Origin: a virus
Taxonomy: Duplodnaviria > Heunggongvirae > Uroviricota > Caudoviricetes
Virus record (IMG/VR): IMGVR_UViG_3300005613_000005
Location: 27,213-91,212 of that record
Strand: one strand, 5' to 3'
DNA length: 64,000 nucleotides
The position numbers and the translations under genes were made by a program. How positions within the stretch are numbered: position 1 is the first letter of the stretch; each line of letters begins with the position of its first letter. Positions 1 through 64,000 of this stretch are shown here, piece by piece. A model generated the notes under the pieces. The model had not been told where the DNA came from, searched no databases, and saw nothing but the letters and a program-made list of their open reading frames with translations.

Positions 1-544
1 AGTAAATAGCTTGAAACTGTATTTTTTCAGTAGCCATACCACGTTTAGTAACTCCACCGTCTATGCGGGTTATTCTACAATCTCTTAAGCGCACAAAAGC
101 TTGTAATGGATCTGTATCATCGAAACTTTTTTGATATACTTCTATGTCAAATTTCATGGCATCTTTCATCTGAGACGGGTCTAAACTTTTGTTAACATGC
201 CCACTATGCATGAACTGATCAAAGCGTGATCCCCATTTATTTCCCCACGTTGGTCCCATAGCCCCTATACCATTTCCTTTGTTAGAAACTCCCGGAGGCG
301 TAGTTCTACCATGAGCTTCCATGAAATCTTTCATGTTTTTGGTGTATCGTATGATAGTAAGTGTACCAGTAACTTTATAAACTAACGGTTCAACGTTAGC
401 AACCTCATACATACCTAATAATTGTGGAGTAGCGTGTTCAACTACTACGCTGTATGAAAAATCGGTAGCGAACGCGATCGTTTTACCGTCGAGTTTTATC
501 TTCGCGTTCGCACCGGTTAAAAAGAAAGGTGATAGCTTAGCCAT
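1..544 (-). CDS. tail tube-like structural protein, paralog 2 (partial; C-terminus beyond window start)
   Basis: Reverse-strand ORF starts at 544..542 (MAKLSPFFLTGANAKIKLDGKTIAF...); shares blocks (F.TGANAK.KL, IRYTK, L.DCR.TR) with product of 555..1103; runs off window edge. Confidence 0.6.
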   Translation of the reverse strand, partial: MAKLSPFFLTGANAKIKLDGKTIAFATDFSYSVVVEHATPQLLGMYEVANVEPLVYKVTGTLTIIRYTKNMKDFMEAHGRTTPPGVSNKGNGIGAMGPTWGNKWGSRFDQFMHSGHVNKSLDPSQMKDAMKFDIEVYQKSFDDTDPLQAFVRLRDCRITRIDGGVTKRGMATEKIQFQAIY

Positions 545-554
545 CTAGATTCCT

Positions 555-1103
555 TTATGAAAGGTCGTCGTCGCCTGAACCTTTTTTATCGAAACTATCG
601 TCATCTTTGTAGATAGCATTAAAAGCAAACTGTTCTACAAGAACGCCACGTTTGTTGATAGCTCCACCTTTACGGGTAAAACGACAATCGTGAAGTTTCA
701 CAACAGCGTCTGAAACGTCAACCGCACCATTGTTGTCGTACTTTTGAAAAATTTCAAGATCAAAAGTTTGTGATGCTAAAAGATCACCAGGATTAACATG
801 TTGTTCACCGGAAGTGCCACTGGGAACTTTGAAATTCCAGTTTCCGATACCGTTGCCGTTAACGGCAGCACCGGCCATGCTTCCTTCTGCAGCTATTTTA
901 GTGTAACGGATAATGCTGAGCGTTCCGTCGACGAAGTATGCAACGGGTTCGTTGCTTACGACCTCATATCGCCCCATCGTTTCAATAGGTATTGTTGTAG
1001 TTGTAACATTGTAACTTACATCTTGTGCGTATGCAAGAGTTATTCCACCTAATTTAACTTTAGCATTTGCACCAGTAATAAAACCAGGTTTTAATCCAGC
1101 CAT
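555..1103 (-). CDS. tail tube protein (candidate)
   Basis: 182-aa ORF immediately downstream (same strand) of tail sheath gene, the canonical sheath->tube order of contractile-tail phages; no motif-level proof. Confidence 0.55.
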   Translation of the reverse strand: MAGLKPGFITGANAKVKLGGITLAYAQDVSYNVTTTTIPIETMGRYEVVSNEPVAYFVDGTLSIIRYTKIAAEGSMAGAAVNGNGIGNWNFKVPSGTSGEQHVNPGDLLASQTFDLEIFQKYDNNGAVDVSDAVVKLHDCRFTRKGGAINKRGVLVEQFAFNAIYKDDDSFDKKGSGDDDLS

Positions 1104-1222
1104 TTAAACTCCTTTTGGGGTTATGGTTCCCCTTACCTAAATATTTTTTTAAGTTAACACTATATTAACTCAATTTTATAATATCATAAAAAATGTTAAA
1201 TATATTATAAGGTCGTGATTAA

Positions 1223-1231
1223 TGGTATAAT
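1223..1231 (+). promoter_or_regulatory. extended -10 promoter element TGGTATAAT
   Basis: TGGTATAAT 7 nt upstream of ATG 1238. Confidence 0.4.
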
Positions 1232-1237
1232 ATAAAT

Positions 1238-2386
1238 ATGATTGATAAAAATAATTTTATATATAAGCTTTCTAAGAACGGAAATCGAAAGAAACGCTAT
1301 AAGGCTTTTTGCGATGAATGTGGCGCAGATCGTGGTTATAAAAAAAGTACGTATGCTAATTATTTATGCCGTCATTGCGCCACGCGTAAAAGCAGTAAAA
1401 AACGAGCAAAGCACATATATGACAATGTTGATTATAATGATTTTGTACGCGTTCCAGCCCCCACTAAAAATAAACCCGATCGAATGTCACTAAAATATAA
1501 AACAAACTGTGTTGAGTGTGGTCGCGATAAAGGATATAGTCGTGCCAAAGATTTTTTAAAACCATGCTTGATATGCGCTGCCAAACTGCGCCATAAAAAA
1601 ATGTCATTAAACAGTAAATTAAAAACCAACATTAAAATATCGTGTACACAACAAAATATTTCTGTAAATAACTTTAACGGTTTTTCTACGCCTAAAAATG
1701 AAAAAGAACGTTCTTTCTTTAAATCAAAAATAAGGCAACAATGTTTCAAAAACGCTAACTACACATGCGACATATATAATGTTAAAGGAGTTGCATTGAA
1801 TGCCCACCATCTATATTCCTGGCATAATAACGAAGATAAGCGCTTTGCTATAGGTAATCTAGTGTGTTTATCAGAAATAGCGCATAAGACTTTCCATCAT
1901 TTATACGGTCATAAAAACAATACTGCGCAGCAATATAAAGAATTTAAAGATAAAATTCAAAAACGTATAAAAAACAAACAAGACCTATATCTAATATGTG
2001 GTGCTCCTGCTTCTGGTAAAACATGGGTGTGTAATCAATTAATGGATATGTTCAATTACATTTCATTTGATAACATCAATAAAAATTATCACGTATATAA
2101 GCTATTGATGGCCAACGACAAACCACTATTATATGATCCCACCATAAAGATCAGTACTTTTACTAAATACTACGGGCATTTATTTAATATAAAGCGTGTG
2201 GTAATAATTGAATCATTAGACACTATACAAAACAGAATGAAACTGCGAAAAGGTAAGGTAACAAAGACGATAAATAATCGCATACAGCGTATGCAGCAAC
2301 TATCAAATGGTGCTGTTTTCTCAGGAACATCTGATCAAGTTTTAGAATATCTTAAAAAAAGTTTAAATAATAAAAAAGGCCGCTGA
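1238..2386 (+). CDS. free-standing HNH endonuclease fused to C-terminal P-loop NTPase (kinase-like) domain
   Basis: N-terminal CxxC pairs (CDECG, CRHC, CVECG, CLIC); HNH block NAHHLYSW..N...IGNLVCL; Walker A GAPASGKTW; AT-rich; opposite strand to flanking tail genes. Confidence 0.7.
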   Translation: MIDKNNFIYKLSKNGNRKKRYKAFCDECGADRGYKKSTYANYLCRHCATRKSSKKRAKHIYDNVDYNDFVRVPAPTKNKPDRMSLKYKTNCVECGRDKGYSRAKDFLKPCLICAAKLRHKKMSLNSKLKTNIKISCTQQNISVNNFNGFSTPKNEKERSFFKSKIRQQCFKNANYTCDIYNVKGVALNAHHLYSWHNNEDKRFAIGNLVCLSEIAHKTFHHLYGHKNNTAQQYKEFKDKIQKRIKNKQDLYLICGAPASGKTWVCNQLMDMFNYISFDNINKNYHVYKLLMANDKPLLYDPTIKISTFTKYYGHLFNIKRVVIIESLDTIQNRMKLRKGKVTKTINNRIQRMQQLSNGAVFSGTSDQVLEYLKKSLNNKKGR

Positions 2387-2400
2387 CTTGAACAGCGGCC
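2378..2400. terminator. bidirectional hairpin between convergent genes
   Basis: GGCCGCTG-acttgaa-CAGCGGCC perfect 8-bp stem between HNH gene (+) and sheath gene (-). Confidence 0.5.
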
Positions 2401-2424
2401 TTAAAAGATCTGTATAAGATCGAC

Positions 2425-4635
2425 TTACGCTTCGCTCTGAGCTCTTGTAAGAGTGATCTCGGCCAAGATAAAGTCGATACCTTCGACAAGAACCACGATA
2501 ACGTTTACGTATATGGTATTGCCAGAGATTCTGACCACCAAGTTTTTAAAACCACTTGGTGCATCAGGTGTAGAAACTGTGATACCTTGAGCAAGATAAG
2601 TTGCTAAGATAGATTCACATGTTCCCTTGACCTCTGCAGCAGAAACCGTGTTCTTAACACCAACGTAGATGTTCTCAAGTTGATTCCTGAAGTCATAAGA
2701 AAGAACGTCAGCAGCGTACTGTACGTTGCCTCGATTATATACCCAATTTGCATCTTTGTTATAGGTTGTGTTATCAACAACGACCCTGTATCCACCGCTC
2801 TGAGGTGCTTCTAAGAAAGTAACACCAGCTTGGATAGCTTCGTCATACTGAAGATCAGGATCAAAGTCGGTTACGATGTCTTCTTCAGCCGCACTCATTG
2901 CTTGTGCAGTATGTCTTAGCCCACTGATGTTCATGTACTTGAATGTTAGAGGTGTTCCAATAGGTGATCCACATCTAGCACCAGCGATTATAGCAGATAA
3001 CATGTGAGGCTGGAACCATTTTATAGTTCCGTACGCGTCGACCTGACGGATGTCCTGGCATAGTAACTGGATCCTTGAAGATGCTAAATTACCAACCTGT
3101 GATTTAACTGTATCAAAAGCTGCCTTATAAGCAAGATATCCCTGACGTTCGGATTTAGACTTTGTCGTCGCCATCAAACTCAAGTGAGTCTTGACTGCCT
3201 GATGAACGCCTGCAATAGTGTATGAAGATCCAGAATCCGTTAAACTATCAGCGATATCGTCTGTAGCGTCTCTTGAGAACAGAGGAACAACACAGTTTAC
3301 CCGGAATTTTGTCAGAGCTTCTAGACCCGCAGTTACGTCAGCTGGTATTGTTGCGCCTTTAACACCACCGGTAAGAGCAGCTTCTGTGATAGCACCGATA
3401 CATCCGCTCTGTGTAGGTGATACTGTTAGTTCACTATGGTATACTAAACTTGAATTTCCAAAGAAGTCGATAACTTCACCATAATCTTTCTTGATACCAA
3501 GAGGTTCAGCAGCAGCGTCAGAAGCGACAGCAGGAGCAGTTGTTACATGGTCTAACCAGTCAACTGAAAGCTGTGCATATAAGCTATCTTCTAATGCTGC
3601 GGTCCATTCAGACTGAAGATTAACAGCATCAACTATGTTCTGTATAGTTGGATACTGACTCTTAGGAAGAGTTATGGTACCAGCGTTAGCACCGCCAGTA
3701 GTTATAAGTTCGATGTTGTCGTCGTCGATCGTCACCTGAGCGTTAGACGCCAATGAATCATGGTTACCTATATTAAGGACTATGTTTCCACCGATAGTAT
3801 CTGATTCTGTGATGAGATCGCGTGTCTGATTTATGGTAACAGTATCAGCGTATTCAACACTTGATCTGTTAACGCCCTCTGACAATCCCCATTTTGTCAA
3901 AGCACTTACACCATCATCGTCAACTTCGATAAACAGTCCGTATCCTCTAGCACGGATGTCAGCAGCTGTATTAGAGTCTGTCATCGTGAACACGAGGTTA
4001 TCACTTCCACCATCGCTGCAGACAACGTCTATGTTACCAACAGCTGCTGGTAGCTGACCATCGACAGATGCTACTAAAGCAGTGATATTTGCAGGTGAAC
4101 CGCTTACTGTGATAGTCGTAACAACACCGTTGATGTTGATATTGAATGATCCGTCAACAGCAGCGCCAAATGAACCGATAGTTGAACCAGTTACTATTGG
4201 AGCAACTTGTGACGTAGCTACGCTTTTCACAGTTATCATGTTTCCACCAATTCCCCATTCGATAGCTTTAACTGTTCCATAGTTATTAGCTAAAGACATG
4301 GAAGCTTGAACTGATGAGTTAGTTTTGTAAATATATAGAGCTTGAGCTCCAGAAGGGATGGCCGCATCACTGGCAGGTGCAAACACAAAACTAGCTGCGT
4401 CTACAATAGGTCCACTGATATATTCATCCCTGATCTCGGAAAGTTGCTCTGGGCTGAAGACAACGTTAGCAATATTAGCTTCCTGATCGCCAGGTTTTCC
4501 ACCGTCGGCTTCACCTATGATAGCAACAATTCCTGTAGGACTTAGGGGAAATCCACCACCAAGGTCAATAGAAACCTTAGAATAACTACCCGGTTTGTAT
4601 ATGGTAGCTCCGTTAAAACTTACATTAATTGCCAT
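2425..4635 (-). CDS. tail sheath protein
   Basis: 736 aa; N-terminus INVSFNGATIYKPGSY and C-terminal domain (..GNVQYAADVLSYDFRNQLENIYVGVKNT..LTRAQ) resemble contractile tail sheath family; size typical. Confidence 0.75.
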   Translation of the reverse strand: MAINVSFNGATIYKPGSYSKVSIDLGGGFPLSPTGIVAIIGEADGGKPGDQEANIANVVFSPEQLSEIRDEYISGPIVDAASFVFAPASDAAIPSGAQALYIYKTNSSVQASMSLANNYGTVKAIEWGIGGNMITVKSVATSQVAPIVTGSTIGSFGAAVDGSFNININGVVTTITVSGSPANITALVASVDGQLPAAVGNIDVVCSDGGSDNLVFTMTDSNTAADIRARGYGLFIEVDDDGVSALTKWGLSEGVNRSSVEYADTVTINQTRDLITESDTIGGNIVLNIGNHDSLASNAQVTIDDDNIELITTGGANAGTITLPKSQYPTIQNIVDAVNLQSEWTAALEDSLYAQLSVDWLDHVTTAPAVASDAAAEPLGIKKDYGEVIDFFGNSSLVYHSELTVSPTQSGCIGAITEAALTGGVKGATIPADVTAGLEALTKFRVNCVVPLFSRDATDDIADSLTDSGSSYTIAGVHQAVKTHLSLMATTKSKSERQGYLAYKAAFDTVKSQVGNLASSRIQLLCQDIRQVDAYGTIKWFQPHMLSAIIAGARCGSPIGTPLTFKYMNISGLRHTAQAMSAAEEDIVTDFDPDLQYDEAIQAGVTFLEAPQSGGYRVVVDNTTYNKDANWVYNRGNVQYAADVLSYDFRNQLENIYVGVKNTVSAAEVKGTCESILATYLAQGITVSTPDAPSGFKNLVVRISGNTIYVNVIVVLVEGIDFILAEITLTRAQSEA

Positions 4636-4692
4636 CTGAGGCCTCCTAAATTCTTCTATTAAATACTAATAAATTATAACATACACACTTTG

Positions 4693-4944
4693 TTAAAAAA
4701 TGATTCCGTATTTTTGTAACGCTTCATCGTATTCCTTAAAAGTCGCTGTAGGACCAAGTCCCCATGCCTTGAAATTAGCTAATATAACTTCTTTGGCATG
4801 AAACCTAGGAATTATCCTGCGTCTTTGAGCCCACCAAACGTCAAAATGGACTTCTTTTTCTATAGGTGCAGCTGTACGTTTTTCTTCTTCCATTTTCTTT
4901 ATAGCTTTGATAGGATCTTTTTCTTTCTTTTTACTCTTAGCCAT
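4693..4944 (-). CDS. hypothetical protein (structural module)
   Basis: 83-aa ORF between sheath and upstream structural genes, Lys-rich N-terminus. Confidence 0.45.
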   Translation of the reverse strand: MAKSKKKEKDPIKAIKKMEEEKRTAAPIEKEVHFDVWWAQRRRIIPRFHAKEVILANFKAWGLGPTATFKEYDEALQKYGIIF

Positions 4945-4987
4945 AATTACTCCTTATATCTATTATATAATGCTACCCACCTTATAC

Positions 4988-5671
4988 TTAAGGTACCCGA
5001 CTGTAATCGATGCCGGAATCATCATCGGGATTACTGCCGTCCTCTTCAGTCTCTTGTGAGTCAAAATCAACGTCGGTTTCAACTTCATCAATCTCTATAC
5101 CATCTTGAAATTCCAGAAGATTTTGAGTAGTACATCTAAATCGTATCCAACGTGTCCATATGTTCTCAGCCATGTACTGACTTTCTTTATTATAGTCGGT
5201 AGCACTCCACGTATGTAATCGTAAACCAAGTCTTTCAGCGACCAATTTTTCTTTGTAAAGTATATGAGATATCATATAATATAGCCAAAGTACCATGTCA
5301 CCGGTACGATCCCCGTGGATACCAATATCTACATTAACTGTAAAAACACCAACTGCCGAATCAAAACCATCTCCCATACCAAAAAAGTCACCCATAGCTG
5401 CTTTACCTTCATCCTCACTTTCACTAGCCAAATGAATGCTGATGCTAGGTACTTGTTTAGCATTAAAGCTCCATGCTTGAACAACCGGTATTTCGGTAGT
5501 AGTGAACCAACTCCATATATCATCAATATAAGATTGTCCAAAATCATCGCTGAGATCGTCTGCCGTATATATCATGAAAATATCGTTGAACGCGTCACGA
5601 TCTTCTCGCAAGTTATCTATACCTTGCTTTATGATTTTCTGGAGAATAGCCTCCGGTATGACAAATGCCAT
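4988..5671 (-). CDS. hypothetical tail/neck-region protein
   Basis: 227-aa ORF in structural operon immediately upstream of sheath; acidic C-terminus; start overlaps stop of 5671..6408. Confidence 0.5.
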   Translation of the reverse strand: MAFVIPEAILQKIIKQGIDNLREDRDAFNDIFMIYTADDLSDDFGQSYIDDIWSWFTTTEIPVVQAWSFNAKQVPSISIHLASESEDEGKAAMGDFFGMGDGFDSAVGVFTVNVDIGIHGDRTGDMVLWLYYMISHILYKEKLVAERLGLRLHTWSATDYNKESQYMAENIWTRWIRFRCTTQNLLEFQDGIEIDEVETDVDFDSQETEEDGSNPDDDSGIDYSRVP

Positions 5672-6408
5672 TATCTCAACTCCCTATACTGATCTATGAT
5701 ATCAAGCGTTGCATTTTCGATATCTTGATCTATGCGATCATTGATATCAATAAGCGCGCCTGTCATATCCATCTTCTTACCAGGGTGAACCCACTGTGTT
5801 TGAGGATTTTGTTTATCGGTCGCTGTTCTGAAGCGCACGGCACCGGTACCTTGTTCGGCAGTGTTTATCGCCTGTCGTCTACTCTCTAAAAATGATTTTG
5901 CTTTACTAAATCCTGTAATCTCCATAGTTCCTCTAAATGATCCTGTTCTCCTGGCATTATCCCTTTCTAACTTGCGCTGTTGAACTTTTTGTCTTCGTTC
6001 CTCGTTCGCTCGTGCTCTCATATCAAATATGTTAGTAGTTCCAGCAGATGTTTTTTCTTTTATCGGTATGTTCTGATATCGTGTACCATCTTTAGCTACT
6101 TTAGCGGTTTTCAATATCTTTGGCAGCATCGGAAACGGTGGTTCTGAAAAATCTGTTTTTCCTGATGACGTACCCAAACGGTATGAAGAAGCGTCTCGCA
6201 TAACTTGCAATTCTTCAACAAACTTGTCAGCACCTATTGCTTCACCGATTTGTGCTGCTTCTAGCATAGCATTGTCTAGTATCTCTTCAACAGCTGCGTT
6301 GATATCATTGCGTGCTAGTTCTATAACATAATCAATATCATTCCAGTCATATCCTTTCCAGCGCAAATCTTCTTTTAACCTATCAAGTTCAAATTCAACG
6401 TTAATCAT
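5671..6408 (-). CDS. hypothetical structural-module protein
   Basis: 245-aa ORF translationally coupled to neighbours. Confidence 0.5.
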   Translation of the reverse strand: MINVEFELDRLKEDLRWKGYDWNDIDYVIELARNDINAAVEEILDNAMLEAAQIGEAIGADKFVEELQVMRDASSYRLGTSSGKTDFSEPPFPMLPKILKTAKVAKDGTRYQNIPIKEKTSAGTTNIFDMRARANEERRQKVQQRKLERDNARRTGSFRGTMEITGFSKAKSFLESRRQAINTAEQGTGAVRFRTATDKQNPQTQWVHPGKKMDMTGALIDINDRIDQDIENATLDIIDQYRELR

Positions 6409-7957
6409 CTATATCAACTTCCCTTGTTTTTCTGATGACACGCGCTTTCATGTCATTGAGGAAGTTTTCTTGATCTAGATGATTCCAATCGTTGGCAAAA
6501 GTAATCCGTATTTTTCCACTAGGAGCGATCTCAATACTAGGTTTTGACAAATAACAGTAGTCGTTGTTCAACAGATCGCGTGATCTAGCAGGGTTTGCAG
6601 ATACAGCCTCAACAGAGACCGGAGCATTACTGAGTTCATCTACTTTCTGTTGAAGTTGTAGTAGCTTTTGTTCTATCTCGTCCAAGTCGTTGCCAGCATC
6701 TGCGTTTAGTTTATTGTGTTGATCAACTAAATGATGCATAGTATTTTCAAGTCGATCAAAGAGTTTCATTATGCGTTTTTCAACTTGCTGAAGATCAACT
6801 GCCATACCGTTTCGTATCTCTTCTCGTATATTCTCAACTTCCTGATATATGTTGGCGATGTTATGACGCTTGTGGTTGTCGATCAAGATGTTTAGACCGC
6901 CGTTTATCGCATCATCGCTCAAGTGTTCCTCACTTAATAATTCTAGGTCTGGTTCATCTTCCGGTAGATACCACTCGAACACGCTCATGAGTTCTGCTGT
7001 CAGTTGAGGAAGTGTTTTATTGGTAAACTGATGTATTACCTTGTGTCCGTCTTCAACACGACCAGAATACATATCGTTAACGTGCTTTCTTATAGCTATC
7101 ATGTAATGATCAAAATGCAGTTGACGAAACTCTTCGTCTTTCATACCTTTGACAGCGTTGTTTATTATACGAAAAGCACCATTGCCTACTAATCTCAAAG
7201 CTTCACCATGACTCACTTCAATGACACCTTCACCTTGACCCATAGTGGTTCGCTTGATGTTCTTCTCTAATTTTTCTTTAGTTAGCATGTACGAAAGACT
7301 TTTTTTGAAATGACAGAAAGGGCTGTCTAGATAAGCTTCTAGCGAAACGCGACAGCATTCACGTAATCTGTCATCATCTATTATCAAACTTGGTTCCATG
7401 AAACGTAAGTTTTTAACTTCTGATTTCTGAGGTTTCATCCTTCCTTTATATGAGTTGCAGAAAAACGATTTACAGTCGTTACCGTTATCTTGAAAACTGT
7501 TTATCTCATGTAGTTCATTAGCTACTAGATTAACCTCTTCTCTCATCTCGCGATGAGCGCCTTCTTCAAAAGTCTCGTCAAAGTTCACGTGTCCGCCAGG
7601 AAAAAGTAACTTGCCGTCGTTGACATCTTCGCCGCACAATATCTTACCGTTTTTATCCACTACTATTACTCCAGCACCTTTGCCTTTATAATATTGTTCA
7701 AACGCTTTTCTTAACTTAGTTTTCTTTTTCTTACGCTCTATCCTAGCTTCTTTTACTTTTTCTTTAGCCCGTGCATGATGGCCTTCTCCCCATGTTCCAC
7801 CAGTATTACTTCCAGATTGTTCCGGCGCATCTTTACCAGGTGACTTATATTTTCCTGCTATCGATTTAGGCGGCGTTCCTCTCGGATGCGAAAACGATTT
7901 GCCATGCAATATCGCCTGCATAAATCTGAATTGCTTTTTACTAACAGCTTTTGGCAT
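6401..7957 (-). CDS. Nudix hydrolase domain protein (518 aa) in structural module
   Basis: Near-perfect Nudix box GHVNFDETFEEGAHREMREEVNL (G-x5-E-x7-REUxEExNU; only the last Gly replaced by Asn); basic N-terminus; coiled-coil-like C-terminal region. Confidence 0.65.
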   Translation of the reverse strand: MPKAVSKKQFRFMQAILHGKSFSHPRGTPPKSIAGKYKSPGKDAPEQSGSNTGGTWGEGHHARAKEKVKEARIERKKKKTKLRKAFEQYYKGKGAGVIVVDKNGKILCGEDVNDGKLLFPGGHVNFDETFEEGAHREMREEVNLVANELHEINSFQDNGNDCKSFFCNSYKGRMKPQKSEVKNLRFMEPSLIIDDDRLRECCRVSLEAYLDSPFCHFKKSLSYMLTKEKLEKNIKRTTMGQGEGVIEVSHGEALRLVGNGAFRIINNAVKGMKDEEFRQLHFDHYMIAIRKHVNDMYSGRVEDGHKVIHQFTNKTLPQLTAELMSVFEWYLPEDEPDLELLSEEHLSDDAINGGLNILIDNHKRHNIANIYQEVENIREEIRNGMAVDLQQVEKRIMKLFDRLENTMHHLVDQHNKLNADAGNDLDEIEQKLLQLQQKVDELSNAPVSVEAVSANPARSRDLLNNDYCYLSKPSIEIAPSGKIRITFANDWNHLDQENFLNDMKARVIRKTREVDIDD

Positions 7958-8010
7958 TGTTATCTCCTATCAACGTATATCATTATAACTCGCTGATATG
8001 CTCAATATTT

Positions 8011-8805
8011 TTATAACTCATCGGCTATCCGTCTTTTAAAATCTCTCTTAACCAGAACTTCTTGCGGTAAACGACGAGCTGTTTTTGTTCCATCTACCAT
8101 CTCTTGTGTTACTCTAAGTTCACGAAGTGTTTGTAGAACTGTATATACAGGATTAGCATAATATGATACGACCAAAACTGTCCCGCGTTGTGTCGCAGTA
8201 TTGTAGGTTGGTTCTTGTCCTGAAACCCATTCTATCTCACCGCTTACTATATTGAAGTGAGTACCTTCAGTATACGGGGTCAACACGTTGTTTTCTACTG
8301 AAGCTATATAATCTACCGCCGTTATCGGATAACGCATTTTTTGACGACTGTTAGAAGTAGGCTCGTATTCTTTGAGTTCCCAAAGGCGAATTTCAAAATC
8401 TGATATAACTAATTGATCATATTCGTTAAAATCTGCCTGTGTACCGTCTTCATATTCGGCAGGAAACGTTATAACGGCTGTACCGACTTCCCACATACCC
8501 TGTTGTTCAAATAAGCGATCAAGTGAATTTCCGGTGAAGATACCCACTATCTCTTTTTCCTCATAGTACAGTATACCGCTATTATCGCATATCTCACAGT
8601 TTGCAGCGTGTGAGTTATTTTCTAAGCTTCTCATGTTAGGGCATGGTGCAGCACGTCGATGCGTAAACCGTATACCTCTGTTTTCTATGAGTTGATCAAA
8701 CGACAGACCCTTGATACTTGGATCCGGAAGTATACCGGGCATCATAGAAGCCGTTGATTTTGCAGAAGCAGTGAACGTACCGCTTGGTTTAGACATCTTG
8801 GACAT
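8011..8805 (-). CDS. hypothetical protein (first gene of minus-strand structural operon in window)
   Basis: 264-aa ORF preceded on minus strand by TGGTATAAT and AGGAG. Confidence 0.55.
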   Translation of the reverse strand: MSKMSKPSGTFTASAKSTASMMPGILPDPSIKGLSFDQLIENRGIRFTHRRAAPCPNMRSLENNSHAANCEICDNSGILYYEEKEIVGIFTGNSLDRLFEQQGMWEVGTAVITFPAEYEDGTQADFNEYDQLVISDFEIRLWELKEYEPTSNSRQKMRYPITAVDYIASVENNVLTPYTEGTHFNIVSGEIEWVSGQEPTYNTATQRGTVLVVSYYANPVYTVLQTLRELRVTQEMVDGTKTARRLPQEVLVKRDFKRRIADEL

Positions 8806-8821
8806 AAAACACTCCTACTTC

Positions 8822-8830
8822 ATTATACCA
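8822..8830 (-). promoter_or_regulatory. extended -10 promoter (TGGTATAAT on minus strand)
   Basis: rc of 8822..8830 = TGGTATAAT followed by gaagtAGGAGtgttttATG of 8805 gene; part of divergent promoter region 8806..8894. Confidence 0.4.
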
Positions 8831-8894
8831 CTTGAAAAGCTTATGCTATATTAATGATAAAACCGTCGATTTTAAAATATTGTATAATATAACA

Positions 8895-9152
8895 ATGGAT
8901 GCCAAACAAATATTGGAAAAAATTATAGAAAATGATGGTAGCTGTGAATGGACTATGACATTAAGAGAAAATATATGTGAACAATGTCCTTTCTCACGCG
9001 ACAAGAATGGTAAGTTAATCTCATGCGTTGACCATATCGTGGGTAATCAGATAACAAACAGTGAAAAACAGATCAACAAATTATATAAACAAGCCGCTGA
9101 ACAACGCCTCACGGATTTACTTATGGAGGAAATGCTCAGTGGATCTAAGTGA
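8895..9152 (+). CDS. small Cys-rich protein (EQCPF motif), paralog 1
   Basis: ORF trimmed to ATG 8895 (MDAKQILEKIIENDGSCEW...ICEQCPFSRDKNG); motif shared with next gene. Confidence 0.5.
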   Translation: MDAKQILEKIIENDGSCEWTMTLRENICEQCPFSRDKNGKLISCVDHIVGNQITNSEKQINKLYKQAAEQRLTDLLMEEMLSGSK

Positions 9153-9354
9153 TAAAGATAAGAAGATATTAGAAGAGATAGTAAAACTTAACGGAAACTG
9201 TTTGGATGGGCGTCCAAGATGTGAGCAATGTCCTTTCAGATCAATATGCTTACCTGAATTTCTAAACCCATTTCCGTTGTCAAAAAATGTTCGTTTAGAG
9301 ATGGCGTTGAAGATATTGGTGCATCATGCCGTCTTTGAGGACGACGATGAGTAA
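9139..9354 (+). CDS. small Cys-rich protein (EQCPF motif), paralog 2
   Basis: Tentative GTG start 9139 (..DKKILEEIVKLNGNCLDGRPRCEQCPFRSIC); aligned start with paralog 1. Confidence 0.4.
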   Translation: MDLSDKDKKILEEIVKLNGNCLDGRPRCEQCPFRSICLPEFLNPFPLSKNVRLEMALKILVHHAVFEDDDE

Positions 9355-9535
9355 GCTAGACGAATACATAAAACAATTTTTTGGAACGCCGCTCACTAGA
9401 AGAATATTGATATACAATTATTTCACCATCGTTGCCAAAGCAGCAGGTTGGAAAGGCAACATAAACGGGAGACGTTTGACAGATGACTTCAAGAGAAAAG
9501 AGAACTCGAGAGCTGTTAAAAAGCATGAGCCATGA
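9326..9535 (+). CDS. hypothetical small protein
   Basis: 69-aa ORF, coupled to neighbours. Confidence 0.3.
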   Translation: MPSLRTTMSKLDEYIKQFFGTPLTRRILIYNYFTIVAKAAGWKGNINGRRLTDDFKRKENSRAVKKHEP

Positions 9536-9665
9536 TGAGATCCATGAAGTTCTAAAGTTATGTGAACCAGACAGGATATTGCTGAGCATGCGCAAGTACG
9601 GGTTTCAACCAGATAAAAAGATAGTGATGGAATATCTGGTCGACGAGATATTACTGGTATCGTGA
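9483..9665 (+). CDS. hypothetical small protein
   Basis: 60-aa ORF; weak LKLCEPDRILL motif. Confidence 0.3.
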   Translation: MTSREKRTRELLKSMSHDEIHEVLKLCEPDRILLSMRKYGFQPDKKIVMEYLVDEILLVS

Positions 9666-9666
9666 T

Positions 9667-9933
9667 ATGATTAAAAGTATCATGAGTAAATTAGCGTTAA
9701 CTTTAGAAGAAGCTACTAAAGCTGATAAATTAGCAAACGACGATTGCGCGTGTTGGTGGAATCTTTGTCTTTTATTAGAAAAACTACAGATATTAGAAGA
9801 TAAAAGCATGATAACATCGTCAGAACTGTACTCGTTCAATTTTTATCGTGAGATGGTACACTTAAAAACAATACGTCCAGATCTTATGTCACAGATAGTC
9901 GCGGCACTAAATAATTTTGGTAAATACGCGTAA
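9667..9933 (+). CDS. small protein, LLxxLxVI-motif family
   Basis: contains NLCLLLEKLQILED. Confidence 0.5.
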   Translation: MIKSIMSKLALTLEEATKADKLANDDCACWWNLCLLLEKLQILEDKSMITSSELYSFNFYREMVHLKTIRPDLMSQIVAALNNFGKYA

Positions 9934-9970
9934 ACAACGTCCGTTCACGTATCATTAGTATAATGGTGAT

Positions 9971-10201
9971 ATGTCTATCAATAAAGACAAATACAAAAAT
10001 GATTACATGAGTATAGAAATTTTGGGTAAGTCTCAGTTAACAGGTGAATATTGTGTCCAGATAAAAGTAACGTCACGACAATACAAGAACGCGTTGAACG
10101 ATCTTGGAACCCACACGACCTGCTATCCTTTAACGCAGAACGCCTGGTATTCTGAAAAACAGTTGAAAGATATCTTTAAACGCTATAACCTTAGGAGATG
10201 A
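9971..10201 (+). CDS. hypothetical protein
   Basis: 76-aa ORF; TATAAT upstream at ~9960. Confidence 0.5.
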   Translation: MSINKDKYKNDYMSIEILGKSQLTGEYCVQIKVTSRQYKNALNDLGTHTTCYPLTQNAWYSEKQLKDIFKRYNLRR

Positions 10202-10202
10202 T

Positions 10203-10499
10203 ATGAAGACAAATCTTATCGCTCTGCGTCGTCTGGACGTTTCCGATTCCGACAATCCAACTTATTACACTTACTATATCCATGGAGAAAAACGCAGGGG
10301 GTGTTTTCACAGGTGTCGCAAGGAACATCTTGTTGGTGACACGAGCATACGTCAAACCAAAGGTACCTTATATGAGGTACGCGTTCACGAAGAACTCGAC
10401 TGGAAAACGGTCGGCAGAGGAGAGTTTGGTCTATGGTTGTCTAGTTTTAACGCTATACGGAAAGAACGAGGTTGGGAACCTATAGTTTTAAGTGATTAA
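10203..10499 (+). CDS. hypothetical protein
   Basis: 98-aa ORF, start 2 nt after previous stop. Confidence 0.5.
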   Translation: MKTNLIALRRLDVSDSDNPTYYTYYIHGEKRRGCFHRCRKEHLVGDTSIRQTKGTLYEVRVHEELDWKTVGRGEFGLWLSSFNAIRKERGWEPIVLSD

Positions 10500-10521
10500 C
10501 TTATAACTCAAAAAAAGTTTT

Positions 10522-10743
10522 ATGATGGAAAGATGGTGCAACAATTTTATGTCAGGTCCTGAACTTGGTATATTAAACTTGTTGTGTGAGTTAAAAATCA
10601 TAAGTGAAACCGTGCGAGCTAATGTAGCAAGCCAGATAGCGTTAGACCGGTTGATGGAATCGATAGAGCGACAAGTATTTAAGAATATGTACGCCAGTCC
10701 CAGTCTTGATGGCTTAGAAAAAATATTGAAAGATGCGACTTAA
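10522..10743 (+). CDS. small protein, LLxxLxVI-motif family
   Basis: LGILNLLCELKIISE. Confidence 0.5.
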   Translation: MMERWCNNFMSGPELGILNLLCELKIISETVRANVASQIALDRLMESIERQVFKNMYASPSLDGLEKILKDAT

Positions 10744-10918
10744 CTATAAAAAGATGTTAGACAAAGCGCAGAAGATAGAAACCATTAACGATTTCATACA
10801 CCTTTTATCGATGTTGGAGGTGATAACACCCATGCGAGCTTTCATATACTCTTCTACTATAGAAGTATACTTTAACCAGCACATAATACCGTGGTGGTCA
10901 TGCGAGGAGGAAGAATAG
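10733..10918 (+). CDS. small protein, LLxxLxVI-motif family
   Basis: FIHLLSMLEVITP. Confidence 0.5.
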   Translation: MRLNYKKMLDKAQKIETINDFIHLLSMLEVITPMRAFIYSSTIEVYFNQHIIPWWSCEEEE

Positions 10919-11085
10919 TGCCGGGACACTACTATTTCAGTGAAGATACCTGGAACATGATAGAAGCGATATACGACCTTCCCGTGTACATCAAACTGGG
11001 ATGCCACTACGAAGCTTATCTGGAAGAGTACATAGAATTTCTAGATCTTCTAGAGGTGTTCAACGCGGGGGAATATGAAGCCTAA
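10891..11085 (+). CDS. small protein, LLxxLxVI-motif family
   Basis: YIEFLDLLEVFNA; true start may be GTG 10918 after GAGGAGG. Confidence 0.45.
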   Translation: MVVMRGGRIVPGHYYFSEDTWNMIEAIYDLPVYIKLGCHYEAYLEEYIEFLDLLEVFNAGEYEA

Positions 11086-11299
11086 GATTATCACGGGTGC
11101 TAGCGCTCGCTTCATGATCAACGGACAACCCGTAGCGTACGCTAAAAACGTGACTTATAGACCTCCAGAAGACGATCTCATGCGTTTCTTCAGCGTGCTG
11201 GTTAAATTATCGATCATCGATGCAGAAACGATACGGGGAATATGGTACGAGCATCAACTCATGACAAACACTGTTAATTACGGTCAATATAAAGTATGA
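11075..11299 (+). CDS. small protein, LLxxLxVI-motif family (divergent)
   Basis: FFSVLVKLSIIDA. Confidence 0.45.
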   Translation: MKPKIITGASARFMINGQPVAYAKNVTYRPPEDDLMRFFSVLVKLSIIDAETIRGIWYEHQLMTNTVNYGQYKV

Positions 11300-11364
11300 A
11301 CTATAGTTCCTGATTAAAATTTTGGGGCCCCCTGGTATGTAAGTTAATTTGGAGTTAAACTCAG

Positions 11365-11541
11365 ATGGTACTATCAAAAACTTTTAACGGCTGTAACATA
11401 TATCCTCCCGGTGTATACCTTGGTATACCGTCTTCAATGGCATACGATCTGCTGATTTTACTGTATAAATTCAACGTGATAACTAGACACGAGGTACGCT
11501 ACATCGACGCCCTGATACGCGCACGTTTCGGTATAATATAA
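11365..11541 (+). CDS. small protein, LLxxLxVI-motif family
   Basis: 58-aa ORF below ORF-track cutoff; AYDLLILLYKFNVITR. Confidence 0.45.
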   Translation: MVLSKTFNGCNIYPPGVYLGIPSSMAYDLLILLYKFNVITRHEVRYIDALIRARFGII

Positions 11542-11543
11542 AC

Positions 11544-11720
11544 ATGATAAAAGAAATTGAGATACCGTATTCATCACCGTTGTACCTATTCCGCTTCGAC
11601 CGCTTCTTGGACCTCTTAGAAAAACTGAGGGTGATACGGTCGTATACCGAGGGCGGTCAATGCTCGCCCCCGTACAAGATATCATACGTGTACGACGTGG
11701 AGATCGACGATGATAGATAA
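11544..11720 (+). CDS. small protein, LLxxLxVI-motif family
   Basis: 58 aa; FDRFLDLLEKLRVIRS; GGTATAAT upstream. Confidence 0.45.
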   Translation: MIKEIEIPYSSPLYLFRFDRFLDLLEKLRVIRSYTEGGQCSPPYKISYVYDVEIDDDR

Positions 11721-11868
11721 CGTCAAGATATGGCGCGGCAATCCAGCAGCAGAGTGCTTGATAAACTACTTTGAGATGGTACGAAACGGCGGAAACTTTT
11801 CCTCAGCCTGCGACCTCGTCAAAGTTTTAATATTGCTGAACGTGATAAAGAACAAGAGGCCACGATGA
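11710..11868 (+). CDS. small protein, LLxxLxVI-motif family
   Basis: 52 aa; DLVKVLILLNVIKN; start overlaps previous stop. Confidence 0.4.
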   Translation: MIDNVKIWRGNPAAECLINYFEMVRNGGNFSSACDLVKVLILLNVIKNKRPR

Positions 11869-12059
11869 AGAGATACGAGCACCTGCGAGAATACAGCATC
11901 CCGCTGCACGACATACACGTCCCGACGATAGAAGAGCGAAAAGAACAACTGCACCTTATAGTACACTTCCTAGAAATATTAAAACACCTCGAAGTCATCC
12001 ACGATTTCGAGATATTGGTCAACTGGGCTTTCACCTACGACCTGAGGATATGGAGATGA
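11865..12059 (+). CDS. small protein, LLxxLxVI-motif family
   Basis: LHLIVHFLEILKHLEVIHD; ATGA overlap with previous. Confidence 0.5.
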   Translation: MKRYEHLREYSIPLHDIHVPTIEERKEQLHLIVHFLEILKHLEVIHDFEILVNWAFTYDLRIWR

Positions 12060-12361
12060 TGAGAGAACAAGAGACCCTAAAAGCTATCACCGTAGACGAC
12101 CTGATCCGCCTACTGCACCGCTTGCAGGTGTTCAACTCCGACGAGTATTTGTGGGAGTGGGTGCCGGACGCTTTCGGGGGTGAGGGTGCCGGGATACCGA
12201 TCAAGATCGAGCGCGTGTCCGTGCGCGGTACTGACCATCGAACGATGTCCGCGGTGGGTGATTTCATGAACCTATTAACTAAATTTGAAGTTATTCGACT
12301 TCGCAGTTTTGAGTGGACGACTTCAGGATATGGCATAGACGTGAAGGTGGAGTTGTACTGA
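12050..12361 (+). CDS. small protein with two LLxxLxVI-type motifs
   Basis: LIRLLHRLQVFNS and FMNLLTKFEVIRL. Confidence 0.5.
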   Translation: MEMMREQETLKAITVDDLIRLLHRLQVFNSDEYLWEWVPDAFGGEGAGIPIKIERVSVRGTDHRTMSAVGDFMNLLTKFEVIRLRSFEWTTSGYGIDVKVELY

Positions 12362-12591
12362 TGACGAACGACGACTGGAGCACGGTGTTCGAGGAGCAGT
12401 TTCGGCTGAGGGCCGATATAAGCTCGTTCTTGAGCGCTTTGTACCTGCTCAAGGTCATCGAGGCTCACCACATCAAGGTAACGATGCAGAACCTCAACAT
12501 ACGCAGCGGTGCGCTCGATCCCTGGTGCAACACGATCACGGAGCGCAGCGCCGACGGCCAGATCATAAAAGTAACGAGGACGGACGTATGA
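12361..12591 (+). CDS. small protein, LLxxLxVI-motif family
   Basis: start trimmed to ATG 12361 (ATGA coupling); FLSALYLLKVIEA. Confidence 0.5.
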   Translation: MTNDDWSTVFEEQFRLRADISSFLSALYLLKVIEAHHIKVTMQNLNIRSGALDPWCNTITERSADGQIIKVTRTDV

Positions 12592-12755
12592 GCTGGTCTC
12601 GGGACATAGAACGCCGCCACGAGCTCATGAACGACATGTTCGAGCTCATGGACCTGCTGCTGGGACTAGAGGTGATCGACAAGGACCATATGGTGGTCGT
12701 AGCTCATTTCTGCATAACCAAGCGAAAGCTCCTGGACCGCTGGAAGAAAGATTAA
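12588..12755 (+). CDS. small protein, LLxxLxVI-motif family
   Basis: start trimmed to ATG 12588 (ATGA coupling); MFELMDLLLGLEVIDK. Confidence 0.5.
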   Translation: MSWSRDIERRHELMNDMFELMDLLLGLEVIDKDHMVVVAHFCITKRKLLDRWKKD

Positions 12756-12758
12756 AAC

Positions 12759-12896
12759 GTGGACCTCAGCTTTTCAGACAAGCAGACCGCATACGACTTC
12801 CTGCGTTTCCTTCGCAGGCTCGGCGCGATAGATGAGTGTTGCTTCTTTTTTGTCGCCTATGAGATGGGCTGCCGCAACTGGGTGTCAGAGATATAA
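12759..12896 (+). CDS. small protein, LLxxLxVI-motif family (GTG start, tentative)
   Basis: AYDFLRFLRRLGAIDE. Confidence 0.3.
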   Translation: MDLSFSDKQTAYDFLRFLRRLGAIDECCFFFVAYEMGCRNWVSEI

Positions 12897-12898
12897 CC

Positions 12899-13018
12899 GT
12901 GGGTACTGATTGGTGTTGGATATTCGATGACCCGCTGCAGAGGCTGTGCTTGTTGAGCGATCTCGGGGTCATAGATTTCGGCACGTTTGAACGAGTCATC
13001 AACGAGATCATGCGATAA
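12899..13018 (+). CDS. small protein, LLxxLxVI-motif family (GTG start, tentative)
   Basis: LQRLCLLSDLGVIDF. Confidence 0.3.
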   Translation: MGTDWCWIFDDPLQRLCLLSDLGVIDFGTFERVINEIMR

Positions 13019-13294
13019 AAATACCAGTAAATTTATATAAATATATATATAGGAAGGTACCGGTACCTTTGCGAGGATATAGTACGTTAGGCCACCGGGC
13101 CCTGTTCTAAAAGAAAAAGCTCGCGCTCGCAGTAGGCTGGCGGGGTACTCGGTACCGACGTGAAGCTTCCTTTTGTTAGTCGAGGCCGGCCGGTACCAGC
13201 CGAAACGAGATGTGCTGCGAGCTGTCATGGCCTCGACCACCGTCAAACGACCGACACGACAGCTCAGACGAGAGACAAAGTTAAGGAGGTCAGT

Positions 13295-13411
13295 ATGGGA
13301 GATAACTTCAGGTTCTACTACTATCTCTACCTGGAAGCTGAGCGGAGCGGTTGCGAGATGACCATGGACTGCTGCCTGATGATGATGAGGTTCTACCGAG
13401 ACGAGTACTGA
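13295..13411 (+). CDS. 38-aa Cys/Met/Tyr-rich peptide
   Basis: AAGGAGG 7 nt upstream of ATG; MGDNFRFYYYLYLEAERSGCEMTMDCCLMMMRFYRDEY. Confidence 0.4.
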   Translation: MGDNFRFYYYLYLEAERSGCEMTMDCCLMMMRFYRDEY

Positions 13412-13449
13412 CCGGACGAAACAGGTATTTAAAACTGAAGGAGGTATTT

Positions 13450-13962
13450 ATGAACCAGAGAGAAGCGGTCTACAAGGCAACCCATGCCGTGCTGAAGGAA
13501 GCCGGCATCAGCTTCGAGGACTATCAAGATGGAGGAGTGAAGGACATCGTGACCGACGAGATGAGGAAGCAGATCATCGGGATCGTGTGCGAGGGTTTCA
13601 AGACTGGTGAGGTGGAGTTGAAGGACACCGAGGCGAACAAGTCAAAGCTCGCCAACGAGAGCGAGCTGAGAGCCTACACCTCTGGCCTGGTGAGCAACTG
13701 GCACCGGAAGGACAAGTGCTTCAACGGGAACGAGACCTACAAGGCCAAGAATCCCGGGAGCAGGGCCGGTCAAGGGGACACGCAGATGAAGAACCTCAAG
13801 CTACTCAAGAAGAAGTTCGAGAACGATCCTCAGAAGATCAAGGACATAGACGCTGCCATCAGCAAGAGGACCGAAGAGCTGAGAGCTGCCAGGACCAAGA
13901 CCATCGAGGTCGACTGGAACGAGATACCGGAAGAGCTAAGGACAGCACTTAAAAGCGAGTAA
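13450..13962 (+). CDS. MNQREAVY-family protein, paralog 1
   Basis: GAAGGAGG SD; start trimmed to ATG 13450; shared blocks SGLVSNW.RKD..FNGN..Y.AKNPGSRAGQGD.QMKNL.LL.K. Confidence 0.65.
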   Translation: MNQREAVYKATHAVLKEAGISFEDYQDGGVKDIVTDEMRKQIIGIVCEGFKTGEVELKDTEANKSKLANESELRAYTSGLVSNWHRKDKCFNGNETYKAKNPGSRAGQGDTQMKNLKLLKKKFENDPQKIKDIDAAISKRTEELRAARTKTIEVDWNEIPEELRTALKSE

Positions 13963-13975
13963 GTTAAGCTAAGAC

Positions 13976-13997
13976 GGGCAGGACCGAGGTCCTGCCC
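13976..13997 (+). terminator. GC-rich hairpin downstream of paralog 1
   Basis: GGGCAGGA-ccgagg-TCCTGCCC; no T-tract, so terminator function uncertain. Confidence 0.35.
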
Positions 13998-14001
13998 TCA
14001 A

Positions 14002-14017
14002 TTGACACTGCTACGCC
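14002..14017 (+). repeat. 16-nt conserved motif TTGACACTGCTACGCC (copy 1 of 4)
   Basis: near-identical copies at 14669, 15297, 30414, each after a gene end/hairpin. Confidence 0.7.
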
Positions 14018-14027
14018 GGGGAGCTCT

Positions 14028-14040
14028 GACCGATCCGATA
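14028..14040 (+). promoter_or_regulatory. phage-specific upstream motif GACCGATCCGATA
   Basis: CCGATCCGA core 32 nt upstream of ATG 14060; recurs upstream of many + strand genes. Confidence 0.5.
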
Positions 14041-14059
14041 GGTCTGCTAGGAGGTGGTT

Positions 14060-14236
14060 ATGAAGAACACGATAGTCATAGACTACATGAGGCGAGAGTT
14101 CATACGGTTCGAGACCGAGAACGGCGACGTTCGCTACCTGTTGTACCTGCCGCTGGGAGCTGTCATAAGTCCTGACATAGACACTATCAAGGCGATCATT
14201 GAAGAGGATGTTGAGTATTTGAAGATCGCGGCTTAA
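14060..14236 (+). CDS. hypothetical protein
   Basis: GGAGGTGG SD; ATG 14060. Confidence 0.5.
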   Translation: MKNTIVIDYMRREFIRFETENGDVRYLLYLPLGAVISPDIDTIKAIIEEDVEYLKIAA

Positions 14237-14247
14237 GTTAAGGGTCG

Positions 14248-14445
14248 GTGATGTCTAACCCCCGTCACCGACCACTTTTTCTGGAACCGAAACGATCAGT
14301 TATCGATGATGAGACCTACAGAGAGTCTGGCTGCCACGAGCGTCGAGCAGCAATGGTAGCGATCTCTGACTGCGATAACGGGCAGGTGTCTTCGCAGCGC
14401 CTGCCCACCTTTTGGAGGGATTATGAAGATACCGATATGGATTAA
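14248..14445 (+). CDS. hypothetical protein
   Basis: 65-aa ORF. Confidence 0.4.
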   Translation: MMSNPRHRPLFLEPKRSVIDDETYRESGCHERRAAMVAISDCDNGQVSSQRLPTFWRDYEDTDMD

Positions 14446-14668
14446 AGTTAAAGACTGGAAGATCTATTTCTCGATGTGGGATACTCTGAACTGGGAGTCG
14501 ATAGACTACGATGAGCTGCACTTCTACTATGAGGATCCCAGATATTCCGTTCACGTGGTAGAATAATCTTATGGGTCGTGAGACCCAGCCGGACCAAAGT
14601 TCTGAGCCAGGAACTCGAGGACTTTACTGTCGGGCGCGTCCGGCGCCCGCAGGTTTCCCTTCAAAACA

Positions 14669-14684
14669 CTGACACTGTTACGCC
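14669..14684 (+). repeat. 16-nt motif CTGACACTGTTACGCC (copy 2)
   Basis: preceded by hairpin CGGGCGC-gtccg-GCGCCCG. Confidence 0.7.
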
Positions 14685-14697
14685 CCAGCCGCCGCTC

Positions 14698-14710
14698 GAC
14701 CGATCCGACC
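14698..14710 (+). promoter_or_regulatory. upstream motif GACCGATCCGACC
   Basis: 52 nt upstream of ATG 14750. Confidence 0.45.
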
Positions 14711-14749
14711 TCTAGTCAGAACAAACAAGAAACTTTAAAGGAGGTTAAC

Positions 14750-15256
14750 ATGAACCAGAGAGAAGCAGTCTACACCATCACACACTCCATCCTCAAAGAG
14801 CATGGGGTAACTTTCGAAGACGGGGACAACATCAGTTCCGTCATGACTGACGAGTACCGCAAGCAGATCATCGAAGCGATCGTCACCAGTTTCCAGTCCG
14901 GCAAGATCGACTTCAAAGATACTCAAGCGAACCAGGAAAAATTAGGTGACGTGAGCAAGCTCCGCAGCTATACTTCCGGTCTCGTGAGCAACTGGTTCCG
15001 CAAGGACCCTCGCTTCAACGGCAACGTCAAGTATGAAGCCAAGAACCCAGGTTCAAGGGCAGGTCAAGGCGACGCGCAGATGAAAAACTTAAGGCTCCTC
15101 AAGAAACAGTACGAGGGGACAGACAAGGTAAAAGACATAGACGCCGCCATAGCCGACCGCACCGCCGAGCTCAGGGCTGCCAAGGCCAAGAAAGTTGAAG
15201 TAGACTACACAGCGATACCCGAAGAACTCAAGGAAGCTCTCGGCATCACCGAATAG
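14750..15256 (+). CDS. MNQREAVY-family protein, paralog 2
   Basis: AAAGGAGG SD; ~60% identical to paralogs 1 and 3. Confidence 0.65.
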   Translation: MNQREAVYTITHSILKEHGVTFEDGDNISSVMTDEYRKQIIEAIVTSFQSGKIDFKDTQANQEKLGDVSKLRSYTSGLVSNWFRKDPRFNGNVKYEAKNPGSRAGQGDAQMKNLRLLKKQYEGTDKVKDIDAAIADRTAELRAAKAKKVEVDYTAIPEELKEALGITE

Positions 15257-15296
15257 GTCAAGATACAGCCGGCCGCAGGTCAACCGCTTGCGGCCA

Positions 15297-15312
15297 CTGA
15301 CACTGCTACGCC
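15297..15312 (+). repeat. 16-nt motif CTGACACTGCTACGCC (copy 3)
   Basis: preceded by hairpin GGCCGCA..TGCGGCC. Confidence 0.7.
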
Positions 15313-15595
15313 TACCGACCCCGGCCGCTCCCGGCTAGGGACCTGAGTGGGCCAACGTCGGTCAGCTCGCAGCCGCCCTCTCCATCTAATAATTTAAACA
15401 AAACGTACCCCAAAACCCCCTAGGGAAAGACGGACCTCCACCGATCCTCACCGTCCCTGACAGGGCTCCGGTGCTGGCCCTCGTCGGTCAAGTTCTTTCT
15501 AAGTTAGTTAGCTTGCAACAGTCTGTGAGCCGCCCCACCCCCGCCCCTTGCTGTCTTTTGATCTAATAAAATCAAGGGCTTACATGGCCTTATGC

Positions 15596-15610
15596 AACCG
15601 ATCCGAATTA
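15596..15610 (+). promoter_or_regulatory. upstream motif AACCGATCCGAATTA
   Basis: 30 nt upstream of ATG 15626. Confidence 0.45.
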
Positions 15611-15625
15611 TCCTCGAGGTGGTGC

Positions 15626-15901
15626 ATGAGTAAGCTGCAAGTAGTGGGAATAGAGTCCCTGGAAAGTCTACCACGAGTAGTTGCCTGGTGGCTGCGGTGT
15701 AGTTCAAGGTTAAGTTCTGTAGAAGCTGCTGCTAGGATTCCTGGTCCGAGGTTGCTGGAGAAGTTGTATGAGTTCTTGACCACGGTAGACGTAGAAATGT
15801 TTCGCAGCGGATATGGCTCTAGAAACCGTGATGCTAAAGCTTACGATGTTCACTTAGAGGTCTTGTTCGATGAGATTTTGAGGAGAAGGGTATTATGGTA
15901 G
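15626..15901 (+). CDS. hypothetical protein
   Basis: ORF trimmed to ATG 15626 downstream of motif and GAGGTGG. Confidence 0.45.
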   Translation: MSKLQVVGIESLESLPRVVAWWLRCSSRLSSVEAAARIPGPRLLEKLYEFLTTVDVEMFRSGYGSRNRDAKAYDVHLEVLFDEILRRRVLW

Positions 15902-16059
15902 AAACTTTATTCTGGGGCGTGTTGGTGTTGAGCTGTCTGGTGATAAGCAGATGCATCACCGGCCTGACGCTGTGCTGGTTTGAATACGGTCGTATAGGGA
16001 AGATGATAGACGACCGAGCGGTTTCAAAGGGAGAGTACCGTGAAAAAAATAGGGGCTGA
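15895..16059 (+). CDS. small hydrophobic protein (tentative)
   Basis: 54-aa ORF MVETLFWGVLVLSCLVISRCITGLTLCWF..; overlaps next gene start. Confidence 0.3.
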   Translation: MVETLFWGVLVLSCLVISRCITGLTLCWFEYGRIGKMIDDRAVSKGEYREKNRG

Positions 16060-16471
16060 AGATCTGAGAAAGTTGTCGCACCGGTATCAGGCTAAGTTCG
16101 CTGTGTTCTGTGCTGAGCAAGTTACTGAATACCTTGATGATGATACTAGAGAACCGGCCTTGAAAGCCATTGAGACCGCTAGACTGTGGTTAGATGGTAA
16201 AGCCACTGGAGAAGACTGTCGCAATGCTGCTGCTGCTGCTGCTGCTGCTGCTGATGCTGCTGCTTATGCTGCTGCTGATGCTGCTGCTGCTGCTGCTGCT
16301 GATGCTGCTGCTGCTGCTGATGCTTATGCTGCTGCTGCTGCTGATGCTGCTGCTTATGCTGCTGTCGATAATAAAAAAGCAACAGTCAAAGCTCAGTGGG
16401 ATTACTACTATGAGCTGCTCAATTTTGATACCAATTTTGAAAATATAGTTTTAGGGAGAGGGACACCGTGA
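16040..16471 (+). CDS. protein with internal Ala/Asp low-complexity repeat
   Basis: GTG start; unique N- and C-terminal regions flank a (GCT)n-encoded AAAAADAAAYAAA tract. Confidence 0.5.
   Translation: MKKIGAEDLRKLSHRYQAKFAVFCAEQVTEYLDDDTREPALKAIETARLWLDGKATGEDCRNAAAAAAAAADAAAYAAADAAAAAAADAAAAADAYAAAAADAAAYAAVDNKKATVKAQWDYYYELLNFDTNFENIVLGRGTP
16226..16365. repeat. imperfect (GCT)n trinucleotide microsatellite, ~140 bp
   Basis: GCTGCT... interrupted by GAT/TAT; encodes poly-Ala/Asp on + strand (poly-Gln/His on the other). Confidence 0.9.
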
Positions 16472-16722
16472 AGAAGTTTATCTGCGATAGATGCTCAAAA
16501 AGGTATAAGCAATGCGAGTTTGATTTTGAACGGGGTATATGTTTAGTTCGTCATGCAGGCATTTTTGAGCTTGAGATATGGCGTCGCGACGATGTCTGGT
16601 ATTGGAGACCAGCAGGAAGTTATACGCCTGTTTATGAAACCGACCCATTCCTGTGCCAGCCGCAGTACGATCGTCTGTATCAAGAATATTTGACAGATAG
16701 AGCGATAGAAGAAGTTTTATGA
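16468..16722 (+). CDS. EEIL-tail family protein 1
   Basis: C-terminus LYQEYLTDRAIEEVL; Cys-rich N-terminus. Confidence 0.55.
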   Translation: MKKFICDRCSKRYKQCEFDFERGICLVRHAGIFELEIWRRDDVWYWRPAGSYTPVYETDPFLCQPQYDRLYQEYLTDRAIEEVL

Positions 16723-16934
16723 GCAAGTACCGTTATTTTAAAGTTGATCTCGGTGTTTTAGATTTCGAGGAGATGGTTGAGAGATTTTATAGATGTTCTG
16801 GTGAGGTCTATTGCGAATTTCCGTTGCGGTGGAACCGTGATTTTATAGAATGGTACAGCGATATTGCTGGTGATTGGGAAAGATACGAGCGGTGGAAAGA
16901 AGTTGGCGAGTCGATCGAAGAGGAAATATTATGA
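16719..16934 (+). CDS. EEIL-tail family protein 2
   Basis: C-terminus ESIEEEIL; ATGA overlap. Confidence 0.55.
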   Translation: MSKYRYFKVDLGVLDFEEMVERFYRCSGEVYCEFPLRWNRDFIEWYSDIAGDWERYERWKEVGESIEEEIL

Positions 16935-17161
16935 AGAGTTTTTGGTGGGCTGGTAACCAGTACGGCGTGGATTTCGATGAGATGGTAGTGTACGATAAAT
17001 TCCATGGTACGGAGCTCATCTACAAGATAGACAATCGTTTTCATTGGTACTATCAAAACAGCGATGATAGAGGAGCGTATAACCTTCATTTTTCAATAAA
17101 ATTAGACAAACTGTATGAGGAATATCTAATGGATAAAGCCGTAGAAGAGGAGTTATTATGA
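16931..17161 (+). CDS. EEIL-tail family protein 3
   Basis: start trimmed to ATGA-coupled ATG 16931; LYEEYLMDKAVEEELL. Confidence 0.55.
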   Translation: MKSFWWAGNQYGVDFDEMVVYDKFHGTELIYKIDNRFHWYYQNSDDRGAYNLHFSIKLDKLYEEYLMDKAVEEELL

Positions 17162-17436
17162 GGAAATACAAGAGACGATGCGAGTTTGACTACTGCGAGT
17201 TCGATTTTGAAGAGATGACGTGCGAGAGTCACTCGGTCGAGACCGATCCCGTGAACGTGCGAACGTGGTCGTTGAAACGAGCACCGTCGATCGCACGGTG
17301 GTGGATGAAAGAGGTTTACGTTGAAGATTCAACAGATAATTTTTGGCAGAACTGTGGTAAGGACTGCAACAAGTGTCAAGAAAGCGCGTACAAACAGTAC
17401 CTGGTCAACAAGTCCATAGACGAGGATGTGTTATGA
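17158..17436 (+). CDS. EEIL-tail family protein 4
   Basis: AYKQYLVNKSIDEDVL. Confidence 0.55.
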   Translation: MRKYKRRCEFDYCEFDFEEMTCESHSVETDPVNVRTWSLKRAPSIARWWMKEVYVEDSTDNFWQNCGKDCNKCQESAYKQYLVNKSIDEDVL

Positions 17437-17672
17437 GCCAAAAATTTACATGGGGCAGTCGGCCAGGAATATGGGAGTGCGAGGTATGCTTCGACAGCAT
17501 GCAGTTGAACACTTATCTTTTTCGGAGTCACATCACCAGGATACATGATAGGTGGTGTGTTGTTGGTACTAACGGGGTTGTTAATCGATTAACCGACGAG
17601 TTCTCAGAAAAGTTAGACGAGCTGTACAAAGAATATCTGATCGATAGATCAATAGAAGAGGAGATTCTATGA
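17433..17672 (+). CDS. EEIL-tail family protein 5
   Basis: start trimmed to ATG 17433; LYKEYLIDRSIEEEIL. Confidence 0.55.
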   Translation: MSQKFTWGSRPGIWECEVCFDSMQLNTYLFRSHITRIHDRWCVVGTNGVVNRLTDEFSEKLDELYKEYLIDRSIEEEIL

Positions 17673-17869
17673 CCTACACTGTTAATTTTGAGAAAATGGC
17701 GATCGTAGATAAAAATACCGGTGAGGAACATAGGATAGAACGATTGGTAAGTGGTCGATGGGTCTCTCCATCTTTTCCAAATCAGTTTTTATTGCTTGCT
17801 GATCGTTATTTTGAAGAAGCCTACCAGGAATGGTTAGTAGATAAAGCTATCCGTGAGGAGATCCTATGA
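17669..17869 (+). CDS. EEIL-tail family protein 6
   Basis: AYQEWLVDKAIREEIL. Confidence 0.55.
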   Translation: MTYTVNFEKMAIVDKNTGEEHRIERLVSGRWVSPSFPNQFLLLADRYFEEAYQEWLVDKAIREEIL

Positions 17870-18090
17870 AGACTTTCGTGTTAGAAAAATCGCGATATAC
17901 CGTAGATTTCGATCGCATGATGATGATGCGGGGTATCAGTGCCGTGTGGTTTATATATAGAGAACATGAGAATCTATGGGGTTCTAAAGACCCTTTGAAC
18001 TGGAGATTTGGTGCGATCGTGGGACGCCAGTTGGAGAAACTGTATCAAGAATGGTTGGTCGAGAAAGCTATAGAAGAGGAGATCCTATGA
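17866..18090 (+). CDS. EEIL-tail family protein 7
   Basis: LYQEWLVEKAIEEEIL. Confidence 0.55.
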   Translation: MKTFVLEKSRYTVDFDRMMMMRGISAVWFIYREHENLWGSKDPLNWRFGAIVGRQLEKLYQEWLVEKAIEEEIL

Positions 18091-18371
18091 CTAAAAAAGA
18101 ACTGATACAAAAGATAGAAAAACACGTGGACGATATATATGAACTGCCGGAGGACGACCGTTTCGGGATCGCGTTGGCCATGTTCGGCAGCAAGCGAGAG
18201 ATCATCGATTGTCTGTTCACACACGTCATAGGTATGGAAGAGCTCGGCGATTACGACTTCGATCAACTCGAATACATCCTCAAGTCGTTGGAACAAGGCT
18301 GGAAAGATAGAGAAGAGAAGATAGCTCAGATCATAGAGAAAGAGGTGATATTATGCGTAAAAAGAAAATGA
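18087..18371 (+). CDS. hypothetical protein
   Basis: ATGA-coupled ATG 18087 (MTKKELIQKIEKH..). Confidence 0.5.
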   Translation: MTKKELIQKIEKHVDDIYELPEDDRFGIALAMFGSKREIIDCLFTHVIGMEELGDYDFDQLEYILKSLEQGWKDREEKIAQIIEKEVILCVKRK

Positions 18372-18517
18372 TCACAAGTTGTGATCAATGCCGAGACAAA
18401 TGTTGCAAGTTTGGACCGGGTCCGTACGAGAAACTGTCCCCAGAAGATTTTTTAGAAAACTACGCGACACTTGAAAGTTACAACACGATGTGCAAGGGCG
18501 TTCACCGACGACGGTAA
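18353..18517 (+). CDS. small Cys-rich protein
   Basis: 54 aa, CDQCRDKCC motif. Confidence 0.35.
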   Translation: MRKKKMITSCDQCRDKCCKFGPGPYEKLSPEDFLENYATLESYNTMCKGVHRRR

Positions 18518-18808
18518 GTGCATGTTGTGGGTACTCCTAATTTTCCTCATGTATGTCGAGTTCATGTATGCAACCAGCGCGTTTTCTCCAAAGAGGAGCT
18601 TGAAGCCATAGACCAGGTACATGATCGCGAGTGTCCGAACTGCGGTTGTGAATGGGTAAGAGGAATCATGTGCAAGAACAAGGACTGGCACGATATCTGC
18701 GAGGTGTGTGGTACGGTTATCAAATGGCGTCGTTCGGTGGTTAAAAAAGGAAAAGTATCGTTAAAGGGTCTGAAGAAAATTGATAAAAAGAAATATAAGA
18801 AACGCTAG
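18518..18808 (+). CDS. zinc-finger protein
   Basis: CPNCGCEW...CEVCG; Lys-rich tail. Confidence 0.5.
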   Translation: MHVVGTPNFPHVCRVHVCNQRVFSKEELEAIDQVHDRECPNCGCEWVRGIMCKNKDWHDICEVCGTVIKWRRSVVKKGKVSLKGLKKIDKKKYKKR

Positions 18809-18820
18809 TAGGAGGTTTAT

Positions 18821-19009
18821 ATGTGGGCTTTTATTTTTGTATTGTACATGGGCATCGGTATATTGTACTGGTTAATGATAAGCAACAGTCGCAAGGCGTC
18901 AACGCGTGTGGGCCAAGTGGTATTTTTTATACCGCTGGTGTTCGTCGCATTTGCCTGTGGTATAGCGGTTTTAGTTGAAAGGATCGTGCAACTGTTCTAT
19001 GAGGATTGA
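18821..19009 (+). CDS. small membrane protein
   Basis: two hydrophobic segments; GGAGG SD. Confidence 0.45.
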   Translation: MWAFIFVLYMGIGILYWLMISNSRKASTRVGQVVFFIPLVFVAFACGIAVLVERIVQLFYED

Positions 19010-19147
19010 TCAGTTGACTGGAACCGAACCGAATAGTTGATAACGATAGGGATAACCCACCAAATACGGGTTCAGTCGTCGCTGAGGTAGGCGGAGAATT
19101 TGGGGCGACTGCGAAAGTTGATCGCGCCCCATTAACTTGGAGGAATT

Positions 19148-19297
19148 ATGGGATGGTTTGAGAGGTTGATGTGCAGGGTTGGCAAACACCACCCAACCAC
19201 CATATATCCTAGAAACCATATAGCATGGGGCGGACGTGATAAGATGAGGGTCTTCTGCATGAACTGTTTCAAGATAATTTGGGTAAGGAAAAGATGA
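19148..19297 (+). CDS. hypothetical small protein
   Basis: GGAGGAATT ATG; 49 aa. Confidence 0.4.
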   Translation: MGWFERLMCRVGKHHPTTIYPRNHIAWGGRDKMRVFCMNCFKIIWVRKR

Positions 19298-19566
19298 TGG
19301 AGATAAACAGCGATATCATGAAGATATGTATGATCATTAACAGGCGCAACGAGCTCATGCGAGAGCGTCAGAGATGTCGTAGTCGTAGGAATTATCGCTT
19401 ACGCCGCTATAAGAGTAAACAAATTTTAAACGAGATTCAAAAGGGAGTGGAAACTTGTTCGTTTCGTGACTATTATTATTGTACGTCGTCGCGTTTAAGA
19501 AATACCAGTGTGATGGATGTCAAGGTAGCGTATAAAAAAGCTGAAATAGATTTTTTTACAGGCTGA
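19279..19566 (+). CDS. hypothetical basic protein
   Basis: 95-aa Arg-rich ORF. Confidence 0.4.
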   Translation: MGKEKMMEINSDIMKICMIINRRNELMRERQRCRSRRNYRLRRYKSKQILNEIQKGVETCSFRDYYYCTSSRLRNTSVMDVKVAYKKAEIDFFTG

Positions 19567-19773
19567 TGTTAAATTACATGAACTAACTATAGAGACGACC
19601 AATGAACTGCGTTCGCTGTTAAAACGAAATAGTTTGATATTAAAGTATGATTTTAGTGAACGTATAGTTGGTTTAACGACCACCAACGGCGATATCATAT
19701 TTGGCGGTGATGATATTGAAAGAATAGCACTTGACAGTACGTTTGAGAAAGAGATTTTGTGTAAGGGTAAAAT

Positions 19774-20001
19774 ATGACTGAGGATGAAATTGTAAAAATT
19801 AAAGAACTGGCGCCTGAAGCTTACAAAGTTTACGGTGCGCCCATAAAAGACAACAAACCTAAACAGCATGTTAAAGACGCATCATGCGCTCGTTGCGGCG
19901 TACGAGGATTGAAAGAATTTATTGCGAAGAATCATGTGTCTATTGGTTACAAGTGTGAATGCGGTATGATAAACATGCGCAGGTATGTGGAGAATAAATG
20001 A
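19774..20001 (+). CDS. zinc-ribbon protein
   Basis: CARCG...CECG. Confidence 0.45.
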   Translation: MTEDEIVKIKELAPEAYKVYGAPIKDNKPKQHVKDASCARCGVRGLKEFIAKNHVSIGYKCECGMINMRRYVENK

Positions 20002-20216
20002 TAGAAGGATGGGTTATAGCTTTAAGCATTGGAATTGGTTTTGGAATTCCCATATTGATATGCGTGCTAGTTGCTTGTTTGAGTGCCGACGCCAACGTCA
20101 ATCATCATGATACTCCTACTAAATTTTCACGCGCCCCCGATAACGTTGAGCATGATGTGGCTAAACTTAAATTCTATAAAGAATATGAATTTTGGCGTGA
20201 CTATCACAAAGAGTGA
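19998..20216 (+). CDS. small membrane protein
   Basis: N-terminal TM segment. Confidence 0.45.
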   Translation: MIEGWVIALSIGIGFGIPILICVLVACLSADANVNHHDTPTKFSRAPDNVEHDVAKLKFYKEYEFWRDYHKE

Positions 20217-20345
20217 TTTCTTCATAATAACCTCCATGGGTCGGGGAAACAGAACCCCGACCACTTTTTCAAATTTAAAATTTTAAAAACCGAAACGACT
20301 ATCTATCGTCTGTTAGTTTTATTTATTTTTTTTAAAGGAGGTCAC

Positions 20346-20849
20346 ATGAACCAAAGAGAAGCTGTTTACACAGCAACGCACAACGTGCTGAAAGAGCACG
20401 GGATTGATTTTGAAGATTACGATAACATCAACGATGTTATGACCGACGATCTTCGCAAGCAGATCACAGCTATAATCTGTGAATCTTTTCAGTCTGGCGA
20501 CGTATCTTTTAAAGATACCCCTGCTAACCAGGCTAAACTCGAGAACGAATCAGGACTTAAAAGCTACGTGAGTGGTTTGGTAAGCAACTGGTTCCGCAAA
20601 GACAAACGTTTCAACGGGAACGTTAAGTACACAGCAAAGAATCCCGGATCAAGAGCTGGTCAGGGAGATCCCCAGATGAAGAACCTCAAGCTCTTAAGAA
20701 AACAGTACGAAGATGACACTGACAAAGTTAAAGAGATCGATGCTGCTATCACAGCTCGTACGGCTGAACTGAAAGTTGCCAAAGCTAAGAAAATTGAAGT
20801 TGATCTGGATGCTATTCCTGCTGAACTTAAAGAAACTCTCGGATTATAA
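20346..20849 (+). CDS. MNQREAVY-family protein, paralog 3
   Basis: AAAGGAGG SD; AT-rich version of the family. Confidence 0.65.
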   Translation: MNQREAVYTATHNVLKEHGIDFEDYDNINDVMTDDLRKQITAIICESFQSGDVSFKDTPANQAKLENESGLKSYVSGLVSNWFRKDKRFNGNVKYTAKNPGSRAGQGDPQMKNLKLLRKQYEDDTDKVKEIDAAITARTAELKVAKAKKIEVDLDAIPAELKETLGL

Positions 20850-20873
20850 TTCAATCTCCTTTCTTTGATATTG

Positions 20874-20908
20874 GGCGGATGTTTCGACGGCATCCGCCTT
20901 TGTTTTTT
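20874..20908 (+). terminator. rho-independent terminator
   Basis: GGCGGATG-tttcgacg-GCATCCGCC followed by TTTGTTTTTT. Confidence 0.6.
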
Positions 20909-20920
20909 ATGGTCATCAGA

Positions 20921-20936
20921 AACCGATCCGAAAAAT
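20921..20936 (+). promoter_or_regulatory. upstream motif AACCGATCCGAAAAAT
   Basis: 30 nt upstream of ATG 20951. Confidence 0.5.
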
Positions 20937-20950
20937 CGTAGAGGAAGTTT

Positions 20951-21289
20951 ATGAAGAACAAGTTAGCTTTACCAAAAGGTAAAAAAGTTAAGAGACCAGG
21001 TCGTCCACCAGATTACATATCCAAACGCGGCATCCCTTATTGGTATGGACCTGACTGGGTCCGTGATCTCAATGGTTCTATAGGTCGTATCAAACCTATA
21101 AAAAGAAAAAATGATTACGGTAACTGTGACGTCAGCCTGATGATGTTGTCTAAGACCGGTAACTTGAGTTTCATACTAGGCAGTATCCAGCGTGAGTTCA
21201 TCAGGTGGCATCAGGACCGTGAGATAGACTATATTTTATTAGGAATAGACGAAGATCAGATGCTGTTGACGGACTGGGAGTACGAATGA
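20951..21289 (+). CDS. hypothetical protein
   Basis: 112 aa. Confidence 0.5.
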   Translation: MKNKLALPKGKKVKRPGRPPDYISKRGIPYWYGPDWVRDLNGSIGRIKPIKRKNDYGNCDVSLMMLSKTGNLSFILGSIQREFIRWHQDREIDYILLGIDEDQMLLTDWEYE

Positions 21290-21804
21290 AGTTAAGTTTT
21301 CTAAGGATAGACAGTTTGTTGTGTCAGCTGATACAATTGTATCACGAAGGTATATCGGTCGACGACGTCGTGCTATACATGGCGAAATTAGGTGAACAAA
21401 TCTTAGAGACCAAACCCAACATCAATACCGGCTGGTGCGTTAGAAAGAATTTAAACCGAGTATGGGTCGTCAAAGGATTTTATCCTGATACTAAAGTACC
21501 GTTGAAGATAACGATCGTGGACGTCAACGTCAGGCACAGGGACAGCCAACACACCTATCCCATCCCATCATCTTATGTTATGAGCGTATATGTTGGCAGC
21601 AGGACCATCTCTCGGTATAATCATAATAGTAATAATTTCATTAAATTAGGTTCCACAGAGATCGCCCAGTTAGAAAAATACGCAGCCGATCGAGAAACGC
21701 GCAGATTGCTGGGTGCTGATGACATGGACGATAAATACAGTGTTAAAAAGCACAGGTTGATGACACCGAAAGGTTTGAAACCTTTGAGGAGGAAAGATGA
21801 CTGA
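21286..21804 (+). CDS. hypothetical protein
   Basis: 172 aa, ATGA-coupled. Confidence 0.5.
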   Translation: MKLSFLRIDSLLCQLIQLYHEGISVDDVVLYMAKLGEQILETKPNINTGWCVRKNLNRVWVVKGFYPDTKVPLKITIVDVNVRHRDSQHTYPIPSSYVMSVYVGSRTISRYNHNSNNFIKLGSTEIAQLEKYAADRETRRLLGADDMDDKYSVKKHRLMTPKGLKPLRRKDD

Positions 21805-22069
21805 TGAATTTAAAGTTTGTCCGGAATGCGGAGCTCAATTGATCGAGACCAAGAACTCAGACGATGGCATATTCGAGCATTTCATGGAGTGTTTAGAATG
21901 TGGCGAACGTTTCAACCTGACTCCACCGAGTTACGACGACGGAGACGATGAAGAAGAGTTTGTGATCAAACCTGAACTACAAGACTACACACAATACTCC
22001 GATTATCCTGAGTACTACGACGCTAATGAAGCTGCTGGTCTTTTAGAACTTGAGGAAGACGATGCCTGA
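21797..22069 (+). CDS. zinc-ribbon protein with acidic C-terminus
   Basis: CPECG..CLECG. Confidence 0.5.
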   Translation: MTDEFKVCPECGAQLIETKNSDDGIFEHFMECLECGERFNLTPPSYDDGDDEEEFVIKPELQDYTQYSDYPEYYDANEAAGLLELEEDDA

Positions 22070-22187
22070 CATGAACAACGATTCGAGATGGATCTGGGCT
22101 TTCATACTGTTATGGGCGATGTTGATATTCATCGCTGAACTAGTTATCGACCGATTCGAAATTTTATAAAACGTGTTGGGGGATTTG

Positions 22188-22892
22188 ATGAGTCAAAGAC
22201 TTATTAACCGAATGAGTCCGAGATATAAAGAAGTTTGTTATGAACTTTTAAAATATATCACTGACGAGTTGGGCAAGATGACTGACTTGAACGTGTACCA
22301 CGTGTACGTGGCTGGTGGTTCGGTGGTCGGTGAGGTCTATAACAAACCGTATAACGACGTAGACGTTTTTATGTCAGTCAACAACTTTGACATGACGCGC
22401 GATCATAACTTTGAAAAGTTTTTCGACAAACTCTGCAATGTCACGAACATCGCTAACAGTAAAGTCACGGAGATGTCTTTCATCAACGGTGATTACGGGC
22501 TTACTTCTATAGCCGCTATCAGGAAAATAGTTAATTTCCCGTACAAAGGATTCAACGTACAGGTTATACTCTGCAACGATGCTTTTCCTTATCGAGTATT
22601 TGATCTTTCGATATGCAGGATCGCCCTGCAATTAAATTGGCAGCGTAAAAAAATGGTATTGTTAAGAACATCTGAGTTTAAAGATTGCATGCGTAAGAAA
22701 AAGATATATATGTACGATACGGCAGCGAGCGTTGATCACTCGTTAAAGAGAATGTACAAATATCTGCAACGATTTACAGATTTCACACCGAAGTTCGAGG
22801 ACGAACTCTACGACCGAGAAGGAACAGAAGATAAGATAACTGATTTCATTAACAGTCTAGAGTTTGAGAAGATAGTCTTGAATGGAAGATAA
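22188..22892 (+). CDS. minimal nucleotidyltransferase-fold protein
   Basis: GGSVVGEVYNKPYNDVDVF fits hG[GS]-x9-13-DhD; start trimmed to ATG 22188 downstream of GACCGATTCGAA motif. Confidence 0.5.
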   Translation: MSQRLINRMSPRYKEVCYELLKYITDELGKMTDLNVYHVYVAGGSVVGEVYNKPYNDVDVFMSVNNFDMTRDHNFEKFFDKLCNVTNIANSKVTEMSFINGDYGLTSIAAIRKIVNFPYKGFNVQVILCNDAFPYRVFDLSICRIALQLNWQRKKMVLLRTSEFKDCMRKKKIYMYDTAASVDHSLKRMYKYLQRFTDFTPKFEDELYDREGTEDKITDFINSLEFEKIVLNGR

Positions 22893-22902
22893 AGGAGGTT
22901 TT

Positions 22903-23118
22903 ATGGAGAGTAAAATCGTTAAGAAAAATGGTTACAGCGTCGGCAGCAGCGTGTTCTTTGAAGCTGTCTCCGACATTGAGATCACAGAAGAGCAAGCCTT
23001 GAAAGAACAACAAAAATTAGGTTATCACCCTGCTGGCTATGGTTTTTACAGGTTCAAGTGTGAACTTCAAGAAAATAAGTTCGTAGCGACTTGGGAATGT
23101 CAGGCGAGCTGTGACTAG
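22903..23118 (+). CDS. hypothetical protein
   Basis: AAGGAGG SD; ATG 22903. Confidence 0.45.
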   Translation: MESKIVKKNGYSVGSSVFFEAVSDIEITEEQALKEQQKLGYHPAGYGFYRFKCELQENKFVATWECQASCD

Positions 23119-23371
23119 TCATCAACGAAAACAGATCATTGATTTTTTAGCTGAGATGGACGCCATGAGGTGGGAATGTTGCGATGAAACTGATTTTATT
23201 AAACTAGCTAAAGAAGGACTTAAAGGACTTAATAGTTACACCGATGAAGAGCTCGTTGAAGAACTAGAATATCATGAAGAAATGTTCGATGATGACGATG
23301 GCATGGCTCGACTGTTGTATGAGATCCGAGCTGACAAAACTATTCATCAGATTTTGGGGGTGGACAAATGA
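23111..23371 (+). CDS. hypothetical acidic protein
   Basis: 86 aa. Confidence 0.45.
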   Translation: MTSHQRKQIIDFLAEMDAMRWECCDETDFIKLAKEGLKGLNSYTDEELVEELEYHEEMFDDDDGMARLLYEIRADKTIHQILGVDK

Positions 23372-23501
23372 AATTTTATGATGCGTTTTTTATGTTTTTC
23401 TTGGGACTCAATCTTTTTTACGGGATTGTATATCGCATGCGATTAAATTTATTCATAGCAGGGATTATGATATTACTTTGGATATTCATGAGGTAAAGAT
23501 T

Positions 23502-23669
23502 ATGGATCAGACCACTCAAGCCTTGAACTATTGGTGGAACCGTTGTTCTGAACTTGAACGGCTTCTCAAAAAATACGAGAAAAAATTCAAGACCGACAAC
23601 GCGTTCGATACCTTAAAACACTTGATCGAGAACTATGAAAAAGGAAAGTATGATGAGCAGAAAAAGTAA
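23502..23669 (+). CDS. hypothetical protein
   Basis: trimmed to ATG 23502. Confidence 0.4.
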   Translation: MDQTTQALNYWWNRCSELERLLKKYEKKFKTDNAFDTLKHLIENYEKGKYDEQKK

Positions 23670-24069
23670 ACGTTCGCCGATTACTCCACAGATTTTTCAA
23701 GAGGTCATCGACGAACTCGAGAACAATCCTAAATGGGCTAAGTACAAGAATCAGACTACGATCGATTGGCTCCAGAAAGCCATAAAACGATGTAAAGAAG
23801 GTCTACCATTTCATCCTGAGATATTAAGAAAATTACTGGGATGTCGCAAGCGCATACTCAACGATACTACAGAATATAGGAACGTTACCGTCAGGGAAAA
23901 GAAAGCAAAGATTAAAGCTGATTTGGATGAACTGACAAAGATCAAGAACGATTACTATTTCAGGCGTGAAGAAGCTAAGGTGAAGGGTGATATGAAAGCT
24001 TACGAAAAATATAAGAAACTGCATCAAGAGGCGATGCAGAGGCAGATGGACTACTACAAGGATCATTGA
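23650..24069 (+). CDS. hypothetical protein
   Basis: ~139 aa, Lys-rich. Confidence 0.45.
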   Translation: MMSRKSKRSPITPQIFQEVIDELENNPKWAKYKNQTTIDWLQKAIKRCKEGLPFHPEILRKLLGCRKRILNDTTEYRNVTVREKKAKIKADLDELTKIKNDYYFRREEAKVKGDMKAYEKYKKLHQEAMQRQMDYYKDH

Positions 24070-24338
24070 TGAAAGAAAAGTTGCAAAAAATAGATTACAT
24101 TTATAAGGCAGACAATAAGTTTACTGAGTTCGATTTTGAACACATGGAGTACAAGATGTACAACGTCCCGTGCGTGTCTTTCATGGAGCATACGGATGAC
24201 GGACTAAAAGGATATCAGTCAAACGAGTTCGGCGGTGAAATGAGAACGTTTAACTCTACGATACAGAAAGCGTATGCTCAATGGTTGATAAACGAGTTTG
24301 AGAGAACGATACTTGGAGCAAACCATGAAACAATGTAG
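24066..24338 (+). CDS. EEIL-tail family protein, divergent member
   Basis: FDFEHM...KAYAQWLINEFERTIL. Confidence 0.45.
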   Translation: MMKEKLQKIDYIYKADNKFTEFDFEHMEYKMYNVPCVSFMEHTDDGLKGYQSNEFGGEMRTFNSTIQKAYAQWLINEFERTILGANHETM

Positions 24339-24849
24339 GATTGCTGTTACTTTAAACTGTAATCTGAGCTGCTCATACTGCTGTATGAGATATCCTGAGG
24401 TGCTGAAGACTTTTAAAGAAGTAGAGACACTAGAGGAGATACCGTTGAAAGACTACTACGCGATCGGCATAACAGGCGGTGAACCGTGGATGGAGTATCG
24501 GAAGGTTATCTCATTGGCGATCTACATAAAGAATTTTTTACGTAAGAAAGAAGTTCCGATTTATTTATACACCAACGGTGTTTTACTGCAACCTGAACAT
24601 TTGAAAGAGATACAGGAGATATGCATCGTACCGTTCGATGGTATCAATATCGGGTGGCATGACAATGCGATATCATATGAAAAAGTAATAGACATCAACA
24701 AGATAGTACCAGTTCGCATTTTGATATGGGAAAAAGAAATCACCGATGACTTTTTAGAGTTCGTAAAAGAACATAATATAAAATATCGTGTATGGAAAAT
24801 GGATGAATGCGATCCGATTAATGAAGACCGATATCTTTTAAAATTATAG
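24325..24849 (+). CDS. small radical SAM protein (activase-like)
   Basis: CNLSCSYC (CxxxCxxC) and GITGGEP; 174 aa. Confidence 0.55.
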   Translation: MKQCRIAVTLNCNLSCSYCCMRYPEVLKTFKEVETLEEIPLKDYYAIGITGGEPWMEYRKVISLAIYIKNFLRKKEVPIYLYTNGVLLQPEHLKEIQEICIVPFDGINIGWHDNAISYEKVIDINKIVPVRILIWEKEITDDFLEFVKEHNIKYRVWKMDECDPINEDRYLLKL

Positions 24850-24864
24850 TTTACTTATAACTGA

Positions 24865-24880
24865 TACCGATCCGATTAAT
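24865..24880 (+). promoter_or_regulatory. upstream motif TACCGATCCGATTAAT
   Basis: 32 nt upstream of ATG 24897. Confidence 0.5.
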
Positions 24881-24896
24881 TATTGACGGAGGGTAT

Positions 24897-25115
24897 ATGA
24901 GAGTTACAAAATTTAAAGTTAAAAATATCAAGGCAAAAGGTCGTCGTGTTAGAAAACACAGTCGTCGTTTGAACCATTCCAAAGAAGAGTGGGCAGTTAT
25001 TGTCGCTCGCATCAACGCTGAAGATAAAGTTCGTCGTGAAAAAGAACAACAATTTCAAAATATTATTAAACAAAGCAAGATCAATTTAGAAAAAGTAAAC
25101 TCTGAAATTAAATGA
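24897..25115 (+). CDS. hypothetical basic protein
   Basis: 72 aa Lys/Arg-rich. Confidence 0.45.
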   Translation: MRVTKFKVKNIKAKGRRVRKHSRRLNHSKEEWAVIVARINAEDKVRREKEQQFQNIIKQSKINLEKVNSEIK

Positions 25116-25172
25116 TTTAAAAATTTACTGAAATTAACATTTTTGTTAACGTAGGTAAAATTTGGAGGAGTT

Positions 25173-25463
25173 ATGAAAGAGTTAGTTCAGTGTCCCTTGT
25201 GTAAACGCGAAGACGAACGAGTTTTACTACGTCCACATTGTAGCAAAAAATACCATGAGTTCATATGTGGACATTGTAAGATAGAATTTTCTTTCGTACG
25301 CAACGAAGATGATATAGAAAAACAACTTAAGAAAGCACTCGACGATTATTTGGTTAAGATCACCGGTGAGACGATGGAAGCTGCCGTGCAACGGATAATG
25401 AATACCATGTCAGAAGAAGATATGTTGAACAGGTTAGACGAACTCAATCAAACCTATCATTGA
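25173..25463 (+). CDS. zinc-finger protein
   Basis: CPLC...CGHC. Confidence 0.5.
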   Translation: MKELVQCPLCKREDERVLLRPHCSKKYHEFICGHCKIEFSFVRNEDDIEKQLKKALDDYLVKITGETMEAAVQRIMNTMSEEDMLNRLDELNQTYH

Positions 25464-25708
25464 GGAGTTTTATGAGTGAGGGTATCGAGTTTAAGATCAT
25501 AACACATAAGTGTGAGACCTGCGGCAAGATAATAGGATCTTACGTTGACGATCACGTACAGGACTGGGATGCTGCAGAGATATGCACGTCCTGTTTTAAA
25601 AAGTATAAAGAAGAAGTAGAGATGTTGTTGCATAAATTGATGGGAAAGAGAGACATCTACACTGAGAACAAGACCGTTAACAAACCGCTTAACATCTACG
25701 AGGAGTGA
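25460..25708 (+). CDS. zinc-finger protein
   Basis: CETCG...CTSC. Confidence 0.5.
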   Translation: MRSFMSEGIEFKIITHKCETCGKIIGSYVDDHVQDWDAAEICTSCFKKYKEEVEMLLHKLMGKRDIYTENKTVNKPLNIYEE

Positions 25709-25971
25709 TTATGTACAAGATAAAGATGAATAAGATAACATCGTCGCACGAGAACTTCAGAGCAGAGATCATTGGCGTAGCACCAGAACTACCGAAAATC
25801 AATAAGAATTTCGTGATAGTCGGTGAACCTCTCGAAGACATGAGTGCGAACGTCCGCACCGTGATCACGTCACCGATCAAGAACATAGACAAGAAGAGCT
25901 CGCAAGAATGGATCGTTACCACCTTAAACTCAACCTATAAGGTTGAATTCTTGGAAGACGAGGAGGAATGA
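25705..25971 (+). CDS. hypothetical protein
   Basis: 88 aa. Confidence 0.5.
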   Translation: MIMYKIKMNKITSSHENFRAEIIGVAPELPKINKNFVIVGEPLEDMSANVRTVITSPIKNIDKKSSQEWIVTTLNSTYKVEFLEDEEE

Positions 25972-26126
25972 TGAAGAGGACTTGGCTTAACAAGCGCAAC
26001 TTGATAGGTGGTTTATTAGCACTGTTGTTTTGGGGGATGTTGTTCTTAGGCATATACCTGAGACGCGTCAACCATTTTAACGGTCATGGTAAGATCGCTG
26101 ATACCATCAATTTTCCCAAGGAGTGA
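25968..26126 (+). CDS. small membrane protein (tentative)
   Basis: 52 aa, one TM segment. Confidence 0.35.
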   Translation: MMKRTWLNKRNLIGGLLALLFWGMLFLGIYLRRVNHFNGHGKIADTINFPKE

Positions 26127-26128
26127 GC

Positions 26129-26350
26129 ATGTGTACTAGTATGAGTGGTTTCTGGTACCTGTCAAAGCACGACAGAAAACTGGGCGACTTCATATACATC
26201 GAGGACGGTGATCACCCGCGCAGGAGACGCAAGAGACCGTTCCTTATTACCGGCATAGCAGCTGATGTACAGATGATAGACGGCAAAGCTTATCGAGAAT
26301 ACTATATAGTTCAACCCAACCGTAGGCGATACGATAGGAGAAAAAGATGA
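26129..26350 (+). CDS. hypothetical basic protein
   Basis: AAGGAG then ATG 26129. Confidence 0.45.
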   Translation: MCTSMSGFWYLSKHDRKLGDFIYIEDGDHPRRRRKRPFLITGIAADVQMIDGKAYREYYIVQPNRRRYDRRKR

Positions 26351-26535
26351 CAGAAAACATATGGTTAGAATTTCCGTGTCGTTATTGTGGTGAGACAATC
26401 AGTCTCCCTTTCTGCATGTTCAACGGGATAGAAGAACCGCACCACTATCGCTGTACCAAGTGCAACAAAGATTTTTATTACATGTACGATCGAGACATGA
26501 GATTCCACTATATTAATGAAGAGGATTTGACATGA
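26347..26535 (+). CDS. zinc-ribbon protein
   Basis: CRYCG...CTKC. Confidence 0.45.
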   Translation: MTENIWLEFPCRYCGETISLPFCMFNGIEEPHHYRCTKCNKDFYYMYDRDMRFHYINEEDLT

Positions 26536-26711
26536 GAGATCCCAAGAGAATTAAACCATTCTTAGATGAATTAGAAAAATTATGGAAGAAATATCCTGAC
26601 ATGCGATTCTTTCAGTTGATAGACTCTATCATCATATGCAACGGAGATCTTTATTACAAGGAAGACGATGAGGCATTGAAGATAATAAAGAAAATAGACT
26701 TTAAACTTTGA
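26532..26711 (+). CDS. hypothetical protein
   Basis: 59 aa. Confidence 0.4.
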   Translation: MRDPKRIKPFLDELEKLWKKYPDMRFFQLIDSIIICNGDLYYKEDDEALKIIKKIDFKL

Positions 26712-26742
26712 CCGAATCGATCAGTATCTGTGAGGGATATAA

Positions 26743-27153
26743 ATGAGAAGATTACTTGTGATACAAGAGCATAATGCGCTTAAGGCCGGAAAGCATTGGG
26801 ACATCCGTTTCGAGGCTCGCGGCGATACGTTCGCCTACGATACCAAACGACCGGAAACCAACGAACCGCGCGGCACGACAGAAAAAGTACTGCGCAGCTT
26901 TGTTATCCCTAAATGCAGATTTCCCAAAAAACGTGAGTATATCCTGGCTATCCAAACCGAAGATCATCCCTGGAAATATAAAGATTTTGAGGGAGAGATA
27001 GAGCAAGGATACGGCAAAGGACACGTTAGACTAGTGTACAACGATGACATTACGGTATACAAGTTCAAAAATGAGAAGATAACTTTTCATTATGGGGGAG
27101 TTGACTACGTTCTTTTCAAGACCAAGAAGAACTGGTTGATGACGAGGAAATAG
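26743..27153 (+). CDS. LigD-type 3'-phosphoesterase domain protein
   Basis: VIQEHNALKAGKHWDIRFE...SFVIPK...AIQTEDHPWKYKDFEGEI..GYGKG matches LigD_N signature (Q.H.A...H.D.R.E ... EDHP..Y..FEG). Confidence 0.6.
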   Translation: MRRLLVIQEHNALKAGKHWDIRFEARGDTFAYDTKRPETNEPRGTTEKVLRSFVIPKCRFPKKREYILAIQTEDHPWKYKDFEGEIEQGYGKGHVRLVYNDDITVYKFKNEKITFHYGGVDYVLFKTKKNWLMTRK

Positions 27154-27154
27154 T

Positions 27155-27304
27155 ATGAGTTACATGTCAAGGTTATATTTAGAGTTAATAGATGAGTTCT
27201 ATAACGAGCACGACCGTGAACCGACGGAAGAAGAGCTGCAGAAATTATTTGAAAATTGGTGTTCTAGACAGATAGAAAAAGCAGAACAACTGGAGGACAG
27301 ATGA
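27155..27304 (+). CDS. hypothetical small protein
   Basis: 49 aa. Confidence 0.35.
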   Translation: MSYMSRLYLELIDEFYNEHDREPTEEELQKLFENWCSRQIEKAEQLEDR

Positions 27305-27504
27305 ATATCTGGTTAGTTTTTGTAGTATTGATACTGGCGGCATCGTTCATCAACGCATACTGGGTGAGTTGCAAAGAGAAACAGTTAGGCAGAGAGTTAA
27401 CCGTCAGTGAATATTTGCTATATAACTTTATTAGTGCTTTTATCGGAGTTATAGTTATATTACTTATCATGTTTTGTCGGTATGAAGGAGGGTTATTGTG
27501 CTGA
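27301..27504 (+). CDS. small membrane protein
   Basis: two TM segments. Confidence 0.45.
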   Translation: MNIWLVFVVLILAASFINAYWVSCKEKQLGRELTVSEYLLYNFISAFIGVIVILLIMFCRYEGGLLC

Positions 27505-27806
27505 ACCATTTTAGAAAATGGAAAGAGACTGAGAACTGGTATTCGGAAGAAGGTGATTGGAGGATAGCTCTTACCAAAGGTAAGAAATGGAAATGGGGAG
27601 TTTTTTATAAAGGTAAATCTCTTAAAAAAAGCAGTGGTTTTACCCATATAATTGAAGCATCTGAAGCTGCACTTATGGCAGTCAACAAGCTTCAAGAGGA
27701 GACGAAAGATGAGAAAGGCGAAAAATCGAAAGCAAGATCGAAAACTAAAGGCAAAAGAGAACAAGAAGCAAAAAGCAGAAAAAGTTGCCAAGCGCAAAGA
27801 GCGTGA
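27498..27806 (+). CDS. hypothetical Lys-rich protein (frame A)
   Basis: GTG start; overlaps alternative frame 27709..27903. Confidence 0.3.
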   Translation: MLNHFRKWKETENWYSEEGDWRIALTKGKKWKWGVFYKGKSLKKSSGFTHIIEASEAALMAVNKLQEETKDEKGEKSKARSKTKGKREQEAKSRKSCQAQRA

Positions 27807-27903
27807 CCGCAGATACCAGGAATGGCTCGATCTTCCCGTAGAAGAGTGGACCGATGCCAGGAAACGCCGAAACGGTATTTCTGTCGATGAAGAGGTAGAA
27901 TAA
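27709..27903 (+). CDS. hypothetical Lys/Arg-rich protein (frame B)
   Basis: ATG 27709; ends 5 nt before next gene. Confidence 0.3.
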   Translation: MRKAKNRKQDRKLKAKENKKQKAEKVAKRKERDRRYQEWLDLPVEEWTDARKRRNGISVDEEVE

Positions 27904-27907
27904 TACA

Positions 27908-28540
27908 ATGAAATGTAAACAGTGTGGTATAATTTTTCGAAAAACTGGTCGCAATCATTTATATTGTTGCAGGAGCTGTCAACAAAAATTTAATCGTCAT
28001 TCTAAAATTGTTGATAAGGTGTGTGTTATATGCGGTGCGACATTTTCTACTAAAGAAGGTTACATAGATAAAAATACGTGTTCTAAAAGATGTTCAAATA
28101 AGCGATATTATATAAACAATAAACAAAGAATAAACAAAAATAGTAGGGAGTATTATCAAAAGAACAAATTAACTCAAAATAAATATAAAAAAGAAAGATA
28201 TCACAGTAATTTAACGGCAAGAGTTAGTAACGTGCTGCGACGTAGATTAGGACACGCTCTTAAAGACAATCAAAAATCAGGCTCAGCTGTTAAAAATTTA
28301 GGATGTACTGTTAAACAACTTAAAGAATACTTGGAAAGCAAATGGTTGCCAGGCATGTCTTGGGATAATTATGGACGGTATAATCCTAAAAGGAAAACAT
28401 GGCATATAGATCATATTCGTCCTTTGAGTAAATTTGATTTAACTAACGAAGAGCAGTTTAAAAAAGCTTGTCATTACACTAATTTACAGCCTATGTGGGC
28501 TGAAGACAATATAAAGAAAAGCAATATGTTGACGAATTAA
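27908..28540 (+). CDS. HNH homing endonuclease
   Basis: N-terminal CKQCG/CCRSC Zn finger; C-terminal GSAVKNLGC...SWDNYG...WHIDHIRPLS..N.QP.W..DN block shared with 40808 and 40009 copies. Confidence 0.7.
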   Translation: MKCKQCGIIFRKTGRNHLYCCRSCQQKFNRHSKIVDKVCVICGATFSTKEGYIDKNTCSKRCSNKRYYINNKQRINKNSREYYQKNKLTQNKYKKERYHSNLTARVSNVLRRRLGHALKDNQKSGSAVKNLGCTVKQLKEYLESKWLPGMSWDNYGRYNPKRKTWHIDHIRPLSKFDLTNEEQFKKACHYTNLQPMWAEDNIKKSNMLTN

Positions 28541-28586
28541 TAGTGCTTTTTATGGGAATAACATGAGAAGAGTAAGGAGAAATTTT

Positions 28587-28886
28587 ATGTTCCATTCATA
28601 TGGTCCTAATCGGTATATTTGTTCAGTTTTTGATGAGATGCGTGAATGCATAAAAACTTTAAACTTTAGCTATATGAAGAGTTTGATAGAAGAGGCTCAG
28701 GTAATGGCTAATCGAATGGAAGCAGCTTTGTCAGACCAGAGCGACGTCAGGGAGCTCAGCGAACAGCGCCGCAAGCTCAACAAAGAGCTGAAAGCCCTGT
28801 ATGAGGAGCGTACCAAGCTCAAGGAAGAGCTAGCTGATCTCAAGAAAACAGCCGGCAAGGACGTCGAGGAAGACGAAGATGAGTAG
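28587..28886 (+). CDS. hypothetical protein
   Basis: trimmed to ATG 28587 after AGGAGA. Confidence 0.45.
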   Translation: MFHSYGPNRYICSVFDEMRECIKTLNFSYMKSLIEEAQVMANRMEAALSDQSDVRELSEQRRKLNKELKALYEERTKLKEELADLKKTAGKDVEEDEDE

Positions 28887-29109
28887 GTTGTACGTGACGT
28901 ACGGCACGGACCGCACCGGCAAGAGCCAGCGCGGTAACGAGTTCGCTGTAGCCGAGGTGCGCTGGGGATCGAAAGGCGACTCCAGGTTGGCCGTGAACGT
29001 CGAGGTGTGGTGGCCGAAGGACCAACCCAAACCCAAGATCCTAGTACGCTACGGCGATGAGTGGATCGATGAGGTTATCGAGGAGACCGTGTTGAAGGAG
29101 ATTGAATGA
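28879..29109 (+). CDS. hypothetical protein
   Basis: 76 aa, GC-rich codons. Confidence 0.45.
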   Translation: MSRLYVTYGTDRTGKSQRGNEFAVAEVRWGSKGDSRLAVNVEVWWPKDQPKPKILVRYGDEWIDEVIEETVLKEIE

Positions 29110-29444
29110 AAGAATACCCGATGATCGAACGAAAACGCCGCGAGATAATAAACTTGAACGAGAACGGGAGACCGACGTCTCTCGTGCGCGAGTTCAACGA
29201 CCATAAACCTCTCAGGCAATCAAAGCGAGATCATCTCAAAGAGATGCGCCGGGGTCTAATAATATTCGCGGCGGGGATAACGATCATGACGCTGTTCGTG
29301 GTGCTCGTTCTGAGACCTTGGGAGAAGGACCTGGTCAAGCGAGCGCACGATATGGTCAAGGAACAGGTCGAGGTAAACCACGATCTGGTCGACCGCTACA
29401 ACGATCTCGCGGACCGGTACCGTGAGCTGTGGAGGTCGAGATGA
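29106..29444 (+). CDS. membrane protein
   Basis: central TM segment. Confidence 0.5.
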   Translation: MKEYPMIERKRREIINLNENGRPTSLVREFNDHKPLRQSKRDHLKEMRRGLIIFAAGITIMTLFVVLVLRPWEKDLVKRAHDMVKEQVEVNHDLVDRYNDLADRYRELWRSR

Positions 29445-29590
29445 GGTGGGCGATAGCGTTGGCCTTACTATTAAGTATAAGCTGTTCCACAACTAAGAAC
29501 TACTACGTCTGCACCGACGACCCGGAGGATCAGGGTCTGTGGGCAGTTCTGGACCAGCTCGCTGAGGAAGACGAAGATGAAGAAGACTAA
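29441..29590 (+). CDS. small lipoprotein-like protein
   Basis: ALLLSISCSTT lipobox-like. Confidence 0.4.
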   Translation: MRWAIALALLLSISCSTTKNYYVCTDDPEDQGLWAVLDQLAEEDEDEED

Positions 29591-29770
29591 GTTCGTGAAG
29601 GACGTTAAAAAAGACTGGAGAGATGGACGGGGATTCCCTCTTGGAGAAGTGGATCAACGCGTATTTAACTTACCGGTTCACGCTCTCGAAAGACATGCCC
29701 AGCGACGAGTGCTTGAGCGAGGCGAGGGCTATACTCAAGGCCATCAGGTCGGGCAAGTTCGGAGGTATAG

Positions 29771-29926
29771 ATGATTAAGAAGGTACTGATCTTGCTGGTG
29801 CTCGGTGCTGTAGGCGGATGGTATGCGGGTATAATTGGTCTGAGCAGTTCAAACGATGTTTACAGCGTTAGTCTTAACGTTGGTAAGATACTAAAATTCA
29901 TAGACGATGTTCGGGAGGACAGATGA
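29771..29926 (+). CDS. small membrane protein
   Basis: TM segment. Confidence 0.35.
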   Translation: MIKKVLILLVLGAVGGWYAGIIGLSSSNDVYSVSLNVGKILKFIDDVREDR

Positions 29927-30117
29927 AAGATAAATTTAAGATAGTAGGTGATTGTCTAGTGTTGGTAGGCAAACGCTTAGTCAAACTAAGCAAAGATCTA
30001 GTGACTCCGCTCAAGGCCATGGGGCCCTTTTTAAAAGAGATTGGGGCATTGATATACGCGGCGACAGTCGATATCATCAAATTAGAAATTCAATGTTTCA
30101 AAGACTTAATTAAATAA
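29923..30117 (+). CDS. hypothetical protein
   Basis: 64 aa. Confidence 0.4.
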   Translation: MKDKFKIVGDCLVLVGKRLVKLSKDLVTPLKAMGPFLKEIGALIYAATVDIIKLEIQCFKDLIK

Positions 30118-30159
30118 GACTTCAAAGCGGGAACATCCGCGACTCATAACCCTCACGTT

Positions 30160-30196
30160 GGTCGTGCTTATTCAAAACGTAAGCACGACCTTTTTT
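30160..30196 (+). terminator. rho-independent terminator
   Basis: GGTCGTGCTTA..TAAGCACGACC + TTTTTT. Confidence 0.6.
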
Positions 30197-30198
30197 AT

Positions 30199-30207
30199 TG
30201 GTATAAT
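30199..30207 (+). promoter_or_regulatory. extended -10 promoter TGGTATAAT
   Basis: 6 nt upstream of ATG 30214. Confidence 0.4.
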
Positions 30208-30213
30208 CTAAGT

Positions 30214-30417
30214 ATGTTTCCTTTTAACTACAACCTAGACAACGATCCTGAATGGGATTACCTCGACGATAAAGACTACGCTGACGGTTTTCGTTTCAAA
30301 AAATACTCAAACAAGAACAAGAAATGTGAATGTGGCTTAGACGCTGCTATCAAAGCTGGTGCTACCGGCGGCAGACACGCTGAGTATTGTCCGAAATACG
30401 AACGCCGCCGCGACTGA
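30214..30417 (+). CDS. hypothetical protein
   Basis: 67 aa; stop TGA lies inside motif copy 4. Confidence 0.45.
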   Translation: MFPFNYNLDNDPEWDYLDDKDYADGFRFKKYSNKNKKCECGLDAAIKAGATGGRHAEYCPKYERRRD

Positions 30418-30428
30418 CACTGCTACGC
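30414..30428 (+). repeat. 16-nt motif CTGACACTGCTACGC (copy 4)
   Basis: overlaps stop of 30214..30417; followed by AAACCGATACGAAT promoter-motif variant. Confidence 0.65.
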
Positions 30429-30495
30429 TCTCCTCTCCGGCCAAAAAGTCAAACCGATACGAATAAAACAAGGATAATTTTATACTGGAGTAATC

Positions 30496-31167
30496 ATGAG
30501 ATTATGGATCGTTGTATTCTTACTTACACTAAGTCTTGACGCCAAGACGATAAGGATAGCGGTCATCGACAGCGGCATACACCGTACAGCATGGGACAAC
30601 AAAGCTCGATATGGTCTATGCAAAAAAGGTCACAAAGACTTTACAGGCACTGGCATAATAGACGACGACGGTCATGGCACTAATGTGTCTAGCTTGATAC
30701 ATTCTAAAGCAAAGAACACGAAATACTGTCAGGTGATAATTAAATTCTATACCTCTAAAAAACCATGGAACATGGACAGATATCTGAGAGCTCTGTTACA
30801 CGCCGTAACCTCTAAGGTAAACATCATTAATATAAGTGCTGCGGGTGACGGTTACAACCCAACTGAGCGTTGGCTAATACGACTTGCGTTCAGAAAAGGT
30901 ATCAAGGTCGTAGTAGCCGCCGGCAACGATGACAAAGATATAAATCTTAATCCAACGTATCCAGCCTCGTATGACAGAAGATTGATCGTGGTTGGTAATA
31001 AAAATAAAAGAGGCGTTCAAGACCACAGCAACTGGGGAAAGATCGTCGACGTTTTTGTGTCGGCGCACGATGTATCAGGAGACTACAATTTCGCTACCCC
31101 AATGTCAGGTACGTCACAAGCTACTGCTTTGGTCAGCGGATTGTTGATCAAAAAATTAAATAAATAG
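30496..31167 (+). CDS. secreted subtilisin-like serine protease (S8), minimal
   Basis: signal peptide; IAVIDSGI (Asp), DDDGHGTNV (His), AAGNDD, GTSQATALVSG (Ser). Confidence 0.75.
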   Translation: MRLWIVVFLLTLSLDAKTIRIAVIDSGIHRTAWDNKARYGLCKKGHKDFTGTGIIDDDGHGTNVSSLIHSKAKNTKYCQVIIKFYTSKKPWNMDRYLRALLHAVTSKVNIINISAAGDGYNPTERWLIRLAFRKGIKVVVAAGNDDKDINLNPTYPASYDRRLIVVGNKNKRGVQDHSNWGKIVDVFVSAHDVSGDYNFATPMSGTSQATALVSGLLIKKLNK

Positions 31168-31175
31168 GAGGAAGT

Positions 31176-31373
31176 ATGTTGATGAGATTGTTGGTGTACG
31201 CGATCTTGTTTATCGTTCCGGCTTATTTCTTAATAAGATGGGCGATAAAGGCGTACAAAAAAGCCGTGTTAGAAGAAAAAGCAGAACAACTAGACGATGA
31301 AAAGTTGTTTGGTAGGCGAATCAACAAATATCTCAAGAACAGGCGTGATATTGAAGAGTTTAAAGAGTTATAA
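31176..31373 (+). CDS. small membrane protein
   Basis: single TM segment. Confidence 0.5.
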   Translation: MLMRLLVYAILFIVPAYFLIRWAIKAYKKAVLEEKAEQLDDEKLFGRRINKYLKNRRDIEEFKEL

Positions 31374-31391
31374 TTTTAAAGAGGAGCTAAC

Positions 31392-32624
31392 ATGAAAAAG
31401 TATTTTATTCTGGGAGCAGCGGTTATCGGCCTGCTGTTTTTACTCTCGTTCGCCGGTAGTGTTTTTGAGACCAATGATCTTGGTTATTATCAGGTTAAAC
31501 AGGCTGCTATAACAGGTGATGTAAGTATAAGAAATGAACCTGGAACTTATCTGCAGAATTTTGGCAACATCAAGACCTATAAGATAGCAGACATATACTA
31601 TTTTTCAAAGCACAGTGAAGAAGGTGGAGATAGTCTGTCAGCAGCACCGATCAAAGTTACGTTCAACGGACGGTCAACCGCTGACATCACGGGTGTTTTA
31701 AAATACAGACTTTCTCGTAAGTTTGAAAATCAAGAGGCGCTTGCAGCAGAATACGGTTCTAATACCGCTGTCAAAGAAGAACTCATAAGACAAGCCGTTA
31801 ACGAAGCCTTGATTCAATCAGCTATTACCATGACAGCAGAGGAAGCTTATGCGCCAAGACTGGCGGAGTTTAAGAAACTGGCCGAAGATCAGTTGAAACA
31901 TGGTATCTACGAGAAATACTCAGAAACCGTTACAATTGAAGATCCAGCAGATCCAACTAAAAAACTAACGGCTAAAGTAGTTAGTGTTAAACGTAATAAA
32001 GACGGCAACCCAACCCTTGATTCTGTATCACCCCTTAAAAAGTACGGAATTGAGATCATACAGTTCACCATCAAGGATATAGATTTTGATGCTAGAACCG
32101 ACGAACTATTTGCTAAGAAAAAGGATGCAGAGATGAAGAAAATCGTAGCAGCTTCTGAAGCTCAAAAAGCTCAGCAAGATGCTATTACGGCTAAAGCACA
32201 AGGAGACGCTAGGATCGCCACTGCAAAAGCGAACGCTGAAGTTGAAAAGAAAACTGCCGTGATCAACGCTCAGAAAGAAAAAGAAGTTGCTGTGTTAGAA
32301 GCTCAGAAAAAATTTGAGGTCGCAGAATTTGAGAAGAAACAAGCCAAAGAAGAAGCCGCTGCTAAATTGGCCAGGGGAGAGGCTATCGCTAGAGTTAATA
32401 AACTTAAAGTAACAGCTGGTCTTACTCCTCAGGAAAGAGCTGAGTACAAGATGAAGACCGCCATCGGCGTAGCAGCTGAACTGGCTAAAGTCAAATTTCC
32501 TGGGATGATGGTACTCGGTGGTGGAAGCAACGGTAAAGGCGCCGTTGATCCTTTCGCTGCTGTTGGACTTGAAACCTTCATGAAAATCAACGATCGTATC
32601 TCCAACAAAGACAACGCGAAATAA
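31392..32624 (+). CDS. SPFH/band-7 (flotillin/YqiK-like) membrane protein
   Basis: N-terminal TM, SPFH-like core, long Ala/Lys/Glu coiled-coil (AEAQKAQQDAITAKAQGDARIATAKANAEVEKK). Confidence 0.6.
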   Translation: MKKYFILGAAVIGLLFLLSFAGSVFETNDLGYYQVKQAAITGDVSIRNEPGTYLQNFGNIKTYKIADIYYFSKHSEEGGDSLSAAPIKVTFNGRSTADITGVLKYRLSRKFENQEALAAEYGSNTAVKEELIRQAVNEALIQSAITMTAEEAYAPRLAEFKKLAEDQLKHGIYEKYSETVTIEDPADPTKKLTAKVVSVKRNKDGNPTLDSVSPLKKYGIEIIQFTIKDIDFDARTDELFAKKKDAEMKKIVAASEAQKAQQDAITAKAQGDARIATAKANAEVEKKTAVINAQKEKEVAVLEAQKKFEVAEFEKKQAKEEAAAKLARGEAIARVNKLKVTAGLTPQERAEYKMKTAIGVAAELAKVKFPGMMVLGGGSNGKGAVDPFAAVGLETFMKINDRISNKDNAK

Positions 32625-32671
32625 CAAGTAGAATAAATTACGGGGGAGCAAATTGCTCCCCCAGAGCTGTT

Positions 32672-32893
32672 ATGGAAATAAAAGATATCGCAAAAATTAA
32701 ATTAGGTATAGACGACGTCTTGGTAGTACAGTTACCAGGTGGTACTAATTGTAGTATCGTAAAGCATGTACGTAAAACTTTGAATAAAATCTTTTTCGGC
32801 AACCAAGTCATAGTGTATTCTGGAGATATCGACTGGAAAATTATTAGCAAAGAAGACATAATCGAAAAGATTATATTAAACGGTGAAGAATGA
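32672..32893 (+). CDS. hypothetical protein
   Basis: 73 aa. Confidence 0.45.
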   Translation: MEIKDIAKIKLGIDDVLVVQLPGGTNCSIVKHVRKTLNKIFFGNQVIVYSGDIDWKIISKEDIIEKIILNGEE

Positions 32894-33135
32894 TAGTTTT
32901 ATTGGTCAAAAAAGGGTTCATTCATCCCACGTACAAGTTCGAGATCAACGATCTTAAAGAACTAGACGAATTATGTCCTGAGCTCAAAAACAGAGGATAT
33001 GAGATATTCGTTGACAAATGTGGTCAGAATTCTCAGGGTGAATACGCTGACAGACAAGGTGATATTCGCTGTGGGTATTGTGGTCATATTATCATAGACG
33101 AAAAGGAATGTCCGTTTTGCAAGAAGATAGTCTAA
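32890..33135 (+). CDS. zinc-ribbon protein
   Basis: CGYCG...CPFC. Confidence 0.45.
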   Translation: MIVLLVKKGFIHPTYKFEINDLKELDELCPELKNRGYEIFVDKCGQNSQGEYADRQGDIRCGYCGHIIIDEKECPFCKKIV

Positions 33136-33368
33136 GATTTTTTGAAACTTCTAATTTCTTGTTTGATTTTCAAGAAATGGTCTGTTATTTCAAAATACAT
33201 ACAGATTACATACACAAAAATTATATATGGAACTATGAACGTCCATTACCGCTTATAATTAAAAACGATCGATTGCGAATTAAGATAACAAAACGACCAC
33301 AAGACCTTATATTCTGTCACGAAACGATTGACGAAGCATACGCTGATTATATATTGTTGAGGGGATGA
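33108..33368 (+). CDS. hypothetical protein (tentative start)
   Basis: in-frame ATG 33108; overlaps previous gene. Confidence 0.35.
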   Translation: MSVLQEDSLRFFETSNFLFDFQEMVCYFKIHTDYIHKNYIWNYERPLPLIIKNDRLRIKITKRPQDLIFCHETIDEAYADYILLRG

Positions 33369-33907
33369 TGATAATAGTAGTTTTCGGAAAGATACGCAGC
33401 GGCAAGACTACGGTCACGGACCTGATTTTAAAATATGCTAAGAAACATAAGATTTCATTGCGAAACAAGCGCTTCGGCGGTCCGATATACGAGTCAGTCA
33501 AAGAGTTCTACGCCAAACATGATTTAAAGTTCAGGAAATTCAGGCCGATGTTCGATGCGATGGGACAAGCTTTGTCCGAGCATACATCGTGGGAAGAAGA
33601 TAAGTTATTGACTTATTTTAAAGAAGATTTTGACCCTGACGAACATATCATAGTCGATGACTGCAGGCGCAAGAAACAAGCTGATTTTTTACGGAAACAC
33701 GGTGCGATATTCATCCAAGTTCGATGCGACGACAACATCCGTAAAAAACGATGTAAATCTGGAGAATGGACGGAAAATCATATAAGCGATGATGACTTGA
33801 TCTTCTACCACAAAGACTACGTGATAATCAACAAACAGTCCAAACGAAAACTGAAAAAAAATGTAGATACTATATGCAAATTGATATTCGGTAAAATATA
33901 TGAGTGA
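33365..33907 (+). CDS. P-loop kinase (polynucleotide/dNMP kinase-like)
   Basis: Walker A VVFGKIRSGKTTV; DDCRRKKQ; ATGA-coupled to downstream phosphoesterase. Confidence 0.55.
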   Translation: MMIIVVFGKIRSGKTTVTDLILKYAKKHKISLRNKRFGGPIYESVKEFYAKHDLKFRKFRPMFDAMGQALSEHTSWEEDKLLTYFKEDFDPDEHIIVDDCRRKKQADFLRKHGAIFIQVRCDDNIRKKRCKSGEWTENHISDDDLIFYHKDYVIINKQSKRKLKKNVDTICKLIFGKIYE

Positions 33908-34488
33908 AATGGTTTATCGCAGACACTCATTTTTTTCATAAAGCAGCTATAAGACACAATCGACGTCCGTTCAAAACAATCGAAGAGATGAACGATCATA
34001 TCGTCAAACAGTGGAACCAGCACATAAAGAAAAAAGATACTGTTTACGTAGTGGGTGATTTTTCCTGGGGTAACCAAGCGATGATCAAAGAGATGGTACA
34101 CAAACTCCACGGCTACAAGATCCTGGTGTTAGGAAACCACGACAAACGAGCGTGGCAGATGATACGTGCCGGCTTTCAGGACGTAAGAGAAAACTTCTAT
34201 ATTGACTTAAACGGCCATCAAGTTTACCTGAGTCATTATCCTTATTATCCCAGTTGGTGGACTCGTTTTAAGTTATGGTGGAACGGATATGCTAAATGGA
34301 AACGATACGCACACAAGACGATGCGTCGCGATGGTCACTGGTTGATACACGGTCACATACACAACAACCGTCACGCGTGGAAGGTTAAAAACAAACAGAT
34401 CAATGTGGGCGTTGACCAATGGGATTTTAAACCTGTATCAGAAAAACAGATATTGGAGATCATAGATGGACGTAAAAAACACGGGTAG
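33904..34488 (+). CDS. calcineurin-like metallophosphoesterase
   Basis: ADTHF, GDF, GNHD, GHIH metal-binding motifs. Confidence 0.65.
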   Translation: MKWFIADTHFFHKAAIRHNRRPFKTIEEMNDHIVKQWNQHIKKKDTVYVVGDFSWGNQAMIKEMVHKLHGYKILVLGNHDKRAWQMIRAGFQDVRENFYIDLNGHQVYLSHYPYYPSWWTRFKLWWNGYAKWKRYAHKTMRRDGHWLIHGHIHNNRHAWKVKNKQINVGVDQWDFKPVSEKQILEIIDGRKKHG

Positions 34489-34795
34489 TTGGGCTCTGTT
34501 CAAAGGTCTGTATCAGACGCGTTTACCTAATCCTTATAATTACTACGATGAGCAACCAGAATGCGATTGCGTACACGTGTGGTTGGGTGATACTTTTTAC
34601 GAATTTTTTGAAGATCCAGGTGATGGTTACAGATCGTTCTGTCGCATCACATCGACCTGCGCGAGACCTGAAAACTCAACGTTCGCGCTAGAAAAGACAC
34701 CGGTCAGGGTATGGGTGGTCGAAGGATCATTTGAACCAGAGTCCGAGTACGCCGATGAACCGTTTGAAGGATTGGTGTTGATAGGCGATGAGTAG
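34466..34795 (+). CDS. hypothetical protein
   Basis: 109 aa. Confidence 0.45.
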   Translation: MDVKNTGSWALFKGLYQTRLPNPYNYYDEQPECDCVHVWLGDTFYEFFEDPGDGYRSFCRITSTCARPENSTFALEKTPVRVWVVEGSFEPESEYADEPFEGLVLIGDE

Positions 34796-35015
34796 ATTTG
34801 ACGATAGGACCTTGGGATGGACGAGATACATAGTCAGCAACCTTGACAAATATCGTGATGATATACTTGATCTAGCAGTTAAGGACCTGACTGGCGTAAT
34901 CGTATGCGGCGAATATGATTTTCAGCGAGATGAGGCTTATCATTTGTTTAAGATCATCGACAAAGAAATAACAAGGCGTCAGATAAACCGAGCTATAGAG
35001 GAACTATTATCATGA
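34788..35015 (+). CDS. hypothetical protein
   Basis: 75 aa. Confidence 0.45.
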   Translation: MSRFDDRTLGWTRYIVSNLDKYRDDILDLAVKDLTGVIVCGEYDFQRDEAYHLFKIIDKEITRRQINRAIEELLS

Positions 35016-35287
35016 CACGTGAAGAAGCATATAAAGAACTGTATTACGTTTTAAATAAAATTCAGCAGCTTGACAACAGCGCCGCGACTGCTGGCATGGG
35101 TATTAAAAGTAAAATTCGCTGGATAATGATCAATTTAACATCGCAAGAATGCGAGATAATCCTTATGTATAATGATATAGTCATAAAAGACAAGACATAC
35201 GTCAACGCGTATCCTCACCCTGATTTGATAGAGGCTATACGTAAGCGTGTGATAGATGAAAATATAAGAAATTTTTTAGAGGAGTAA
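35012..35287 (+). CDS. hypothetical protein
   Basis: 91 aa. Confidence 0.45.
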   Translation: MTREEAYKELYYVLNKIQQLDNSAATAGMGIKSKIRWIMINLTSQECEIILMYNDIVIKDKTYVNAYPHPDLIEAIRKRVIDENIRNFLEE

Positions 35288-35289
35288 GT

Positions 35290-35514
35290 ATGATCAGTTA
35301 TGTTAAAGCTAAAAAAATAGCGGATAAACCTGAAAATGAACTTAAAACATTTAAGGCAGTTAGTGACTACATACGGGCGTTTGCTGACCTAGGTTTTCAC
35401 AACTGCAGTATCCTAGTAGCACCACAGAAAGTAAACCTCGTTGTTAGTAAATTAGAAGAAAGTGGTTTCGACGTGTTCTTCTCTGGTGATTACCTAGAAG
35501 TGGAGTGGTTCTGA
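35290..35514 (+). CDS. hypothetical protein
   Basis: 74 aa. Confidence 0.45.
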   Translation: MISYVKAKKIADKPENELKTFKAVSDYIRAFADLGFHNCSILVAPQKVNLVVSKLEESGFDVFFSGDYLEVEWF

Positions 35515-35753
35515 TGTTTAAGATCGGTGATTTATTAAAGATCAAGATGGACCAGTTTGAGTATCAGTACGGCGGGTGTGCCAACACGACGGTTTACAAA
35601 ACGTTAAAAAAAACGGCTGAGCAGTACAGATATAAAGTTTTGTCCAAAACAGCCGGTTCGTATGAGTTAGAACGCTCCGATGGTCAAGTTGATACTAAGT
35701 CAATACAAGAAGTTCATCAACTTTTAGAGCTAGTTACTTCTGATGACGTTTAG
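35505..35753 (+). CDS. hypothetical protein
   Basis: 82 aa. Confidence 0.45.
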   Translation: MVLMFKIGDLLKIKMDQFEYQYGGCANTTVYKTLKKTAEQYRYKVLSKTAGSYELERSDGQVDTKSIQEVHQLLELVTSDDV

Positions 35754-35910
35754 CAAACTTGTTTTTCTTGGCTTGTTCGTGGTATTTGGAGTGAAGCATG
35801 GTTAGATCAAATGTCGTATACCCACAAAAATTACATTTTATCCACCAGATAAGCTCGGGGTGGTCCTGTAGGATAGCCACGTGGCATACGGGACAGATCT
35901 TTTGCTTCAT
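35734..35910 (-). CDS. zinc-ribbon protein (tentative)
   Basis: 58-aa reverse ORF MKQKICPVCH...CNFCG, convergent with previous gene. Confidence 0.3.
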   Translation of the reverse strand: MKQKICPVCHVAILQDHPELIWWIKCNFCGYTTFDLTMLHSKYHEQAKKNKFAKRHQK

Positions 35911-35964
35911 GCTTACATTATAACACGGGAGGATAGTAAGTTACTATAATAGTTAGGAGATTAT

Positions 35965-36219
35965 ATGAGAAAAATTATTAATTTTTTACCTACTCTGCTG
36001 TCATACGCTATGATCATCAGCGCGTGCTGGTTAACCCTCAACCAGATGGTATATCCTGCGTTTTGGTTGTTCATGGCAGTGCTGTGTTTATCACACTGGG
36101 TCGATGTTACGCGGTTGCGTGATACAATAGAGACTGTAAGAATGGAATCTAGGGATAATCTTAAAAAACAGGTGCAACTTATTGTGAACGCACTTAACAA
36201 TCACCATCACAAGGATTAG
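35965..36219 (+). CDS. small membrane protein
   Basis: two TM segments; AGGAG SD. Confidence 0.45.
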   Translation: MRKIINFLPTLLSYAMIISACWLTLNQMVYPAFWLFMAVLCLSHWVDVTRLRDTIETVRMESRDNLKKQVQLIVNALNNHHHKD

Positions 36220-36221
36220 AA

Positions 36222-36710
36222 ATGAAGTTTTTCAGTGAGATACTATCACCGTTTCTGATATATGCGTTGATATTGATGAGTTTACAACGGTCATGGCCTG
36301 TTCCTGGTCACGTTGACAAATATCTTAAGTTACACGCTGAACAGTGGGTCGTAGAATACAGAAATCGCGTTGACAAGGACTACGAGATGCCGTTCATAAG
36401 CATCAACTTTGGTCCTACCGATCGCGCTAAATCGTCTGCTATCGGCCTGTGTCTTCCCATACCATTCTTTCCTATCGTTTTAATCGATAGAGATTTTTGG
36501 TCTTTCGCGAGTAATCCAGAGAGAGAACAACTTCTCTTTCACGAACTAGGTCACTGTTTGTTGTGGCGTGGTCATACGTCGAAGACGTTTCGAGACGGCA
36601 GGCCCATAAGCATAATGAACCCAGTGTTGATATTATCCGACTATGAGTACATGAGCAATCGTGAGTATTACTTGAACGAATTGTTTGGGGTGGAATCGAT
36701 CAAGGAGTAA
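36222..36710 (+). CDS. zinc metallopeptidase-like protein
   Basis: HELGH (HExxH) with downstream conserved segment. Confidence 0.5.
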   Translation: MKFFSEILSPFLIYALILMSLQRSWPVPGHVDKYLKLHAEQWVVEYRNRVDKDYEMPFISINFGPTDRAKSSAIGLCLPIPFFPIVLIDRDFWSFASNPEREQLLFHELGHCLLWRGHTSKTFRDGRPISIMNPVLILSDYEYMSNREYYLNELFGVESIKE

Positions 36711-36712
36711 TT

Positions 36713-37063
36713 TTGGGACGTAGTAAGTACACAGATAAAGAGATAGAATTGTTAGATAAATTAAAACATGAAAATAGAAAACTCAAAAGAGCATTGAAAG
36801 CCGCGCGCAAGATGCTCGACAGGTATCAGGTAGCTGAAAAAAAAGGTCTGATTGAAGAAGACATAATAGTACCCAGTAAAAAACGTCAGAAAGAGAAAGA
36901 ACTTCGTGACAAATGGCAGTGCTACGAGTGCGATGGTGGCATTCTAGAGCTGATAATCGTTGGCAACCGTTATTTCAGGAAATGCAATGTGTGTGGCAAA
37001 CACACGCGTTCTCAGATATGGGACGAATCAGTAGAAGGGATTCGCGCTAAGTCTCGCGGATAG
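36713..37063 (+). CDS. coiled-coil / zinc-finger protein
   Basis: CYECDGG...CNVCG. Confidence 0.5.
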   Translation: MGRSKYTDKEIELLDKLKHENRKLKRALKAARKMLDRYQVAEKKGLIEEDIIVPSKKRQKEKELRDKWQCYECDGGILELIIVGNRYFRKCNVCGKHTRSQIWDESVEGIRAKSRG

Positions 37064-37193
37064 CTTCTTCATATTCCCAATATGCAATCTGCAGATCATC
37101 GACTATATCATAAAGAACATCGCTGTGTATTATCTTAAGTTTATACAGTAGTCGTACTAGTTCAGCCGCTTGCCAGACTTTTTCATACCTCAT
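37047..37193 (-). CDS. small protein, LLxxLxVI-motif family (outlier copy)
   Basis: 48-aa reverse ORF MRYEKVWQAAELVRLLYKLKIIHSD... Confidence 0.3.
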   Translation of the reverse strand: MRYEKVWQAAELVRLLYKLKIIHSDVLYDIVDDLQIAYWEYEEAIRET

Positions 37194-37336
37194 CAGTTAA
37201 ATTTTAACACGATTTTAGTTGTCAAAAATGTTATAATTAATGTATGAAATGCAACCCAAGTTCTACTCCTAGCACACGTTTTTTAATCAGTAAAACCTAA
37301 TAAATACATACACAATTAACGAAGGGGAAAATTCTT

Positions 37337-39976
37337 ATGTCAGATAAAATGAGTAGTTTTGCAACCAATATCATGCAGATGAAATATTCACATACGAAAG
37401 CTGATGATACTAAAGAAACATGGGAAGATATAGCACGACGAGTCACGAAAAACGTGATGGCTGAAGTGCCGATCGACAGAAAATTAAAGAAAAGGATAGA
37501 ACAGGCAATATGCGATCGAAAATTTATCCCTGCTGGACGGTATCTGTATGCTTGCGGTCGCCAATATCATCAGGTGCAAAACTGTCTGCTTCTAAGAGCA
37601 GAAGACAGTCGAGAAGGTTGGGCAGAGTTACTGCATAAAGCAGCTATGGCACTGATGACCGGTGCGGGAATAGGCATAGACTATTCTGGCATCAGAGCTG
37701 AGGGCAAAAAAGTTCGCAAGACTGGGGGTTTCGCGACGGGACCTTTGGCGTTGATGCAGATGATGAACGAGTGCGGTAGAGGGATAATGCAGGGAGGTTC
37801 ACGACGTTCTGCCATATGGGCTGGATTATCCTGGCAACATCCTGACATACACAAGTTCATAGACGCGAAAAACTGGCCGTCCGAGATACGTGAGCTGAAG
37901 AGCAAGAATTTCAATTTTCCGGCCACGTTGGACGGCACTAATATATCGGTCATACTAGACGATGAATTTTTCAAAGCGTACAACAACGATCGTCATAGTA
38001 AACATGCCCACGCGCATTCAGTGTATTGGGCTACCATCAAGCGTATGCTAAAGACCGGCGAACCTGGATTTTCAGTTAACTTAGGACAGAACTCCAAAGA
38101 AACACTTAGAAATGCTCCAATTCATAGTAATACACATGTACTTACTAAAAATGGTTATAAACAAGTGATAGATATTGTTAATAAGCCAATAACAATTTGG
38201 ACAGGTAAACAATGGGCTCGAGATGTAGTATTTCATAAAACAATTGAAAATGCAGAGTTGATAAAAGTGAAATTTAGCAATAATCGAGAGATTGTATGTG
38301 AACCTAATCATGAATTTCTAGTTGAAAAATATATTGGAAAAGGCAAAAAATATCGTAAATTAGAATCAATTGATCGAGTTCGTGCCATAGATTTACAAGC
38401 TCAAGATATATTACATGTCAGCATGCCTACATATTATGAAAGTTCATTTGATGAAAATGGATATACTTTTGGGTATATATATGGCGATGGATGTTTTCAT
38501 AAAATATTACCTAGAGCTGAAATAACATTTTGTACTACTGAGTCACAAAAATGTTCTAAATATATAAATACTAAATGGCTAACAAAATCAGACGTTTATA
38601 TGGAAAATAGAGGATATCTACAAGCAAATACAAAAAATTTAGATATACTTAAAAATAGATGTAAATCTATGTTTCCCATAGATATATATGCTAAAGACAT
38701 CAATTTTATATGTTCTTTTATAGCTGGCTTATTTGATGCAGACGGTAATTATGTTCAAAAACGACAGTTATTAAGATTAGGTAGTATACACTTTAATTTT
38801 TTAAAAGGAACTCAGCGACTTTTAGATCAAATAGGAATAAGTAGTTCTATTATTAAAGGCAGTACCGGTAATTTTAAAAATAGTTCTAGCAAATCATGGT
38901 TTTTAATTATACATAGTAACTCTATAAAACATTTTCAACAATTAATACCTACAAAAAGAATAAATGTATGTGCTGATAATTATAATCCTTACAGACAAAC
39001 ATTGATTAAAGTTAAATCGATTGGTTTATTGGACGAACACAGTGACGTATATTGCTGTGATACTAAAGTACCAGAACATAGTTTTATGGCTGAAGGAATA
39101 ATAATATCGAACTGCACTGAAGTGTGCAGCGAAGACGATTCTGATATATGCAACCTAGGTTCTATCAATATGGCAGCGATAGACACGATAGAAGAGTTCA
39201 AGAAGGTCGTAGAACTAGCCACTGCGTTCTTGTTGGCAGGTACTCTATACTCCGATGTTCCTTATCCTAAGGTAGATCAGATCCGATCTAAGAATCGTAG
39301 GTTAGGACTAGGAGTGATGGGCGTTCACGAATGGTTGTTGAAACGAGATAAACCATACGCTCCTGACGAAGAACTAGGTAAATGGTTGGAGATATACGCT
39401 ACGTCAACCGAGATAGCAGCGAGGTATGCCGAACAATGGGACATATCTAAGCCTGTTAAAACTCGAGCTATCGCACCTACAGGAACTATTGGTATACTAG
39501 CAGAAACTACTACCGGTATAGAACCAATCTTTGCTGTTGCCTATAAGCGCAGGTATCTCAAACACCATACATGGCATTACGAGTACGTCGTAGATCCATG
39601 CGCGGCTCGACTAATTGAATCAGGAATTCCAGAATATAAAATCGAGGACGCCTTTAAACTATCGGAAGACATTGAGAAACGCGTCCAGTTTCAAGCGTGG
39701 GTGCAGCAGTACGTAGACCATGGCATATCTTCTACTATAAACTTACCGGCGTGGAAATCCCAACACAATAACGATTACAAGATATTACCGTTCGGTGAGA
39801 TGTTGTTGAAATACTTGCCCAAACTACGCGGCATAACGGTTTTTCCAGACGGCAGTCGCAGCGGTCAACCGTTGACTCCTGTCAAATATAGCACAGCGGT
39901 AAAATATACTGGAGAAGTAGTACAAGAACAAGCCGATATATGCTTAATAACTAAAGGTGGATCATGTGGCGAATAG
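37337..39976 (+). CDS. nrdJ: ribonucleotide reductase, class II-like (NrdJ-type), interrupted by an intein
   Basis: N-terminus ETWEDIARRV resembles monomeric class II RNR; no ATP cone; active-site segment ..NLGQN/CTEVCSEDDSDICNLGSINM parallels SNLCLEI...VCNLASL of RNRs; ~340-aa AT-rich insert carries LAGLIDADG (FIAGLFDADGNYV). Confidence 0.7.
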   Translation: MSDKMSSFATNIMQMKYSHTKADDTKETWEDIARRVTKNVMAEVPIDRKLKKRIEQAICDRKFIPAGRYLYACGRQYHQVQNCLLLRAEDSREGWAELLHKAAMALMTGAGIGIDYSGIRAEGKKVRKTGGFATGPLALMQMMNECGRGIMQGGSRRSAIWAGLSWQHPDIHKFIDAKNWPSEIRELKSKNFNFPATLDGTNISVILDDEFFKAYNNDRHSKHAHAHSVYWATIKRMLKTGEPGFSVNLGQNSKETLRNAPIHSNTHVLTKNGYKQVIDIVNKPITIWTGKQWARDVVFHKTIENAELIKVKFSNNREIVCEPNHEFLVEKYIGKGKKYRKLESIDRVRAIDLQAQDILHVSMPTYYESSFDENGYTFGYIYGDGCFHKILPRAEITFCTTESQKCSKYINTKWLTKSDVYMENRGYLQANTKNLDILKNRCKSMFPIDIYAKDINFICSFIAGLFDADGNYVQKRQLLRLGSIHFNFLKGTQRLLDQIGISSSIIKGSTGNFKNSSSKSWFLIIHSNSIKHFQQLIPTKRINVCADNYNPYRQTLIKVKSIGLLDEHSDVYCCDTKVPEHSFMAEGIIISNCTEVCSEDDSDICNLGSINMAAIDTIEEFKKVVELATAFLLAGTLYSDVPYPKVDQIRSKNRRLGLGVMGVHEWLLKRDKPYAPDEELGKWLEIYATSTEIAARYAEQWDISKPVKTRAIAPTGTIGILAETTTGIEPIFAVAYKRRYLKHHTWHYEYVVDPCAARLIESGIPEYKIEDAFKLSEDIEKRVQFQAWVQQYVDHGISSTINLPAWKSQHNNDYKILPFGEMLLKYLPKLRGITVFPDGSRSGQPLTPVKYSTAVKYTGEVVQEQADICLITKGGSCGE
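38093..39112 (+). other. intein with LAGLIDADG homing endonuclease domain inside RNR gene (approximate boundaries)
   Basis: insert begins at Ser after ..LGQN and ends ..IISN immediately before catalytic-type Cys (CTEV); markedly lower GC than flanking extein. Confidence 0.6.
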
Positions 39977-39977
39977 A

Positions 39978-40287
39978 ATTTGCAATAAATGTAAATGTAA
40001 TATAATATATGCTAAAAATTTATGTAAACAATTATAAAACTGGATCAGCGGTTAAAGATCTAGGATGTGATATTAAAGAATTTAAAAAATATATAGAATC
40101 TAAATGGTCACAAGGAATGTCCTGGGATAATTATGGATACAATGGTTGGCATATCGACCATATTATTCCTTTAGTTAATTTTGATTTAACTGATAAAAAG
40201 CAATTAAAAGAGGCTTGTCATTATGGCAATTTACAACCTTTGTGGAAAAATGATAATTTAGAGAAAAGTGGTAATTATGAAAATTAA
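39978..40287 (+). pseudogene. decayed HNH homing endonuclease (frameshifted N-terminal Zn-finger remnant + intact C-terminal HNH block)
   Basis: 39978..40040 encodes ICNKCKCNIIYAKNLCKQL* without start codon in a different frame from 40009..40287 (GSAVKDLGC..WHIDHIIPL..NLQPLW). Confidence 0.5.
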
Positions 40288-40798
40288 AGTACATAAAGAG
40301 GCTGGCTATGAAGAGGCTTTAATGGGACTTTCTTTTAATAAGAATCAACCGTTAGAAAACATGCACGGAGTAGCTGATAAATTAGTTAATAAAGACGGCG
40401 GACATAATAAATTTCTTGAAGCCATTATTATTTGGGTAGAAGTTGAAGCGCCAAGATATATGTGGTCACAAATGGATACCTATAGACTTTCTACCAAACA
40501 AAGCCAAAGCACTATGCATACCATACTAAAACGTCCTCTCACCAAAGATGACTTTAAAGACAGACATATAAGTTGGTGGACCCTCAGACGACTCAACAAA
40601 CTGATTCGGAATCAAGATTTTCATAAATTAAAAAAAGAGCTACCTGAAGGCTTCATGCAGCGCAGGATGTGGTGTATGTCCTATAAAACACTGCGAAACA
40701 TCTACAAACAGCGTAAAAATCATAGATTAAGAGAATGGCATATGTTTTTAAACGCCGTGCTCGACCAAATTCAACATCCAGATTTTATCGTAAGGTAA
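40277..40798 (+). CDS. ThyX-fold (Thy1 family) protein with variant active-site motif
   Basis: GGHNKFLEAIIIWVEVEAPRYMWSQMDTYRLSTKQSQS aligns with ThyX SGHESVLEH..RHRx7S region but RHR replaced by TYR; start trimmed to ATG 40277. Confidence 0.5.
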   Translation: MKIKVHKEAGYEEALMGLSFNKNQPLENMHGVADKLVNKDGGHNKFLEAIIIWVEVEAPRYMWSQMDTYRLSTKQSQSTMHTILKRPLTKDDFKDRHISWWTLRRLNKLIRNQDFHKLKKELPEGFMQRRMWCMSYKTLRNIYKQRKNHRLREWHMFLNAVLDQIQHPDFIVR

Positions 40799-40807
40799 AA
40801 TAATGTA

Positions 40808-41437
40808 ATGAAATGTCAAGAATGTAGTAAAGAATTTGAGTCAAAAGCTCATAACGCGAAATTTTGTTGTAAACGCTGTAGTAATAAACATTGGAAATCC
40901 TGTAATAAAGATAAAATGCGGGAGTACAATTTGAACAGTAAAGAATATAAGAAACGATGGTATATTAAAAATAAAGAGAGAATTAAGAAAAAGAAAGAAA
41001 ATAATAAACAACATCTTAAAGTCTATAACAAACATTGGCAAGAACAAAACAAAGACAAAGTACATCAATACCGTATAAAAAATAAAGAAAAATATCGAAA
41101 AAGACGCAAAGAACGTTATCAAGATGATGTTCAATATAAAATTAAGAAAAATTTAAGAACTCGTTTAAATATAGCTTTAAAAAACAATCATAAATCAGGT
41201 TCTGCTGTTAAAGATCTAGGCTGTTCTATTGAAGATTTTAAATGTTACTTAGAATCTAAGTTTGATGCCCCAATGTCCTGGGACAACTATGGACAGTGGC
41301 ACATAGATCATGTTCAACCTTTAGCTAGTTTTGATCTAACAGACAGAGAACAACTAAAAAAAGCTTGTCATTATAGTAATTTACAACCATTATGGGCTAA
41401 GGATAATCTTCAAAAAAGTAATAAAATTACGAATTAG
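40808..41437 (+). CDS. HNH homing endonuclease
   Basis: paralog of 27908 gene (CQECS/CCKRC, GSAVKDLGC, WHIDHVQPL, NLQPLW). Confidence 0.7.
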   Translation: MKCQECSKEFESKAHNAKFCCKRCSNKHWKSCNKDKMREYNLNSKEYKKRWYIKNKERIKKKKENNKQHLKVYNKHWQEQNKDKVHQYRIKNKEKYRKRRKERYQDDVQYKIKKNLRTRLNIALKNNHKSGSAVKDLGCSIEDFKCYLESKFDAPMSWDNYGQWHIDHVQPLASFDLTDREQLKKACHYSNLQPLWAKDNLQKSNKITN

Positions 41438-41480
41438 TATAATAATAATATACGAATATACTTTAATAAGGGAGAGTTGT

Positions 41481-42182
41481 ATGGCTGAAAAGAACAATTT
41501 GAACGATAATGGAGATGAAACTTGGGTATACAAATTCGATGAAGAAGCAGCTCACAAATTCCGAGTTGACGTTAAGAACAAATCAAAGAGGGATCCCAAC
41601 GCGCCTATCATAGTCTACATCGACTCATACGGTGGAAACGTTGATGGCATGGCTAAGATGATAGATACCATGGACGAGATCCCCAATCCTATCATAACAG
41701 TATGCATGGGAAAATCTATGTCTGCTGGGGCTATCCTGTTGTCGCACGGTGACATGCGTTTCTGTTCAAAGAACAGCAGGATAATGATCCATGAGCTTTC
41801 AGCAGGGGCTTTTGGGAACGTTCGCGACATCGCCAACGATACCGATGAGTTGATGAGGATGAACAGGCATTGGATAGGTTTGCTGGCCAAGAACTGCTGC
41901 ATAAGCGGTGGTTACAACGGTATACGCAAAGTCATAAAAGACAACGACAACCAGAGCATCTATCTGGACGCTGTTATGGCAAAACAGTTCGGCATCGTCG
42001 ATTGCATCGGTGTTCCGACCACCAACGCCGCGGTCTTGTACGAGGTCCTGACGTTAAAAGAAAAAGAAAAGAAACACATGCGCATGGAAGACTTCGAGAA
42101 ACTCCAGAAGAAGATAGCAAAACAGGGTGCTAAGAAAAAAGCACGCAAGAAAAAAGCTACGAAAAAGAAAACTAAAAAATGA
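41481..42182 (+). CDS. ClpP-like serine protease (S14 family-like) with Lys-rich tail
   Basis: IVYIDSYGGNV...CMGKSMSAGAILLSHGD.RF...RIMIHEL matches ClpP core motifs. Confidence 0.6.
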   Translation: MAEKNNLNDNGDETWVYKFDEEAAHKFRVDVKNKSKRDPNAPIIVYIDSYGGNVDGMAKMIDTMDEIPNPIITVCMGKSMSAGAILLSHGDMRFCSKNSRIMIHELSAGAFGNVRDIANDTDELMRMNRHWIGLLAKNCCISGGYNGIRKVIKDNDNQSIYLDAVMAKQFGIVDCIGVPTTNAAVLYEVLTLKEKEKKHMRMEDFEKLQKKIAKQGAKKKARKKKATKKKTKK

Positions 42183-42189
42183 GGTGAGT

Positions 42190-42516
42190 ATGGCTAAATG
42201 GGATCATACGGTAATGGTTATCGAACCGCAGGACGTAGAGTGCGTCTATAAGTTCTGGGACAACTTCGGGTTCAAGATGTCTGATAGTCTCAAGGATGCA
42301 TTAGAGAATTTTAAAGCTGATCCTACTATCGTCACACAGCGTGAGTTAAGAAAACAACTTACAATAGCAACGACTGCCATCAAAGATGAGGCGTTGGCCG
42401 AACTCTTCAAACCTGTCCTAGAAGCCTGTCACGAGAAAGCCGTGGAGATGCAGTTTGAAGACGATATAGACGAGATGCTCCAAGTTGATCCAGACGAAGA
42501 AGGGTATAATAAGTAA
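42190..42516 (+). CDS. hypothetical protein
   Basis: GAGGTGAG SD; ATG 42190. Confidence 0.45.
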   Translation: MAKWDHTVMVIEPQDVECVYKFWDNFGFKMSDSLKDALENFKADPTIVTQRELRKQLTIATTAIKDEALAELFKPVLEACHEKAVEMQFEDDIDEMLQVDPDEEGYNK

Positions 42517-42672
42517 ATGAGTCTGATAATGGTTAGATTTTTAGTAATTATTGGGATGATTGTATTTTTCACTGTACTAGGAACCTCTATGGGATATGCT
42601 ATAGGGTATGAAAAAGCATATATCAAAGCTAAAACTAGTGAGCGAAGAAAAAAAGACCGTCGAAAAACCTAA
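42517..42672 (+). CDS. small membrane protein
   Basis: 51 aa with TM segment. Confidence 0.35.
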   Translation: MSLIMVRFLVIIGMIVFFTVLGTSMGYAIGYEKAYIKAKTSERRKKDRRKT

Positions 42673-42685
42673 AGAAGGAGAAAAC

Positions 42686-43540
42686 ATGAAATTATTTTTA
42701 TTATTGTGTATGCTGCTCGTGGGTACCAGCGCATTCGCCAAAAATGACAAGAAGCTCGACGTTGTTCTAAAAGATGATAACTTTTTTGCGGTTACTTCAG
42801 TCTTTACAGAACGTCTTTTAGAAGACTTCAATCGTAAAGTTATGACTTACGACGGCGATGAGCTCATCGTGTACATCGATAGCCCAGGAGGCAGCGTATT
42901 TTCTGTAGCGCGCATGGTATCTATAATGAGGTCATCTGAGGTTAAATTTACTTGCGTAGCTCGTTTCGCCGCTTCTGCCGCGTTCACGATGTTTCAAGCC
43001 TGCACCAACAGGTATATCTTGTACGATGGTATCATAATGCAGCACAATGCTTCTGGTATTTTCTGGGATGAATTTCCCAGGATCGAAACATTATATACCG
43101 CGATCAAAGATATAGTTACCGATATGGAAACACAGACAGCAAAAAGGATGAAGATGGAGTTCAAGGATTTCAAGGTGGCCATCAACAACAACCTGTGGTT
43201 GTCTAGGATCACCGCTCCAAAATACAACGCGATCGACGCCGTGATAAACACTATAAAATGCGAAGAGTCACTGATCAAGAAAACCATCACTAAAGCAGAA
43301 AGAAAATGCGGTTGGTTCAGCTGTTCGACTACCTATAAAAAATATTCAGCGTGCCCGCTGTTAACCCTTCCTCTTCCCGAACCTCCTAAAAAAGATAAAC
43401 CTGCTGATGATGGATGGTACGACGATGAATTCTACGATGGACATCCTTTATATCTTCCGTTTGATGAAAAAATCAACACGAACATCAAGAACTTCATGCA
43501 CATAGCCCCTTATACTATTAAAGATAAGATCATGAAATAA
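42686..43540 (+). CDS. secreted ClpP/S49-like serine protease paralog
   Basis: AAGGAG SD; signal peptide MKLFLLLCMLLVGTSAFA; LIVYIDSPGGSV...ARFAASAAFTMF...IIMQHN. Confidence 0.55.
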   Translation: MKLFLLLCMLLVGTSAFAKNDKKLDVVLKDDNFFAVTSVFTERLLEDFNRKVMTYDGDELIVYIDSPGGSVFSVARMVSIMRSSEVKFTCVARFAASAAFTMFQACTNRYILYDGIIMQHNASGIFWDEFPRIETLYTAIKDIVTDMETQTAKRMKMEFKDFKVAINNNLWLSRITAPKYNAIDAVINTIKCEESLIKKTITKAERKCGWFSCSTTYKKYSACPLLTLPLPEPPKKDKPADDGWYDDEFYDGHPLYLPFDEKINTNIKNFMHIAPYTIKDKIMK

Positions 43541-43571
43541 CTGATTAAAAATATCGAGCGGGTATAATAAA

Positions 43572-43600
43572 GGTACGGTTGAAAAATCGTACCTTTTTTT
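43572..43600 (+). terminator. rho-independent terminator
   Basis: GGTACGG..CGTACC + TTTTTTT. Confidence 0.5.
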
Positions 43601-43613
43601 ATATGGGGGATTT

Positions 43614-44900
43614 ATGAACGAACTCGATATCCTAGACTTGGTAGAAAACGCGATCGGCAAACAGAAAGAAGCTATCTTAAAAAAGCACAATAAGAACCAG
43701 AGGTTATTTGAGTTACTTGATGCAGCATTAAATTTCAAAAGAAAATTTTACATAAAGAAGTTTGATGACATGGTGACCGGAGTACAAAGCTATGTCCCGT
43801 CATTCCACGATCATTTCATGACATTGCTGACTGATCTAGAAACCAGGGAAATAGTCGGTAACGACGCTATTATACGAGTGACCAATCTGTTGCGAAGTGT
43901 TGGGCCGCAGCAGGCTAAATGGTACTCAAGGGTCATCCGCAAAGATCTTAAGATAGGGTGTAATTTAAGTACGGCTATCAAAGCAGGTTTCGAGATTCCA
44001 AAATTTGAGGTGCAACTCGCCAAAGACGGTAAGAAATGTAAGTGCATCGATAAAATTCTAAAGAACGGCGCGTTCTCGAGTCCCAAGTTTGATGGATACA
44101 GGTGCATCGCTATAATAGAAGATGGTGAGGCTAAATTATTATCTCGCAACGGTACCGTGTTCACCAACTTTCCATCGATAGAAAAGAGTTTAGTAGATAT
44201 GTGGTGGAGCGAAGAACACAACACCAGGTACATCTTCGATGGCGAGATAATGTCGGACGATTTCAACGCCATGCAGCAATCAGCGTTCGCTTCAAAACGC
44301 GGGACGACAGTAGGAGACGTTTCCTATTATATCTTTGACATGATCCCCATAACAGAATGGGAATCTAATGTGTTCACGACCAACGCTAAGGCTCGATATG
44401 AGCGCCTCGAACTCCTGTTTACATGGTCAGAATCAAAGATAAGAAGACTCAACATAACGAATTTAAAATTGGTTGAACACAAACCGGTTTCTACGATGGA
44501 CGAGATCCGGCAGATTGAACGAGAATACATAGAGAACGGTTTCGAGGGGGTGATGTTGAACCCAGATATCCCGTATTACAGGGGCGAAAAATCCAACAAG
44601 ATGTTGAAGTTCAAGACTATGAAATCGATGGACTGCGTAGTATTAGGAGTATATGAAGGTGAAAATGGTAAGAAATTTGAGGGAACATTGGGCGGTGTTA
44701 TAGTTCGTCAGGAAAATGGTATCGAATGTAAAGTTGGCAGTGGTTTTAACGAGATCAAAGGTTCATGGAAAGAGAGAGATGCTATATGGAGAAATCCGGA
44801 CGTGATAATCGGGAGAACGATAGAGGTAAAATATCAAGAAATAGGATCAGAAGGAAGGATGAGGTTTCCCGTGATCATGCGTTTTCGGGACGACAAGTAG
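43614..44900 (+). CDS. ATP-dependent DNA ligase
   Basis: motif I KFDGYR, III FDGEIM, IV EGVMLN, V LKFK. Confidence 0.7.
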   Translation: MNELDILDLVENAIGKQKEAILKKHNKNQRLFELLDAALNFKRKFYIKKFDDMVTGVQSYVPSFHDHFMTLLTDLETREIVGNDAIIRVTNLLRSVGPQQAKWYSRVIRKDLKIGCNLSTAIKAGFEIPKFEVQLAKDGKKCKCIDKILKNGAFSSPKFDGYRCIAIIEDGEAKLLSRNGTVFTNFPSIEKSLVDMWWSEEHNTRYIFDGEIMSDDFNAMQQSAFASKRGTTVGDVSYYIFDMIPITEWESNVFTTNAKARYERLELLFTWSESKIRRLNITNLKLVEHKPVSTMDEIRQIEREYIENGFEGVMLNPDIPYYRGEKSNKMLKFKTMKSMDCVVLGVYEGENGKKFEGTLGGVIVRQENGIECKVGSGFNEIKGSWKERDAIWRNPDVIIGRTIEVKYQEIGSEGRMRFPVIMRFRDDK

Positions 44901-45063
44901 TTACCCTGCGACGTACCCACACGCCTAATAACTGGGCCGTGTTCAGCGGTGACGTACAGATATCTCCGACTTGGTATGGGAACAAGTATCAGGTGATTGA
45001 TCAAGCCAAAGCGTGGATATCATCGTGGACTTGGGAATTGGAGATAGAAGACGAGGAGAAAGA

Positions 45064-45357
45064 ATGAGATACTTAATTTTAGTAAGTTTATTGTTGGTCA
45101 GCTGCAATGTGTCGACTTTCTTTAAAAGTGATCTGTTGTATTGTGCTGAAGAGTCCAGTATGAAAAGAACGTGCGTGAGAGTGATAGAGGGATATCGCGT
45201 CAACAGCCAAGAGATATTAAGTCTTGTCCCTTTGTTACACCAAAATACCGATAAGCAAAACGTAGAGTTCTGTCGCGCTGTGTTGAAGAACGGTAGGATA
45301 CTTGATTTTTCAGCACACTGTGATGATTTTTTTGAGTTTATACAGAAAGTGAGGTAA
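45064..45357 (+). CDS. lipoprotein-like protein
   Basis: LVSLLLVSCN lipobox; start trimmed to ATG 45064. Confidence 0.45.
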   Translation: MRYLILVSLLLVSCNVSTFFKSDLLYCAEESSMKRTCVRVIEGYRVNSQEILSLVPLLHQNTDKQNVEFCRAVLKNGRILDFSAHCDDFFEFIQKVR

Positions 45358-45359
45358 GT

Positions 45360-45575
45360 ATGTACAAATGTGAGAGTTGCGGTAAGACCACCGCGTTAAG
45401 TGAAAAAATGGAACGCGTCGTAACAGAACGTCGCGATCGAGTTTACACGGCTGTGGACAGGCGCGGTAGAGAATACGAGCAGGGTAGAGGCTGGGAGATC
45501 GTGAAAGAGATCGCCGTCTGCAAATCCTGTTTCAAAAAGTATAATAAAACTGATGAAAGTAATACTGACAACTGA
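45360..45575 (+). CDS. zinc-ribbon protein
   Basis: CESCG...CKSC. Confidence 0.45.
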   Translation: MYKCESCGKTTALSEKMERVVTERRDRVYTAVDRRGREYEQGRGWEIVKEIAVCKSCFKKYNKTDESNTDN

Positions 45576-46326
45576 TTTACACGAGGGATTTGATCATAAA
45601 ACAAACCGCATAAACGTCAAGATCATACATGAGATGGCCGAAGAGATCAAAAACGACCCTGACATCAAGGTCATGGTAATAACCGGTGATCTTGCTTCAC
45701 ACAAACAGAAACAATTTCCAAGAATATTAAAGATGCTGCGCTCCAAGATACGGATACCGATCGTGATCGTACGCGGCAATCATGACCTGTGGCAAAGGAT
45801 CAAGGGGAAGTACGATAGGAACGGTTCATGGATCAAAGCCAAACATCCTGAGATACAGACCATATACGATCAACAAAAGATATGGATGAAGGACCAGAGC
45901 GTCCATCATCTTGAAGAGAGCAACTTCGTCATCGATGATGTAGTTTTTGTAGGTTGGGATGGATGGTACCATTCTTTGTTCCCACCCACGAACGACGAGT
46001 ATCACATGATAAACTACACTGAAGGTATACGAACCACTGAATGGCTCACGAAACGAGCCGAGAAAGAGTTCGAAAGGGTCATATACGAAGATACCTACAA
46101 GTATCGCAAAGCGATAGCCGTGACACACATGTCACCGCTGCCCTCGAGTCCCGCGTACCAGGGACACGCGGCAAATCCCAAATTCCTACAGCATATTGTA
46201 AGCAAATATGATTATTTCCTGATAGGACACACGCATCAGCCCACCGATATGGTACTACAAAATTGCCGAATATTAAATGCGGGCAGCGATTATAACAAAC
46301 CACAATACATAATTTTTAAAGTATAA
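45553..46326 (+). CDS. calcineurin-like metallophosphoesterase (second copy)
   Basis: TDLHEG, GDLASH, RGNHD, GHTH motifs. Confidence 0.6.
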   Translation: MKVILTTDLHEGFDHKTNRINVKIIHEMAEEIKNDPDIKVMVITGDLASHKQKQFPRILKMLRSKIRIPIVIVRGNHDLWQRIKGKYDRNGSWIKAKHPEIQTIYDQQKIWMKDQSVHHLEESNFVIDDVVFVGWDGWYHSLFPPTNDEYHMINYTEGIRTTEWLTKRAEKEFERVIYEDTYKYRKAIAVTHMSPLPSSPAYQGHAANPKFLQHIVSKYDYFLIGHTHQPTDMVLQNCRILNAGSDYNKPQYIIFKV

Positions 46327-46375
46327 TAATAATTATGAAACAAAGATAATTTAAGTAAAAATAATAGGATAATTA

Positions 46376-46690
46376 ATGAGCGAGTTTAAAAAGTTTGATC
46401 AAGGAAAACCCAAGTTCAGCCTGATACCGCCAAAAGCACTGCGTTTAGTGGCACACATATTCACGATGGGCGAGAAAAAGTACGGTGCCTACAACCACAT
46501 GAAGGGTACGGACTGGGTCAGGTACTGGGACGCCGCGTCCAGGCACATGAACTCATGGTTGGACCAAGAAGACCTAGATCCTGAGTCAATGAAGAACCAC
46601 CTCGCCCACGCTATCGCCAGTCTCATGATAGAACTAGAGATGATATTACGAGATAAAGGAACAGATAACAGGTACAAAGATGAAGAATAA
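46376..46690 (+). CDS. conserved phage protein (KFSLIPP...YG..NW...DPES..HLAHA family)
   Basis: recognisable conserved phage family; function not assignable from sequence alone. Confidence 0.45.
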   Translation: MSEFKKFDQGKPKFSLIPPKALRLVAHIFTMGEKKYGAYNHMKGTDWVRYWDAASRHMNSWLDQEDLDPESMKNHLAHAIASLMIELEMILRDKGTDNRYKDEE

Positions 46691-46976
46691 GCGACAGATC
46701 AAAGTAGCGTGCCTGCAACGGTTGTTCGATCTCATCGACTGCTGCGACGATGTGGTAAATTTTCTGCTGGAAGAGAAGATAATAGACAAAGAACAGTTAA
46801 AAGACCTCAAGATAGAGTACAACAAAGCTGAATTCTTATACAAGATAATCAAGAAAGCGTTGGACGACGACAAATTATTGCTCGCCGATTTCACCTGGCA
46901 GGTGCTCCCGGACGAGAGAATAATGATAACGTTCGTGACCGAGCGCCAACGTCGCGTTTTCTCACACAACTACTAA
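46680..46976 (+). CDS. hypothetical protein
   Basis: 98 aa. Confidence 0.45.
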   Translation: MKNKRQIKVACLQRLFDLIDCCDDVVNFLLEEKIIDKEQLKDLKIEYNKAEFLYKIIKKALDDDKLLLADFTWQVLPDERIMITFVTERQRRVFSHNY

Positions 46977-47053
46977 GAGCATCGTTCGATTTTAAAAAAG
47001 TACAATATATTTAGAGATTGATATTTAAAAAACGTTTTTGTAAGGAGATTTTT

Positions 47054-47548
47054 ATGGACGCAATCGGTCAGAAACAAGCGGTTCTCAACGCCGTCAAGAA
47101 CATCCTTGGCAATTCTTTCGCATCAGGTGAGACCAACGTAAAAGAGGTTTTAACCTCAGATCAGCTCAACACACTGCGCGACAGAATATACGAGGGCGCG
47201 ATAGACGGTTCAATCGCGTACAACAAGGACACGTCTGATACCAAGGCAGTCCGCAGGTACGTCAACGGCATGATCGACAATCATCTCAGGAAATCGAAGG
47301 AGCTGAACGGGGGAAACATCTACAAGCCGGCGAACACCGGTGCAAAACGTGACGCTACTCTCAAGAACTTGAACAGGTTGCTCAAGAACTATGAGGAAGG
47401 AACTGACGAGTACGATCAGGTCAGCACGGCGATAACGAACCGTCATAACGAGCTAAAAACTATGAGATCAACCAAGAAAAAAGACACGGTGAAAAGTAAA
47501 GTTGATACTGACATAATTCCAGATGAGTTAGCCAGCATCATCGAATAA
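47054..47548 (+). CDS. MNQREAVY-family protein, divergent paralog 4
   Basis: MDAIGQKQAVLNAVKNIL...KPANTGAKRDATLKNLNRLLKNYEEGTDEYDQV...IPDEL parallels family blocks; AAGGAG SD. Confidence 0.5.
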   Translation: MDAIGQKQAVLNAVKNILGNSFASGETNVKEVLTSDQLNTLRDRIYEGAIDGSIAYNKDTSDTKAVRRYVNGMIDNHLRKSKELNGGNIYKPANTGAKRDATLKNLNRLLKNYEEGTDEYDQVSTAITNRHNELKTMRSTKKKDTVKSKVDTDIIPDELASIIE

Positions 47549-47576
47549 ACCCGTACAAGATACGAGGTTTATTCAG

Positions 47577-47617
47577 GCCCGGCAGTTTTCTCTCCCCCTT
47601 CGACTGCCGGGCTTTTT
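47577..47617 (+). terminator. rho-independent terminator
   Basis: GCCCGGCAG...CTGCCGGGC + TTTTT. Confidence 0.6.
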
Positions 47618-47635
47618 ACTGTAGGAGGTACACTT

Positions 47636-47971
47636 ATGACCTTAACGACAAATATACAATCCTTGAGAGCCCTTATAGGAATGCCTGATGGTGACGATTT
47701 TTACTCCGACGAGAACATCGTGCACCGCAAGCGCTTGCAAGCGGTCAGCGGTAGGATCTACTACGAGGTCGTGTTAAGCATGAAAGATGAAGAGCCCGTT
47801 GATAAAGATCTCATAAGTAGAAGATATCGCGAGCGTTTGTGCACGCTCCCGACCAAAGATCTGGAGTATATTTTGTGGGGGCATGAAGAAGGACTCGTAG
47901 TACGACGCGAGGACACTCTGGACGCTATACGTTCTGAGCTCACAGAACGAGGGGTTCTAAACGACGATTAA
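47636..47971 (+). CDS. hypothetical protein
   Basis: TAGGAGG SD. Confidence 0.5.
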   Translation: MTLTTNIQSLRALIGMPDGDDFYSDENIVHRKRLQAVSGRIYYEVVLSMKDEEPVDKDLISRRYRERLCTLPTKDLEYILWGHEEGLVVRREDTLDAIRSELTERGVLNDD

Positions 47972-48123
47972 TCGTTCTTCTTTTGCTTGTACGCGTTACG
48001 CACGTCTTCGTGCGGGGAATTCGAAAGATCTTTATGATCTTCATCACTTAAATGTCCAAAATGATGCTGTACCATTTTCATCTGTCTATTTCTATCACGA
48101 GACCTAACATGTTCACGCATTTT
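47971..48123 (-). CDS. hypothetical small His-rich protein
   Basis: 50-aa reverse ORF coupled to 48113..48595. Confidence 0.3.
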
Positions 48124-48595
48124 TTATCGTTTCAAGACCTTTATGTAACTTGTCTAGTATATCATAGAAATTTTTCTTGAGATCTTTCTCTTTCTTTCGT
48201 TCTTTGAGCTGCCGTTTAGCTTCTTCATCACCGCGTATCGCCCATTCAGTAAGTCTAGCAGCGTTAGCACTGCTGACTTTCGGTTTATGCCCTTTCTCTT
48301 CTTTTACGACTGGAGCACCAACACCTATGCGAGCATCAGACGATCCCTTGCGTCCCAGCTGTGCCTGTGCCATCTGACCAGCGCGCAGATCTTTTATAGA
48401 CCGAGCACCGATCTTTGACTCGGCCGCCGCAGCTGAAGCTTTTATCTTCTTGGCCTTCTTCTCAGCTTCTTTGGTTTCTTTCTCGGACAGTTTTTGGACG
48501 CCTTTCTGAGGACCAGAGGGTCTTATCATTATCCGTCTTACCTTCATGAGGTCTTCGAGTTCCTGCAACGCTTTTCTTACACGAGACTTATCCAT
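48113..48595 (-). CDS. Lys-rich hypothetical protein
   Basis: 160 aa; GATATAAT -10 upstream on minus strand. Confidence 0.5.
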   Translation of the reverse strand: MDKSRVRKALQELEDLMKVRRIMIRPSGPQKGVQKLSEKETKEAEKKAKKIKASAAAAESKIGARSIKDLRAGQMAQAQLGRKGSSDARIGVGAPVVKEEKGHKPKVSSANAARLTEWAIRGDEEAKRQLKERKKEKDLKKNFYDILDKLHKGLETIKNA

Positions 48596-48705
48596 GACAA
48601 TCTCCTAGTATGTTAAAAGAATATATTAAGATTATATCAGTTTTTAAGGTTAGAAAAATTTTTTCCAGATACGTGAAAAATTGCAGTTAGTTAAAAATAA
48701 AAATA

Positions 48706-48714
48706 TGGTATAAT
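48706..48714 (+). promoter_or_regulatory. extended -10 promoter TGGTATAAT for tRNA array
   Basis: ~120 nt upstream of first tRNA. Confidence 0.4.
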
Positions 48715-48836
48715 TAACCCTATGAAACAAACATTGCGCTCCTTATATTTATCGTCATGTAGACCTGATCACAGGTCCAGCGTAGTGTTCTATTTTAGTA
48801 ATAATAGATAATTAAATAAAGTTCACTACTTAGCTT

Positions 48837-48912
48837 GAGTCGGTGGTGATAACGGTAACACGTCAGGCTGTTAACCTGTAAGATCTAGGTTCGATTCCTA
48901 GCCGGCCCGCCA
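48837..48912 (+). tRNA. tRNA-Asn(GTT)-like, possible pseudo-tRNA
   Basis: cloverleaf with A2:C71 acceptor mismatch and weak anticodon stem; loop ctGTTaa; encoded CCA. Confidence 0.4.
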
Positions 48913-48935
48913 AAATTGAATAGGAGATTTAACGA

Positions 48936-49012
48936 GCCACCGTAGCTCAGAATGGCAGAGCGCGGGCCTGAAGAGCCCGGTGTCGGAGTTTCGATACCTC
49001 CCGGTGGCACCA
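48936..49012 (+). tRNA. tRNA-Phe(GAA)
   Basis: acceptor GCCACCG/CGGTGGC, loop ctGAAga, T-loop, CCA. Confidence 0.8.
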
Positions 49013-49046
49013 GGTATTTGAAAAACGAATAGTAGAATGAGATTGT

Positions 49047-49342
49047 GGAGACGGCAAGACCGTTACTGGGAGGTGAAAACCCCTGGAGGATAAAGTCCGG
49101 ACACCGAAGAGCAGCGTAGTGGCTAACGGCCACCCGTCAGGAAGACGAGGACTAGTGGAACAGAGACGAGCCAGTTAAGTCTGGAATGAAACGGCTAAAC
49201 TCTACGCGGTGCAACGCCAAATAGGCTAGCTATTGACCTATGCTCGGGGGACGTTGGCGGGTAGGCGGCAGTGAGCTGGAAGGTAACGACCAGCCCAGAT
49301 AGATTACGGTCGAGGTACAGAATCCGGCTTATTACCGTCTCC
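49047..49342 (+). ncRNA. rnpB: RNase P RNA (bacterial type A-like, reduced)
   Basis: GGAGGATAAAGTCCGGAC (P4 5' strand), GTGGAACAGAGACGAGCC, CGGTGCAACGCCAAATAGGC, GGGTAGGC..CAGTGAGC, GTACAGAATCCGGCTTAT (P4 3' strand); P1 pairing GGAGACGG/CCGTCTCC. Confidence 0.75.
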
Positions 49343-49370
49343 ATCCGGCCAGGAACAATCTCAAAACAAA

Positions 49371-49471
49371 GGAAGACTTATCCGAAAGATTCTGGGTAGC
49401 GGAGACTGTCTTGAAAACAGTTTGGTGAAATATAAGTAGCCGTCAGGGTTCGAATCCCTGGTCTTCCGCCA
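49371..49471 (+). tRNA. tRNA-Ser(TGA), long-arm type, unusually long (101 nt)
   Basis: acceptor GGAAGAC/GTCTTCC, loop ctTGAaa, long variable arm, CCA. Confidence 0.55.
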
Positions 49472-49473
49472 AA

Positions 49474-49557
49474 GGGGTATCTGCGGAGTGGGATCCGCGC
49501 GAGCCTGTAGAGCTCGTGCCGCTGCGCTAGGAGGTTCGATTCCTTAATACCCCACCA
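49474..49557 (+). tRNA. tRNA-Tyr(GTA)
   Basis: acceptor GGGGTAT/ATACCCC, loop ctGTAga, 13-nt variable arm. Confidence 0.7.
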
Positions 49558-49560
49558 GAC

Positions 49561-49636
49561 GCTCACGTAGCCCAACGGGAGAGGCAGCAGCTTCAAACGC
49601 TGAAGAGTGTTGGTTCGAATCCAACCGTGAGTACCA
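49561..49636 (+). tRNA. tRNA with anticodon CAA (Leu-reading) but short variable arm
   Basis: 76 nt, loop ttCAAac, 5-nt variable region, discriminator A. Confidence 0.5.
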
Positions 49637-49637
49637 A

Positions 49638-49714
49638 GCGGAGGTAACCCAACAGGAAGAGGTAGCAGGCTTAAACCCTGTTCAGCATGGGTTCAAATCC
49701 CATCCTCCGCACCA
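49638..49714 (+). tRNA. tRNA with anticodon TAA (Leu-reading), short variable arm
   Basis: acceptor GCGGAGG/CCTCCGC, loop ctTAAac. Confidence 0.55.
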
Positions 49715-49715
49715 C

Positions 49716-49788
49716 GCCTCGGTGGTCTAACAGATAAGGCACTGGTCTTCTAAGCTAATTGATGTGGGTTCGACTCCTACCTGAGACA
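49716..49788 (+). tRNA. tRNA-Arg(TCT)
   Basis: loop ctTCTaa; C2:A71 mismatch and weak anticodon stem; no encoded CCA. Confidence 0.45.
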
Positions 49789-49792
49789 CTAT

Positions 49793-49882
49793 GGAAGGTA
49801 AACTGGCATGGTGCCAGGCTTGCCTGCTAAGCAATGCGCGCTCTTATACGGGCGTATGGTTCGACTCCATTGCCTTCCGCCA
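49793..49882 (+). tRNA. tRNA-Ser(GCT)
   Basis: 90 nt, loop ctGCTaa, long variable arm, CCA. Confidence 0.7.
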
Positions 49883-49973
49883 AGTCTATTTAAAAATATA
49901 GTAAAACAACAATATGCATAATTATGTGCATCAACGGCTGTTTGAACAGCAATGGTAACAGAAAGTAGACATT

Positions 49974-50297
49974 ATGTCTAAAATTAAAGTTAAATTTGAA
50001 GAGCCTAGTTTTTGTAGTTACGACAATGTTTGGAAAATTTCATGGACTATAAACGGACGCAGAACTAATTCTTTCAGTAGTCGTGGCAAAAGAATAGGCC
50101 AGACTATCTCGCCTAAACAAATAGCAAATGAATATCGAGAGGCATTAAAAAGAGGACAAATTGTAGTTGATTTTTTAACTCAAAAAATCACCCGCAAACA
50201 AGCTATCAATAATTTAAAAGACCTGCGATTTCTATGCCCTAAAAACCAAACATCACATTTATTAACATTAGCAGAATTTGCTTTAAATTTACGTTAA
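49974..50297 (+). CDS. hypothetical protein inside tRNA array
   Basis: 107-aa AT-rich ORF between tRNA subclusters. Confidence 0.4.
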   Translation: MSKIKVKFEEPSFCSYDNVWKISWTINGRRTNSFSSRGKRIGQTISPKQIANEYREALKRGQIVVDFLTQKITRKQAINNLKDLRFLCPKNQTSHLLTLAEFALNLR

Positions 50298-50298
50298 T

Positions 50299-50376
50299 TG
50301 GTGTCCTCGACCGGATTTGAACCGGTGTCTCCGGAGTGAAAGTCCGATATCCTAGACCTGACTAGACGACGAGGAC
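50299..50376 (-). tRNA. tRNA-Glu(TTC), opposite strand
   Basis: rc GTCCTCG...ctTTCac...CGAGGAC-A-CCA. Confidence 0.75.
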
Positions 50377-50377
50377 C

Positions 50378-50455
50378 TGGTACTCGGGAGTGGACTTGAA
50401 CCACCGACCTCTGCCTTATCAGAGCAGCGCTACTAACCAACTGAGCTACCCGAGC
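50378..50455 (-). tRNA. tRNA-Ile(GAT), opposite strand
   Basis: rc GCTCGGGTAGCTCAGTTGGTTAG...ctGATaa...GGTTCAAGTCC. Confidence 0.8.
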
Positions 50456-50614
50456 ATGTTCGTTTCTGTTTACAGATTGTATGGGATAACGGGTGCGCGT
50501 TTACGCAACAGACAACTCAACGCACACCTTACATTCGATCTCAATAATAATAAGTTCAAGTGTACGTTTCATCATTAACCCATTATACCACACTTTGTTA
50601 GGTATAAATAATAT

Positions 50615-50812
50615 ATGGATAAGATAAGTAAGTGCGATAAACATCCTAAGTATAATGGATCGAAGAAACCCAGGACTGATTGCGATCAGTGTTGGAAGAT
50701 ATATTTGAAAAAACAAGAACGCAAGAAACGCGTGCCGATCAGACCGACCAAAGTGATACCAGACAAGACCAAGTACACGCGCAAGAAGAAACATAAGAAA
50801 AAAGAGGAGTGA
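50615..50812 (+). CDS. hypothetical basic protein
   Basis: 65 aa Lys-rich. Confidence 0.45.
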   Translation: MDKISKCDKHPKYNGSKKPRTDCDQCWKIYLKKQERKKRVPIRPTKVIPDKTKYTRKKKHKKKEE

Positions 50813-50814
50813 GT

Positions 50815-51093
50815 ATGTCAGTGACAGTAAGTTATCTACTCTCAATGGAAAAAAGTTTAAAAGCCAGGTTAGGCCAACTCAAAGAACTAAGGAGCGAGGT
50901 CTCAACGCTCGAGAGATGGGGCGACAGGGACAAGATCAAAGAACCGCAGTACGATGTAAAGGCGGTAGACAAGATGATAAGCGACATCAACAAGGTCCTG
51001 TTCGAGATCGACCAGAAGATCAAGGAGAGCAACGCTCGCACAAAAATTAAGATTAACGTAGACTATAACGAGTTAATGTCAGAGATCAAGTAA
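50815..51093 (+). CDS. hypothetical coiled-coil protein
   Basis: ATG 50815 after GAGGAG. Confidence 0.45.
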   Translation: MSVTVSYLLSMEKSLKARLGQLKELRSEVSTLERWGDRDKIKEPQYDVKAVDKMISDINKVLFEIDQKIKESNARTKIKINVDYNELMSEIK

Positions 51094-51298
51094 GCGATTA
51101 CTTGCATCCACGACATAGAAGAGGACTGACTTCGATGTCGAGAGAAGAACGTTCCACACTAATGCTGGACGCGTGGTATGACCCCGCATAAAACATTGTT
51201 GTTGATCAGGGGTGCTCACAAATTGTCCGTTGATTGTGGTTGGTTGTTGTCTTTAGTTCTTCTCGTCCTCTTTTTTTTATCACTTAATAAAAATTATA

Positions 51299-51307
51299 TG
51301 GTATAAT
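51299..51307 (+). promoter_or_regulatory. extended -10 promoter TGGTATAAT for second tRNA block
   Basis: upstream of 51500 tRNA block. Confidence 0.4.
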
Positions 51308-51499
51308 GTATTTTATGATTACTAACTTTATAAATCTCATAGTTCAGATACTGAAAGGAACATGTCAAGGCGTGGATACCAACGCCATGGTTCCTTGTCG
51401 TGTGCGTGCTGCCCGACCTATGCGACATATAAAGGCGCCATGGCGTAAGTAATCAAAATCTAGTAAGCAAATCAAATTAAATTTAATAGGTTTTGACGA

Positions 51500-51575
51500 G
51501 GGCTGGTGGTGATAACGGCCAACACGCCGCGCTTGCACCGCGGAGATCAGGGTTCGATTCCCTGCCGGTCCACCA
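51500..51575 (+). tRNA. tRNA-Ala(TGC)
   Basis: acceptor GGGCTGG/CCGGTCC (two G:U), loop ctTGCac. Confidence 0.7.
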
Positions 51576-51612
51576 AGATTTTTGACAACTGAATAGGTAG
51601 ATCATAAAACGA

Positions 51613-51687
51613 TGGGGAATAGTGCAATGGCTAGCACGACGGGCTTTGAACCCGTTAGTGGTGGTTCGAATCCACCTTCCCCAACCA
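51613..51687 (+). tRNA. tRNA-Gln(TTG)
   Basis: U1:A72, loop ctTTGaa. Confidence 0.75.
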
Positions 51688-51688
51688 T

Positions 51689-51764
51689 GCGAGTGTAGCT
51701 CACCGAGAAGAGCGTCGGTCTTCCAAACCGAAGGCAGCGGGTGCAAGTCCCGCCTCTCGCTCCA
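51689..51764 (+). tRNA. tRNA-Gly(TCC)
   Basis: loop ctTCCaa; one acceptor mismatch. Confidence 0.65.
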
Positions 51765-51765
51765 T

Positions 51766-51842
51766 GCCAGAGTAGCCCAATTGGAAGAGGCATACGGCTT
51801 AGACCCGTAGTGTTGTGAGTTCGAATCTCACCTCTGGTACCA
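51766..51842 (+). tRNA. tRNA with anticodon TAG (Leu-reading), short variable arm
   Basis: acceptor GCCAGAG/CTCTGGT, loop ctTAGac. Confidence 0.55.
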
Positions 51843-51843
51843 A

Positions 51844-51920
51844 CTGAGTGTAGCGCAGTCTGGTAGCGCGCCTGGCCTGGGCCCAGGAGGTCGGAGGTTC
51901 GAATCCTCCCACTCAGACCA
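51844..51920 (+). tRNA. tRNA-Pro(TGG)
   Basis: acceptor CTGAGTG/CACTCAG, loop ccTGGgc. Confidence 0.75.
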
Positions 51921-51929
51921 AGTAAACGA

Positions 51930-52004
51930 TGGCGCTTGGTGTAACAGATAGCATATCAGGCTACGAACCTGAAGATGAGGGTGCAATTCCTTCAGTGCCA
52001 ACCA
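51930..52004 (+). tRNA. tRNA-Arg(ACG)
   Basis: U1:A72, loop ctACGaa. Confidence 0.7.
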
Positions 52005-52011
52005 TATATAT

Positions 52012-52086
52012 GCCCGCGTGACCGAGTAGCTTAGGACACGGACTGCAAATCCGTGCACGCTGGTGCAAATCCAGCCGCGGGCTCCA
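52012..52086 (+). tRNA. tRNA-Cys(GCA)
   Basis: acceptor GCCCGCG/CGCGGGC, loop ctGCAaa. Confidence 0.7.
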
Positions 52087-52087
52087 C

Positions 52088-52163
52088 AGACGAGTAGCTC
52101 ACCGAGAAGAGCGCTAGCCTTACAAGCTAGAGGCAGTGGGTGCGAGTCCCTCCTCGTCTACCA
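52088..52163 (+). tRNA. tRNA-Val(TAC)
   Basis: A1:U72, loop ctTACaa. Confidence 0.65.
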
Positions 52164-52164
52164 T

Positions 52165-52244
52165 GGGCGTGTATCGGCTTACTCTTATAAGGTATAGAAA
52201 CCGTAATTGGAGACATGGAGGTTCGAGTCCTCCCACGCCCACCA
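52165..52244 (+). tRNA. atypical tRNA-like gene (anticodon undetermined)
   Basis: perfect acceptor GGGCGTG/CACGCCC and T-arm but no canonical D/anticodon arms. Confidence 0.35.
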
Positions 52245-52245
52245 C

Positions 52246-52319
52246 GCTCCATTAGTTCAGTGGCAGAACTGCTGTCTTGTAAACAGCGTACAGAGGTTCG
52301 ATTCCTCTATGGAGCTCCA
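52246..52319 (+). tRNA. tRNA-Thr(TGT)
   Basis: acceptor GCTCCAT/ATGGAGC, loop ctTGTaa. Confidence 0.8.
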
Positions 52320-52320
52320 G

Positions 52321-52394
52321 GGGCGGTTAGTGTAACGGCAGCACGTCGGCTTCCAAACCCGACAGTTTGGGTTCAAATCCTAAGCCGCCCGCCA
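52321..52394 (+). tRNA. tRNA-Trp(CCA)
   Basis: loop ttCCAaa. Confidence 0.7.
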
Positions 52395-52398
52395 ACGA

Positions 52399-52473
52399 GG
52401 TGCTATAGTGTAGTGGTTATCACGCCGGACTGTCTATCCGGAGACCGGGGTTCGATTCCCCGTAGCACCGCCA
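52399..52473 (+). tRNA. tRNA-Asp(GTC)
   Basis: acceptor GGTGCTA/TAGCACC, loop ctGTCta. Confidence 0.8.
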
Positions 52474-52492
52474 GATAAGGTATAATATCAAC

Positions 52493-52762
52493 GTGATAAC
52501 AACGATCAGTAAAAAAATTTTAGATATACTTTTAAACGTGACCGCAACGAACAGTCATGAAAAATGTCCTTACTGCGAACGAACTTTAAAGTACGACAGG
52601 ATAGTTGAGTGCGATATATACGAATCCGTTCATCCTACCAACTACGGTATGTGGTTTACGTTCACGTATAAAAAATGCCCGTGCAACTACGGCCCTTCTA
52701 CTGTAAGCAATCACTTGATCATCGATCATCTTCTATATAAATTAGGTATCAGGTACACGTAG
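52493..52762 (+). CDS. hypothetical Cys-rich protein inside tRNA array
   Basis: 89-aa ORF (CPYC...CPC); TATAAT upstream. Confidence 0.4.
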   Translation: MITTISKKILDILLNVTATNSHEKCPYCERTLKYDRIVECDIYESVHPTNYGMWFTFTYKKCPCNYGPSTVSNHLIIDHLLYKLGIRYT

Positions 52763-52800
52763 TCAAATTTGAGTTTTTAAACATATTTAAAGACCTAGAT

Positions 52801-52875
52801 GTGACTATAGTGTAACGGTCAGCACGAGAGGTTGTGGTCCTCTAAGTGAGGGTTCGAGTCCCTCTAGTCACCCCA
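52801..52875 (+). tRNA. tRNA-His(GTG)
   Basis: loop ttGTGgt; discriminator C73; no encoded G-1. Confidence 0.75.
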
Positions 52876-52944
52876 GGTCAATAAAAAATTTCCGATCGAA
52901 CGGGGGAAATCTGCAGCTTGGAAATTATACGGTATAATATGTAT

Positions 52945-53020
52945 GGCGGGATAGAGCAGTGGTCAGCTCACAGGTCTCATAAGCCTGGCGTCGGTGGTTC
53001 GAATCCACCTCCCGCTACCA
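52945..53020 (+). tRNA. tRNA-Met(CAT) (elongator-type, or Ile-lysidine)
   Basis: loop ctCATaa; lacks initiator hallmarks. Confidence 0.7.
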
Positions 53021-53051
53021 AATTATCCATTTTTACAAGTATAATTAAAAA

Positions 53052-53423
53052 ATGAAAAAACAGATTATCTTTCAGGACGACTACGACGAGTTCAAGCTCA
53101 ATTTTTGGAGCAACGGTAAAGTAACCACCGTAATAAACTCCTCTGTTTTCAGCTCTCGCTTTTTTTACTTTCTTTTAAATCCCTTCTTGATATTACGATG
53201 GAAACTAAACGACGGTAAGGTTTTTATCCAATATTCGTTAGCAACCCGCGTAATATTTAAGGTATGGTCTATCTTGAACAAAGAGTTCAAGGAAGAATGG
53301 TTAGGTTGGAAAGAAATAAGCCAATGGATGGAAGTCGATGATCCAACTACTCATGACATCAAGAAAGCTTATGACGAGTATGCGAACGATACTATAGAAC
53401 AGCAGATACTGGACGTACGATGA
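53052..53423 (+). CDS. hypothetical protein
   Basis: 123 aa. Confidence 0.5.
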   Translation: MKKQIIFQDDYDEFKLNFWSNGKVTTVINSSVFSSRFFYFLLNPFLILRWKLNDGKVFIQYSLATRVIFKVWSILNKEFKEEWLGWKEISQWMEVDDPTTHDIKKAYDEYANDTIEQQILDVR

Positions 53424-53623
53424 AGAAATCGATAGGGCAATACATATTCATAGACCCAGAAGATCTACCTGATTCACAACACCTTAAAACTACCATAGAT
53501 CGCCTAGAAAAAGACATAGAAGTGTTCCAGCGCCTGAAGAACGACAAGTGGCCGATCGAACATCTCAGGTCGGTTCTGAGCTACCTTAAACTACTGGTCC
53601 AAAAACAGAAGGAGAGAAGATGA
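53420..53623 (+). CDS. hypothetical protein
   Basis: 67 aa. Confidence 0.45.
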   Translation: MKKSIGQYIFIDPEDLPDSQHLKTTIDRLEKDIEVFQRLKNDKWPIEHLRSVLSYLKLLVQKQKERR

Positions 53624-53826
53624 TGGGACGATTACTGTGCTTGATTGGTTTTCACGCTTATGTCCCAGACAAAAAGTACGGCGACGGCTGGGAGATATGC
53701 GCTCGCTGTTCGCAGCGACGTCTGGTTATACGGTGTATGTGGTACGATGACTATAAGAAACTCCCTGACGATGTTAAGGCTAAGGGTAATTTCGTAGGTT
53801 TACCTGACGAATCGGAGGATGTATGA
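53620..53826 (+). CDS. Cys-rich small protein
   Basis: 68 aa. Confidence 0.45.
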   Translation: MMGRLLCLIGFHAYVPDKKYGDGWEICARCSQRRLVIRCMWYDDYKKLPDDVKAKGNFVGLPDESEDV

Positions 53827-54266
53827 AAAAGAAAGCTATCATAGTTGACCTGGACGGAACCTTGTGCAACACCAAGCATCGCAACCATATACTGGAAACA
53901 AATCCCGGCAACTGGGACAAGTTCAACGAGGGTATCCCGTTTGATATCCCCAACCCGTGGTGCATGGAAATAGTAGAGAACTTCGCGAAAGAAGGGTATC
54001 ACATCCTTTTCGTCACCGGCAGAAACTCCAACACACACGACGCTACGGAGCAATGGTTAAGAACTTACCTGAACCCGACCGTCCAATGGGACCTGCACAT
54101 GAGACCCGACCACAACTACATCGCAGATACCATAATTAAAACAAACATCTATTTCACTAAGATACTGCCATTCTACGACGTGGTGTTCTGCGTCGACGAC
54201 AAACGTTCCATATGCGATCTGTGGAGAAGTTTAGGACTAGTAGCCCTTCACTGCGAAGATTACTGA
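53823..54266 (+). CDS. HAD-superfamily phosphatase (polynucleotide 3'-phosphatase / nucleotidase-like)
   Basis: motif I IIVDLDGTL (DxDGT); FVTGR; C-terminal CVDDK. Confidence 0.6.
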   Translation: MKKKAIIVDLDGTLCNTKHRNHILETNPGNWDKFNEGIPFDIPNPWCMEIVENFAKEGYHILFVTGRNSNTHDATEQWLRTYLNPTVQWDLHMRPDHNYIADTIIKTNIYFTKILPFYDVVFCVDDKRSICDLWRSLGLVALHCEDY

Positions 54267-55042
54267 TTCTCGGGGATTATATCTTCGCCCGACTCGTCGA
54301 TGATTATGTCGGGATCAAACTCTTCTTTCTTAGGTACTGTAACATCTATCTTGACTATCCCTTTACGGTTCGTACGCTTATATAAATCTTTGATCAGTTT
54401 CTTGAGTTCTTTTTCGTCGGGCGCATTCGACATCTTAGCTATCCTTGATCTTCGTAAGTTACCCCGCTTCTTGGGTTGAATTATGTTGTCGGCGATTCCC
54501 AACGACACTGCTTCACTCGCGGTTATGTAGACGTCACGCTGCAAGATGTCGTTCCAGAAACTTTCCGGCATATGTGAGTTCTCTGCGAATAGTTTGTCAA
54601 GCTTGCTTTGCAGGTCCTTAGTTGATTTAGCTTCGATCTGTACGTCGGTATGCTTACCCTCTATCTCGTCCAACCCGTCGTGCAACATTATCTCAGTGTT
54701 GGGATATAAGTTCCTTTCATCACATATCGCCATAAGCCAGGTCGCCGCTGATGCTATCTGTCCGCCGCCGAAAAACTTAACCTGACAAGGGCAAGACAGT
54801 ATGACGTCGACCAGACGCAGCATCGACGTGGCACTACCACCGCACGACTGTATATGTAACTCTATAGGTTTCTTAGGATTGTCTGATACTAATAGGTGGA
54901 TAGCTCGAACAGCTTTCTCAACGGTGTTCCAACTGAACTCTTCGTGTCCCTCATCGTTCAACACGCCAAAATATATGCGCCGCATCTTACGATCAAAGTT
55001 TCTCTCAAAAATCTCCTCGACACGGCTGTTTTTATCAGACAT
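54260..55042 (-). CDS. ClpP-like serine protease, third paralog
   Basis: start trimmed to M27 (MSDKNSRV) which has AGGAG + TGGTATAAT upstream; IELHIQSCGGSATSMLRLVDVI...TEIMLHDG. Confidence 0.55.
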   Translation of the reverse strand: MSDKNSRVEEIFERNFDRKMRRIYFGVLNDEGHEEFSWNTVEKAVRAIHLLVSDNPKKPIELHIQSCGGSATSMLRLVDVILSCPCQVKFFGGGQIASAATWLMAICDERNLYPNTEIMLHDGLDEIEGKHTDVQIEAKSTKDLQSKLDKLFAENSHMPESFWNDILQRDVYITASEAVSLGIADNIIQPKKRGNLRRSRIAKMSNAPDEKELKKLIKDLYKRTNRKGIVKIDVTVPKKEEFDPDIIIDESGEDIIPENQ

Positions 55043-55061
55043 CTTCACTCCTATTGATACT

Positions 55062-55070
55062 ATTATACCA
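55062..55070 (-). promoter_or_regulatory. extended -10 promoter (TGGTATAAT on minus strand)
   Basis: rc of 55062..55070 followed by AGGAG and ATG 55042. Confidence 0.4.
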
Positions 55071-55142
55071 CCGTGAACGTAGTATGCTATCGTGCGAGTT
55101 TCAATAACCGATTCGATCAATATTCAGAATTGAGGTGCATGT

Positions 55143-55397
55143 ATGAGCAAAGATACTAAAAAGAAAGTTGAAGAATATCTAGCAAAAGGCGGAAAGATAA
55201 CCAAATGTCCGTCAGAGCCAACACCGGAGAAAGAGATAACTATGAAGCCAAATCACTCTGGACTTGCTAACATAATGACTTTATTAGAAGGCGCTTTATA
55301 CTACGGTGAGCACGCTCGCAAGAAGAAAAAGAGGGATTTATCAAAGATCGATCTCAGTACTATACCTGAAAATCTAAAGAAAAAACTAGGAATATGA
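55143..55397 (+). CDS. hypothetical protein
   Basis: 84 aa; AACCGATTCGATCAA motif variant upstream. Confidence 0.45.
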   Translation: MSKDTKKKVEEYLAKGGKITKCPSEPTPEKEITMKPNHSGLANIMTLLEGALYYGEHARKKKKRDLSKIDLSTIPENLKKKLGI

Positions 55398-55485
55398 TTA
55401 GGATATCAGCACTTTTATATATAATAGACGAACAACGTCGGCAGATAAATATCTTGAAAAAGATCTTGAGGATCTGGAATCTGAC

Positions 55486-55677
55486 ATGCATTGTCTCAAA
55501 GAAGATATGAAAGAACAGGAAAATAATTATTGGGAAAACGAAGCCAATAACTTTGAAAGTCAATGCGACGACCTGCCAGACGACGTAGCGGAAAGGGACG
55601 ATGAGATACAGAGACTAGAAGAACGTATAGAGGAACTAGAAGAGGAGTTAGCAGATTACGTGCTACTGGCTGAATGA
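55486..55677 (+). CDS. acidic coiled-coil small protein
   Basis: 63 aa. Confidence 0.4.
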   Translation: MHCLKEDMKEQENNYWENEANNFESQCDDLPDDVAERDDEIQRLEERIEELEEELADYVLLAE

Positions 55678-56282
55678 AAACGTTTGCGAAGAAGTTTATG
55701 GGCTTTTATATGTTGTTTTTTAGTTAATATTTCTAAATTCCATGGTACATGCAAACCATATATACCCAGATGATTAAATTCACGTAAAGGTATTTTATGG
55801 TGAACAAATCTAGGAATACCATCAGATGATTCAAGTTGTTTTGCTTTTTTATAAATTTCTCTAATTTCTTCATCAAATCCAATTATTGATGAGGATATCT
55901 TAGCGGCTTGACGTTTTCGTACTTTATGTATATATTTTGCTGGATTCTTTTTATATTGTTCACGGCTTACAGCATTTATATGATTTTTGTTCGCGCTTTT
56001 CCATCTTTTATTGACGCTGTAATTATAACCAGGAAATTGTTTTCTGTGATATTGTTGTTGACATTTTTTATTGCAAAATTTTTTATATGGAACAAGAGAG
56101 TTAAGCTTTATGCTACAATTTAGACATGTACGATTTAATAAAAAATTATCTGTTAAAAGTAAATTACGCTCTAATCGTATACATTCTTTACACTTAGAAC
56201 GTACTCCAAATTTACCTGTTTTTTGTTTAGAAAAATACGATAGATTTTTTACTTTACTACATTTTTTGCATATTTTAACCAT
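55656..56282 (-). CDS. HNH homing endonuclease (distinct subfamily)
   Basis: N-terminal CKKCS...CKEC, CLNCS...CNKKC zinc fingers; C-terminal HHKIPLREF...NL..L....H..H. Confidence 0.65.
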   Translation of the reverse strand: MVKICKKCSKVKNLSYFSKQKTGKFGVRSKCKECIRLERNLLLTDNFLLNRTCLNCSIKLNSLVPYKKFCNKKCQQQYHRKQFPGYNYSVNKRWKSANKNHINAVSREQYKKNPAKYIHKVRKRQAAKISSSIIGFDEEIREIYKKAKQLESSDGIPRFVHHKIPLREFNHLGIYGLHVPWNLEILTKKQHIKAHKLLRKRFHSASST

Positions 56283-56303
56283 ATCACTATTATACTACAA
56301 TTT

Positions 56304-56320
56304 GAACCGATCCGATTAAT
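56304..56320 (+). promoter_or_regulatory. upstream motif GAACCGATCCGATTAAT
   Basis: 51 nt upstream of ATG 56355. Confidence 0.5.
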
Positions 56321-56354
56321 GATCGTGAGATTTCAATAATATAAAGGAGGAATA

Positions 56355-57503
56355 ATGAAACCAACTAAAATGTTCGATATCCTGGATCTTGCCTGGGAGG
56401 CCAGGATGAAAGACAGGGTTTTTAATCCCCTGTTCACAGGCGAAGCTGGACTTGGAAAATCTGCTATCGCTCAGCAATGGGTAGCTAAGATGCGCAAGAA
56501 ATACCCGGATTTCGTGTTTTTAGACCTGCGTATCGCTTACATGGAAGCGCCGGACATGATCGGTTTTCCGGAAGCGGACGTCGTCGGCGGTGTTAAGAGA
56601 ACCGTCCACAACATACCGGAGTTCTGGCCCGATGCCGAAGTTAATCCTGATCAAAAAGGGTTGATACTATTTGAAGAACCAAATCGCGGAACTACCGGCG
56701 TCATGAACTGTCTGATGCAGATATTGACTGATCGTAAAGTTCATAAACTCAAGATACCCGACGGTATCATGTTCGCGGCGTGCATCAACCCTGACTCAGC
56801 AGAGTACGATGTCAACCACATGGACGCGGCGCTGAAGAACAGGTTCGAAGAGTTCATAGTCGAGTACGATCATATGGCTTTCATGTCCTACATAGACAAG
56901 CAGAAATGGCACGACGATATCCAAAGGTTCGTCGGCAGTGGTACCTGGATCTATAAACCAACGAAAGAGATCAAGGAAAACGGTAAGTATATATCGCCAA
57001 GAACTTGGGAAAAAGTTGAAGCTGCTCTCGCAGCCGGAGTAAAAGAGGATCGCGGACTGCACAGGACGGTCATGGGCTCTATCCTTGGTAGGGACATCGG
57101 CAATGAGTTCCACAAGTTCTGCTACGAAGAAGCTCCTGTTACGGCTGAAGAACTGCTCGAGAACAAAGAAAAAGCATTGAAAAGATTAAAGAAACAATCT
57201 GACCCGAAACACTATAAAGGCGACATGATCGCCGTTACGGTAGAGTCGATATCAAACATGTATGGTGGTCTCCCAGATACTTGTCCAAAGGACAAGATAG
57301 ACGAGAATCTTATGGCTGAGGTCGCCAAGATAATTCCTTCTGATCAAGCGATCAACCTGTTGAAACAATGTGGTTTCAAACAAAAAGGTGTTAATATCTC
57401 CGCGTACTTCAAGGAGTTCACAAAACGTCATCCAGAACTGGTGACAGTACTGCGCGGTAACATAAAGATAGATCGTGCGCTTAACAAAAAAACAGATAAA
57501 TAA
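56355..57503 (+). CDS. MoxR-like AAA+ ATPase
   Basis: Walker A GEAGLGKS, Walker B LILFEE, sensor NRGTT, MoxR-type C-terminal region. Confidence 0.7.
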   Translation: MKPTKMFDILDLAWEARMKDRVFNPLFTGEAGLGKSAIAQQWVAKMRKKYPDFVFLDLRIAYMEAPDMIGFPEADVVGGVKRTVHNIPEFWPDAEVNPDQKGLILFEEPNRGTTGVMNCLMQILTDRKVHKLKIPDGIMFAACINPDSAEYDVNHMDAALKNRFEEFIVEYDHMAFMSYIDKQKWHDDIQRFVGSGTWIYKPTKEIKENGKYISPRTWEKVEAALAAGVKEDRGLHRTVMGSILGRDIGNEFHKFCYEEAPVTAEELLENKEKALKRLKKQSDPKHYKGDMIAVTVESISNMYGGLPDTCPKDKIDENLMAEVAKIIPSDQAINLLKQCGFKQKGVNISAYFKEFTKRHPELVTVLRGNIKIDRALNKKTDK

Positions 57504-57569
57504 GCACGATCACAAACTGCAGCGGTCTCACCTCCTTTGGCCGCTGCAGAACTTTAAATTGGAGTTGAT

Positions 57570-59051
57570 ATGGCAGATAAAAAGAGACGTATCAGGATTA
57601 CCAAAGAGTTATTGGACGATGAGTTCGTCGAAGTACACGAGCAAGAACAATGTCTTGCGACGACGTTGTACGAGACTACACGATCCCACCCGTTCATGGG
57701 AGCGATACTTCAGTGCTTAAACATAACGTACACTCACGTTCTCCCTACAGCTGGCGTTACGTTCAACGCAGATGCTAAACGCTGGGATCTTTGGATAAAC
57801 CCTAAGTTTTTTTGCCACAAGTTGAACGAAACCCGCGGCGCCAGCGGAAAAAAGATAGGCGATAAAGCAAGAAAAGCCGTTCTATTACATGAACTTTACC
57901 ATATAACAAACAAGCATCCAATGAGGGTGCCTTTCATAAAACTATCGCCGCAGAAACGGCAGCTCATGAACATAGCCGCTGACATGGCGATCAACCAGTT
58001 CATACAGCATCTTCCAAACGGATGTAGCCAATGCCCACCAAAAGAAGCTTTAATGATGGGAGCGGAATGTAAGAACAAGAACTGTTGCGGCAGCACCATA
58101 GACGTCAAAGATTACTATGACGAAGACGACAAGGGCAACAAAAAACCGTGGCCGGAAGGCGAGACCATGGAAAACTACTACGACCGGTTGCTCAGGAGAA
58201 TCCAAGAAGCTGAAGAAAGTGGATGCTGTCAGACCTGCGGCGGCGATGGCATGGAGAAAGACGAGAACGGCGAGAACACCGGCAAGGTTTGTCCTGACTG
58301 CAAGGGTTCGGGAAAAGGGAAAGGAATGCCTAGTACATTGGATTCTCATGACTGGGACGCGTCTGGGGACGAAAGAGATATGTTAGAAGCAACAGAGGAT
58401 CTCGTTAAACGTGCCATGATCAAACAAAGGATGTCCTACGACGACCTTCCAGGTTCCATGAAAGACCTACTAGAAGACATCAAAGCTAGAAAAGCAGAAT
58501 TAGATTATAGAGGTGAGATACTCGCTGCAATCAAGAAATCAGCCTCAGGCCACGAGCGCAAGCATACCTGGTCCAGGAAATCGCGAAGATTCGGCACAAA
58601 AGCTCCTGGAACTAAGGTCGGTGACCTACCAAAACTATCGTTTTACTTGGACACGTCGGGATCAATATCCATAGAAGAGCTTAACGAGTTTCTTGACATA
58701 GTTGATAATTTTCTCAGAGCTGGTTCCAGAAAATGTCACCTGAACATGTTCCATGCCTCTAACTATTTCAGCGAGGAGTACAAACTAGGACGCAGGATCA
58801 AGCGCGAGGAGATAGAGACGGGTGGAACTTGTCTGGAGAGTTCCATGCGCGACGTGTGCAAGCGACGCCCTGACCTGGCAATATTCGTCACGGACGGTTG
58901 CTACGGCGACATCGACATAACCGGTTGGCTACCGCCAGGCATGAACTTCCCGCAGTGCCTGTTCATAATCAGCAGGGAAGGGGATGCTAAACACCCGCTG
59001 GAACGGTTCGGGAAAACGATCAAGATACCAACTACCACCAACGTGAAATAA
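57570..59051 (+). CDS. VWA-domain protein with N-terminal putative metallopeptidase (HExxH) domain, MoxR partner
   Basis: LLHELYH (HExxH) in N-terminal domain; Cys-rich linker; VWA MIDAS DTSGS, TDG. Confidence 0.65.
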   Translation: MADKKRRIRITKELLDDEFVEVHEQEQCLATTLYETTRSHPFMGAILQCLNITYTHVLPTAGVTFNADAKRWDLWINPKFFCHKLNETRGASGKKIGDKARKAVLLHELYHITNKHPMRVPFIKLSPQKRQLMNIAADMAINQFIQHLPNGCSQCPPKEALMMGAECKNKNCCGSTIDVKDYYDEDDKGNKKPWPEGETMENYYDRLLRRIQEAEESGCCQTCGGDGMEKDENGENTGKVCPDCKGSGKGKGMPSTLDSHDWDASGDERDMLEATEDLVKRAMIKQRMSYDDLPGSMKDLLEDIKARKAELDYRGEILAAIKKSASGHERKHTWSRKSRRFGTKAPGTKVGDLPKLSFYLDTSGSISIEELNEFLDIVDNFLRAGSRKCHLNMFHASNYFSEEYKLGRRIKREEIETGGTCLESSMRDVCKRRPDLAIFVTDGCYGDIDITGWLPPGMNFPQCLFIISREGDAKHPLERFGKTIKIPTTTNVK

Positions 59052-59070
59052 GATCGATAAGTCATGTCTG

Positions 59071-59079
59071 TGGTATAAT
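59071..59079 (+). promoter_or_regulatory. extended -10 promoter TGGTATAAT
   Basis: 7 nt upstream of ATG 59086. Confidence 0.4.
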
Positions 59080-59085
59080 TTAAGT

Positions 59086-59625
59086 ATGGAACCATTAGAG
59101 AAGAAATGCCCTCGCTGCGGCAAAGCGTCCGCTAATCCCAACAATCCACAGGGACGATGTTCAGCTTGTTTAAAGAAATTACGTGAAAATAAAAAAAAAC
59201 CAGGACGGTACGAGCACGAACATAAATTAGCTGATGACGCTTTGAGACGCCAAGACGGCAAGACCAAGCAATCAAAAAAGAAAACGTCCGGAAGAGGGTC
59301 CAGGAAATCGATCATTAAGCAAGTTCGTCGCGCCTACAACGAGCACGGCAAAAACACTACGCTCTCGCCCGATCGCAAAGACAACTCGAAAGGTTACTCA
59401 GCGTCGAACACGAGGATGGTTCCCAAAAAATTAAACCGCGGGCGCCACAAGGTCAACCCTGAAAAGCTTAAGAACTGGCACAAACGACTTAAAAAATCAA
59501 GTTTATCACCTAAAAATTTACTCACTCTGATGAGAGCGTGGGCTTATAACCGCGGAGACGAAGAGCTCGCAAAAGCGCTGGAGATAAACGGTCTCGAGCT
59601 GATAAAAGCAATCATAAACATGTAG
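59086..59625 (+). CDS. basic zinc-ribbon protein
   Basis: CPRCG...CSAC; Lys/Arg-rich. Confidence 0.5.
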   Translation: MEPLEKKCPRCGKASANPNNPQGRCSACLKKLRENKKKPGRYEHEHKLADDALRRQDGKTKQSKKKTSGRGSRKSIIKQVRRAYNEHGKNTTLSPDRKDNSKGYSASNTRMVPKKLNRGRHKVNPEKLKNWHKRLKKSSLSPKNLLTLMRAWAYNRGDEELAKALEINGLELIKAIINM

Positions 59626-59648
59626 TATAATAAAATCTCAAATATAGA

Positions 59649-59737
59649 GGGCATGGCAGCAACGCTGGTCCCGTTAGCACCGAGTTGGTCGTAGACCACG
59701 ACCGTAAAAACGAACCTTCCTTGGAAAAACCATGCCC
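59649..59737 (+). other. long imperfect inverted repeat / possible structured RNA
   Basis: GGGCATGG...CCATGCCC closing ~75 nt with inner hairpin GGTCGT-agacc-ACGACC. Confidence 0.35.
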
Positions 59738-59741
59738 ACTT

Positions 59742-59760
59742 GAACCGATCCGATAATTAA
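59742..59760 (+). promoter_or_regulatory. upstream motif GAACCGATCCGATAATTAA
   Basis: follows structured element, precedes terminator-like hairpin and small ORF. Confidence 0.45.
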
Positions 59761-59791
59761 TCATAGAGATAACAGACCTCCTTGAGAAGCG

Positions 59792-59824
59792 CCGGAGGGT
59801 CCTTATACGGGCCTTCCGGTTTTT
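59792..59824 (+). terminator. rho-independent terminator
   Basis: CCGGAGGG..CCTTCCGG + TTTTT. Confidence 0.55.
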
Positions 59825-59836
59825 GATGGATGTAGA

Positions 59837-59998
59837 ATGAATATAAACATATTATTAATAATAATAGGTTTTATGATGACATTAATTGCTATCACATTAC
59901 ATTTTAAGAAAGAAGAACGTCGTATAGCAAATTATTGTAATATGACAAAAGTTGTTATCTTATTAGAAAAATTAAAAATTTTTTGTAAACGGAGTTAA
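59837..59998 (+). CDS. small membrane protein (tentative)
   Basis: 53-aa very AT-rich ORF with TM segment. Confidence 0.3.
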   Translation: MNINILLIIIGFMMTLIAITLHFKKEERRIANYCNMTKVVILLEKLKIFCKRS

Positions 59999-60000
59999 CG

Positions 60001-60225
60001 ATGCCCATACTTGACTTTCACGGTTTGACGGTTAAAGAAGCCAAACGCGTGGTAGAAAAACTAATAGACGACGCGAGATCGTGCGGCGCTACCTACGACT
60101 GCAAGTTCATAACTGGTCAAGGTCGGATCAAGAAAGCTCTGATCAAGTTACTTAAGAAAACTTATGGGTTCAAAGTCTACGAGCAAATATCGAACCCAGG
60201 TGTTATAAAAGTAGAGATCGAGTAG
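60001..60225 (+). CDS. Smr-domain protein
   Basis: LDFHGLTVKEA...ITGQG pattern of small MutS-related domain. Confidence 0.6.
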   Translation: MPILDFHGLTVKEAKRVVEKLIDDARSCGATYDCKFITGQGRIKKALIKLLKKTYGFKVYEQISNPGVIKVEIE

Positions 60226-60232
60226 GAGGTAA

Positions 60233-60865
60233 TTGATGGTCAATATTATAGTAGCAAGTTTTATAAGTTTTGTTCTTGGAATAATACTAACGTTGATTTT
60301 TGTCTACATCATGAGCATGAGACAATTGAAAAAACTGAAACAGGAAGCAGAAAAGATCGACAAAAAAATTAAAGAGACCATCAAGAAAGTTAAGAGTGAA
60401 GCTAATAACCTAATAGATCAACTGCACAACGTCAACACTAAGCAACAACAAATTTTAGAAACTCTGCATTCACCGAATCAGGGTGTTCTGCACGCCAAAC
60501 ACAAGGGAGAGTTGGTCGACGAATATCAGAAACTGGAGGTCGAAAAGATCAATATCCTGGAAGATATAGTCTACAACAAGAAGATAGACGAGACCGTCAA
60601 GATAAACGAAGACGGACAGATTAAAGAGATGAAACTATCTGAGTTTTTAAAAAGGATAAAAGAGGTCGCTGCTGCAAATAACCCACATTACTCCGGCTAC
60701 GATGAAGACAAACAGCTGAAAGAATTTATCAACAACCTTGAGAAATCTAAAAAGAAAGAGCCAGTGAGCAAAAACGGCGGTGTCAAAAGACACGGAAACT
60801 TTTTTGTCATAGACGGTGGTAAAGACAGTTTCGACGACGACAACGGCAGTGGAGGTAACGCATGA
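60233..60865 (+). CDS. membrane-anchored coiled-coil protein
   Basis: N-terminal TM, central coiled coil. Confidence 0.5.
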   Translation: MMVNIIVASFISFVLGIILTLIFVYIMSMRQLKKLKQEAEKIDKKIKETIKKVKSEANNLIDQLHNVNTKQQQILETLHSPNQGVLHAKHKGELVDEYQKLEVEKINILEDIVYNKKIDETVKINEDGQIKEMKLSEFLKRIKEVAAANNPHYSGYDEDKQLKEFINNLEKSKKKEPVSKNGGVKRHGNFFVIDGGKDSFDDDNGSGGNA

Positions 60866-61041
60866 TATATCTGATGTGTCTATGGTTATTTAGTTTAACA
60901 TTTTCATGCTACATATCAAAACAAAACAAACATAAAAATTGGTGGTTCGTTGGAGTTGTAATAGGTAATCTGGCGTTTGTCGCCACCATTGCCATGATGT
61001 GTGCCGCATTGATTATAGTGAGTAAATTTACAGGTAGTTGA
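60862..61041 (+). CDS. small membrane protein
   Basis: two TM segments. Confidence 0.35.
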   Translation: MIYLMCLWLFSLTFSCYISKQNKHKNWWFVGVVIGNLAFVATIAMMCAALIIVSKFTGS

Positions 61042-61042
61042 T

Positions 61043-61360
61043 ATGTCAAACACCATAACAGTTCCTAAATACGATCACGGAGATCGAGTCATAGTCAACG
61101 GGTACCACGGTGAGGTAACATCGTGGCAGTACAACCTAGACTATTACTACTATGAATATAAGATAGCATTCGACGTAGACGGACTAATAGGTGCAAACGG
61201 ATGGTTTCCAGAAGGTAGCTTAGAATCGCTCAGCAAAAACCGTCCGTGGACGAGAACTGTCCAGTATGCGGGACCAAATGGAAATGCACGATATCGCCGG
61301 TCGTCGGAGAAGTATGGAAAGATTGTCCAAAATGCAAGCAGACCAAAGAAAAAATTTTAG
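61043..61360 (+). CDS. hypothetical protein
   Basis: 105 aa. Confidence 0.45.
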   Translation: MSNTITVPKYDHGDRVIVNGYHGEVTSWQYNLDYYYYEYKIAFDVDGLIGANGWFPEGSLESLSKNRPWTRTVQYAGPNGNARYRRSSEKYGKIVQNASRPKKKF

Positions 61361-61369
61361 GAGGTTGAG

Positions 61370-61741
61370 ATGACCATTAAAGAGCTCTATAGAATACTAG
61401 AAACACACATTAAAACTAAACCAAAATACTGTCTAGAATCCATTAAAGTAAGGATACCGATAGCTAAACACAGCATCGGACCAAAGGCTTCAGTAGAAGT
61501 TACTAACGCCTGGTGCGGTTTTGACTGGAACTCTGACTCGTTCTTCGTAGCACCTGAAAAAGATCTGACACCGAAGTCAGAGAACGAGGAGATATGGGAC
61601 GATGCGCGTGAACTGTTGATGTTCATAGCGACTAAACCCGTTAAGAAAGTAACCTATGAAGTTAGACAAGCTCGAAGAATTTTTGAGAGACTAAATATAG
61701 ACTACATGCAATATCAAAGCATATTTCACAAGGAGGATTAG
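61370..61741 (+). CDS. hypothetical protein
   Basis: GGAGG SD. Confidence 0.45.
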   Translation: MTIKELYRILETHIKTKPKYCLESIKVRIPIAKHSIGPKASVEVTNAWCGFDWNSDSFFVAPEKDLTPKSENEEIWDDARELLMFIATKPVKKVTYEVRQARRIFERLNIDYMQYQSIFHKED

Positions 61742-62029
61742 ATGACTGATGTACAGAAACGTTTCGTTGAACTTGAGAAGAAAAAAGTTGAGATCAAGAA
61801 ATACTTCGATAACCTGATTGAAGCTACAGAAGCGGTAGCACAGGAAATCGGTATTGAGGGATCATTTCAGGACGAAGAGGGAACGGTCTATCAGATCGTG
61901 ATTCCCGAAGGTCGTTTCGTCAAGTTTGAGAAGATCGGCTATGTTCGCACTCGCAGGATCGACGAGAAAAAAGGTGATCTCTCTTTGACAAAAGCCAGAG
62001 AACTGGGTTACGTCGTAGAAGGTAAATGA
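61742..62029 (+). CDS. hypothetical protein
   Basis: 95 aa. Confidence 0.45.
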   Translation: MTDVQKRFVELEKKKVEIKKYFDNLIEATEAVAQEIGIEGSFQDEEGTVYQIVIPEGRFVKFEKIGYVRTRRIDEKKGDLSLTKARELGYVVEGK

Positions 62030-62289
62030 TGTCCAACATGCTGGAGAAAGATTGGTCCAAGCTGACCGACGCTGAACTGCAGTACGAGCTGGAACTATGC
62101 GAGCAAGTACTTCACGGCCACGAGTTCTTTGACGGTAAAGAGATGATAAAGATGGTCGGTCTTGAAGATTCTAACTATAAATTAAAAAACGGAAAAGACA
62201 TCTTCTTCAACGCCAGAAAAGTATGGAGGCAGAGGTTAGCGAACGCACAGCGTGAACTGTTAGAACGAAACTTATTAAAAGAGGATTAA
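62026..62289 (+). CDS. hypothetical protein
   Basis: 87 aa. Confidence 0.45.
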   Translation: MMSNMLEKDWSKLTDAELQYELELCEQVLHGHEFFDGKEMIKMVGLEDSNYKLKNGKDIFFNARKVWRQRLANAQRELLERNLLKED

Positions 62290-62290
62290 G

Positions 62291-62722
62291 GTGGGATGCG
62301 ACATACACATGTACATAGAGTACAGACACAACGGTTGTGACTGGCAAGCAGACAAGCACCACGTCGTCAGATCAGAAGACGGTGATTGTCCGCGCGACGT
62401 AGATGCCGCTTGTAGAAAATACGCTTTGTTCGCTGAACTGGCGAATGTCAGGGGATATGGTAACCGTGACATAGATCCACTTGGAATTCCTAAAGACGCC
62501 TCAAAAACTGTTAAAAAAGCCGTGGAATACTGGAGAGACGACGGACACTCGCACTCGTGGATAAGTTTAGAAGACTTTGAAAAGATCTTTAAAACTAAGG
62601 GATGGTACGATGATTCTGTTACTACGACTAAAGCGTTTTTCGATTGGCAAACGAGTCCTGGTAGTTATGGCGGATACCAAGATATCATAAATTACTGTCG
62701 CCGTAGTTATGGCGGATACTAA
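62291..62722 (+). CDS. hypothetical protein truncated by stop inside a 42-bp tandem duplication
   Basis: frame continues ~25 codons past the TAA in duplicated copy. Confidence 0.45.
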   Translation: MGCDIHMYIEYRHNGCDWQADKHHVVRSEDGDCPRDVDAACRKYALFAELANVRGYGNRDIDPLGIPKDASKTVKKAVEYWRDDGHSHSWISLEDFEKIFKTKGWYDDSVTTTKAFFDWQTSPGSYGGYQDIINYCRRSYGGY

Positions 62723-62744
62723 GATATCATAAATTACTGTCGCC
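62661..62744. repeat. 42-bp tandem direct duplication (2 copies, 1 mismatch)
   Basis: GTAGTTATGGCGGATAC(C/T)AAGATATCATAAATTACTGTCGCC x2; the C->T creates TAA. Confidence 0.9.
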
Positions 62745-62901
62745 AGCTCAAAGAACAAGAAGAAGTTATCGACTCTATTATCCTAGGAAAAGGTGCACAA
62801 GGAAAAGTTGACGTACGACTCGTATTTTTCTTCGATAGCTAGAACGATATAACCGAATCGAAATTTTATCGAGAAAATATAAAACGATTACAGGAGTATA
62901 C

Positions 62902-63624
62902 ATGGGAGTTTTTGATGACAAGACCTACGAAGATATGGATTTCGTGTCACAGTTGTGCGAGCCTGTGTTCAACCCGTTGGACGAAAAACTAGCCCAACTT
63001 CCCGACGAGTTCATAATCAACGACGACAACGTGTTCGATTTCGTTGAGGGAGGATATCGCGGACTGCGGACAATAGATTTCGACTTGATATTCAACAAAT
63101 TAACTGAGAGCATCACGATTGACTACGGTAGTAAAAGTGAACTTAAAAGTTGTTTTGATATAGAAATCCAAGTCGATGACGACGCCGTCCTAGACGTAGA
63201 AGAGCGAACATCAAAGGGGATATTCATCCGCGTCTTCAAGATCAAGGAACGGTTCGATGAAAAAGAAACGTTGAGTAAGCTCGGAAGAGAAGGTTTAAGC
63301 AAACTCAATCATGCTGTATATTGTTGTCGTCAGATGGACAAAGGACGCGTCAACGAGATGTTGGAGTTGTTGGGATTAGACGAAGCGCGTCGGTTCAGGT
63401 CCGTAAGAAAAAAAATAGGTTCACTGTACAACGAATTAAAGAAAATAATGGAAGAGAATCGCTGGAACTTGCGAGACATAGAATTGTCCAACAAAGTGTG
63501 TAAATGGATTTACTTGTACATGCGGGACAACAACGGTGCTGCTCTCGTCAACTTCTGTAAGTTAAAAGCGATGACGCACCAGACCGATGCCCCCATATAT
63601 TCTATAGAGGAGGAACAGGTATGA
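62902..63624 (+). CDS. hypothetical protein
   Basis: 240 aa; AACCGAATCGAAATTTT motif variant upstream. Confidence 0.5.
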   Translation: MGVFDDKTYEDMDFVSQLCEPVFNPLDEKLAQLPDEFIINDDNVFDFVEGGYRGLRTIDFDLIFNKLTESITIDYGSKSELKSCFDIEIQVDDDAVLDVEERTSKGIFIRVFKIKERFDEKETLSKLGREGLSKLNHAVYCCRQMDKGRVNEMLELLGLDEARRFRSVRKKIGSLYNELKKIMEENRWNLRDIELSNKVCKWIYLYMRDNNGAALVNFCKLKAMTHQTDAPIYSIEEEQV

Positions 63625-64000
63625 GCGAGATCTTTAAAGCCATAGAAAAACTTCGTCCAAGTAGATCCATATGGAAGCCGAAAGCAAGATCAGAATGGCG
63701 CCATCAAGATAAGATAGCCGCTGTATCTTTTGAATGCATAGGTGAGATCGATCAAGACATGAATGATGATCCAGTAGAACAGCTCGTTCTCGAAAAATAC
63801 AGTGAGGCATGGAACGACACCAATAAGAGATACCACATCGACAGTGACAGAACTTACAATGACGTGAGACGCAGCATGGCTGAAACCATAGTCACGTTGT
63901 TCAGCAATAACCATAAGACCATGCATCCCTTAAAGACTAAAATAGGTAAATGGCTCGTGGACAGTAATTTTTTAACAGCAGGAGACACGGACGACGTGAT
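63621..64000 (+). CDS. hypothetical protein (partial, continues beyond window end)
   Basis: ATGA-coupled ATG 63621; open to window edge. Confidence 0.45.
   Translation, partial: MSEIFKAIEKLRPSRSIWKPKARSEWRHQDKIAAVSFECIGEIDQDMNDDPVEQLVLEKYSEAWNDTNKRYHIDSDRTYNDVRRSMAETIVTLFSNNHKTMHPLKTKIGKWLVDSNFLTAGDTDDV

Follow-up and report, generated by a model that had tools for sequence, protein, structure and literature searches.

Three diverged ClpP-fold proteases, one of them probably exported, outside the visible structural genes of a large uncultured myovirus

The ClpP fold is normally that of an ATP-driven, cytoplasmic protease, in which an Arg-Asp pair couples ring stacking to catalysis; the cell envelope is without ATP. 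Listeria ClpP1 has an impaired Ser-His-Asn triad and is active only when templated by ClpP2, and hetero-tetradecamers with a single ATPase-binding ring are described from Listeria and Mycobacterium (PMC9257651; PDB matches). Other large phages encode several Clp components (PMC6102473), and phages are known to modulate host Clp and Lon proteases (cf. PMC6873191). Judged by tail sheath (30% identity across 94% of its length), the virus described here is closest, among cultured phages, to Myxococcus phage Mx1. Next to its primase-helicase gene, Mx1 has a Clp protease-like gene whose product bears a basic tail, and between portal and MCP it has another gene, annotated as a 1,239-aa "putative prohead protease". 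The latter name is the depositor's label, and the protein has no Pfam match at E≤0.01.

The genome is a 157-kb contig of a large uncultured myovirus (ENA ERZ27256772, k141_2301005), of which a stretch of 64,000 nucleotides was analysed (the window). Family HMM searches of all 354 six-frame ORFs in the window identified three ClpP-fold ORFs and no more, at the positions and on the strands originally predicted: A (41481-42182, plus strand, 233 aa) and C (54260-55042, minus strand, 260 aa), both cytoplasmic, and B (42686-43540, plus strand), a 284-aa precursor with a predicted signal peptide. The CLP_protease search that had been proposed as a check is positive for all three, with scores well above the 20.2-bit gathering threshold of PF00574: 94.2 bits for A (E 1.2e-26, aa 36-177), 46.7 bits for B (E 4.4e-12, aa 58-188) and 101.9 bits for C (E 4.9e-29, aa 35-190). 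The ATG start codons have good support: those of A (41481) and C (55042) are preceded by GGGAG and AGGAG, respectively, and that of B (42686) has AAGGAG 6 nt upstream, right behind the stop of the preceding small ORF. A public gene call puts the start of B at GTG 42638 (300 aa), which leaves the hydrophobic segment N-terminal. ClpP-core motifs are present throughout, although the wording first given to them (IDSxGG, GxxxSxG-like) is approximate: the sequences are YIDSYGG, GKSMSAG and IMIH in A; YIDSPGG, FAASAAF (without the flanking Gly) and IMQH in B; and HIQSCGG (not IDS), GQIASAA and IMLH in C. The three genes are located where the genome encodes replication and nucleotide metabolism, outside the visible virion genes, in agreement with the statement that none belongs to the structural module visible in the window.

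A, B and C represent three virus-associated lineages, within the ClpP (S14) serine-peptidase fold, that diverged long ago. Their assignment to this fold (MEROPS S14-like) was correct, but their description as paralogs, in the sense of recent duplicates, was not: mutual identity is 24-25%, and own-family HMM scores are 324-414 bits for each, versus 22-58 bits on the other two. Each protein has a conserved family of its own, with members in metagenomes only. The A and C families comprise at least 290 and at least 320 proteins, respectively (120 members of each aligned), and the B family about 1,150 clusters at E≤1e-30, with residues counted in 67 homologs and in a wider set of 128 (B plus 127 more distant B representatives). 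The B family is sizeable, so far undescribed and, among the matches listed, apparently virus-only, and its genomic contexts were phage-like in every one examined. A and C are encoded together on five contigs (of 174594, 177578, 24749, 162297 and 157173 nt).

Alignment gives a mixed picture of the triad expected in each copy: the catalytic Ser and His are there in every one of the three proteins, and without exception in their families, and the Asp is present only in C. The triad of C (minus strand) is Ser98 (54749-54751), His121 (54680-54682) and Asp170 (54533-54535), the last preceded by Arg169 to give an Arg-Asp pair; in its family Ser, His and Arg are conserved at 100%, and Asp in 119 of 120 members. 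For A the DNA (plus strand) reads Ser81 (41721-41723), His104 (41790-41792) and Ser159 (AGC, 41955-41957), with the conserved Arg before the third position replaced by Gln158. Its family (n=120; Ser and His 100%) has D in 90 members, E in 26, N in three and S in one at this position, A alone carrying the Ser; among the sequences nearest to A the motif runs through NQD, NQN and NQS. For B the DNA (plus strand) reads Ser97 (42974-42976), His120 (43043-43045) and Asn169 (AAC, 43190-43192); the third residue is N in 28, E in 19, D in 18 and T in two of 67 homologs (Ser and His 100%), and D in 105, E in 12 and N in eight of the 128-sequence set. Because most members hold Asp or Glu there, the B family appears to be built for catalysis. 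With these residues in the third position, A (Ser159) and B (Asn169) could have little or no activity.

B is probably exported, and the signal peptide originally proposed for one copy fits its sequence: residues 1-18 (42686-42739), with a predicted cut between AFA and K, give an N-terminus (MKLFLLLCMLLVGTSAFA followed by KND) with the n-, h- and c-regions of a Sec signal peptide, and a hydrophobic N-terminus is present in 91% of the 67 B homologs, versus 0 of 120 A and 0 of 120 C homologs. The ClpP core of B is without N-terminal loops or helix αA and is followed by a β-rich C-terminal extension carrying Cys192 (43259-43261) and Cys223-Pro-Leu (43352-43360), both cysteines being present in 66 of 67 homologs and 128 of 128 sequences of the wider set; the last ~55 residues are predicted to be disordered. 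Its AF2 model (pLDDT 87.9) matches Mtb ClpP2 and other ClpPs in the PDB (Foldseek, rmsd ~2.0 Å over ~166 aa, E 6e-14), and the top structural matches are all genuine ClpP. By prediction, a protease fold that is normally cytoplasmic and ATP-driven is thus sent to the cell envelope. The window encodes a further predicted exported protease, a secreted S8 subtilase (30496-31167, plus strand; Pfam Peptidase_S8, E 1e-17) with the signal peptide MRLWIVVFLLTLSLDA.

The core of A begins at strand β1, without the axial N-terminal loops and helix αA, and its best PDB match by phmmer is human ClpP (E 1.3e-18, Ser and His aligned). Its C-terminal tail is coiled and Lys-rich, as first described, with K or R at 15 of the final 25 residues and a family median of 44% K/R. 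Immediately 3′ of A is an acidic 108-aa ORF (42190-42516, plus strand) with no known domain in Pfam and PHROG searches. An ORF of ~104-111 aa occupies the same slot in relatives; tblastn identity to the 108-aa ORF is 49% in L002/L003 and 28% in L008, while the 111-aa ORF directly after the A homolog of L007 has no tblastn match to it and corresponds by position and size only. A small membrane ORF follows (42517-42672, plus strand; 51 aa, or 47 aa in the public gene call), ending 13 nt before B, with a hydrophobic N-terminal two thirds, a very basic C-terminus and no tblastn match in the other loci. An intrinsic-terminator-like hairpin (43569-43596, plus strand; 12-bp stem, T-run) lies 29 nt past the stop of B, and is the putative end of a transcription unit of A, the 108-aa ORF, the membrane ORF and B, before the DNA ligase gene; the 3-kb region has five terminator-like sites versus 1.8 expected, of which this has the longest stem. 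The order A, 108-aa ORF, B, DNA ligase is shared with L002, whereas in L007 and L008 A and an ORF of ~110 aa are followed, further on, by S8, Trypsin_2 and ligase genes, so that the slot between A and the ligase holds B here and an S8 plus a membrane-anchored Trypsin_2 protease there. The B-type genes of L004, L005 and L175 adjoin genes for DNA polymerase B, dNMP kinase, lysozyme or Holliday-junction resolvase.

C keeps helix αA and is missing the N-terminal gating hairpin. Its best PDB match, in which Ser, His and Asp are all aligned, is Coxiella ClpP (E 9e-18), its AF2 model has a pLDDT of 81.5 (core >90), and its conserved C-terminal extension of ~70 aa (PKKRGNLR..., two helices) ends in an acidic tail. 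The promoter that C had been given remains a putative one: an extended -10 element, TGGTATAAT, is present at 55062-55070 (minus strand), 20 nt upstream of the start codon, with no -35 match, and is hence missing from the consensus-scan output. The window has 15 TGnTATAAT sites, this one included, versus 3.5 expected (0 of 100 shuffles reach 15), an enrichment which argues that the proposed promoter belongs to a real class of sites. Genes for a MoxR-type AAA+ ATPase (56355-57503) and a DUF2201 metallopeptidase/VWA protein (57570-59051), both on the plus strand, divergent from C and with Pfam and PHROG matches, are its neighbours. This neighbourhood is kept, as genomic context only, in the IMG/VR locus L096, which has DUF2201 (50% identity), MoxR (53%), then a B-type and then a C-type gene (51%).

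On balance, and with some reserve, we favour the reading that these are three diverged, non-standard ClpP-fold proteases outside the visible structural genes, with B acting in the envelope and C a competent cytoplasmic enzyme. A prohead role is unlikely for any of the three. ClpP-like prohead proteases are also without gating loops and need no ATPase, and A or C might cut scaffold or capsid proteins in the procapsid, its C-terminal extension being capsid-targeting or scaffold-like: the best PHROG of both is phrog_94, "head maturation protease" (E 2.6e-25 and 2.7e-24), the match of A spans aa 8-225, through the post-protease region, A, B and C all match NCBIfam Clp_rel_HeadMat, and the head module of the phage is outside the sequence covered (~59 kb of the contig lies beyond it). 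However, the Clp_rel_HeadMat matches reach 44-59 bits, with the cut-off at 120, and those of A and C score lower than their matches to cellular ClpP models. A and C are found among RNR, ThyX, DNA ligase, PNKP and MoxR genes, never by portal or capsid genes in the contexts examined; Mx1 has its Clp-like gene beside the primase-helicase and a separate prohead protease, by the depositor's label and with no Pfam match; and a single head-maturation job does not explain two such proteases conserved together.

We consider it decidedly unlikely that C, possibly stacked on A, is an ATP-dependent ClpP core that hijacks host ClpX, ClpA or ClpC and redirects AAA+ proteolysis in infection. C does retain helix αA, the Arg-Asp sensor and a full triad, the top NCBIfam scores of A and C are with cellular ClpP models, and the single-ATPase hetero-tetradecamers and phage Clp components cited above are precedents; but those scores are at most 93 bits against cut-offs of 228-361, and the N-terminal hairpin for functional ATPase coupling is missing in A, B and C. 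Hand mapping of the pocket on the alignment to E. coli ClpP replaces Tyr62 by His63 and Met92 by Gly in C, and Phe82 by a nearly invariant Glu66 in A, and there is no ClpX/ClpA-like gene in the window, its sole AAA+ gene being MoxR-type. Catalytically dead A and/or B, serving as decoys or poison subunits (for example A in host ClpP heptamers, as an anti-host or anti-defence device), would agree with the modulation of host proteases by phages, with the loss from A, uniquely Ser-bearing among 120 members, of both the catalytic Asp and the ring-stacking-sensor Arg, and with the Asn of B at a position that is Asp or Glu in most of its family. This is nevertheless improbable: an Asn-triad ClpP1 is active inside a complex (PMC9257651), Ser, His and the oxyanion-hole GG motif are strictly conserved in A, B and all relatives, which would argue for retained catalysis in both, and B, if exported, could not meet host ClpP.

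The original prediction had B as an S49/NfeD-like protease fitting with the phage SPFH/stomatin-like protein (31392-32624). The pairing of NfeD with stomatin is known, B and the SPFH protein are both predicted to be envelope-facing (through a signal peptide and an N-terminal membrane anchor after "MKK", respectively), and weak NfeD1b_N matches exist, but an NfeD- or SppA-like B working on or with this partner is very improbable, as HMM searches, including those proposed, give no Peptidase_S49 or NfeD C-terminal match at E≤1 in A, B or C (Pfam), NfeD1b_N at 12.6-21.9 bits (B 12.6) against a cut-off of 40, and SppA_dom at 16-19 bits against 155; B is without an NfeD OB-fold or TM domain, its family keeps the His of the ClpP position without exception and has no invariant Lys, and therefore no Ser-Lys dyad, its fold search returns ClpP matches only, and the SPFH gene lies ~10 kb and ~15 ORFs away, the gene directly upstream of it encoding the secreted S8 subtilase rather than a ClpP-like protein. 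No SPFH gene was found in 18 related loci, whose flanks of only 6-10 kb are too short to decide.

Under the favoured reading of three non-standard proteases, none of A, B or C would be a standard ClpP. Alignment to E. coli ClpP (A, C) gives the missing N-terminal parts, and the PF00574 matches start at profile positions 42 (A), 47 (B) and 24 (C) of 182. Since the gating hairpin is missing in all three, and helix αA in A and B, any ClpP-like rings that they form would have ungated pores and would be ATPase-independent peptidases acting on unfolded or loosely folded substrates. The B precursor would be exported via Sec, with predicted cleavage after Ala18, stabilised by a predicted Cys192-Cys223 disulfide, and would act in the envelope without ATP via its predicted Ser97-His120-Asn169 triad. 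Together with the secreted S8 subtilase it may form an envelope-directed proteolysis set, expressed alongside replication-region genes, of which the most plausible purpose would be to remodel or destroy host envelope proteins (receptors, superinfection routes, envelope defences).

C, with its intact Ser-His-Asp triad and Arg-Asp pair, would be the cytoplasmic copy that is catalytically competent. Across the clade A and C occur together, and A has lost the Arg-Asp pair here (Gln158-Ser159), so it would be either a weakened stand-alone peptidase or a subunit that depends on a partner ring, for instance C. The conserved polybasic tail of A may serve to recruit it to a polyanion (nucleic acid) or an acidic partner, for which the neighbouring 108-aa ORF and the acidic C-terminus of C are candidates. 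A possible A-C hetero-complex is suggested by the joint occurrence of the two, their complementary tail charges and analogy, A being likened to Listeria ClpP1 as a partner-dependent subunit.

The three predicted ClpP-like genes are found in the ORF list of the window at exactly the predicted coordinates and strands: A (41481-42182, plus strand), B (42686-43540, plus strand, nested in a longer ORF open from 42608) and C (54260-55042, minus strand, nested in an ORF open from 55120). All three exceed the gathering cut-off of 20.2 bits of the Pfam CLP_protease profile (PF00574), with 94.2 bits for A (E-value 1.2e-26), 46.7 bits for B (4.4e-12) and 101.9 bits for C (4.9e-29), and phmmer searches of PDB sequences with A, B and C match ClpP proteolytic subunits only. 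HMMs of the three families, run against all 354 six-frame ORFs of the window, retrieve A, B and C and no others. Shine-Dalgarno sequences back the start codons of all three genes. For B, the ATG at 42686 is a better start than the GTG at 42638 of the public gene call: AAGGAG is found 6 nt 5' of this ATG, and this AAGGAG directly follows the stop codon of the small upstream ORF. The description of the three as paralogs does not hold in the sense of recent duplication: pairwise BLASTP identity is 24-25% and confined to the core, and each protein scores 324-414 bits with the HMM of its own family versus 22-58 bits with the other two. Each has a large metagenomic family of its own, with at least 290 proteins gathered for A, 67 for B and at least 320 for C. 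With 40-56 kb of the window as query, megablast matched none of 50,697 phage records, and the best tblastn identities do not exceed 36% (A), 26% (B) and 32% (C); as judged from these searches, the A, B and C families are absent from cultured phages.

The catalytic triad is conserved in part. In alignments of A, B and C to solved ClpPs and E. coli ClpP, Ser and His are in place in all three, as had been expected, but the Asp is found in C only (D170), its position being occupied by Ser159 in A and Asn169 in B. Across the C family (n=120), Ser, His and Arg169 are present in 100% of sequences and Asp in 119 of 120; on this alignment C carries a full triad plus the Arg-Asp pair. The A family (n=120) also has Ser and His in 100% of its members, and the third residue is Asp in 90, Glu in 26, Asn in three and Ser in one, the single Ser being that of A itself, where Gln158 also replaces the conserved Arg. 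Relatives nearest to A form a series at this site, from NQD (L002, the closest related locus) through NQN (relative P0069) to NQS here, and A reads as a degenerate member of a canonical family. For the B family (n=67), Ser and His are again found in 100% of sequences, with Asn (28), Glu (19), Asp (18) or Thr (2) as the third residue; when B is taken together with 127 distant representatives (n=128), Ser and His remain at 100% and the third residue is Asp in 105, Glu in 12 and Asn in eight. By these counts B falls in an Asn subclade within an otherwise catalytically canonical family. Read from the DNA, Ser159 of A is encoded by AGC, two changes from an Asp codon, and Asn169 of B by AAC. Listeria ClpP1, with a Ser-His-Asn triad, is inactive alone and is activated within the ClpP1/ClpP2 hetero-tetradecamer (PMC9257651).

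With the NCBIfam ClpP models (TIGR00493/PRK00277), the best scores are 93 bits for A, 39 for B and 92 for C, all well under half of the equivalog and subfamily cut-offs (228-361 bits). The N-terminal axial hairpin and helix αA of ClpP gate the pore and couple the protease to ClpX or ClpA. Aligned to E. coli ClpP, A and B begin at strand β1, without the hairpin and without αA, while C keeps αA, lacks the hairpin and has only ~10 residues before αA; matches to the Pfam profile start at its position 42 (A), 47 (B) and 24 (C). Residues of E. coli ClpP that we take to form the ATPase-docking pocket, Phe82 and Tyr62 among them, were mapped by hand; several are replaced, for example Phe82 by the nearly invariant Glu66 in A and Tyr62 by His63 in C, and on this assignment the pocket seems poorly conserved in A, B and C. 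The C-termini differ: A ends in a Lys/Arg-rich tail (family median of 44% K/R over the last 25 residues), C in a ~70-residue extension that is strongly conserved (PKKRGNLR..., with two helices predicted) and acidic at its end, and B in a β-rich extension with Cys192 and a Cys223-Pro-Leu motif.

The N-terminus of B, MK followed by LFLLLCMLLVGTS and AFA|K, has an n-h-c layout with an AxA-type cleavage site (recognised by heuristic rather than by a trained predictor), and MKLFLLLCMLLVGTSAFA|KND is a classic signal-peptide arrangement. As a prediction, the signal peptide first proposed for B is borne out by this layout and by the hydrophobic N-terminus across the family, which is present in 91% and 89% of two B-family samples versus 0/240 members of the A and C families. 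The Cys pair of B is invariant (66/67 and 128/128 sequences), and the two residues would be consistent with a disulfide made outside the cytoplasm, in an oxidising compartment. An AlphaFold2 model of B, made with 65 sequences (mean pLDDT 87.9), is ordered to about residue 230 and superposes on ClpP2 of M. tuberculosis and on the ClpPs of Listeria, S. aureus, Thermus and others at ~2.0 Å over ~166 residues. PDB fold matches to the whole model cover the ~165 core residues only, and not the Cys-containing β extension.

Searching 1.84 billion representatives of 50% identity clusters with the B profile gives 1,158 proteins at E<=1e-30; nearly all of the best 150 of these 1,158 match the profile from near its N-terminus through the Cys-bearing extension, and a few are fragments. 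Six longer contexts of B-type genes were inspected and all are phage-replication-like, with DNA ligase, DNA polymerase B, dNMP kinase, dUTPase, lysozyme or Holliday-junction resolvase genes as neighbours, and in five of the six a second, cytoplasmic ClpP-like gene is nearby. A profile and pattern scan of 185,579 species genomes returned, among the matches listed, ordinary ClpP cores only (20-28% identity); judged from these matches, the absence of B-type proteins from cellular genomes is suggestive only. We found no exported S14-type ClpP lineage of comparable size, confined to viral contigs, described in the searchable literature. B-type proteins with the Cys-bearing extension also occur in IMG/VR giant-virus MAG bins (loci L092, L095, L097-L099 and L103), where they represent either mis-binned large phages or families common to eukaryotic giant viruses. 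The second-best viral structural match to B is a Fadolivirus protein, and two ClpP-like proteins of Fadolivirus (BFVD A0A7D3V576 and A0A7D3QV32) rank among the top structural matches for B and C.

The tail module of the window includes the sheath gene (2425-4635, minus strand, phrog_279) and a virion structural protein, and tube and tape-measure genes are found just past the window start. The best cultured match to the sheath is in Myxococcus phage Mx1 (169.6 kb), with 30% identity over 94% of the sheath. Inside the virion/tail block, upstream of the sheath gene, is a 518-aa NUDIX-domain protein (6401-7957, minus strand), the Mx1 counterpart of which is a 1,479-aa 'NUDIX hydrolase' (24404-28843), also in the virion/tail block; this is an unusual placement for a NUDIX domain. 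Between 9000 and 30000, chiefly at 12000-16000, there are only small ORFs, none above ~240 aa, and a 4-kb segment of this stretch has 52% GC, compared with about 40% elsewhere. The nucleotide and DNA metabolism block is on the plus strand and encodes an intein-bearing RNR, a ThyX-like protein, an ATP-dependent DNA ligase, a metallophosphoesterase and a PNKP phosphatase. The RNR large subunit (37337-39976, plus strand) is split by an intein with a LAGLIDADG homing endonuclease, as seen from Pfam Intein_splicing and LAGLIDADG_3 matches within Ribonuc_red_lgC. An array of 22 tRNA genes (48837-53020) has a compact class-A bacterial RNase P RNA inside it (49047-49346, plus strand; Rfam RF00010, 179.6 bits against a gathering score of 100, the full model being matched in only 300 nt), and the phage therefore seems to have the ribozyme with which to mature its own tRNAs. 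On the plus strand at 56355-59051, Pfam and PHROG assign a MoxR-type AAA+ ATPase and a DUF2201 protein with a metallopeptidase-like N domain and a VWA domain.

A is followed by an acidic 108-aa ORF (42190-42516, plus strand), a 51-aa membrane ORF (42517-42672, plus strand), B, a hairpin terminator (43569-43596) and the DNA ligase. All four contexts inspected have an ORF of 104-111 aa immediately 3' of A, which resembles the 108-aa ORF in sequence in the related loci L002/L003 and L008, with no similarity detected in L007. The order in L002 is A, a 104-aa ORF, B and ligase. In the more distant L007 and L008 the slot between A and ligase holds an S8 subtilase with a signal peptide and a membrane-anchored Trypsin_2 protease, and no B, while the window keeps an S8 subtilase elsewhere (30496-31167, plus strand, signal peptide MRLWIVVFLLTLSLDA). 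Taken together, these arrangements suggest that the clade consistently encodes envelope-directed proteases beside A, with B as one variant of that theme. L002 (GCA_013375485.1, JABXKB010000001.1, 56 kb) is deposited as a contig of a 'Candidatus Lokiarchaeota archaeon' MAG, but the genes it carries are phage-like, and mis-binning of a phage contig is the probable explanation. Genes of the A and C families are repeatedly found on one and the same contig (lengths of 174594, 177578, 24749 and 162297 bp), and A and C also share the source contig of the window (157,173 bp; ENA ERZ27256772 k141_2301005). On the minus strand C stands by itself, and the MoxR/DUF2201 pair diverges from it; in an IMG/VR locus (L096, 411-5761) the same pair, with 53% and 50% identity, adjoins genes of the B and C types. 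The ClpP-like loci are flanked by two Cys-rich HNH-like ORFs of ~208 aa that are related to each other, one just upstream of A (40808-41437, plus strand) and the other between C and MoxR (55656-56282, minus strand); they have a homolog with 46% identity in related locus L100, and are possibly mobile homing endonucleases.

The promoter originally predicted for C is upheld in that the gene sits behind an extended -10 element, TGGTATAAT, that is significantly over-represented in the window. TGnTATAAT (mostly TGGTATAAT) occurs 15 times versus 3.5 expected, and none of 100 shuffles reaches 15; examples are at 1223, 4673 (minus strand), 8822 (minus strand), 37229, 48706, 51299, 55062 (minus strand) and 59071. 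Many copies are just 5' of genes or tRNA arrays, on both strands, and two are intragenic (in the tail-sheath ORF at 2425-4635 and the metallophosphoesterase ORF at 45553-46326). This is probably the main extended -10 promoter class of the phage. In a sigma-70 consensus scan around both ClpP-like loci, promoter-like sites were not enriched, and only TGnTATAAT has statistical support.

PHROGs places A, B and C in 'head maturation protease' families, and A or C could on this basis be the head-maturation (prohead) protease of the phage, which we consider unlikely. The PHROG labels reflect the common fold, and scores with NF045542 (Clp_rel_HeadMat) are 49.1 bits for A, 43.7 for B and 58.7 for C against a cut-off of 120. 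None of the three genes is in the visible structural module, as was originally observed, their neighbours being RNR, ThyX-like, HNH, DNA ligase, PNKP phosphatase and MoxR genes, and a replication-gene setting of ClpP-like genes is also found in every relative examined, the head module itself not having been located. Moreover, A and C, the two cytoplasmic copies, are conserved as a pair. Mx1 has a Clp protease-like gene, encoding an A-like basic tail, that adjoins the primase-helicase, and a separate 1,239-aa 'putative prohead protease' (the depositors' label; no Pfam match) is encoded between the portal and capsid genes. Beyond the window, the parts of the source contig seen showed only tail genes upstream (L009) and only further nucleotide-metabolism genes downstream, to about window-equivalent 72 kb (L010), and tblastn with the Mx1 portal, MCP, terminase and 'prohead protease' gave no match in the parts of the source contig seen (all but about 59 kb). 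ClpP-like genes are already annotated outside the head modules of several large phages (Atu_ph07, PMC6102473; Mx1), so multiple copies are a known phenomenon.

Another suggestion, that B is an NfeD- or S49-type protease working with the SPFH protein (31392-32624, plus strand), is not supported by the data. B has no Ser-Lys dyad: no Lys is invariant in the B-family alignments, and His120 is (67/67 and 128/128). NfeD1b_N scores are 21.9 bits for A and 12.6 for B against a cut-off of 40, SppA_dom scores are 18.7 and 16.3 bits against 155, the profile search of A, B and C gave no Peptidase_S49 or NfeD domain match, and no S49 or NfeD structure is among the top fold matches of the B model. The SPFH/Band-7 gene lies 10 kb 5' of B, with the S8 subtilase gene as its immediate upstream neighbour; within the short flanks of 18 related loci, an SPFH gene was not found. 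The SPFH protein (phrog_11908, E 2.7e-55) has an N-terminal membrane anchor that probably places it on the envelope side, and it may be functionally linked to the proteins predicted to be exported, among which nothing singles out B.

We therefore offer, tentatively, a reading in which B represents a large, apparently virus-restricted family of Sec-exported, disulfide-stabilised S14 ClpP barrels, ATPase-free envelope peptidases with a Ser-His-Asp/Asn triad. Produced from a replication-region operon alongside secreted subtilases and trypsin-like proteases, it would be used by large phages against host envelope proteins such as receptors, superinfection routes or envelope-located defences, and A and C would form a phage-private, gate-less ClpP1/ClpP2-like hetero-complex. 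C would be the cytoplasmic member competent for peptidase activity, a ring working without an unfoldase, and A either its partner or a weakened stand-alone enzyme, the basic tail of which would bind a polyanion or an acidic partner. The location of B in the replication region is taken to suggest expression ahead of the late genes. Textbook ClpP is a self-compartmentalised protease of the cytoplasm or of organelles that depends on ATP, and to our knowledge the envelope proteases of the ClpP/crotonase superfamily (S49, NfeD and S41) all use Ser-Lys chemistry. A conserved viral lineage with the ClpP fold behind a signal peptide would mean that this barrel had taken on a new role as an envelope protease independent of ATP. 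If this is true, B would be a new class of phage effector at the host periplasm or outer membrane, with bearing on superinfection exclusion, receptor destruction and counter-defence, and the pair of A and C, with one triad naturally degraded, would be a simple viral model for ClpP hetero-rings that tolerate or exploit impaired subunits.

A, B and C share with bacterial and organellar ClpP (MEROPS S14, PF00574) the same fold, the nucleophile Ser, the general-base His and the GG oxyanion motif at equal positions, and the handle helix αE, and C further matches ClpP in the Asp and in the Arg-Asp stacking sensor. They differ from ClpP in their low identity (20-28%), in scores below 40% of the NCBIfam ClpP cut-offs, in the extra C-terminal extension of each, in the lack of the Asp in A and B, and in the predicted export of B. 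The ClpP1/ClpP2 hetero-oligomers of Listeria monocytogenes (ClpP1/2) and Mycobacterium tuberculosis (ClpP1P2) are similar in having several diverged ClpP genes per genome and in keeping elements able to face an unfoldase in one member only, here C; the Listeria system also has an impaired-triad member (Ser98-His123-Asn172 in LmClpP1, compared with Ser-His-Asn in B and Ser-His-Ser in A). Unlike in these systems, B is predicted to be in another compartment, relatives of A mostly have a normal Asp or Glu, and there is no cognate unfoldase gene nearby, mutual assembly of A, B and C being hypothetical. Bacillus subtilis TepA ('translocation-enhancing protein') is, like B, a ClpP-fold protein linked to export, and the best viral structural matches to B carry the UniProt names 'Clp protease proteolytic subunit / TepA'. 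TepA was rejected as a functional model for B because it is described as cytoplasmic (PMC12445088), whereas B is predicted to be exported.

The best PHROG matches are the ClpP-related head-maturation proteases (NF045542 Clp_rel_HeadMat; phrog_94, 2976 and 1684), which are likewise viral, have the ClpP fold without gating loops, are ATPase-independent (as predicted for A, B and C) and often carry C-terminal extensions; here, however, there are three copies, one of which is predicted to be exported, and none is between portal and capsid genes. The Mx1 'Clp protease-like protein' (WNM70285.1, 187 aa) is a phage ClpP-like protein that has Ser, His and Asp and ends in a basic tail; its gene belongs to the replication module of the ~170-kb myovirus with the best cultured sheath match. 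It is only 27% identical to C and 26% to A, and Mx1 has one ClpP-like copy and no exported B-type gene detected in the ~162 kb examined. SppA/SohB (S49) and NfeD have a ClpP-like fold that works ATP-independently on the periplasmic or membrane side, and B is similar to them in its predicted envelope location. They use a Ser-Lys dyad and have membrane anchors, with an OB-fold domain in NfeD, whereas in B the S14 positions are invariantly occupied by Ser-His(-Asp/Glu/Asn) and the signal peptide is predicted to be cleavable.

Follow-up and report, generated by a model that had tools for sequence, protein, structure and literature searches.

Introduction

Few ribozymes are common to all cellular life; RNase P RNA is among them and, to our knowledge, its gene is as a rule regarded as one that viruses do not have. 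Non-tRNA transcripts are part of the tRNA cluster of phage T4, which includes the stable species 1 and 2 (RNA C and D), of ca. 140 nt, freed from tRNA precursors by host processing enzymes, among them RNase P. The RNA gene described here is also located within a phage tRNA cluster but, unlike it, T4 species 1 and 2 are unrelated to RNase P RNA and their function is unknown. Large phages can carry dozens of tRNAs and sometimes a tmRNA (Al-Shayeb 2020, PMC7162821), and these sets resemble the RNase P-bearing arrays reported below, several of which also hold a tmRNA.

Outside viruses, reduced and dependent genomes keep rnpB beside tRNA genes in cyanelles, plastids and jakobid mitochondrial DNA, as does the genome examined here, and passages of PMC4264200 and PMC3590771 describe the protein partner of these organellar RNAs as supplied from another genome. 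However, organellar rnpB was passed down by vertical descent from the endosymbiont, and the function of some plastid RNAs is defective, whereas in our case the carrier is a virus and the acquisition was horizontal. Extra RNase P RNA (RPR) copies with altered specificity domains, situated beside an endonuclease gene, have been found in Mycolicibacterium austroafricanum and M. sp. YC-RL4; they are suspected to have been horizontally acquired and are unexplained (PMC9569102). These copies are in bacterial chromosomes, with no described phage or tRNA-array context.

Among cellular genes, rnpB of Burkholderiales (Simplicispira psychrophila, Polaromonas, Variovorax) specifies the same helices, mini-P12, J11/12, GUGAAAC joiner and catalytic core as the RNA described here. 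The cellular gene stands alone, with 0–2 tRNA genes nearby and its cognate rnpA elsewhere in the genome, whereas the copy studied here lies inside a phage tRNA array, and its product differs from cellular copies in its sequence (at most ca. 73 % identity to any of those sampled) and in a 2-nt insertion in J3/4. It is contained in a window of 64,000 nt, which is the whole stretch of DNA that was analysed (positions 27,213–91,212 of IMG/VR record IMGVR_UViG_3300005613_000005) and is part of the 157,173-bp contig k141_2301005 from the ENA metagenome assembly ERZ27256772.

The contig belongs to a tailed phage

Two virion components are encoded in the window, namely a tail sheath (phrog_279, E 5e-37) and a structural protein (phrog_1004). 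Its other genes include those for an ATP-dependent DNA ligase, ClpP-like proteases, a class II-like ribonucleotide reductase split by a LAGLIDADG intein, a NUDIX protein, a PNKP-type HAD phosphatase and a dATP/dGTP diphosphohydrolase. Prohead-protease-like genes are also present on the contig. Directly upstream of the window there are Phi812-like tail tube and large tail genes, and downstream of it a thymidylate synthase gene and many small ORFs. Phage-type genes border the tRNA array on either side in the same contig, and the closest cultured phage according to the tail sheath is Myxococcus phage Mx1, with 30 % identity. The contig comes from a tailed phage whose lineage is undescribed, with virion structural genes that support the phage context that a preliminary description of this DNA had assigned to the RNase P RNA.

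The tRNA array around the RNase P RNA gene

ARAGORN identified 22 tRNA genes between positions 48837 and 53020, 20 of them on the + strand, and an Rfam scan found 20 in the same region. The large array noted in the preliminary description is therefore real, its count being 22 genes by ARAGORN, plus one tRNA-like element, instead of ca. 24. With a density of ca. 5 tRNA genes per kb (22 in 4.2 kb), region 48837–53020 falls within the definition of a tRNA array unit by Tran et al. (2015), i.e., at least 20 tRNA genes at no fewer than 2 per kb, as it appears in an excerpt of PMC4758250. CCA is encoded in 21 of the 22 genes and the spacers are mostly of 1–4 nt.

Upstream of the ribozyme gene, the array begins with tRNA-Asn(gtt) and tRNA-Phe(gaa) (48837–49012, + strand; ARAGORN and Rfam tRNA) and continues downstream with tRNA-Ser(tga), Tyr, Leu(caa), Leu(taa) and Arg(tct) (49384–49789, + strand), which are separated by 1–3 nt and encode CCA in four of five cases. 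The ribozyme gene is thus flanked by tRNA-Phe (48936–49012), 34 nt before P1, and tRNA-Ser (49384–49471), and is co-oriented with the tRNAs, in agreement between ARAGORN, Rfam and the earlier placement of the gene. Genes for tRNA-Glu and tRNA-Ile were located by ARAGORN on the − strand between both blocks (50299–50455). The second block (51500–53020, + strand) comprises 13 tRNA genes (ARAGORN) and the tRNA-like element, which is situated at 52164–52245 and was overlooked by ARAGORN and by the Rfam scan alike.

The likely promoter site for the first block is the AT-rich intergenic stretch (48596–48836, + strand) that separates a minus-strand ORF from tRNA-Asn. Two weak matches to a sigma-70-like promoter, at 48594–48622 and 48722–48749, were not above the expectation from shuffled sequence; likewise, a terminator scan gave nothing above the shuffled background, and no terminator-like site was found on the + strand from tRNA-Asn to tRNA-Arg(tct) (48837–49789). 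Since these promoter and terminator signals do not exceed chance, only the orientation and spacing of the genes suggest that they are co-transcribed.

A complete type A RNase P RNA gene

A cmscan search of the whole window with Rfam 15 identified 49047–49346 (+ strand) as a match to RF00010 (RNaseP_bact_a), with 179.6 bits and E 2.4e-56. The curated gathering score of the family is 100 bits and the match spans model positions 1–367 of 367, untruncated; no other family of the RNase P clan was reported by the Rfam scan as a better match. The identity proposed in the preliminary description, a type A RNase P RNA, is thus supported well above threshold and over the full model, and the sequence blocks by which the gene had been recognised are all present where they had been located. 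A full secondary structure was drawn from the cmscan alignment and each of its pairs was checked by hand; its pairs covary in the 15 and 32 relatives considered below.

In this hand-built structure, standard pairs make up each of the helices P1, P2, P3, P5, P7, P8, P9, P10, P11, P15, P16, P17 and P18, as well as a short P12; among them are P10–P12, P15 and P18, which the preliminary description had proposed to confirm by folding. P1 joins 49047–49057 to 49332–49342, with canonical pairs in its closing stretch GGAGACGG/CCGUCUCC (49047–49054 with 49335–49342). The 5′ strand of P4, AAGUCCGGA (49093–49101, + strand), with a bulged U at 49096, corresponds to A66–G74 of E. coli and pairs with 49323–49330 (+ strand), inside the conserved sequence ACAGAAUCCGGCUUA (49317–49331), according to the hand-built structure and the alignment with M1 RNA. 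The P4 pseudoknot between the conserved strands AAAGUCCGG and CCGGCUUA consists of eight standard pairs and the bulged U, so that its pairing, like the closure of P1, is canonical, as had been predicted. The G74:C353 pair of P4 is A:U in this RNA, a position that covaries among the relatives (GC in 8, AU in 6). The P6 pseudoknot, between 49109–49113 and the L17 loop (49241–49245), also forms with standard pairs.

The P15-P16-P17 region (49215–49267, + strand; structure and M1 alignment) includes an L15 GGGU at 49259–49262, which aligns with the CCA-binding G291–U294 of E. coli M1; in type A RNase P, the GGU of L15 binds the 3′-CCA of the tRNA. The P18 hairpin (49275–49294, + strand; cmscan and structure) has a GUAA loop and shows covariation in all six of its pairs. 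The catalytic helices P1, P2, P3, P5, P15 and P18, and the joiners J5/15, J18/2 and J2/4, are present, with J3/4 as the exception (see below).

We aligned E. coli M1, using a sequence 100 % identical to the annotated rnpB, to the window RNA through R1, a covariance model derived from the window sequence alone. The functional positions of M1 that are kept include A65–G73 with bulged U69, A118, A233/A234, A248/A249 (J5/15), A254–G259, G291–U294, A328–A334 and A347–A352. Among the deviations, J3/4 contains a 2-nt insertion beside the active-site helix (GGAGGAUAAAGUCC; GGAGGA-UA-AAGUCC) that was found in none of the aligned relatives and that could impair catalysis, judging from its position. A search of IMG/VR for this J3/4 variant, GAGGATAAAGTCCGG, returned 34 loci, none of them with an RNase P RNA, and these were discarded as chance matches. 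There are also a U-U mismatch in P2 and a 2×2 A-A/A-G internal loop in P18, and the L9 loop has 5 nt and is not a clean GNRA.

The S-domain architecture is shared with chromosomal rnpB genes

The specificity (S) domain (49114–49207, + strand; cmscan alignment and structure) contains P7–P11, J11/12, a mini-P12 and an AUGAAAC joiner, without P13/P14. J11/12 is ACAGAGACGAG, and both ACAGAGA and AUGAAAC, a GUGAAAC-like joiner, are present; in RNase P RNAs, the J11/12 and J12/13-type adenosines of this domain contact the T and D loops of the tRNA. The preliminary description held that most of the P12–P14 region was lacking, which proved incorrect: P12 survives as a 4-bp hairpin (49171–49184), J11/12 and the joiner are retained, and P13 and P14 are the only helices missing. 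The shortening amounts, in the cmscan alignment, to 12 nt for 28 model positions and 11 nt for 49.

A search with the P13/P14-less S-domain pattern yielded at least 120 matches in bacterial contigs, sampled with one genome per species, mostly from Burkholderiales (Polaromonas, Variovorax, Hydrogenophaga, Rhodoferax, Simplicispira) and some from Omnitrophota, Planctomycetes and others. The rnpB RNAs of two Burkholderiales loci (L185 and L227) have the architecture of the window RNA, with a mini-P12 closed by a UUARGU loop, and cellular RNAs without P13/P14 scored 130–167 bits against model R1. Since cellular members of RF00010 also lack P13 and P14, their absence does not disqualify the window RNA from this family, and the loss of P13, P14 and P18 has been called "not uncommon" in bacteria (PMC8172020). 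The RNA had been presented as a minimised type A ribozyme; type A stands, but "minimised" is misleading, since a reduced S-domain of this kind is ordinary in the chromosomal rnpB of Burkholderiales and other bacteria and hence not specific to phages.

Over aligned model positions, the window RNA is at most 73.5 % identical to those of the sampled cellular genomes, versus 74.6 % to its closest viral relative (L287, see below). In a neighbour-joining tree, the viral sequences formed long branches outside the Burkholderiales cluster; this tree is crude and we use it for the age of the capture only in the sense that it was not recent, and not for dating or for counting acquisitions. The sequences thus suggest that the capture of the RNase P RNA by phages is not recent. 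Since the architecture and sequence are of the Burkholderiales type, the gene probably derives from an old capture from a bacterium of that kind. After this capture, phages would have passed the RNA on within tRNA arrays, both by descent and by exchange with one another. None of the at least 120 bacterial matches listed has more than two tRNAs within ca. 4 kb, which argues that the array and the ribozyme together do not have a bacterial source.

Relatives and selection on the fold

Relatives of the window RNA were gathered from public collections by means of conserved and clade-specific motifs. The closest one, L287 (246 bits against R1; the contig is shared with L325), is in an array with the order Asn, Asn, Phe/RNase P/Ser(tga), Tyr, Leu(taa), Arg(tct), and therefore occupies the same slot as in the window; further on, this array contains Ala, Gln, Gly, Leu(tag) and Pro, as well as Thr, Trp, Asp and His. 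The ribozyme of L287 is 2 nt from tRNA-Phe and 8 nt from tRNA-Ser. The slot Asn, Phe/RNase P/Ser, Tyr, Leu, Arg is common to the window, L287/L325, L313 and L324.

Out of 84 base pairs compared between the window RNA and L287, 52 are identical, 25 show compensatory double substitutions, five have single changes that still pair, and two are broken. Changes concentrate in the stems, with 65 % identity in paired positions and 83 % in unpaired ones. Across 15 viral sequences, 97.5 % of the pair cells are standard, versus 34–41 % when the 3′ partners are slid by 1–3 columns, and double changes occur in 67 of the 84 pairs; for 32 distinct sequences, which share a 25-mer of the window S-domain, the corresponding values are 95.3 % versus 35–43 %, with double changes in 71 of the 84 pairs. 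These pair percentages are somewhat inflated because the alignments were fitted to the model structure, although this explains neither the size of the effect nor the pair count with L287. P4, which is almost invariant in cells, has independent compensatory changes in relatives (AACGUCC.../...GGCGUA, AAGGUCGGG/CCCGCCUA and GUCCCG/CGGGC). As far as sequence comparison goes, this covariation pattern is the signature of a functional RNA. The presence of 25 compensatory pairs against two broken ones indicates that the fold is under purifying selection and that the gene is not a decaying pseudogene. Together, these data make it almost certain that the window carries an intact, selectively maintained type A RNase P RNA gene.

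No protein similarity was found between the window and the loci with the closest ribozymes, nor was a conserved ORF found accompanying the RNase P RNA in related loci. In phages whose DNA ligase is 45–49 % identical to that of the window (L155–L157), no RNase P RNA is present up to 10 kb from the ligase gene, and the ribozyme gene is therefore not universal even among relatives.

Recurrence in viral contigs

Two motif scans of IMG/VR, evaluated with model R1, revealed at least 79 loci with an RNase P RNA. Three or more co-oriented tRNAs are found within 1.5 kb in at least 48 of them (38 distinct sequences of 207–387 nt), and in at least 31 of these there are tRNAs within 200 nt on either side. 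The Rfam cut-off was passed by 13 of the 16 IMG/VR loci tested; some viral homologs are heavily truncated (207–260 nt) and fall below it. The RNase P-bearing contigs reach 463 kb, and tmRNA is also present in the arrays of L302, L298, L289 and L303. In JGI metagenomes, an exact 25-mer of the window S-domain identified 32 further contigs; in 21 of these the RNA is accompanied by three or more co-oriented tRNAs. Many other IMG/VR matches to RNase P RNA are outside arrays, at contig ends, and resemble the host flanks of proviruses.

In contrast with these dozens of recurrences in metagenomic viral contigs, the gene fits its earlier qualification as rare when cultured phages and the searchable literature are considered. 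No match was obtained in 50,697 GenBank phage records by megablast with the tRNA region and blastn with the ribozyme, and blastn with ca. 25 diverse viral RNase P queries gave no convincing case in the same records, with a sensitivity sufficient to retrieve Salmonella rnpB at 74 % identity. The matches rejected were misfiled bacterial contigs, unannotated "Bacteriophage sp." fragments from faeces, and one in Microcystis phage MaAM05 that sits among fliM, fabI, engB and glyS and looks bacterial. The searchable literature yielded no report of an RNase P RNA encoded by a phage, although one might be mentioned beyond it; RNase P RNA is not mentioned in Al-Shayeb 2020 (PMC7162821), a 2026 jumbo-phage review or surveys of tRNA arrays, and a scan of two megaphage genomes with all Rfam models reported only tRNAs and one tmRNA (PMC8172020). 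As far as we can tell, phage RNase P RNA genes within tRNA arrays are real, recurrent and undescribed.

Search for a cognate rnpA gene

No rnpA-like ORF was detected among six-frame ORFs of the window (best E 0.4) with an RnpA profile made from three sequences and run without a positive control, in accordance with the earlier remark that rnpA is not recognisable there. Extending the search, the RnpA Pfam family (Ribonuclease_P) was absent from the genes called within ca. 10 kb past either window end, so none was present among called genes on either side; on this contig, the scope of the rnpA search is ca. 84 of 157 kb. Within these ca. 84 kb, rnpB is not accompanied by rnpA, the combination that would allow a holoenzyme to be encoded in one genome. 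Likewise, no RnpA-like gene was found beside the viral RNase P RNA homologs in any locus. The window contains a single RNR-like match, in an ORF without a Pfam match.

Discussion

We consider it likely that this phage encodes a ribozyme that works with the RnpA protein of the host to process phage pre-tRNAs. The RNA would be transcribed in one polycistronic precursor with tRNA-Asn, Phe, Ser, Tyr, Leu, Leu and Arg, and would be released by the nucleases that free the tRNAs, with the RNase P cut at the 5′ end of tRNA-Ser setting its 3′ side. Since the spacers in L287 are of only 2 and 8 nt, cleavage by RNase P at tRNA-Ser would have to define that side. The phage RNA would then bind host RnpA, the partner suggested by the failure to find a phage rnpA, and RNase P activity would be raised or preserved during infection, so that phage tRNAs are cut apart and matured. 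With spacers of 1–4 nt, RNase P cleavage should be the step separating neighbouring tRNAs; what makes RNase P essential in E. coli is, according to passages of PMC7049720, the separation of polycistronic tRNAs, and excerpts of PMC3308948 indicate that heterologous RnpA proteins can stand in for that of E. coli. It is thus plausible that the phage RNA processes the phage's own pre-tRNAs. We observed no correlation across arrays between GGU in L15 and encoded CCA, so this comparison gives no sign of functional coupling.

The sequence could also be explained as a contig artefact, with a bacterial tRNA/rnpB segment joined to phage DNA or a contig that is not viral. It is indeed a short-read metagenome contig, with a MEGAHIT-style name and from one sample, the G+C content is 0.56 in the RNA segment versus ca. 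0.41–0.46 around it, and many non-array IMG/VR matches lie at contig ends that look like provirus host flanks. Nevertheless, tRNAs and structured RNAs normally have a higher G+C, phage-type genes are found on either side of the array in the same contig, and the same arrangement recurs on independent contigs from other samples, which makes such an artefact extremely improbable. It is also very unlikely that the gene is a mere passenger, a host rnpB copy taken up with tRNA genes and drifting as a pseudogene. It is true that host RNA genes are acquired by phages, that the RNA shares its architecture with its nearest cellular counterparts, and that some viral homologs are truncated and below the Rfam cut-off; however, the excess of compensatory substitutions over disruptions with respect to L287, with changes mostly in stems, largely refutes this reading. 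The slot in the array is also kept in at least four contigs, the RNA recurs in at least 38 distinct viral sequences, and none of the cellular genomes sampled holds a close donor.

Other explanations accept a functional RNA and assign it a different role. The RNA might act as a decoy, an abundant transcript that captures limiting host RnpA and thereby starves host RNase P or redirects the holoenzyme, its own catalysis being secondary or unnecessary. Since no rnpA was found in the ca. 84 kb searched, any activity in vivo would have to use the host protein; the window copy carries the unusual J3/4 insertion beside P4, and in several relatives P4 deviates from the almost universal sequence but still pairs. 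A pure sponge would not need substrate-binding elements, yet the T-loop-binding joiners of the S-domain, the GGU of L15, A248 in J5/15 and the bulged U of P4 are all conserved, and covariation extends over the whole fold, S-domain included; since the location inside tRNA arrays also fits a processing role more directly, we regard a decoy as unlikely. Also unlikely is a shift in specificity, by which the RNA would act on other or additional substrates (phage mRNAs, its own precursor or the tRNA-like element, for instance) or would work with a phage protein unrelated to RnpA. The unrecognised tRNA-like element of the array, the many small ORFs of unknown function around it and the plasticity of the P4 sequence in the clade are compatible with this idea, but nothing speaks positively for it: the substrate-recognition elements are canonical and no conserved ORF is found alongside the RNA in related loci.

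A bolder reading, which we regard as rather improbable, goes further. Large phages would have taken the ribozyme up repeatedly into arrays that act as a self-contained tRNA factory, and the phage ribozyme would be the main tRNA-maturing enzyme once host transcription or RNase P is shut down or attacked, perhaps with a relaxed P4, a size down to ca. 210 nt, and independence from RnpA or a phage cofactor. If this were true, it would be the first universal cellular RNA-processing ribozyme encoded by a virus, together with a natural series of minimised RNase P RNAs.

The window RNA is a regular member of its family, and it is its placement in a viral tRNA array, with no cognate protein gene found, that constitutes a new deployment of RNase P. 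In practical terms, pipelines for phage annotation should include RNase P models, and contigs of this kind may mislead completeness checks in which rnpB counts as exclusively cellular. The viral homologs, of 207–387 nt and with compensatory changes even in P4, are a set of naturally occurring variants in which the minimal requirements of the ribozyme can be studied. For phage biology, the finding means that the genes with which viruses support translation, known for tRNAs, tmRNA and synthetases, also cover tRNA maturation; it also offers a handle on why phages carry large tRNA arrays, and makes it testable whether processing capacity limits the use of their tRNAs.

Atypical members of the tRNA array and neighboring protein genes

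The tRNA array surrounding the phage RNase P RNA gene includes all amino-acid specificities except tRNA-Lys. Every tRNA gene of the array encodes its 3′ CCA except tRNA-Arg(tct) (49716–49789), which closes the first block. Between tRNA-Val and tRNA-Thr, a gap of 82 nt (52164–52245) contains a tRNA-like gene, called by neither ARAGORN nor Rfam, which folds into an acceptor stem of 7–8 bp and a canonical T arm (GGAGGUUCGAGUCCUCC) and terminates in ACCA, but its D/anticodon region is aberrant.

Immediately downstream of the array there is a gene for a PNKP-type HAD phosphatase (53823–54266, + strand; PF25109, E 5e-27). Together with a LigD_N-type phosphoesterase (26743–27153) and an AAA_18/DNMK-like kinase (33365–33907), both encoded away from the array, and an ATP-dependent ligase, this phosphatase could constitute an RNA or tRNA end-healing set.

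Among the other protein genes of the window, that for the ribonucleotide reductase large subunit (37337–39976, + strand) carries an intein containing a LAGLIDADG homing-endonuclease domain. Three ClpP-family protease-like genes (41481–42182 and 42608–43540, both on the + strand, and 54260–55120, on the − strand) lie within one 14-kb stretch, and two of them matched prohead-protease PHROGs.

A G+C-rich island in the window

Positions 11500–16000 of the window form an island with a G+C content of 0.50–0.58, versus ca. 0.40 in its surroundings, and with a low coding density, comprising only four short called genes, with gaps of 0.8–1.1 kb. The island contains a pair of paralogous ORFs (13450–13962 and 14750–15256; ca. 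70 % identity over 227 nt) and three copies of the 18-nt motif CACTGACACTGYTACGCC, at positions 14000, 14667 and 15295. None of its ORFs had a match in a PHROGs search, and the sole hint from Rfam was an isrG-like match (16210–16363) that was below threshold (34.6 bits versus a cut-off of 100). The island could have been acquired or could be a site of unrecognised RNAs.

Variation and gene context of viral RNase P RNAs

Cellular RNase P RNAs show almost no variation in the sequence of P4, a pseudoknot helix of the core, whereas in the phage RNAs close to that of the window this sequence drifts with retention of pairing. Compensatory double changes, such as AAGGUCGGG/CCCGCCUA and GUCCCG/CGGGC, occurred in the relatives from loci L313, L324, L325/L287 (a single contig), L336, L337 and L340. 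Some other array-embedded viral homologues (L066, L104, L016/L083, L076, L042, L037, and L028) are just 207–260 nt long and do not reach the Rfam gathering score; P18, much of the specificity domain or of P15–17, or both, are missing from them, and they are candidates for natural mini-RNase P RNAs or for decayed copies.

The only record labelled as a cultured phage with an rnpB-like match was that of Microcystis phage MaAM05 (GenBank MW495066.1, 109323–121417). We rejected it as an example because this region, where the match is surrounded by fliM, fabI, engB, mtgA, and glyS, resembles a bacterial chromosome, which suggests possible contamination or misassembly of the deposited phage genome.

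The RNase P-bearing arrays of contigs L287 and L306 also include tRNAs with a CUA anticodon (amber suppressors; at 592–666 and 7622–7696, respectively), labelled tRNA-Pyl by ARAGORN, which hint at stop-codon recoding in these phages. Additionally, tmRNA genes (L302, 10741–11084; L298, 479–871; L289, 2368–2685; L303, 11520–11873) were found in or beside the RNase P-bearing arrays of these four contigs, indicating that in some phages a single RNA gene cluster encodes the RNase P ribozyme along with tRNAs and tmRNA.

Follow-up and report, generated by a model that had tools for sequence, protein, structure and literature searches.

Short-armed tRNA-Leu genes in a phage tRNA cluster and the type I family to which they belong

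Textbook accounts treat tRNA-Leu as a long-armed tRNA everywhere but in animal mitochondria. A 2023 review of tRNA identity takes the same position; it gives leucine identity in E. coli as A73, A15-U48, G18G19 and A20a, with the long arm dispensable, and serine identity as dependent on the variable arm (PMC9976931). In Streptomyces coelicolor, a type I tRNA-Leu(CAA) with the loop ACAGC accepts leucine from the organism's own LeuRS and from human mitochondrial LeuRS, is reported not to be charged by that of E. coli, and carries C48, the C48A mutant remaining active (Fan et al. 2019, NAR, PMC6614811). For the tRNA arrays of mycobacteria, a passing remark records that the variable loop of a tRNA-Leu(TAG) is short (Behra et al. 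2019, PMC6582537). Beyond that remark and the Streptomyces biochemistry, we found no description in the literature of the phage armless tRNA-Leu family as such, and a dedicated study of the tRNAs of Moogle-like phages makes no mention of armless tRNA-Leu.

The three genes described here lie in a cluster of at least 22 tRNA genes on a novel 157-kb myovirus contig (k141_2301005 of ENA ERZ27256772), of which a stretch of 64,000 nucleotides (the window) was analysed. Megablast gave no cultured-phage match to the tRNA cluster, the phage being unrelated to cultured phages at the DNA level, and a search through the neighbouring ClpP-like protein gave no relatives in IMG/VR.

The three genes and their cluster

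All three genes are on the plus strand: tRNA-Leu(CAA), of 76 nt, at 49561-49636, tRNA-Leu(UAA), of 77 nt, at 49638-49714, and tRNA-Leu(UAG), also of 77 nt, at 51766-51842. Each is called by ARAGORN and by the Rfam tRNA model, with scores of 57.1, 57.4 and 57.8 bits respectively against a gathering score of 29 (E ~1e-10), and these calls, together with a positional parse, bear out the initial annotation of three Leu tRNAs with anticodons CAA, TAA and TAG and short type I arms. The parse likewise confirms the cloverleafs of 76-77 nt, the 5-nt variable regions and the discriminator A73 that had been described. Every one of the genes has a 7-bp acceptor stem, U8 and A9, a 3-bp D stem with C13.A22 mismatched, canonical G18G19, and a T stem of 5 bp closing a canonical T54-T55-C56-R57-A58 loop, TTCRAAT (TTCGAAT or TTCAAAT); the anticodon loops, TTCAAAC (CAA), CTTAAAC (UAA) and CTTAGAC (UAG), are of 7 nt and include U33 and A37. 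All three also match the D-arm signature of the subfamily that we call A.

The genes differ in detail. The D-arm of Leu(CAA) is the 16-nt GCCCAACGGGAGAGGC, its D-loop being 1 nt shorter than the signature; its variable loop is AGAGT (U48), with G1.U72, C2-G71, A73 and an encoded CCA. Leu(UAA) has the D-arm ACCCAACAGGAAGAGGT with A10-U25, the variable loop TCAGC, G1-C72, A73 and an encoded CCA, and carries C48 in place of the near-invariant U48, a substitution seen in 1 of 247 family members. Leu(UAG), with the D-arm GCCCAATTGGAAGAGGC that is also the family consensus, has the variable loop GTGTT (U48), G1.U72, A73 and an encoded CCA.

A long-arm fold or an 8-nt anticodon loop would have told against this structure, and neither is present in any thermodynamic fold of the three genes. 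Single-sequence minimum free energy folding gives the full cloverleaf for none of them, as is usual for tRNAs, and never a long arm. Misassignment of the anticodon or of loop size by ARAGORN is ruled out by the positional parse and the Rfam scores.

The surrounding cluster (48837-53020) holds 22 tRNAs found by ARAGORN, 20 on the plus strand and two, Glu and Ile, on the minus strand. Together they cover 19 amino acids, Lys being the one absent, and the spacers flanking the Leu genes are of 1-3 nt. Directly upstream of Leu(CAA), at 49384-49557 on the plus strand, ARAGORN and Rfam find the type II tRNA-Ser(TGA) (88 nt) and tRNA-Tyr(GTA) (84 nt), whose long variable arms provide an internal contrast. 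Another type II gene, tRNA-Ser(GCU)-like, at 49793-49878 on the plus strand, was missed by ARAGORN and scores 43.5 bits, below the gathering score, with the Rfam tRNA-Sec model. Read from its sequence, its anticodon loop is CTGCTAA, the stem of its variable arm has 6 bp, and G73 and CCA are present; its minimum free energy fold is cloverleaf-like with a long variable arm. Because these Ser(TGA), Tyr(GTA) and Ser(GCT)-like genes are long-armed, the short arm in the cluster is confined to Leu. A tRNA-Pro(TGG) gene follows directly downstream of Leu(UAG). At 52165-52244 there is also an aberrant tRNA-like element, for which no convincing alignment with tRNA-Ile(UAU) genes was obtained.

The plus strand also encodes, at 49047-49346, a bacterial RNase P RNA of class A, compact at 300 nt, which scores 179.6 bits with Rfam RF00010 (gathering score 100); homologs occupy the same position in the contigs L010, L023 and L051. 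Lying inside the cluster, it is probably the 5'-processing ribozyme for polycistronic tRNA transcripts. The window has 17 copies of the motif GGTATAAT, where 2.3 would be expected; the motif is likely to be an extended -10 promoter element. One plus-strand copy (48707-48714) precedes by about 120 nt the first tRNA in the block of Leu(CAA) and Leu(UAA), and another (51300-51307) is upstream of the block Ala-Gln-Gly-Leu(UAG)-Pro-Arg-Cys-Val and onwards. Among 20 proteins scanned, drawn from the larger ORFs, there was no phage LeuRS or other aminoacyl-tRNA synthetase.

The short-arm family and its Leu-type identity elements

The shared D-arm, GTARCCCAAYNGGAAGAGGYA, is matched in 109 IMG/VR contigs and in at least 120 bacterial contigs, in which its members sit in arrays 10-35 tRNAs long. 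TRNAs of 74-79 nt with Leu anticodons make up 100 of the 110 viral matches of the D-arm signature and, among the bacterial matches listed, 98 of 123; among the D-arm matches listed, only two are in a tRNA of another isotype, His(ATG) and Ser(AGA), the remainder being outside any tRNA. The anticodons of the family (TAA, TAG, CAA, GAG, CAG and AAG) span the UUR and CUN boxes, and the sole property common to these six is leucine.

For 285 non-redundant members, gathered by a D-arm pattern so that the D-arm statistics are biased upward, A14 and A15 are found in 223/223 (100%) and G18G19 in more than 97%, with the Leu-type 3-bp D stem. The D-arm class of subfamily A, with the signature U8 A9 R10 C11 C12 C13 A14 A15 Y N G18 G19 .. 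A22 G23 G24 Y25, accounts for 236 of the 285. The gathering pattern did not include A73, U48, the length of the variable loop or the anticodons; A73 is present in 280/285 (98%), U48 in 245/247 (99%) and a 5-nt variable loop in 87%, the family consensus for the loop being NCAGU. C2-G71 occurs in 71%. Stem positions pair in 93.7% of cases, against 36-48% when the partner is shifted, and the pairs of the anticodon stem, which was unused in filtering, each take 4-6 pair types across the family, as compensatory changes.

The bodies of these tRNAs are of leucine type. At 13:22, 96% of short and 90% of long Leu tRNAs lack a pair, whereas in most other isotypes 64-100% have one. The D-arm consensus is GCCCAATTGGAAGAGGC for short Leu and GCGGAATTGGTAGACAC for long Leu, and the two share a Leu-type D-arm (a 3-bp stem, 13:22 unpaired, A14 A15, and G18G19 in an AAYNGGNAGA loop), an architecture unlike that of every other isotype. 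When the anticodon is removed and 2395 tRNAs are compared, 149 of the 150 nearest neighbours of the three genes are short Leu tRNAs, including 50 of 50 for Leu(CAA); inside the window, each of the three is closest to the other two. On this analysis, a derivation from some other isotype through a changed anticodon is rejected. The identity elements kept throughout the family are the set known for E. coli LeuRS, in which the long arm has no place. The view that these tRNAs truly accept Leu, with A73 and tertiary features as the means of recognition, is thus supported by the conserved identity set, the Leu-type D-arm and the restriction to Leu anticodons.

How do the short-armed tRNAs relate to their long-armed counterparts? 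In the same clusters, tRNA-Ser is represented by 87 long and 5 short genes and tRNA-Tyr by 25 long and none short. Type II Leu tRNAs of 80-92 nt are present in about one-third of the related loci, and there have been two or more losses of the variable arm, in subfamilies A and B. Type I and type II Leu tRNAs are interchangeable: among the 56 loci with both types only 5 share an anticodon between them, against a permutation mean of 20.4 and minimum of 12 (2000 trials), and in the related contig L023 the slot syntenic to the window's Leu(UAG) holds an 87-nt type II tRNA-Leu(TAG). The premise of the initial annotation, that phage tRNA-Leu is normally type II, proved wrong, since for cultured phages (INPHARED) a short-arm tRNA-Leu query found 579 records and a long-arm query 509. 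Among phage-encoded Leu tRNAs, the conserved armless form is therefore about as common as the long-armed one, and it is widespread in bacterial tRNA arrays.

Codon meaning, proposed function and alternatives

When the RNR gene is compared with 119 homologs, conserved Leu columns account for TTA in 10/10, TTG in 8/8 and CTA in 8/8 cases (26/26 in all), and the standard code agrees at 339 of 368 conserved columns, a test that addresses what the codons mean in phage genes rather than which tRNA reads them. There is therefore no recoding of these codons; standard-table gene calls and translations are safe for the window, and the suspicion of an altered code is removed. The initial remark that the phage over-uses the codons read by these tRNAs is only partly right: TTA (24%) and TTG (20%) rank first and second among its Leu codons, but CTA, at 12%, is not over-used. 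Within a near-complete minimal tRNA set, the anticodons CAA, UAA and UAG are no more than the U34/C34 set by which both Leu boxes are covered.

From the observed gene structure, the conservation and covariation seen across the family and the leucine meaning of the codons, we conclude that the genes very probably encode functional Leu-accepting elongator tRNAs of a widespread lineage that has lost its long arm and inhabits phage clusters and long bacterial arrays. These three tRNAs are presumably expressed and leucylated, and would be of benefit to the phage. Transcription would proceed from phage promoters within polycistronic tRNA blocks, and to judge from the anatomy the tRNAs would be excised by RNase P and 3' nucleases, their CCA being already encoded. 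Host LeuRS could then charge them with leucine by way of A73, U8:A14, the A15:N48 Levitt pair, G18G19 and the Leu-type D-loop. Loss of the arm would be tolerated because the long arm is not an identity element for E. coli LeuRS, and the Ser tRNAs of the same clusters would stay long-armed because SerRS depends on it; SerRS should not mischarge short Leu tRNAs, which are armless and have A73 and C2-G71. As part of a near-complete phage set, the UAA tRNA would read UUA and UUG, the CAA tRNA UUG, and the UAG tRNA CUA and CUG, possibly all CUN, so that the three would serve at least 56% of the Leu codons of the phage. Against this reading, leucylation may hinge on the LeuRS of the host, that of E. 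coli reportedly rejecting the S. coelicolor tRNA, and Leu(UAA) has C48 and A10-U25.

A type I body might a priori escape LeuRS, and failure of E. coli LeuRS to charge the S. coelicolor tRNA lends some colour to the proposal that the armless tRNAs are charged with another amino acid, with UUA, UUG and CUA read differently from the host. We regard such sense-codon recoding as extremely improbable. It is contradicted by the conserved-Leu columns of RNR, and one and the same tRNA family holds all six Leu anticodons, from two unrelated codon boxes; conservation extends to A73, A14, A15:U48 and the Leu-type D-loop, and the nearest-neighbour comparison finds in the bodies no similarity to another isotype. 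It is also very unlikely, though less so, that the genes have no part in translation, whether as pseudogenes or as decoys that soak up tRNA-targeting nucleases or other factors and are never aminoacylated. Phage tRNAs do counter tRNA-cleaving defences, for example retron-Eco7 and Septu, with tRNA-Tyr (PMC13096335), and bacterial tRNA arrays have been proposed as putative anti-defence units (PMC12803027). Against this, the stems are intact, the loops canonical, CCA encoded and the covariance scores high; the family shows compensatory changes and a conserved discriminator, and its anticodons are conserved and complementary to those of co-resident type II Leu tRNAs. A decoy would need neither A73, nor an exact 7-nt anticodon loop, nor a non-redundant anticodon.

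Why should mobile elements prefer armless tRNA-Leu? One answer, which we consider doubtful, keeps these tRNAs as Leu decoders and supposes that the armless form is retained since it escapes a host defence directed at the long arm or at the host-type body; a nuclease or other factor could not touch it, and Leu decoding would survive infection. Human SLFN11 reportedly targets type II tRNAs, phage clusters and long arrays, both of them mobile contexts, are where the armless lineage is concentrated, and its subfamilies A and B represent separate losses of the arm. On the other side, we found in the literature no bacterial defence against the variable arm of tRNA-Leu, the bacterial Schlafen that has been studied cleaves the anticodon arms of Lys, Met, Ala and other tRNAs, the Tyr and Ser tRNAs of the same clusters are long-armed, and type II Leu tRNAs persist in about a third of loci. 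Relaxed constraint and genome economy account for the pattern without it. An extended form of the idea, which we hold equally tentatively, makes armless tRNA-Leu a mobile-element lineage, domesticated in some actinomycetes, that is kept for being invisible to a host factor acting on host type II tRNA-Leu, be it a nuclease, toxin or regulatory enzyme. Its core (A9, C12-G23, C13.A22) would have been re-engineered while LeuRS still charged it, and it would spread between phages and the tRNA arrays of many phyla. If this were true, it would be an anti-defence device within a component of translation.

Which LeuRS enzymes accept armless tRNAs is a further question raised by this survey, as E. coli LeuRS reportedly rejects the Streptomyces tRNA and yet coliphages carry the family. 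Cultured Felix O1-like and Bxz1-like phages are tractable systems both for this question and for that of the armless preference.

Relation to known tRNA-Leu

The short tRNA-Leu of cultured phages, in the 579 INPHARED records, are of the same family as those of the window, with full-length identities of 75-88%. They occur in the Ounavirinae (Felix O1-like), in Bixzunavirus (Mycobacterium phage LRRHood/Bxz1), in Synechococcus phage S-CRM01 and in others. Citrobacter phage Michonne has three tRNA-Leu of 77-79 nt alongside tRNA-Ser of 90 and 93 nt; the Leu(cag, gag, caa) genes of LRRHood measure 74-76 nt. Such records label the short genes plain tRNA-Leu; the phage of the window carries a UAA, CAA and UAG set. 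The same D-arm family is present in the long arrays of cyanobacteria, actinobacteria and planctomycetes; these are bacterial arrays, possibly of plasmid or phage origin, in contrast to the lytic-type myovirus genome here.

The S. coelicolor tRNA, like those of the window, has a 5-nt variable loop, G18G19, U8:A14 and A73, and in the one region compared by sequence, the variable loop, its ACAGC stands against UCAGC in Leu(UAA). It coexists with type II isoacceptors. It differs in that its gene is chromosomal and essential, in an actinomycete of high GC content, and A73 is not an identity element there. Bacterial LeuRS can charge the engineered 'minimalist' armless tRNA-Leu of E. coli so long as A73 is present and the tertiary interactions of the D/T loops are intact (Giege and Eriani 2023, PMC9976931), and the features that they need are those conserved in the natural phage genes. 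The type I tRNA-Leu of animal mitochondria are alike in their short variable loop and in having A73 and A14 as identity elements, but a dedicated LeuRS serves them and their D and T loops are degenerate, whereas the D and T loops of the phage tRNAs are canonically bacterial; this likeness is convergence and not membership. With the canonical bacterial type II tRNA-Leu, the phage tRNAs share the Leu-type D-arm and A73, and lack its long arm of more than 10 nt. The genes of the window thus join a known, under-described kind of type I tRNA-Leu.

Three short-armed tRNA-Leu genes and their cluster

ARAGORN finds 22 tRNA genes within 48837-53020 of the window, three of them tRNA-Leu: Leu(CAA) at 49561-49636 (76 nt), Leu(TAA) at 49638-49714 (77 nt) and Leu(TAG) at 51766-51842 (77 nt). 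All three match the Rfam general tRNA model at 57.1-57.8 bits (gathering score 29, E ~1e-10), and in a positional parse each forms a canonical cloverleaf. The acceptor end has in every case a 7-bp stem, U8 A9, A73 and an encoded CCA; the D arm a 3-bp stem, with C13.A22 unpaired and A14, A15, G18 and G19 present; the anticodon arm a 5-bp stem and a 7-nt loop with U33 and A37; and the T arm a 5-bp stem and a TTCRAAT loop. The variable loops are 5 nt each (AGAGT, TCAGC and GTGTT). The short-armed, type I structure described in the initial annotation is thus fully borne out by ARAGORN, Rfam and the parse, and the alternative it had raised, a fold with a long arm or an 8-nt anticodon loop, appears in none of the thermodynamic folds of the three.

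Type II tRNAs are present in the same cluster, namely Ser(TGA) of 88 nt, Tyr(GTA) of 84 nt and a Ser(GCU)-like gene at 49793-49878 (+) that ARAGORN missed; the last has a CTGCTAA loop, a long variable arm, G73 and CCA, and scores 43.5 bits, under threshold, with the Rfam tRNA-Sec model. The weakest member of the cluster (43.4 bits) is tRNA-Arg(TCT) at 49716-49789 (+), which has a C2.A71 acceptor mismatch and, unlike nearly all its neighbours, no encoded CCA. Between tRNA-Val and tRNA-Thr, at 52165-52244 (+), lies a tRNA-like element with an aberrant core, missed by ARAGORN and matching the tmRNA model weakly (24 bits). Its acceptor stem (GGGCGTG/CACGCCC) is perfect, and it also has a T arm (GGAGG-TTCGAGT-CCTCC), A73, CCA and a CTTATAA loop with a possible anticodon UAU. 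The counterpart site in L023, a viral contig from IMG/VR, holds tRNA-Ile(TAT), and ATA accounts for 50% of Ile codons in the window; the element aligns poorly with Ile(TAT) tRNAs.

The cluster also encodes, between tRNA-Phe and tRNA-Ser at 49047-49346 (+), a compact bacterial class A RNase P RNA of ~300 nt (179.6 bits, gathering score 100). Homologs scoring 153-178 bits occupy the same position in three IMG/VR viral contigs, two of them ~177 kb: L010 at 837-1139 (-), L023 at 1887-2183 (+) and L051 at 1627-1930 (+). We know of no description of a phage-encoded RNase P RNA. The huge-phage survey paper makes no mention of one. The motif GGTATAAT occurs at 17 sites in the window, compared with 2.3 expected; a count of 17 was reached in 0/100 shuffles. 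Most sites, such as those at 48707, 51300, 52479 and 52931 (+) and 50582 (-), lie just upstream of genes or tRNA blocks, and the motif is likely to be an extended -10 promoter element of this phage.

The phage itself is a novel large myovirus. The window is ~40-45% GC, with a local peak of 52% at 12001-16000 compared with ~40% elsewhere. Small ORFs are numerous, and the proteins encoded in the window include a tail sheath, a virion structural protein, an ATP-dependent DNA ligase, a NUDIX protein, ClpP-like proteases and a class II-like ribonucleotide reductase (RNR). The RNR large subunit, at 37337-39976 (+), contains, at about residues 300-592, an interrupting intein that bears a LAGLIDADG homing endonuclease; most of its closest metagenomic homologs also have an intein. 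A 157,173-bp ENA metagenome contig (ERZ27256772 k141_2301005) encodes a protein identical to the RNR; the closest cultured RNRs, from an acidobacterial phage and Streptomyces phages, share 56-60% amino-acid identity, and there is no DNA-level match among cultured phages. One of three ClpP/S49-like protease homologs (41481-42182 (+), 42608-43540 (+) and 54260-55120 (-)) looks like a head maturation protease; for the remaining two, which are ClpP-like, no close viral relatives were found.

Distribution and anatomy of the family

The three tRNA-Leu share the D arm GTARCCCAAYNGGAAGAGGYA, the loop of Leu(CAA) being one base shorter. This pattern is found in 109 IMG/VR contigs, where 100 of 110 matches fall within 74-77-nt tRNAs bearing Leu anticodons; no match falls in a tRNA of any other isotype. 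Among bacterial contigs, scanned with one genome per species, at least 120 carry it; 98 of the 123 matches listed belong to short Leu tRNAs, and the others are 23 fragments or sequences without a tRNA call and two single-base anticodon variants. The matches listed are mostly in long arrays, with 10-35 tRNAs within 8 kb, from cyanobacteria, actinobacteria, planctomycetes, verrucomicrobia and bacteroidetes. All six Leu anticodons are represented and, as they belong to two codon boxes that are unrelated, nothing but leucine unites them.

Some of the bacterial matches listed are lone genes in actinomycetes, mostly of Pseudonocardiales-type genera and almost all with anticodon TAA; in seven such contigs (L115, L128, L147, L167, L177, L179 and L186) the short tRNA-Leu(TAA) is the sole tRNA within 8 kb. 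These genes may be bldA-like readers of UUA, and they suggest that the armless lineage has been domesticated on chromosomes in cases other than the CAA gene of S. coelicolor. Isolated 5' halves of armless tRNA-Leu, followed by unrelated sequence, occur in bacterial contigs L150 (~500-560), L116 and L189 and at about 20 other bacterial loci, and may be remnants of mobile-element integration sites.

A consensus short Leu tRNA had matches in 579 records of cultured phages; in 469 the match covered at least 80% of the consensus. Hosts include Mycobacterium (132), Escherichia (119), Salmonella (78), Vibrio (33) and Streptomyces (29); the usual annotation is plain tRNA-Leu. A type II Leu query matched 509 records, 250 over at least 80%. 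Short-armed genes are therefore about as common among phages as long-armed ones, contrary to the earlier premise that phage tRNA-Leu is normally type II.

Among 285 non-redundant short Leu tRNAs, A73 is present in 280, a 5-nt variable loop in 247, U48 in 245 of 247 and C2-G71 in 202; A14 and A15 (223/223), G18 (222/223) and G19 (218/223) are nearly invariant, although collection by D-arm pattern biases the D-arm figures and leaves those for A73, U48, loop length and the anticodons unaffected. Of the cloverleaf pairs in 194 fixed-length members, 93.7% are standard, compared with 36-48% for shifted partners. The anticodon stem, which was not used for filtering, shows 91-99.5% pairing and 4-6 pair types at each position, implying abundant compensatory change. 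The D-arm architecture (17 nt, 13:22 unpaired, loop AAYNGGNAGA) is that of type II Leu tRNAs in the same loci, unlike that of other isotypes; the consensus is GCCCAATTGGAAGAGGC in short and GCGGAATTGGTAGACAC in long Leu tRNAs. A minority subfamily (32/285) combines G9 and a D-arm like that of type II tRNAs with the variable loop RUUUU, which suggests that loss of the long arm happened more than once.

Codon meaning and the decoding set

Could these tRNAs carry another amino acid and recode UUA, UUG and CUA, as the initial annotation allowed? The window RNR was aligned with 119 homologs that share 50-60% identity. Where a column is conserved in at least 80%, TTA falls on Leu in 10/10 cases, TTG in 8/8 and CTA in 8/8; the standard code is upheld in 339/368 conserved columns, the exceptions being scattered conservative substitutions. 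The three codons mean Leu in this phage, and recoding is rejected. Nor are the genes anticodon-shifted copies of another isotype, since short Leu tRNAs make up 149 of their 150 nearest neighbours when the anticodon is left out of the comparison.

Where a locus has both short and long Leu tRNAs, an anticodon is shared between the types in only 5 of 56 cases (permutation mean 20.4, minimum 12 in 2000 trials), and the two types form one decoding set. In L023, the closest relative found, the orders Asn-Phe-RNase P RNA-Ser-Tyr-Leu(TAA)-Arg and Thr-Trp-Asp-His are common to both clusters, and the slot before Pro(TGG) holds an 87-nt type II Leu(TAG) in L023 and a 77-nt type I Leu(TAG) in the window. 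By this comparison the two types are evolutionarily interchangeable.

Leu codons over 63 ORFs are TTA 24%, TTG 20%, CTG 17%, CTT 15%, CTA 12% and CTC 12%, so that the proposed over-use of AT-rich Leu codons is seen with TTA and TTG and does not extend to CTA. Each four-codon box except Arg (ACG) is served by a U34 tRNA of the phage, and split boxes by G34 or U34 tRNAs. The set as a whole resembles a near-complete minimal decoding set, with UAA, CAA and UAG as its Leu part. No tRNA-Lys was found in 48837-53020 or the whole window, even though AAA, with 842 occurrences in 63 ORFs, is used more than any other codon. Both Lys(TTT) and Lys(CTT) are present in L023; the corresponding region of the window is occupied by a small ORF and the minus-strand tRNAs for Glu and Ile, suggesting a rearrangement, and a tRNA-Lys gene may be sited outside the window on the 157-kb contig.

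Leucine identity and known systems

Leu identity in E. coli depends on A73, A15-U48, G18G19, A20a and the D/T-loop interaction, with C2-G71 an antideterminant against seryl-tRNA synthetase; the sequence and folding of the long arm are uncorrelated with leucylation, and armless variants remain active (PMC9976931). In line with these rules, arm loss is seen for Leu, whereas most Ser tRNAs (87 long, 5 short) and all Tyr tRNAs (25 long, 0 short) remain long-armed. Relaxed constraint and economy are sufficient to explain the armless form in mobile elements. Variable-loop cleavage of tRNA-Tyr by retron-Eco7 and Septu (PMC13096335) suggests by analogy that it might be an anti-defence form; no defence that targets the tRNA-Leu arm was found in the literature.

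We conclude that the window's short tRNA-Leu are predicted to be genuine Leu acceptors, a reading well supported by identity elements, codon meaning, the single decoding set and precedent. They belong to a known but under-described group. A 2023 review gives Leu a long arm everywhere except in animal mitochondria (PMC9976931), and a computational study of a Moogle-like phage's tRNAs does not mention the short arm; with the Streptomyces biochemistry and a passing remark on the short variable loop of a mycobacterial array tRNA-Leu(TAG) (PMC6582537), that study was the only relevant work found in the searchable literature.

The tested precedent is S. coelicolor tRNA-Leu(CAA), which has the 5-nt loop ACAGC and is leucylated by its own leucyl-tRNA synthetase and by the human mitochondrial enzyme; the E. 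coli enzyme is reported not to charge it (PMC6614811). Yet enterobacterial phages carry the short family. Among cultured phages, Citrobacter phage Michonne carries three tRNA-Leu (77-79 nt) alongside tRNA-Ser of 90 and 93 nt, and the tRNA-Leu of the Bxz1-like mycobacteriophage LRRHood (cag, gag, caa) measure 74-76 nt.
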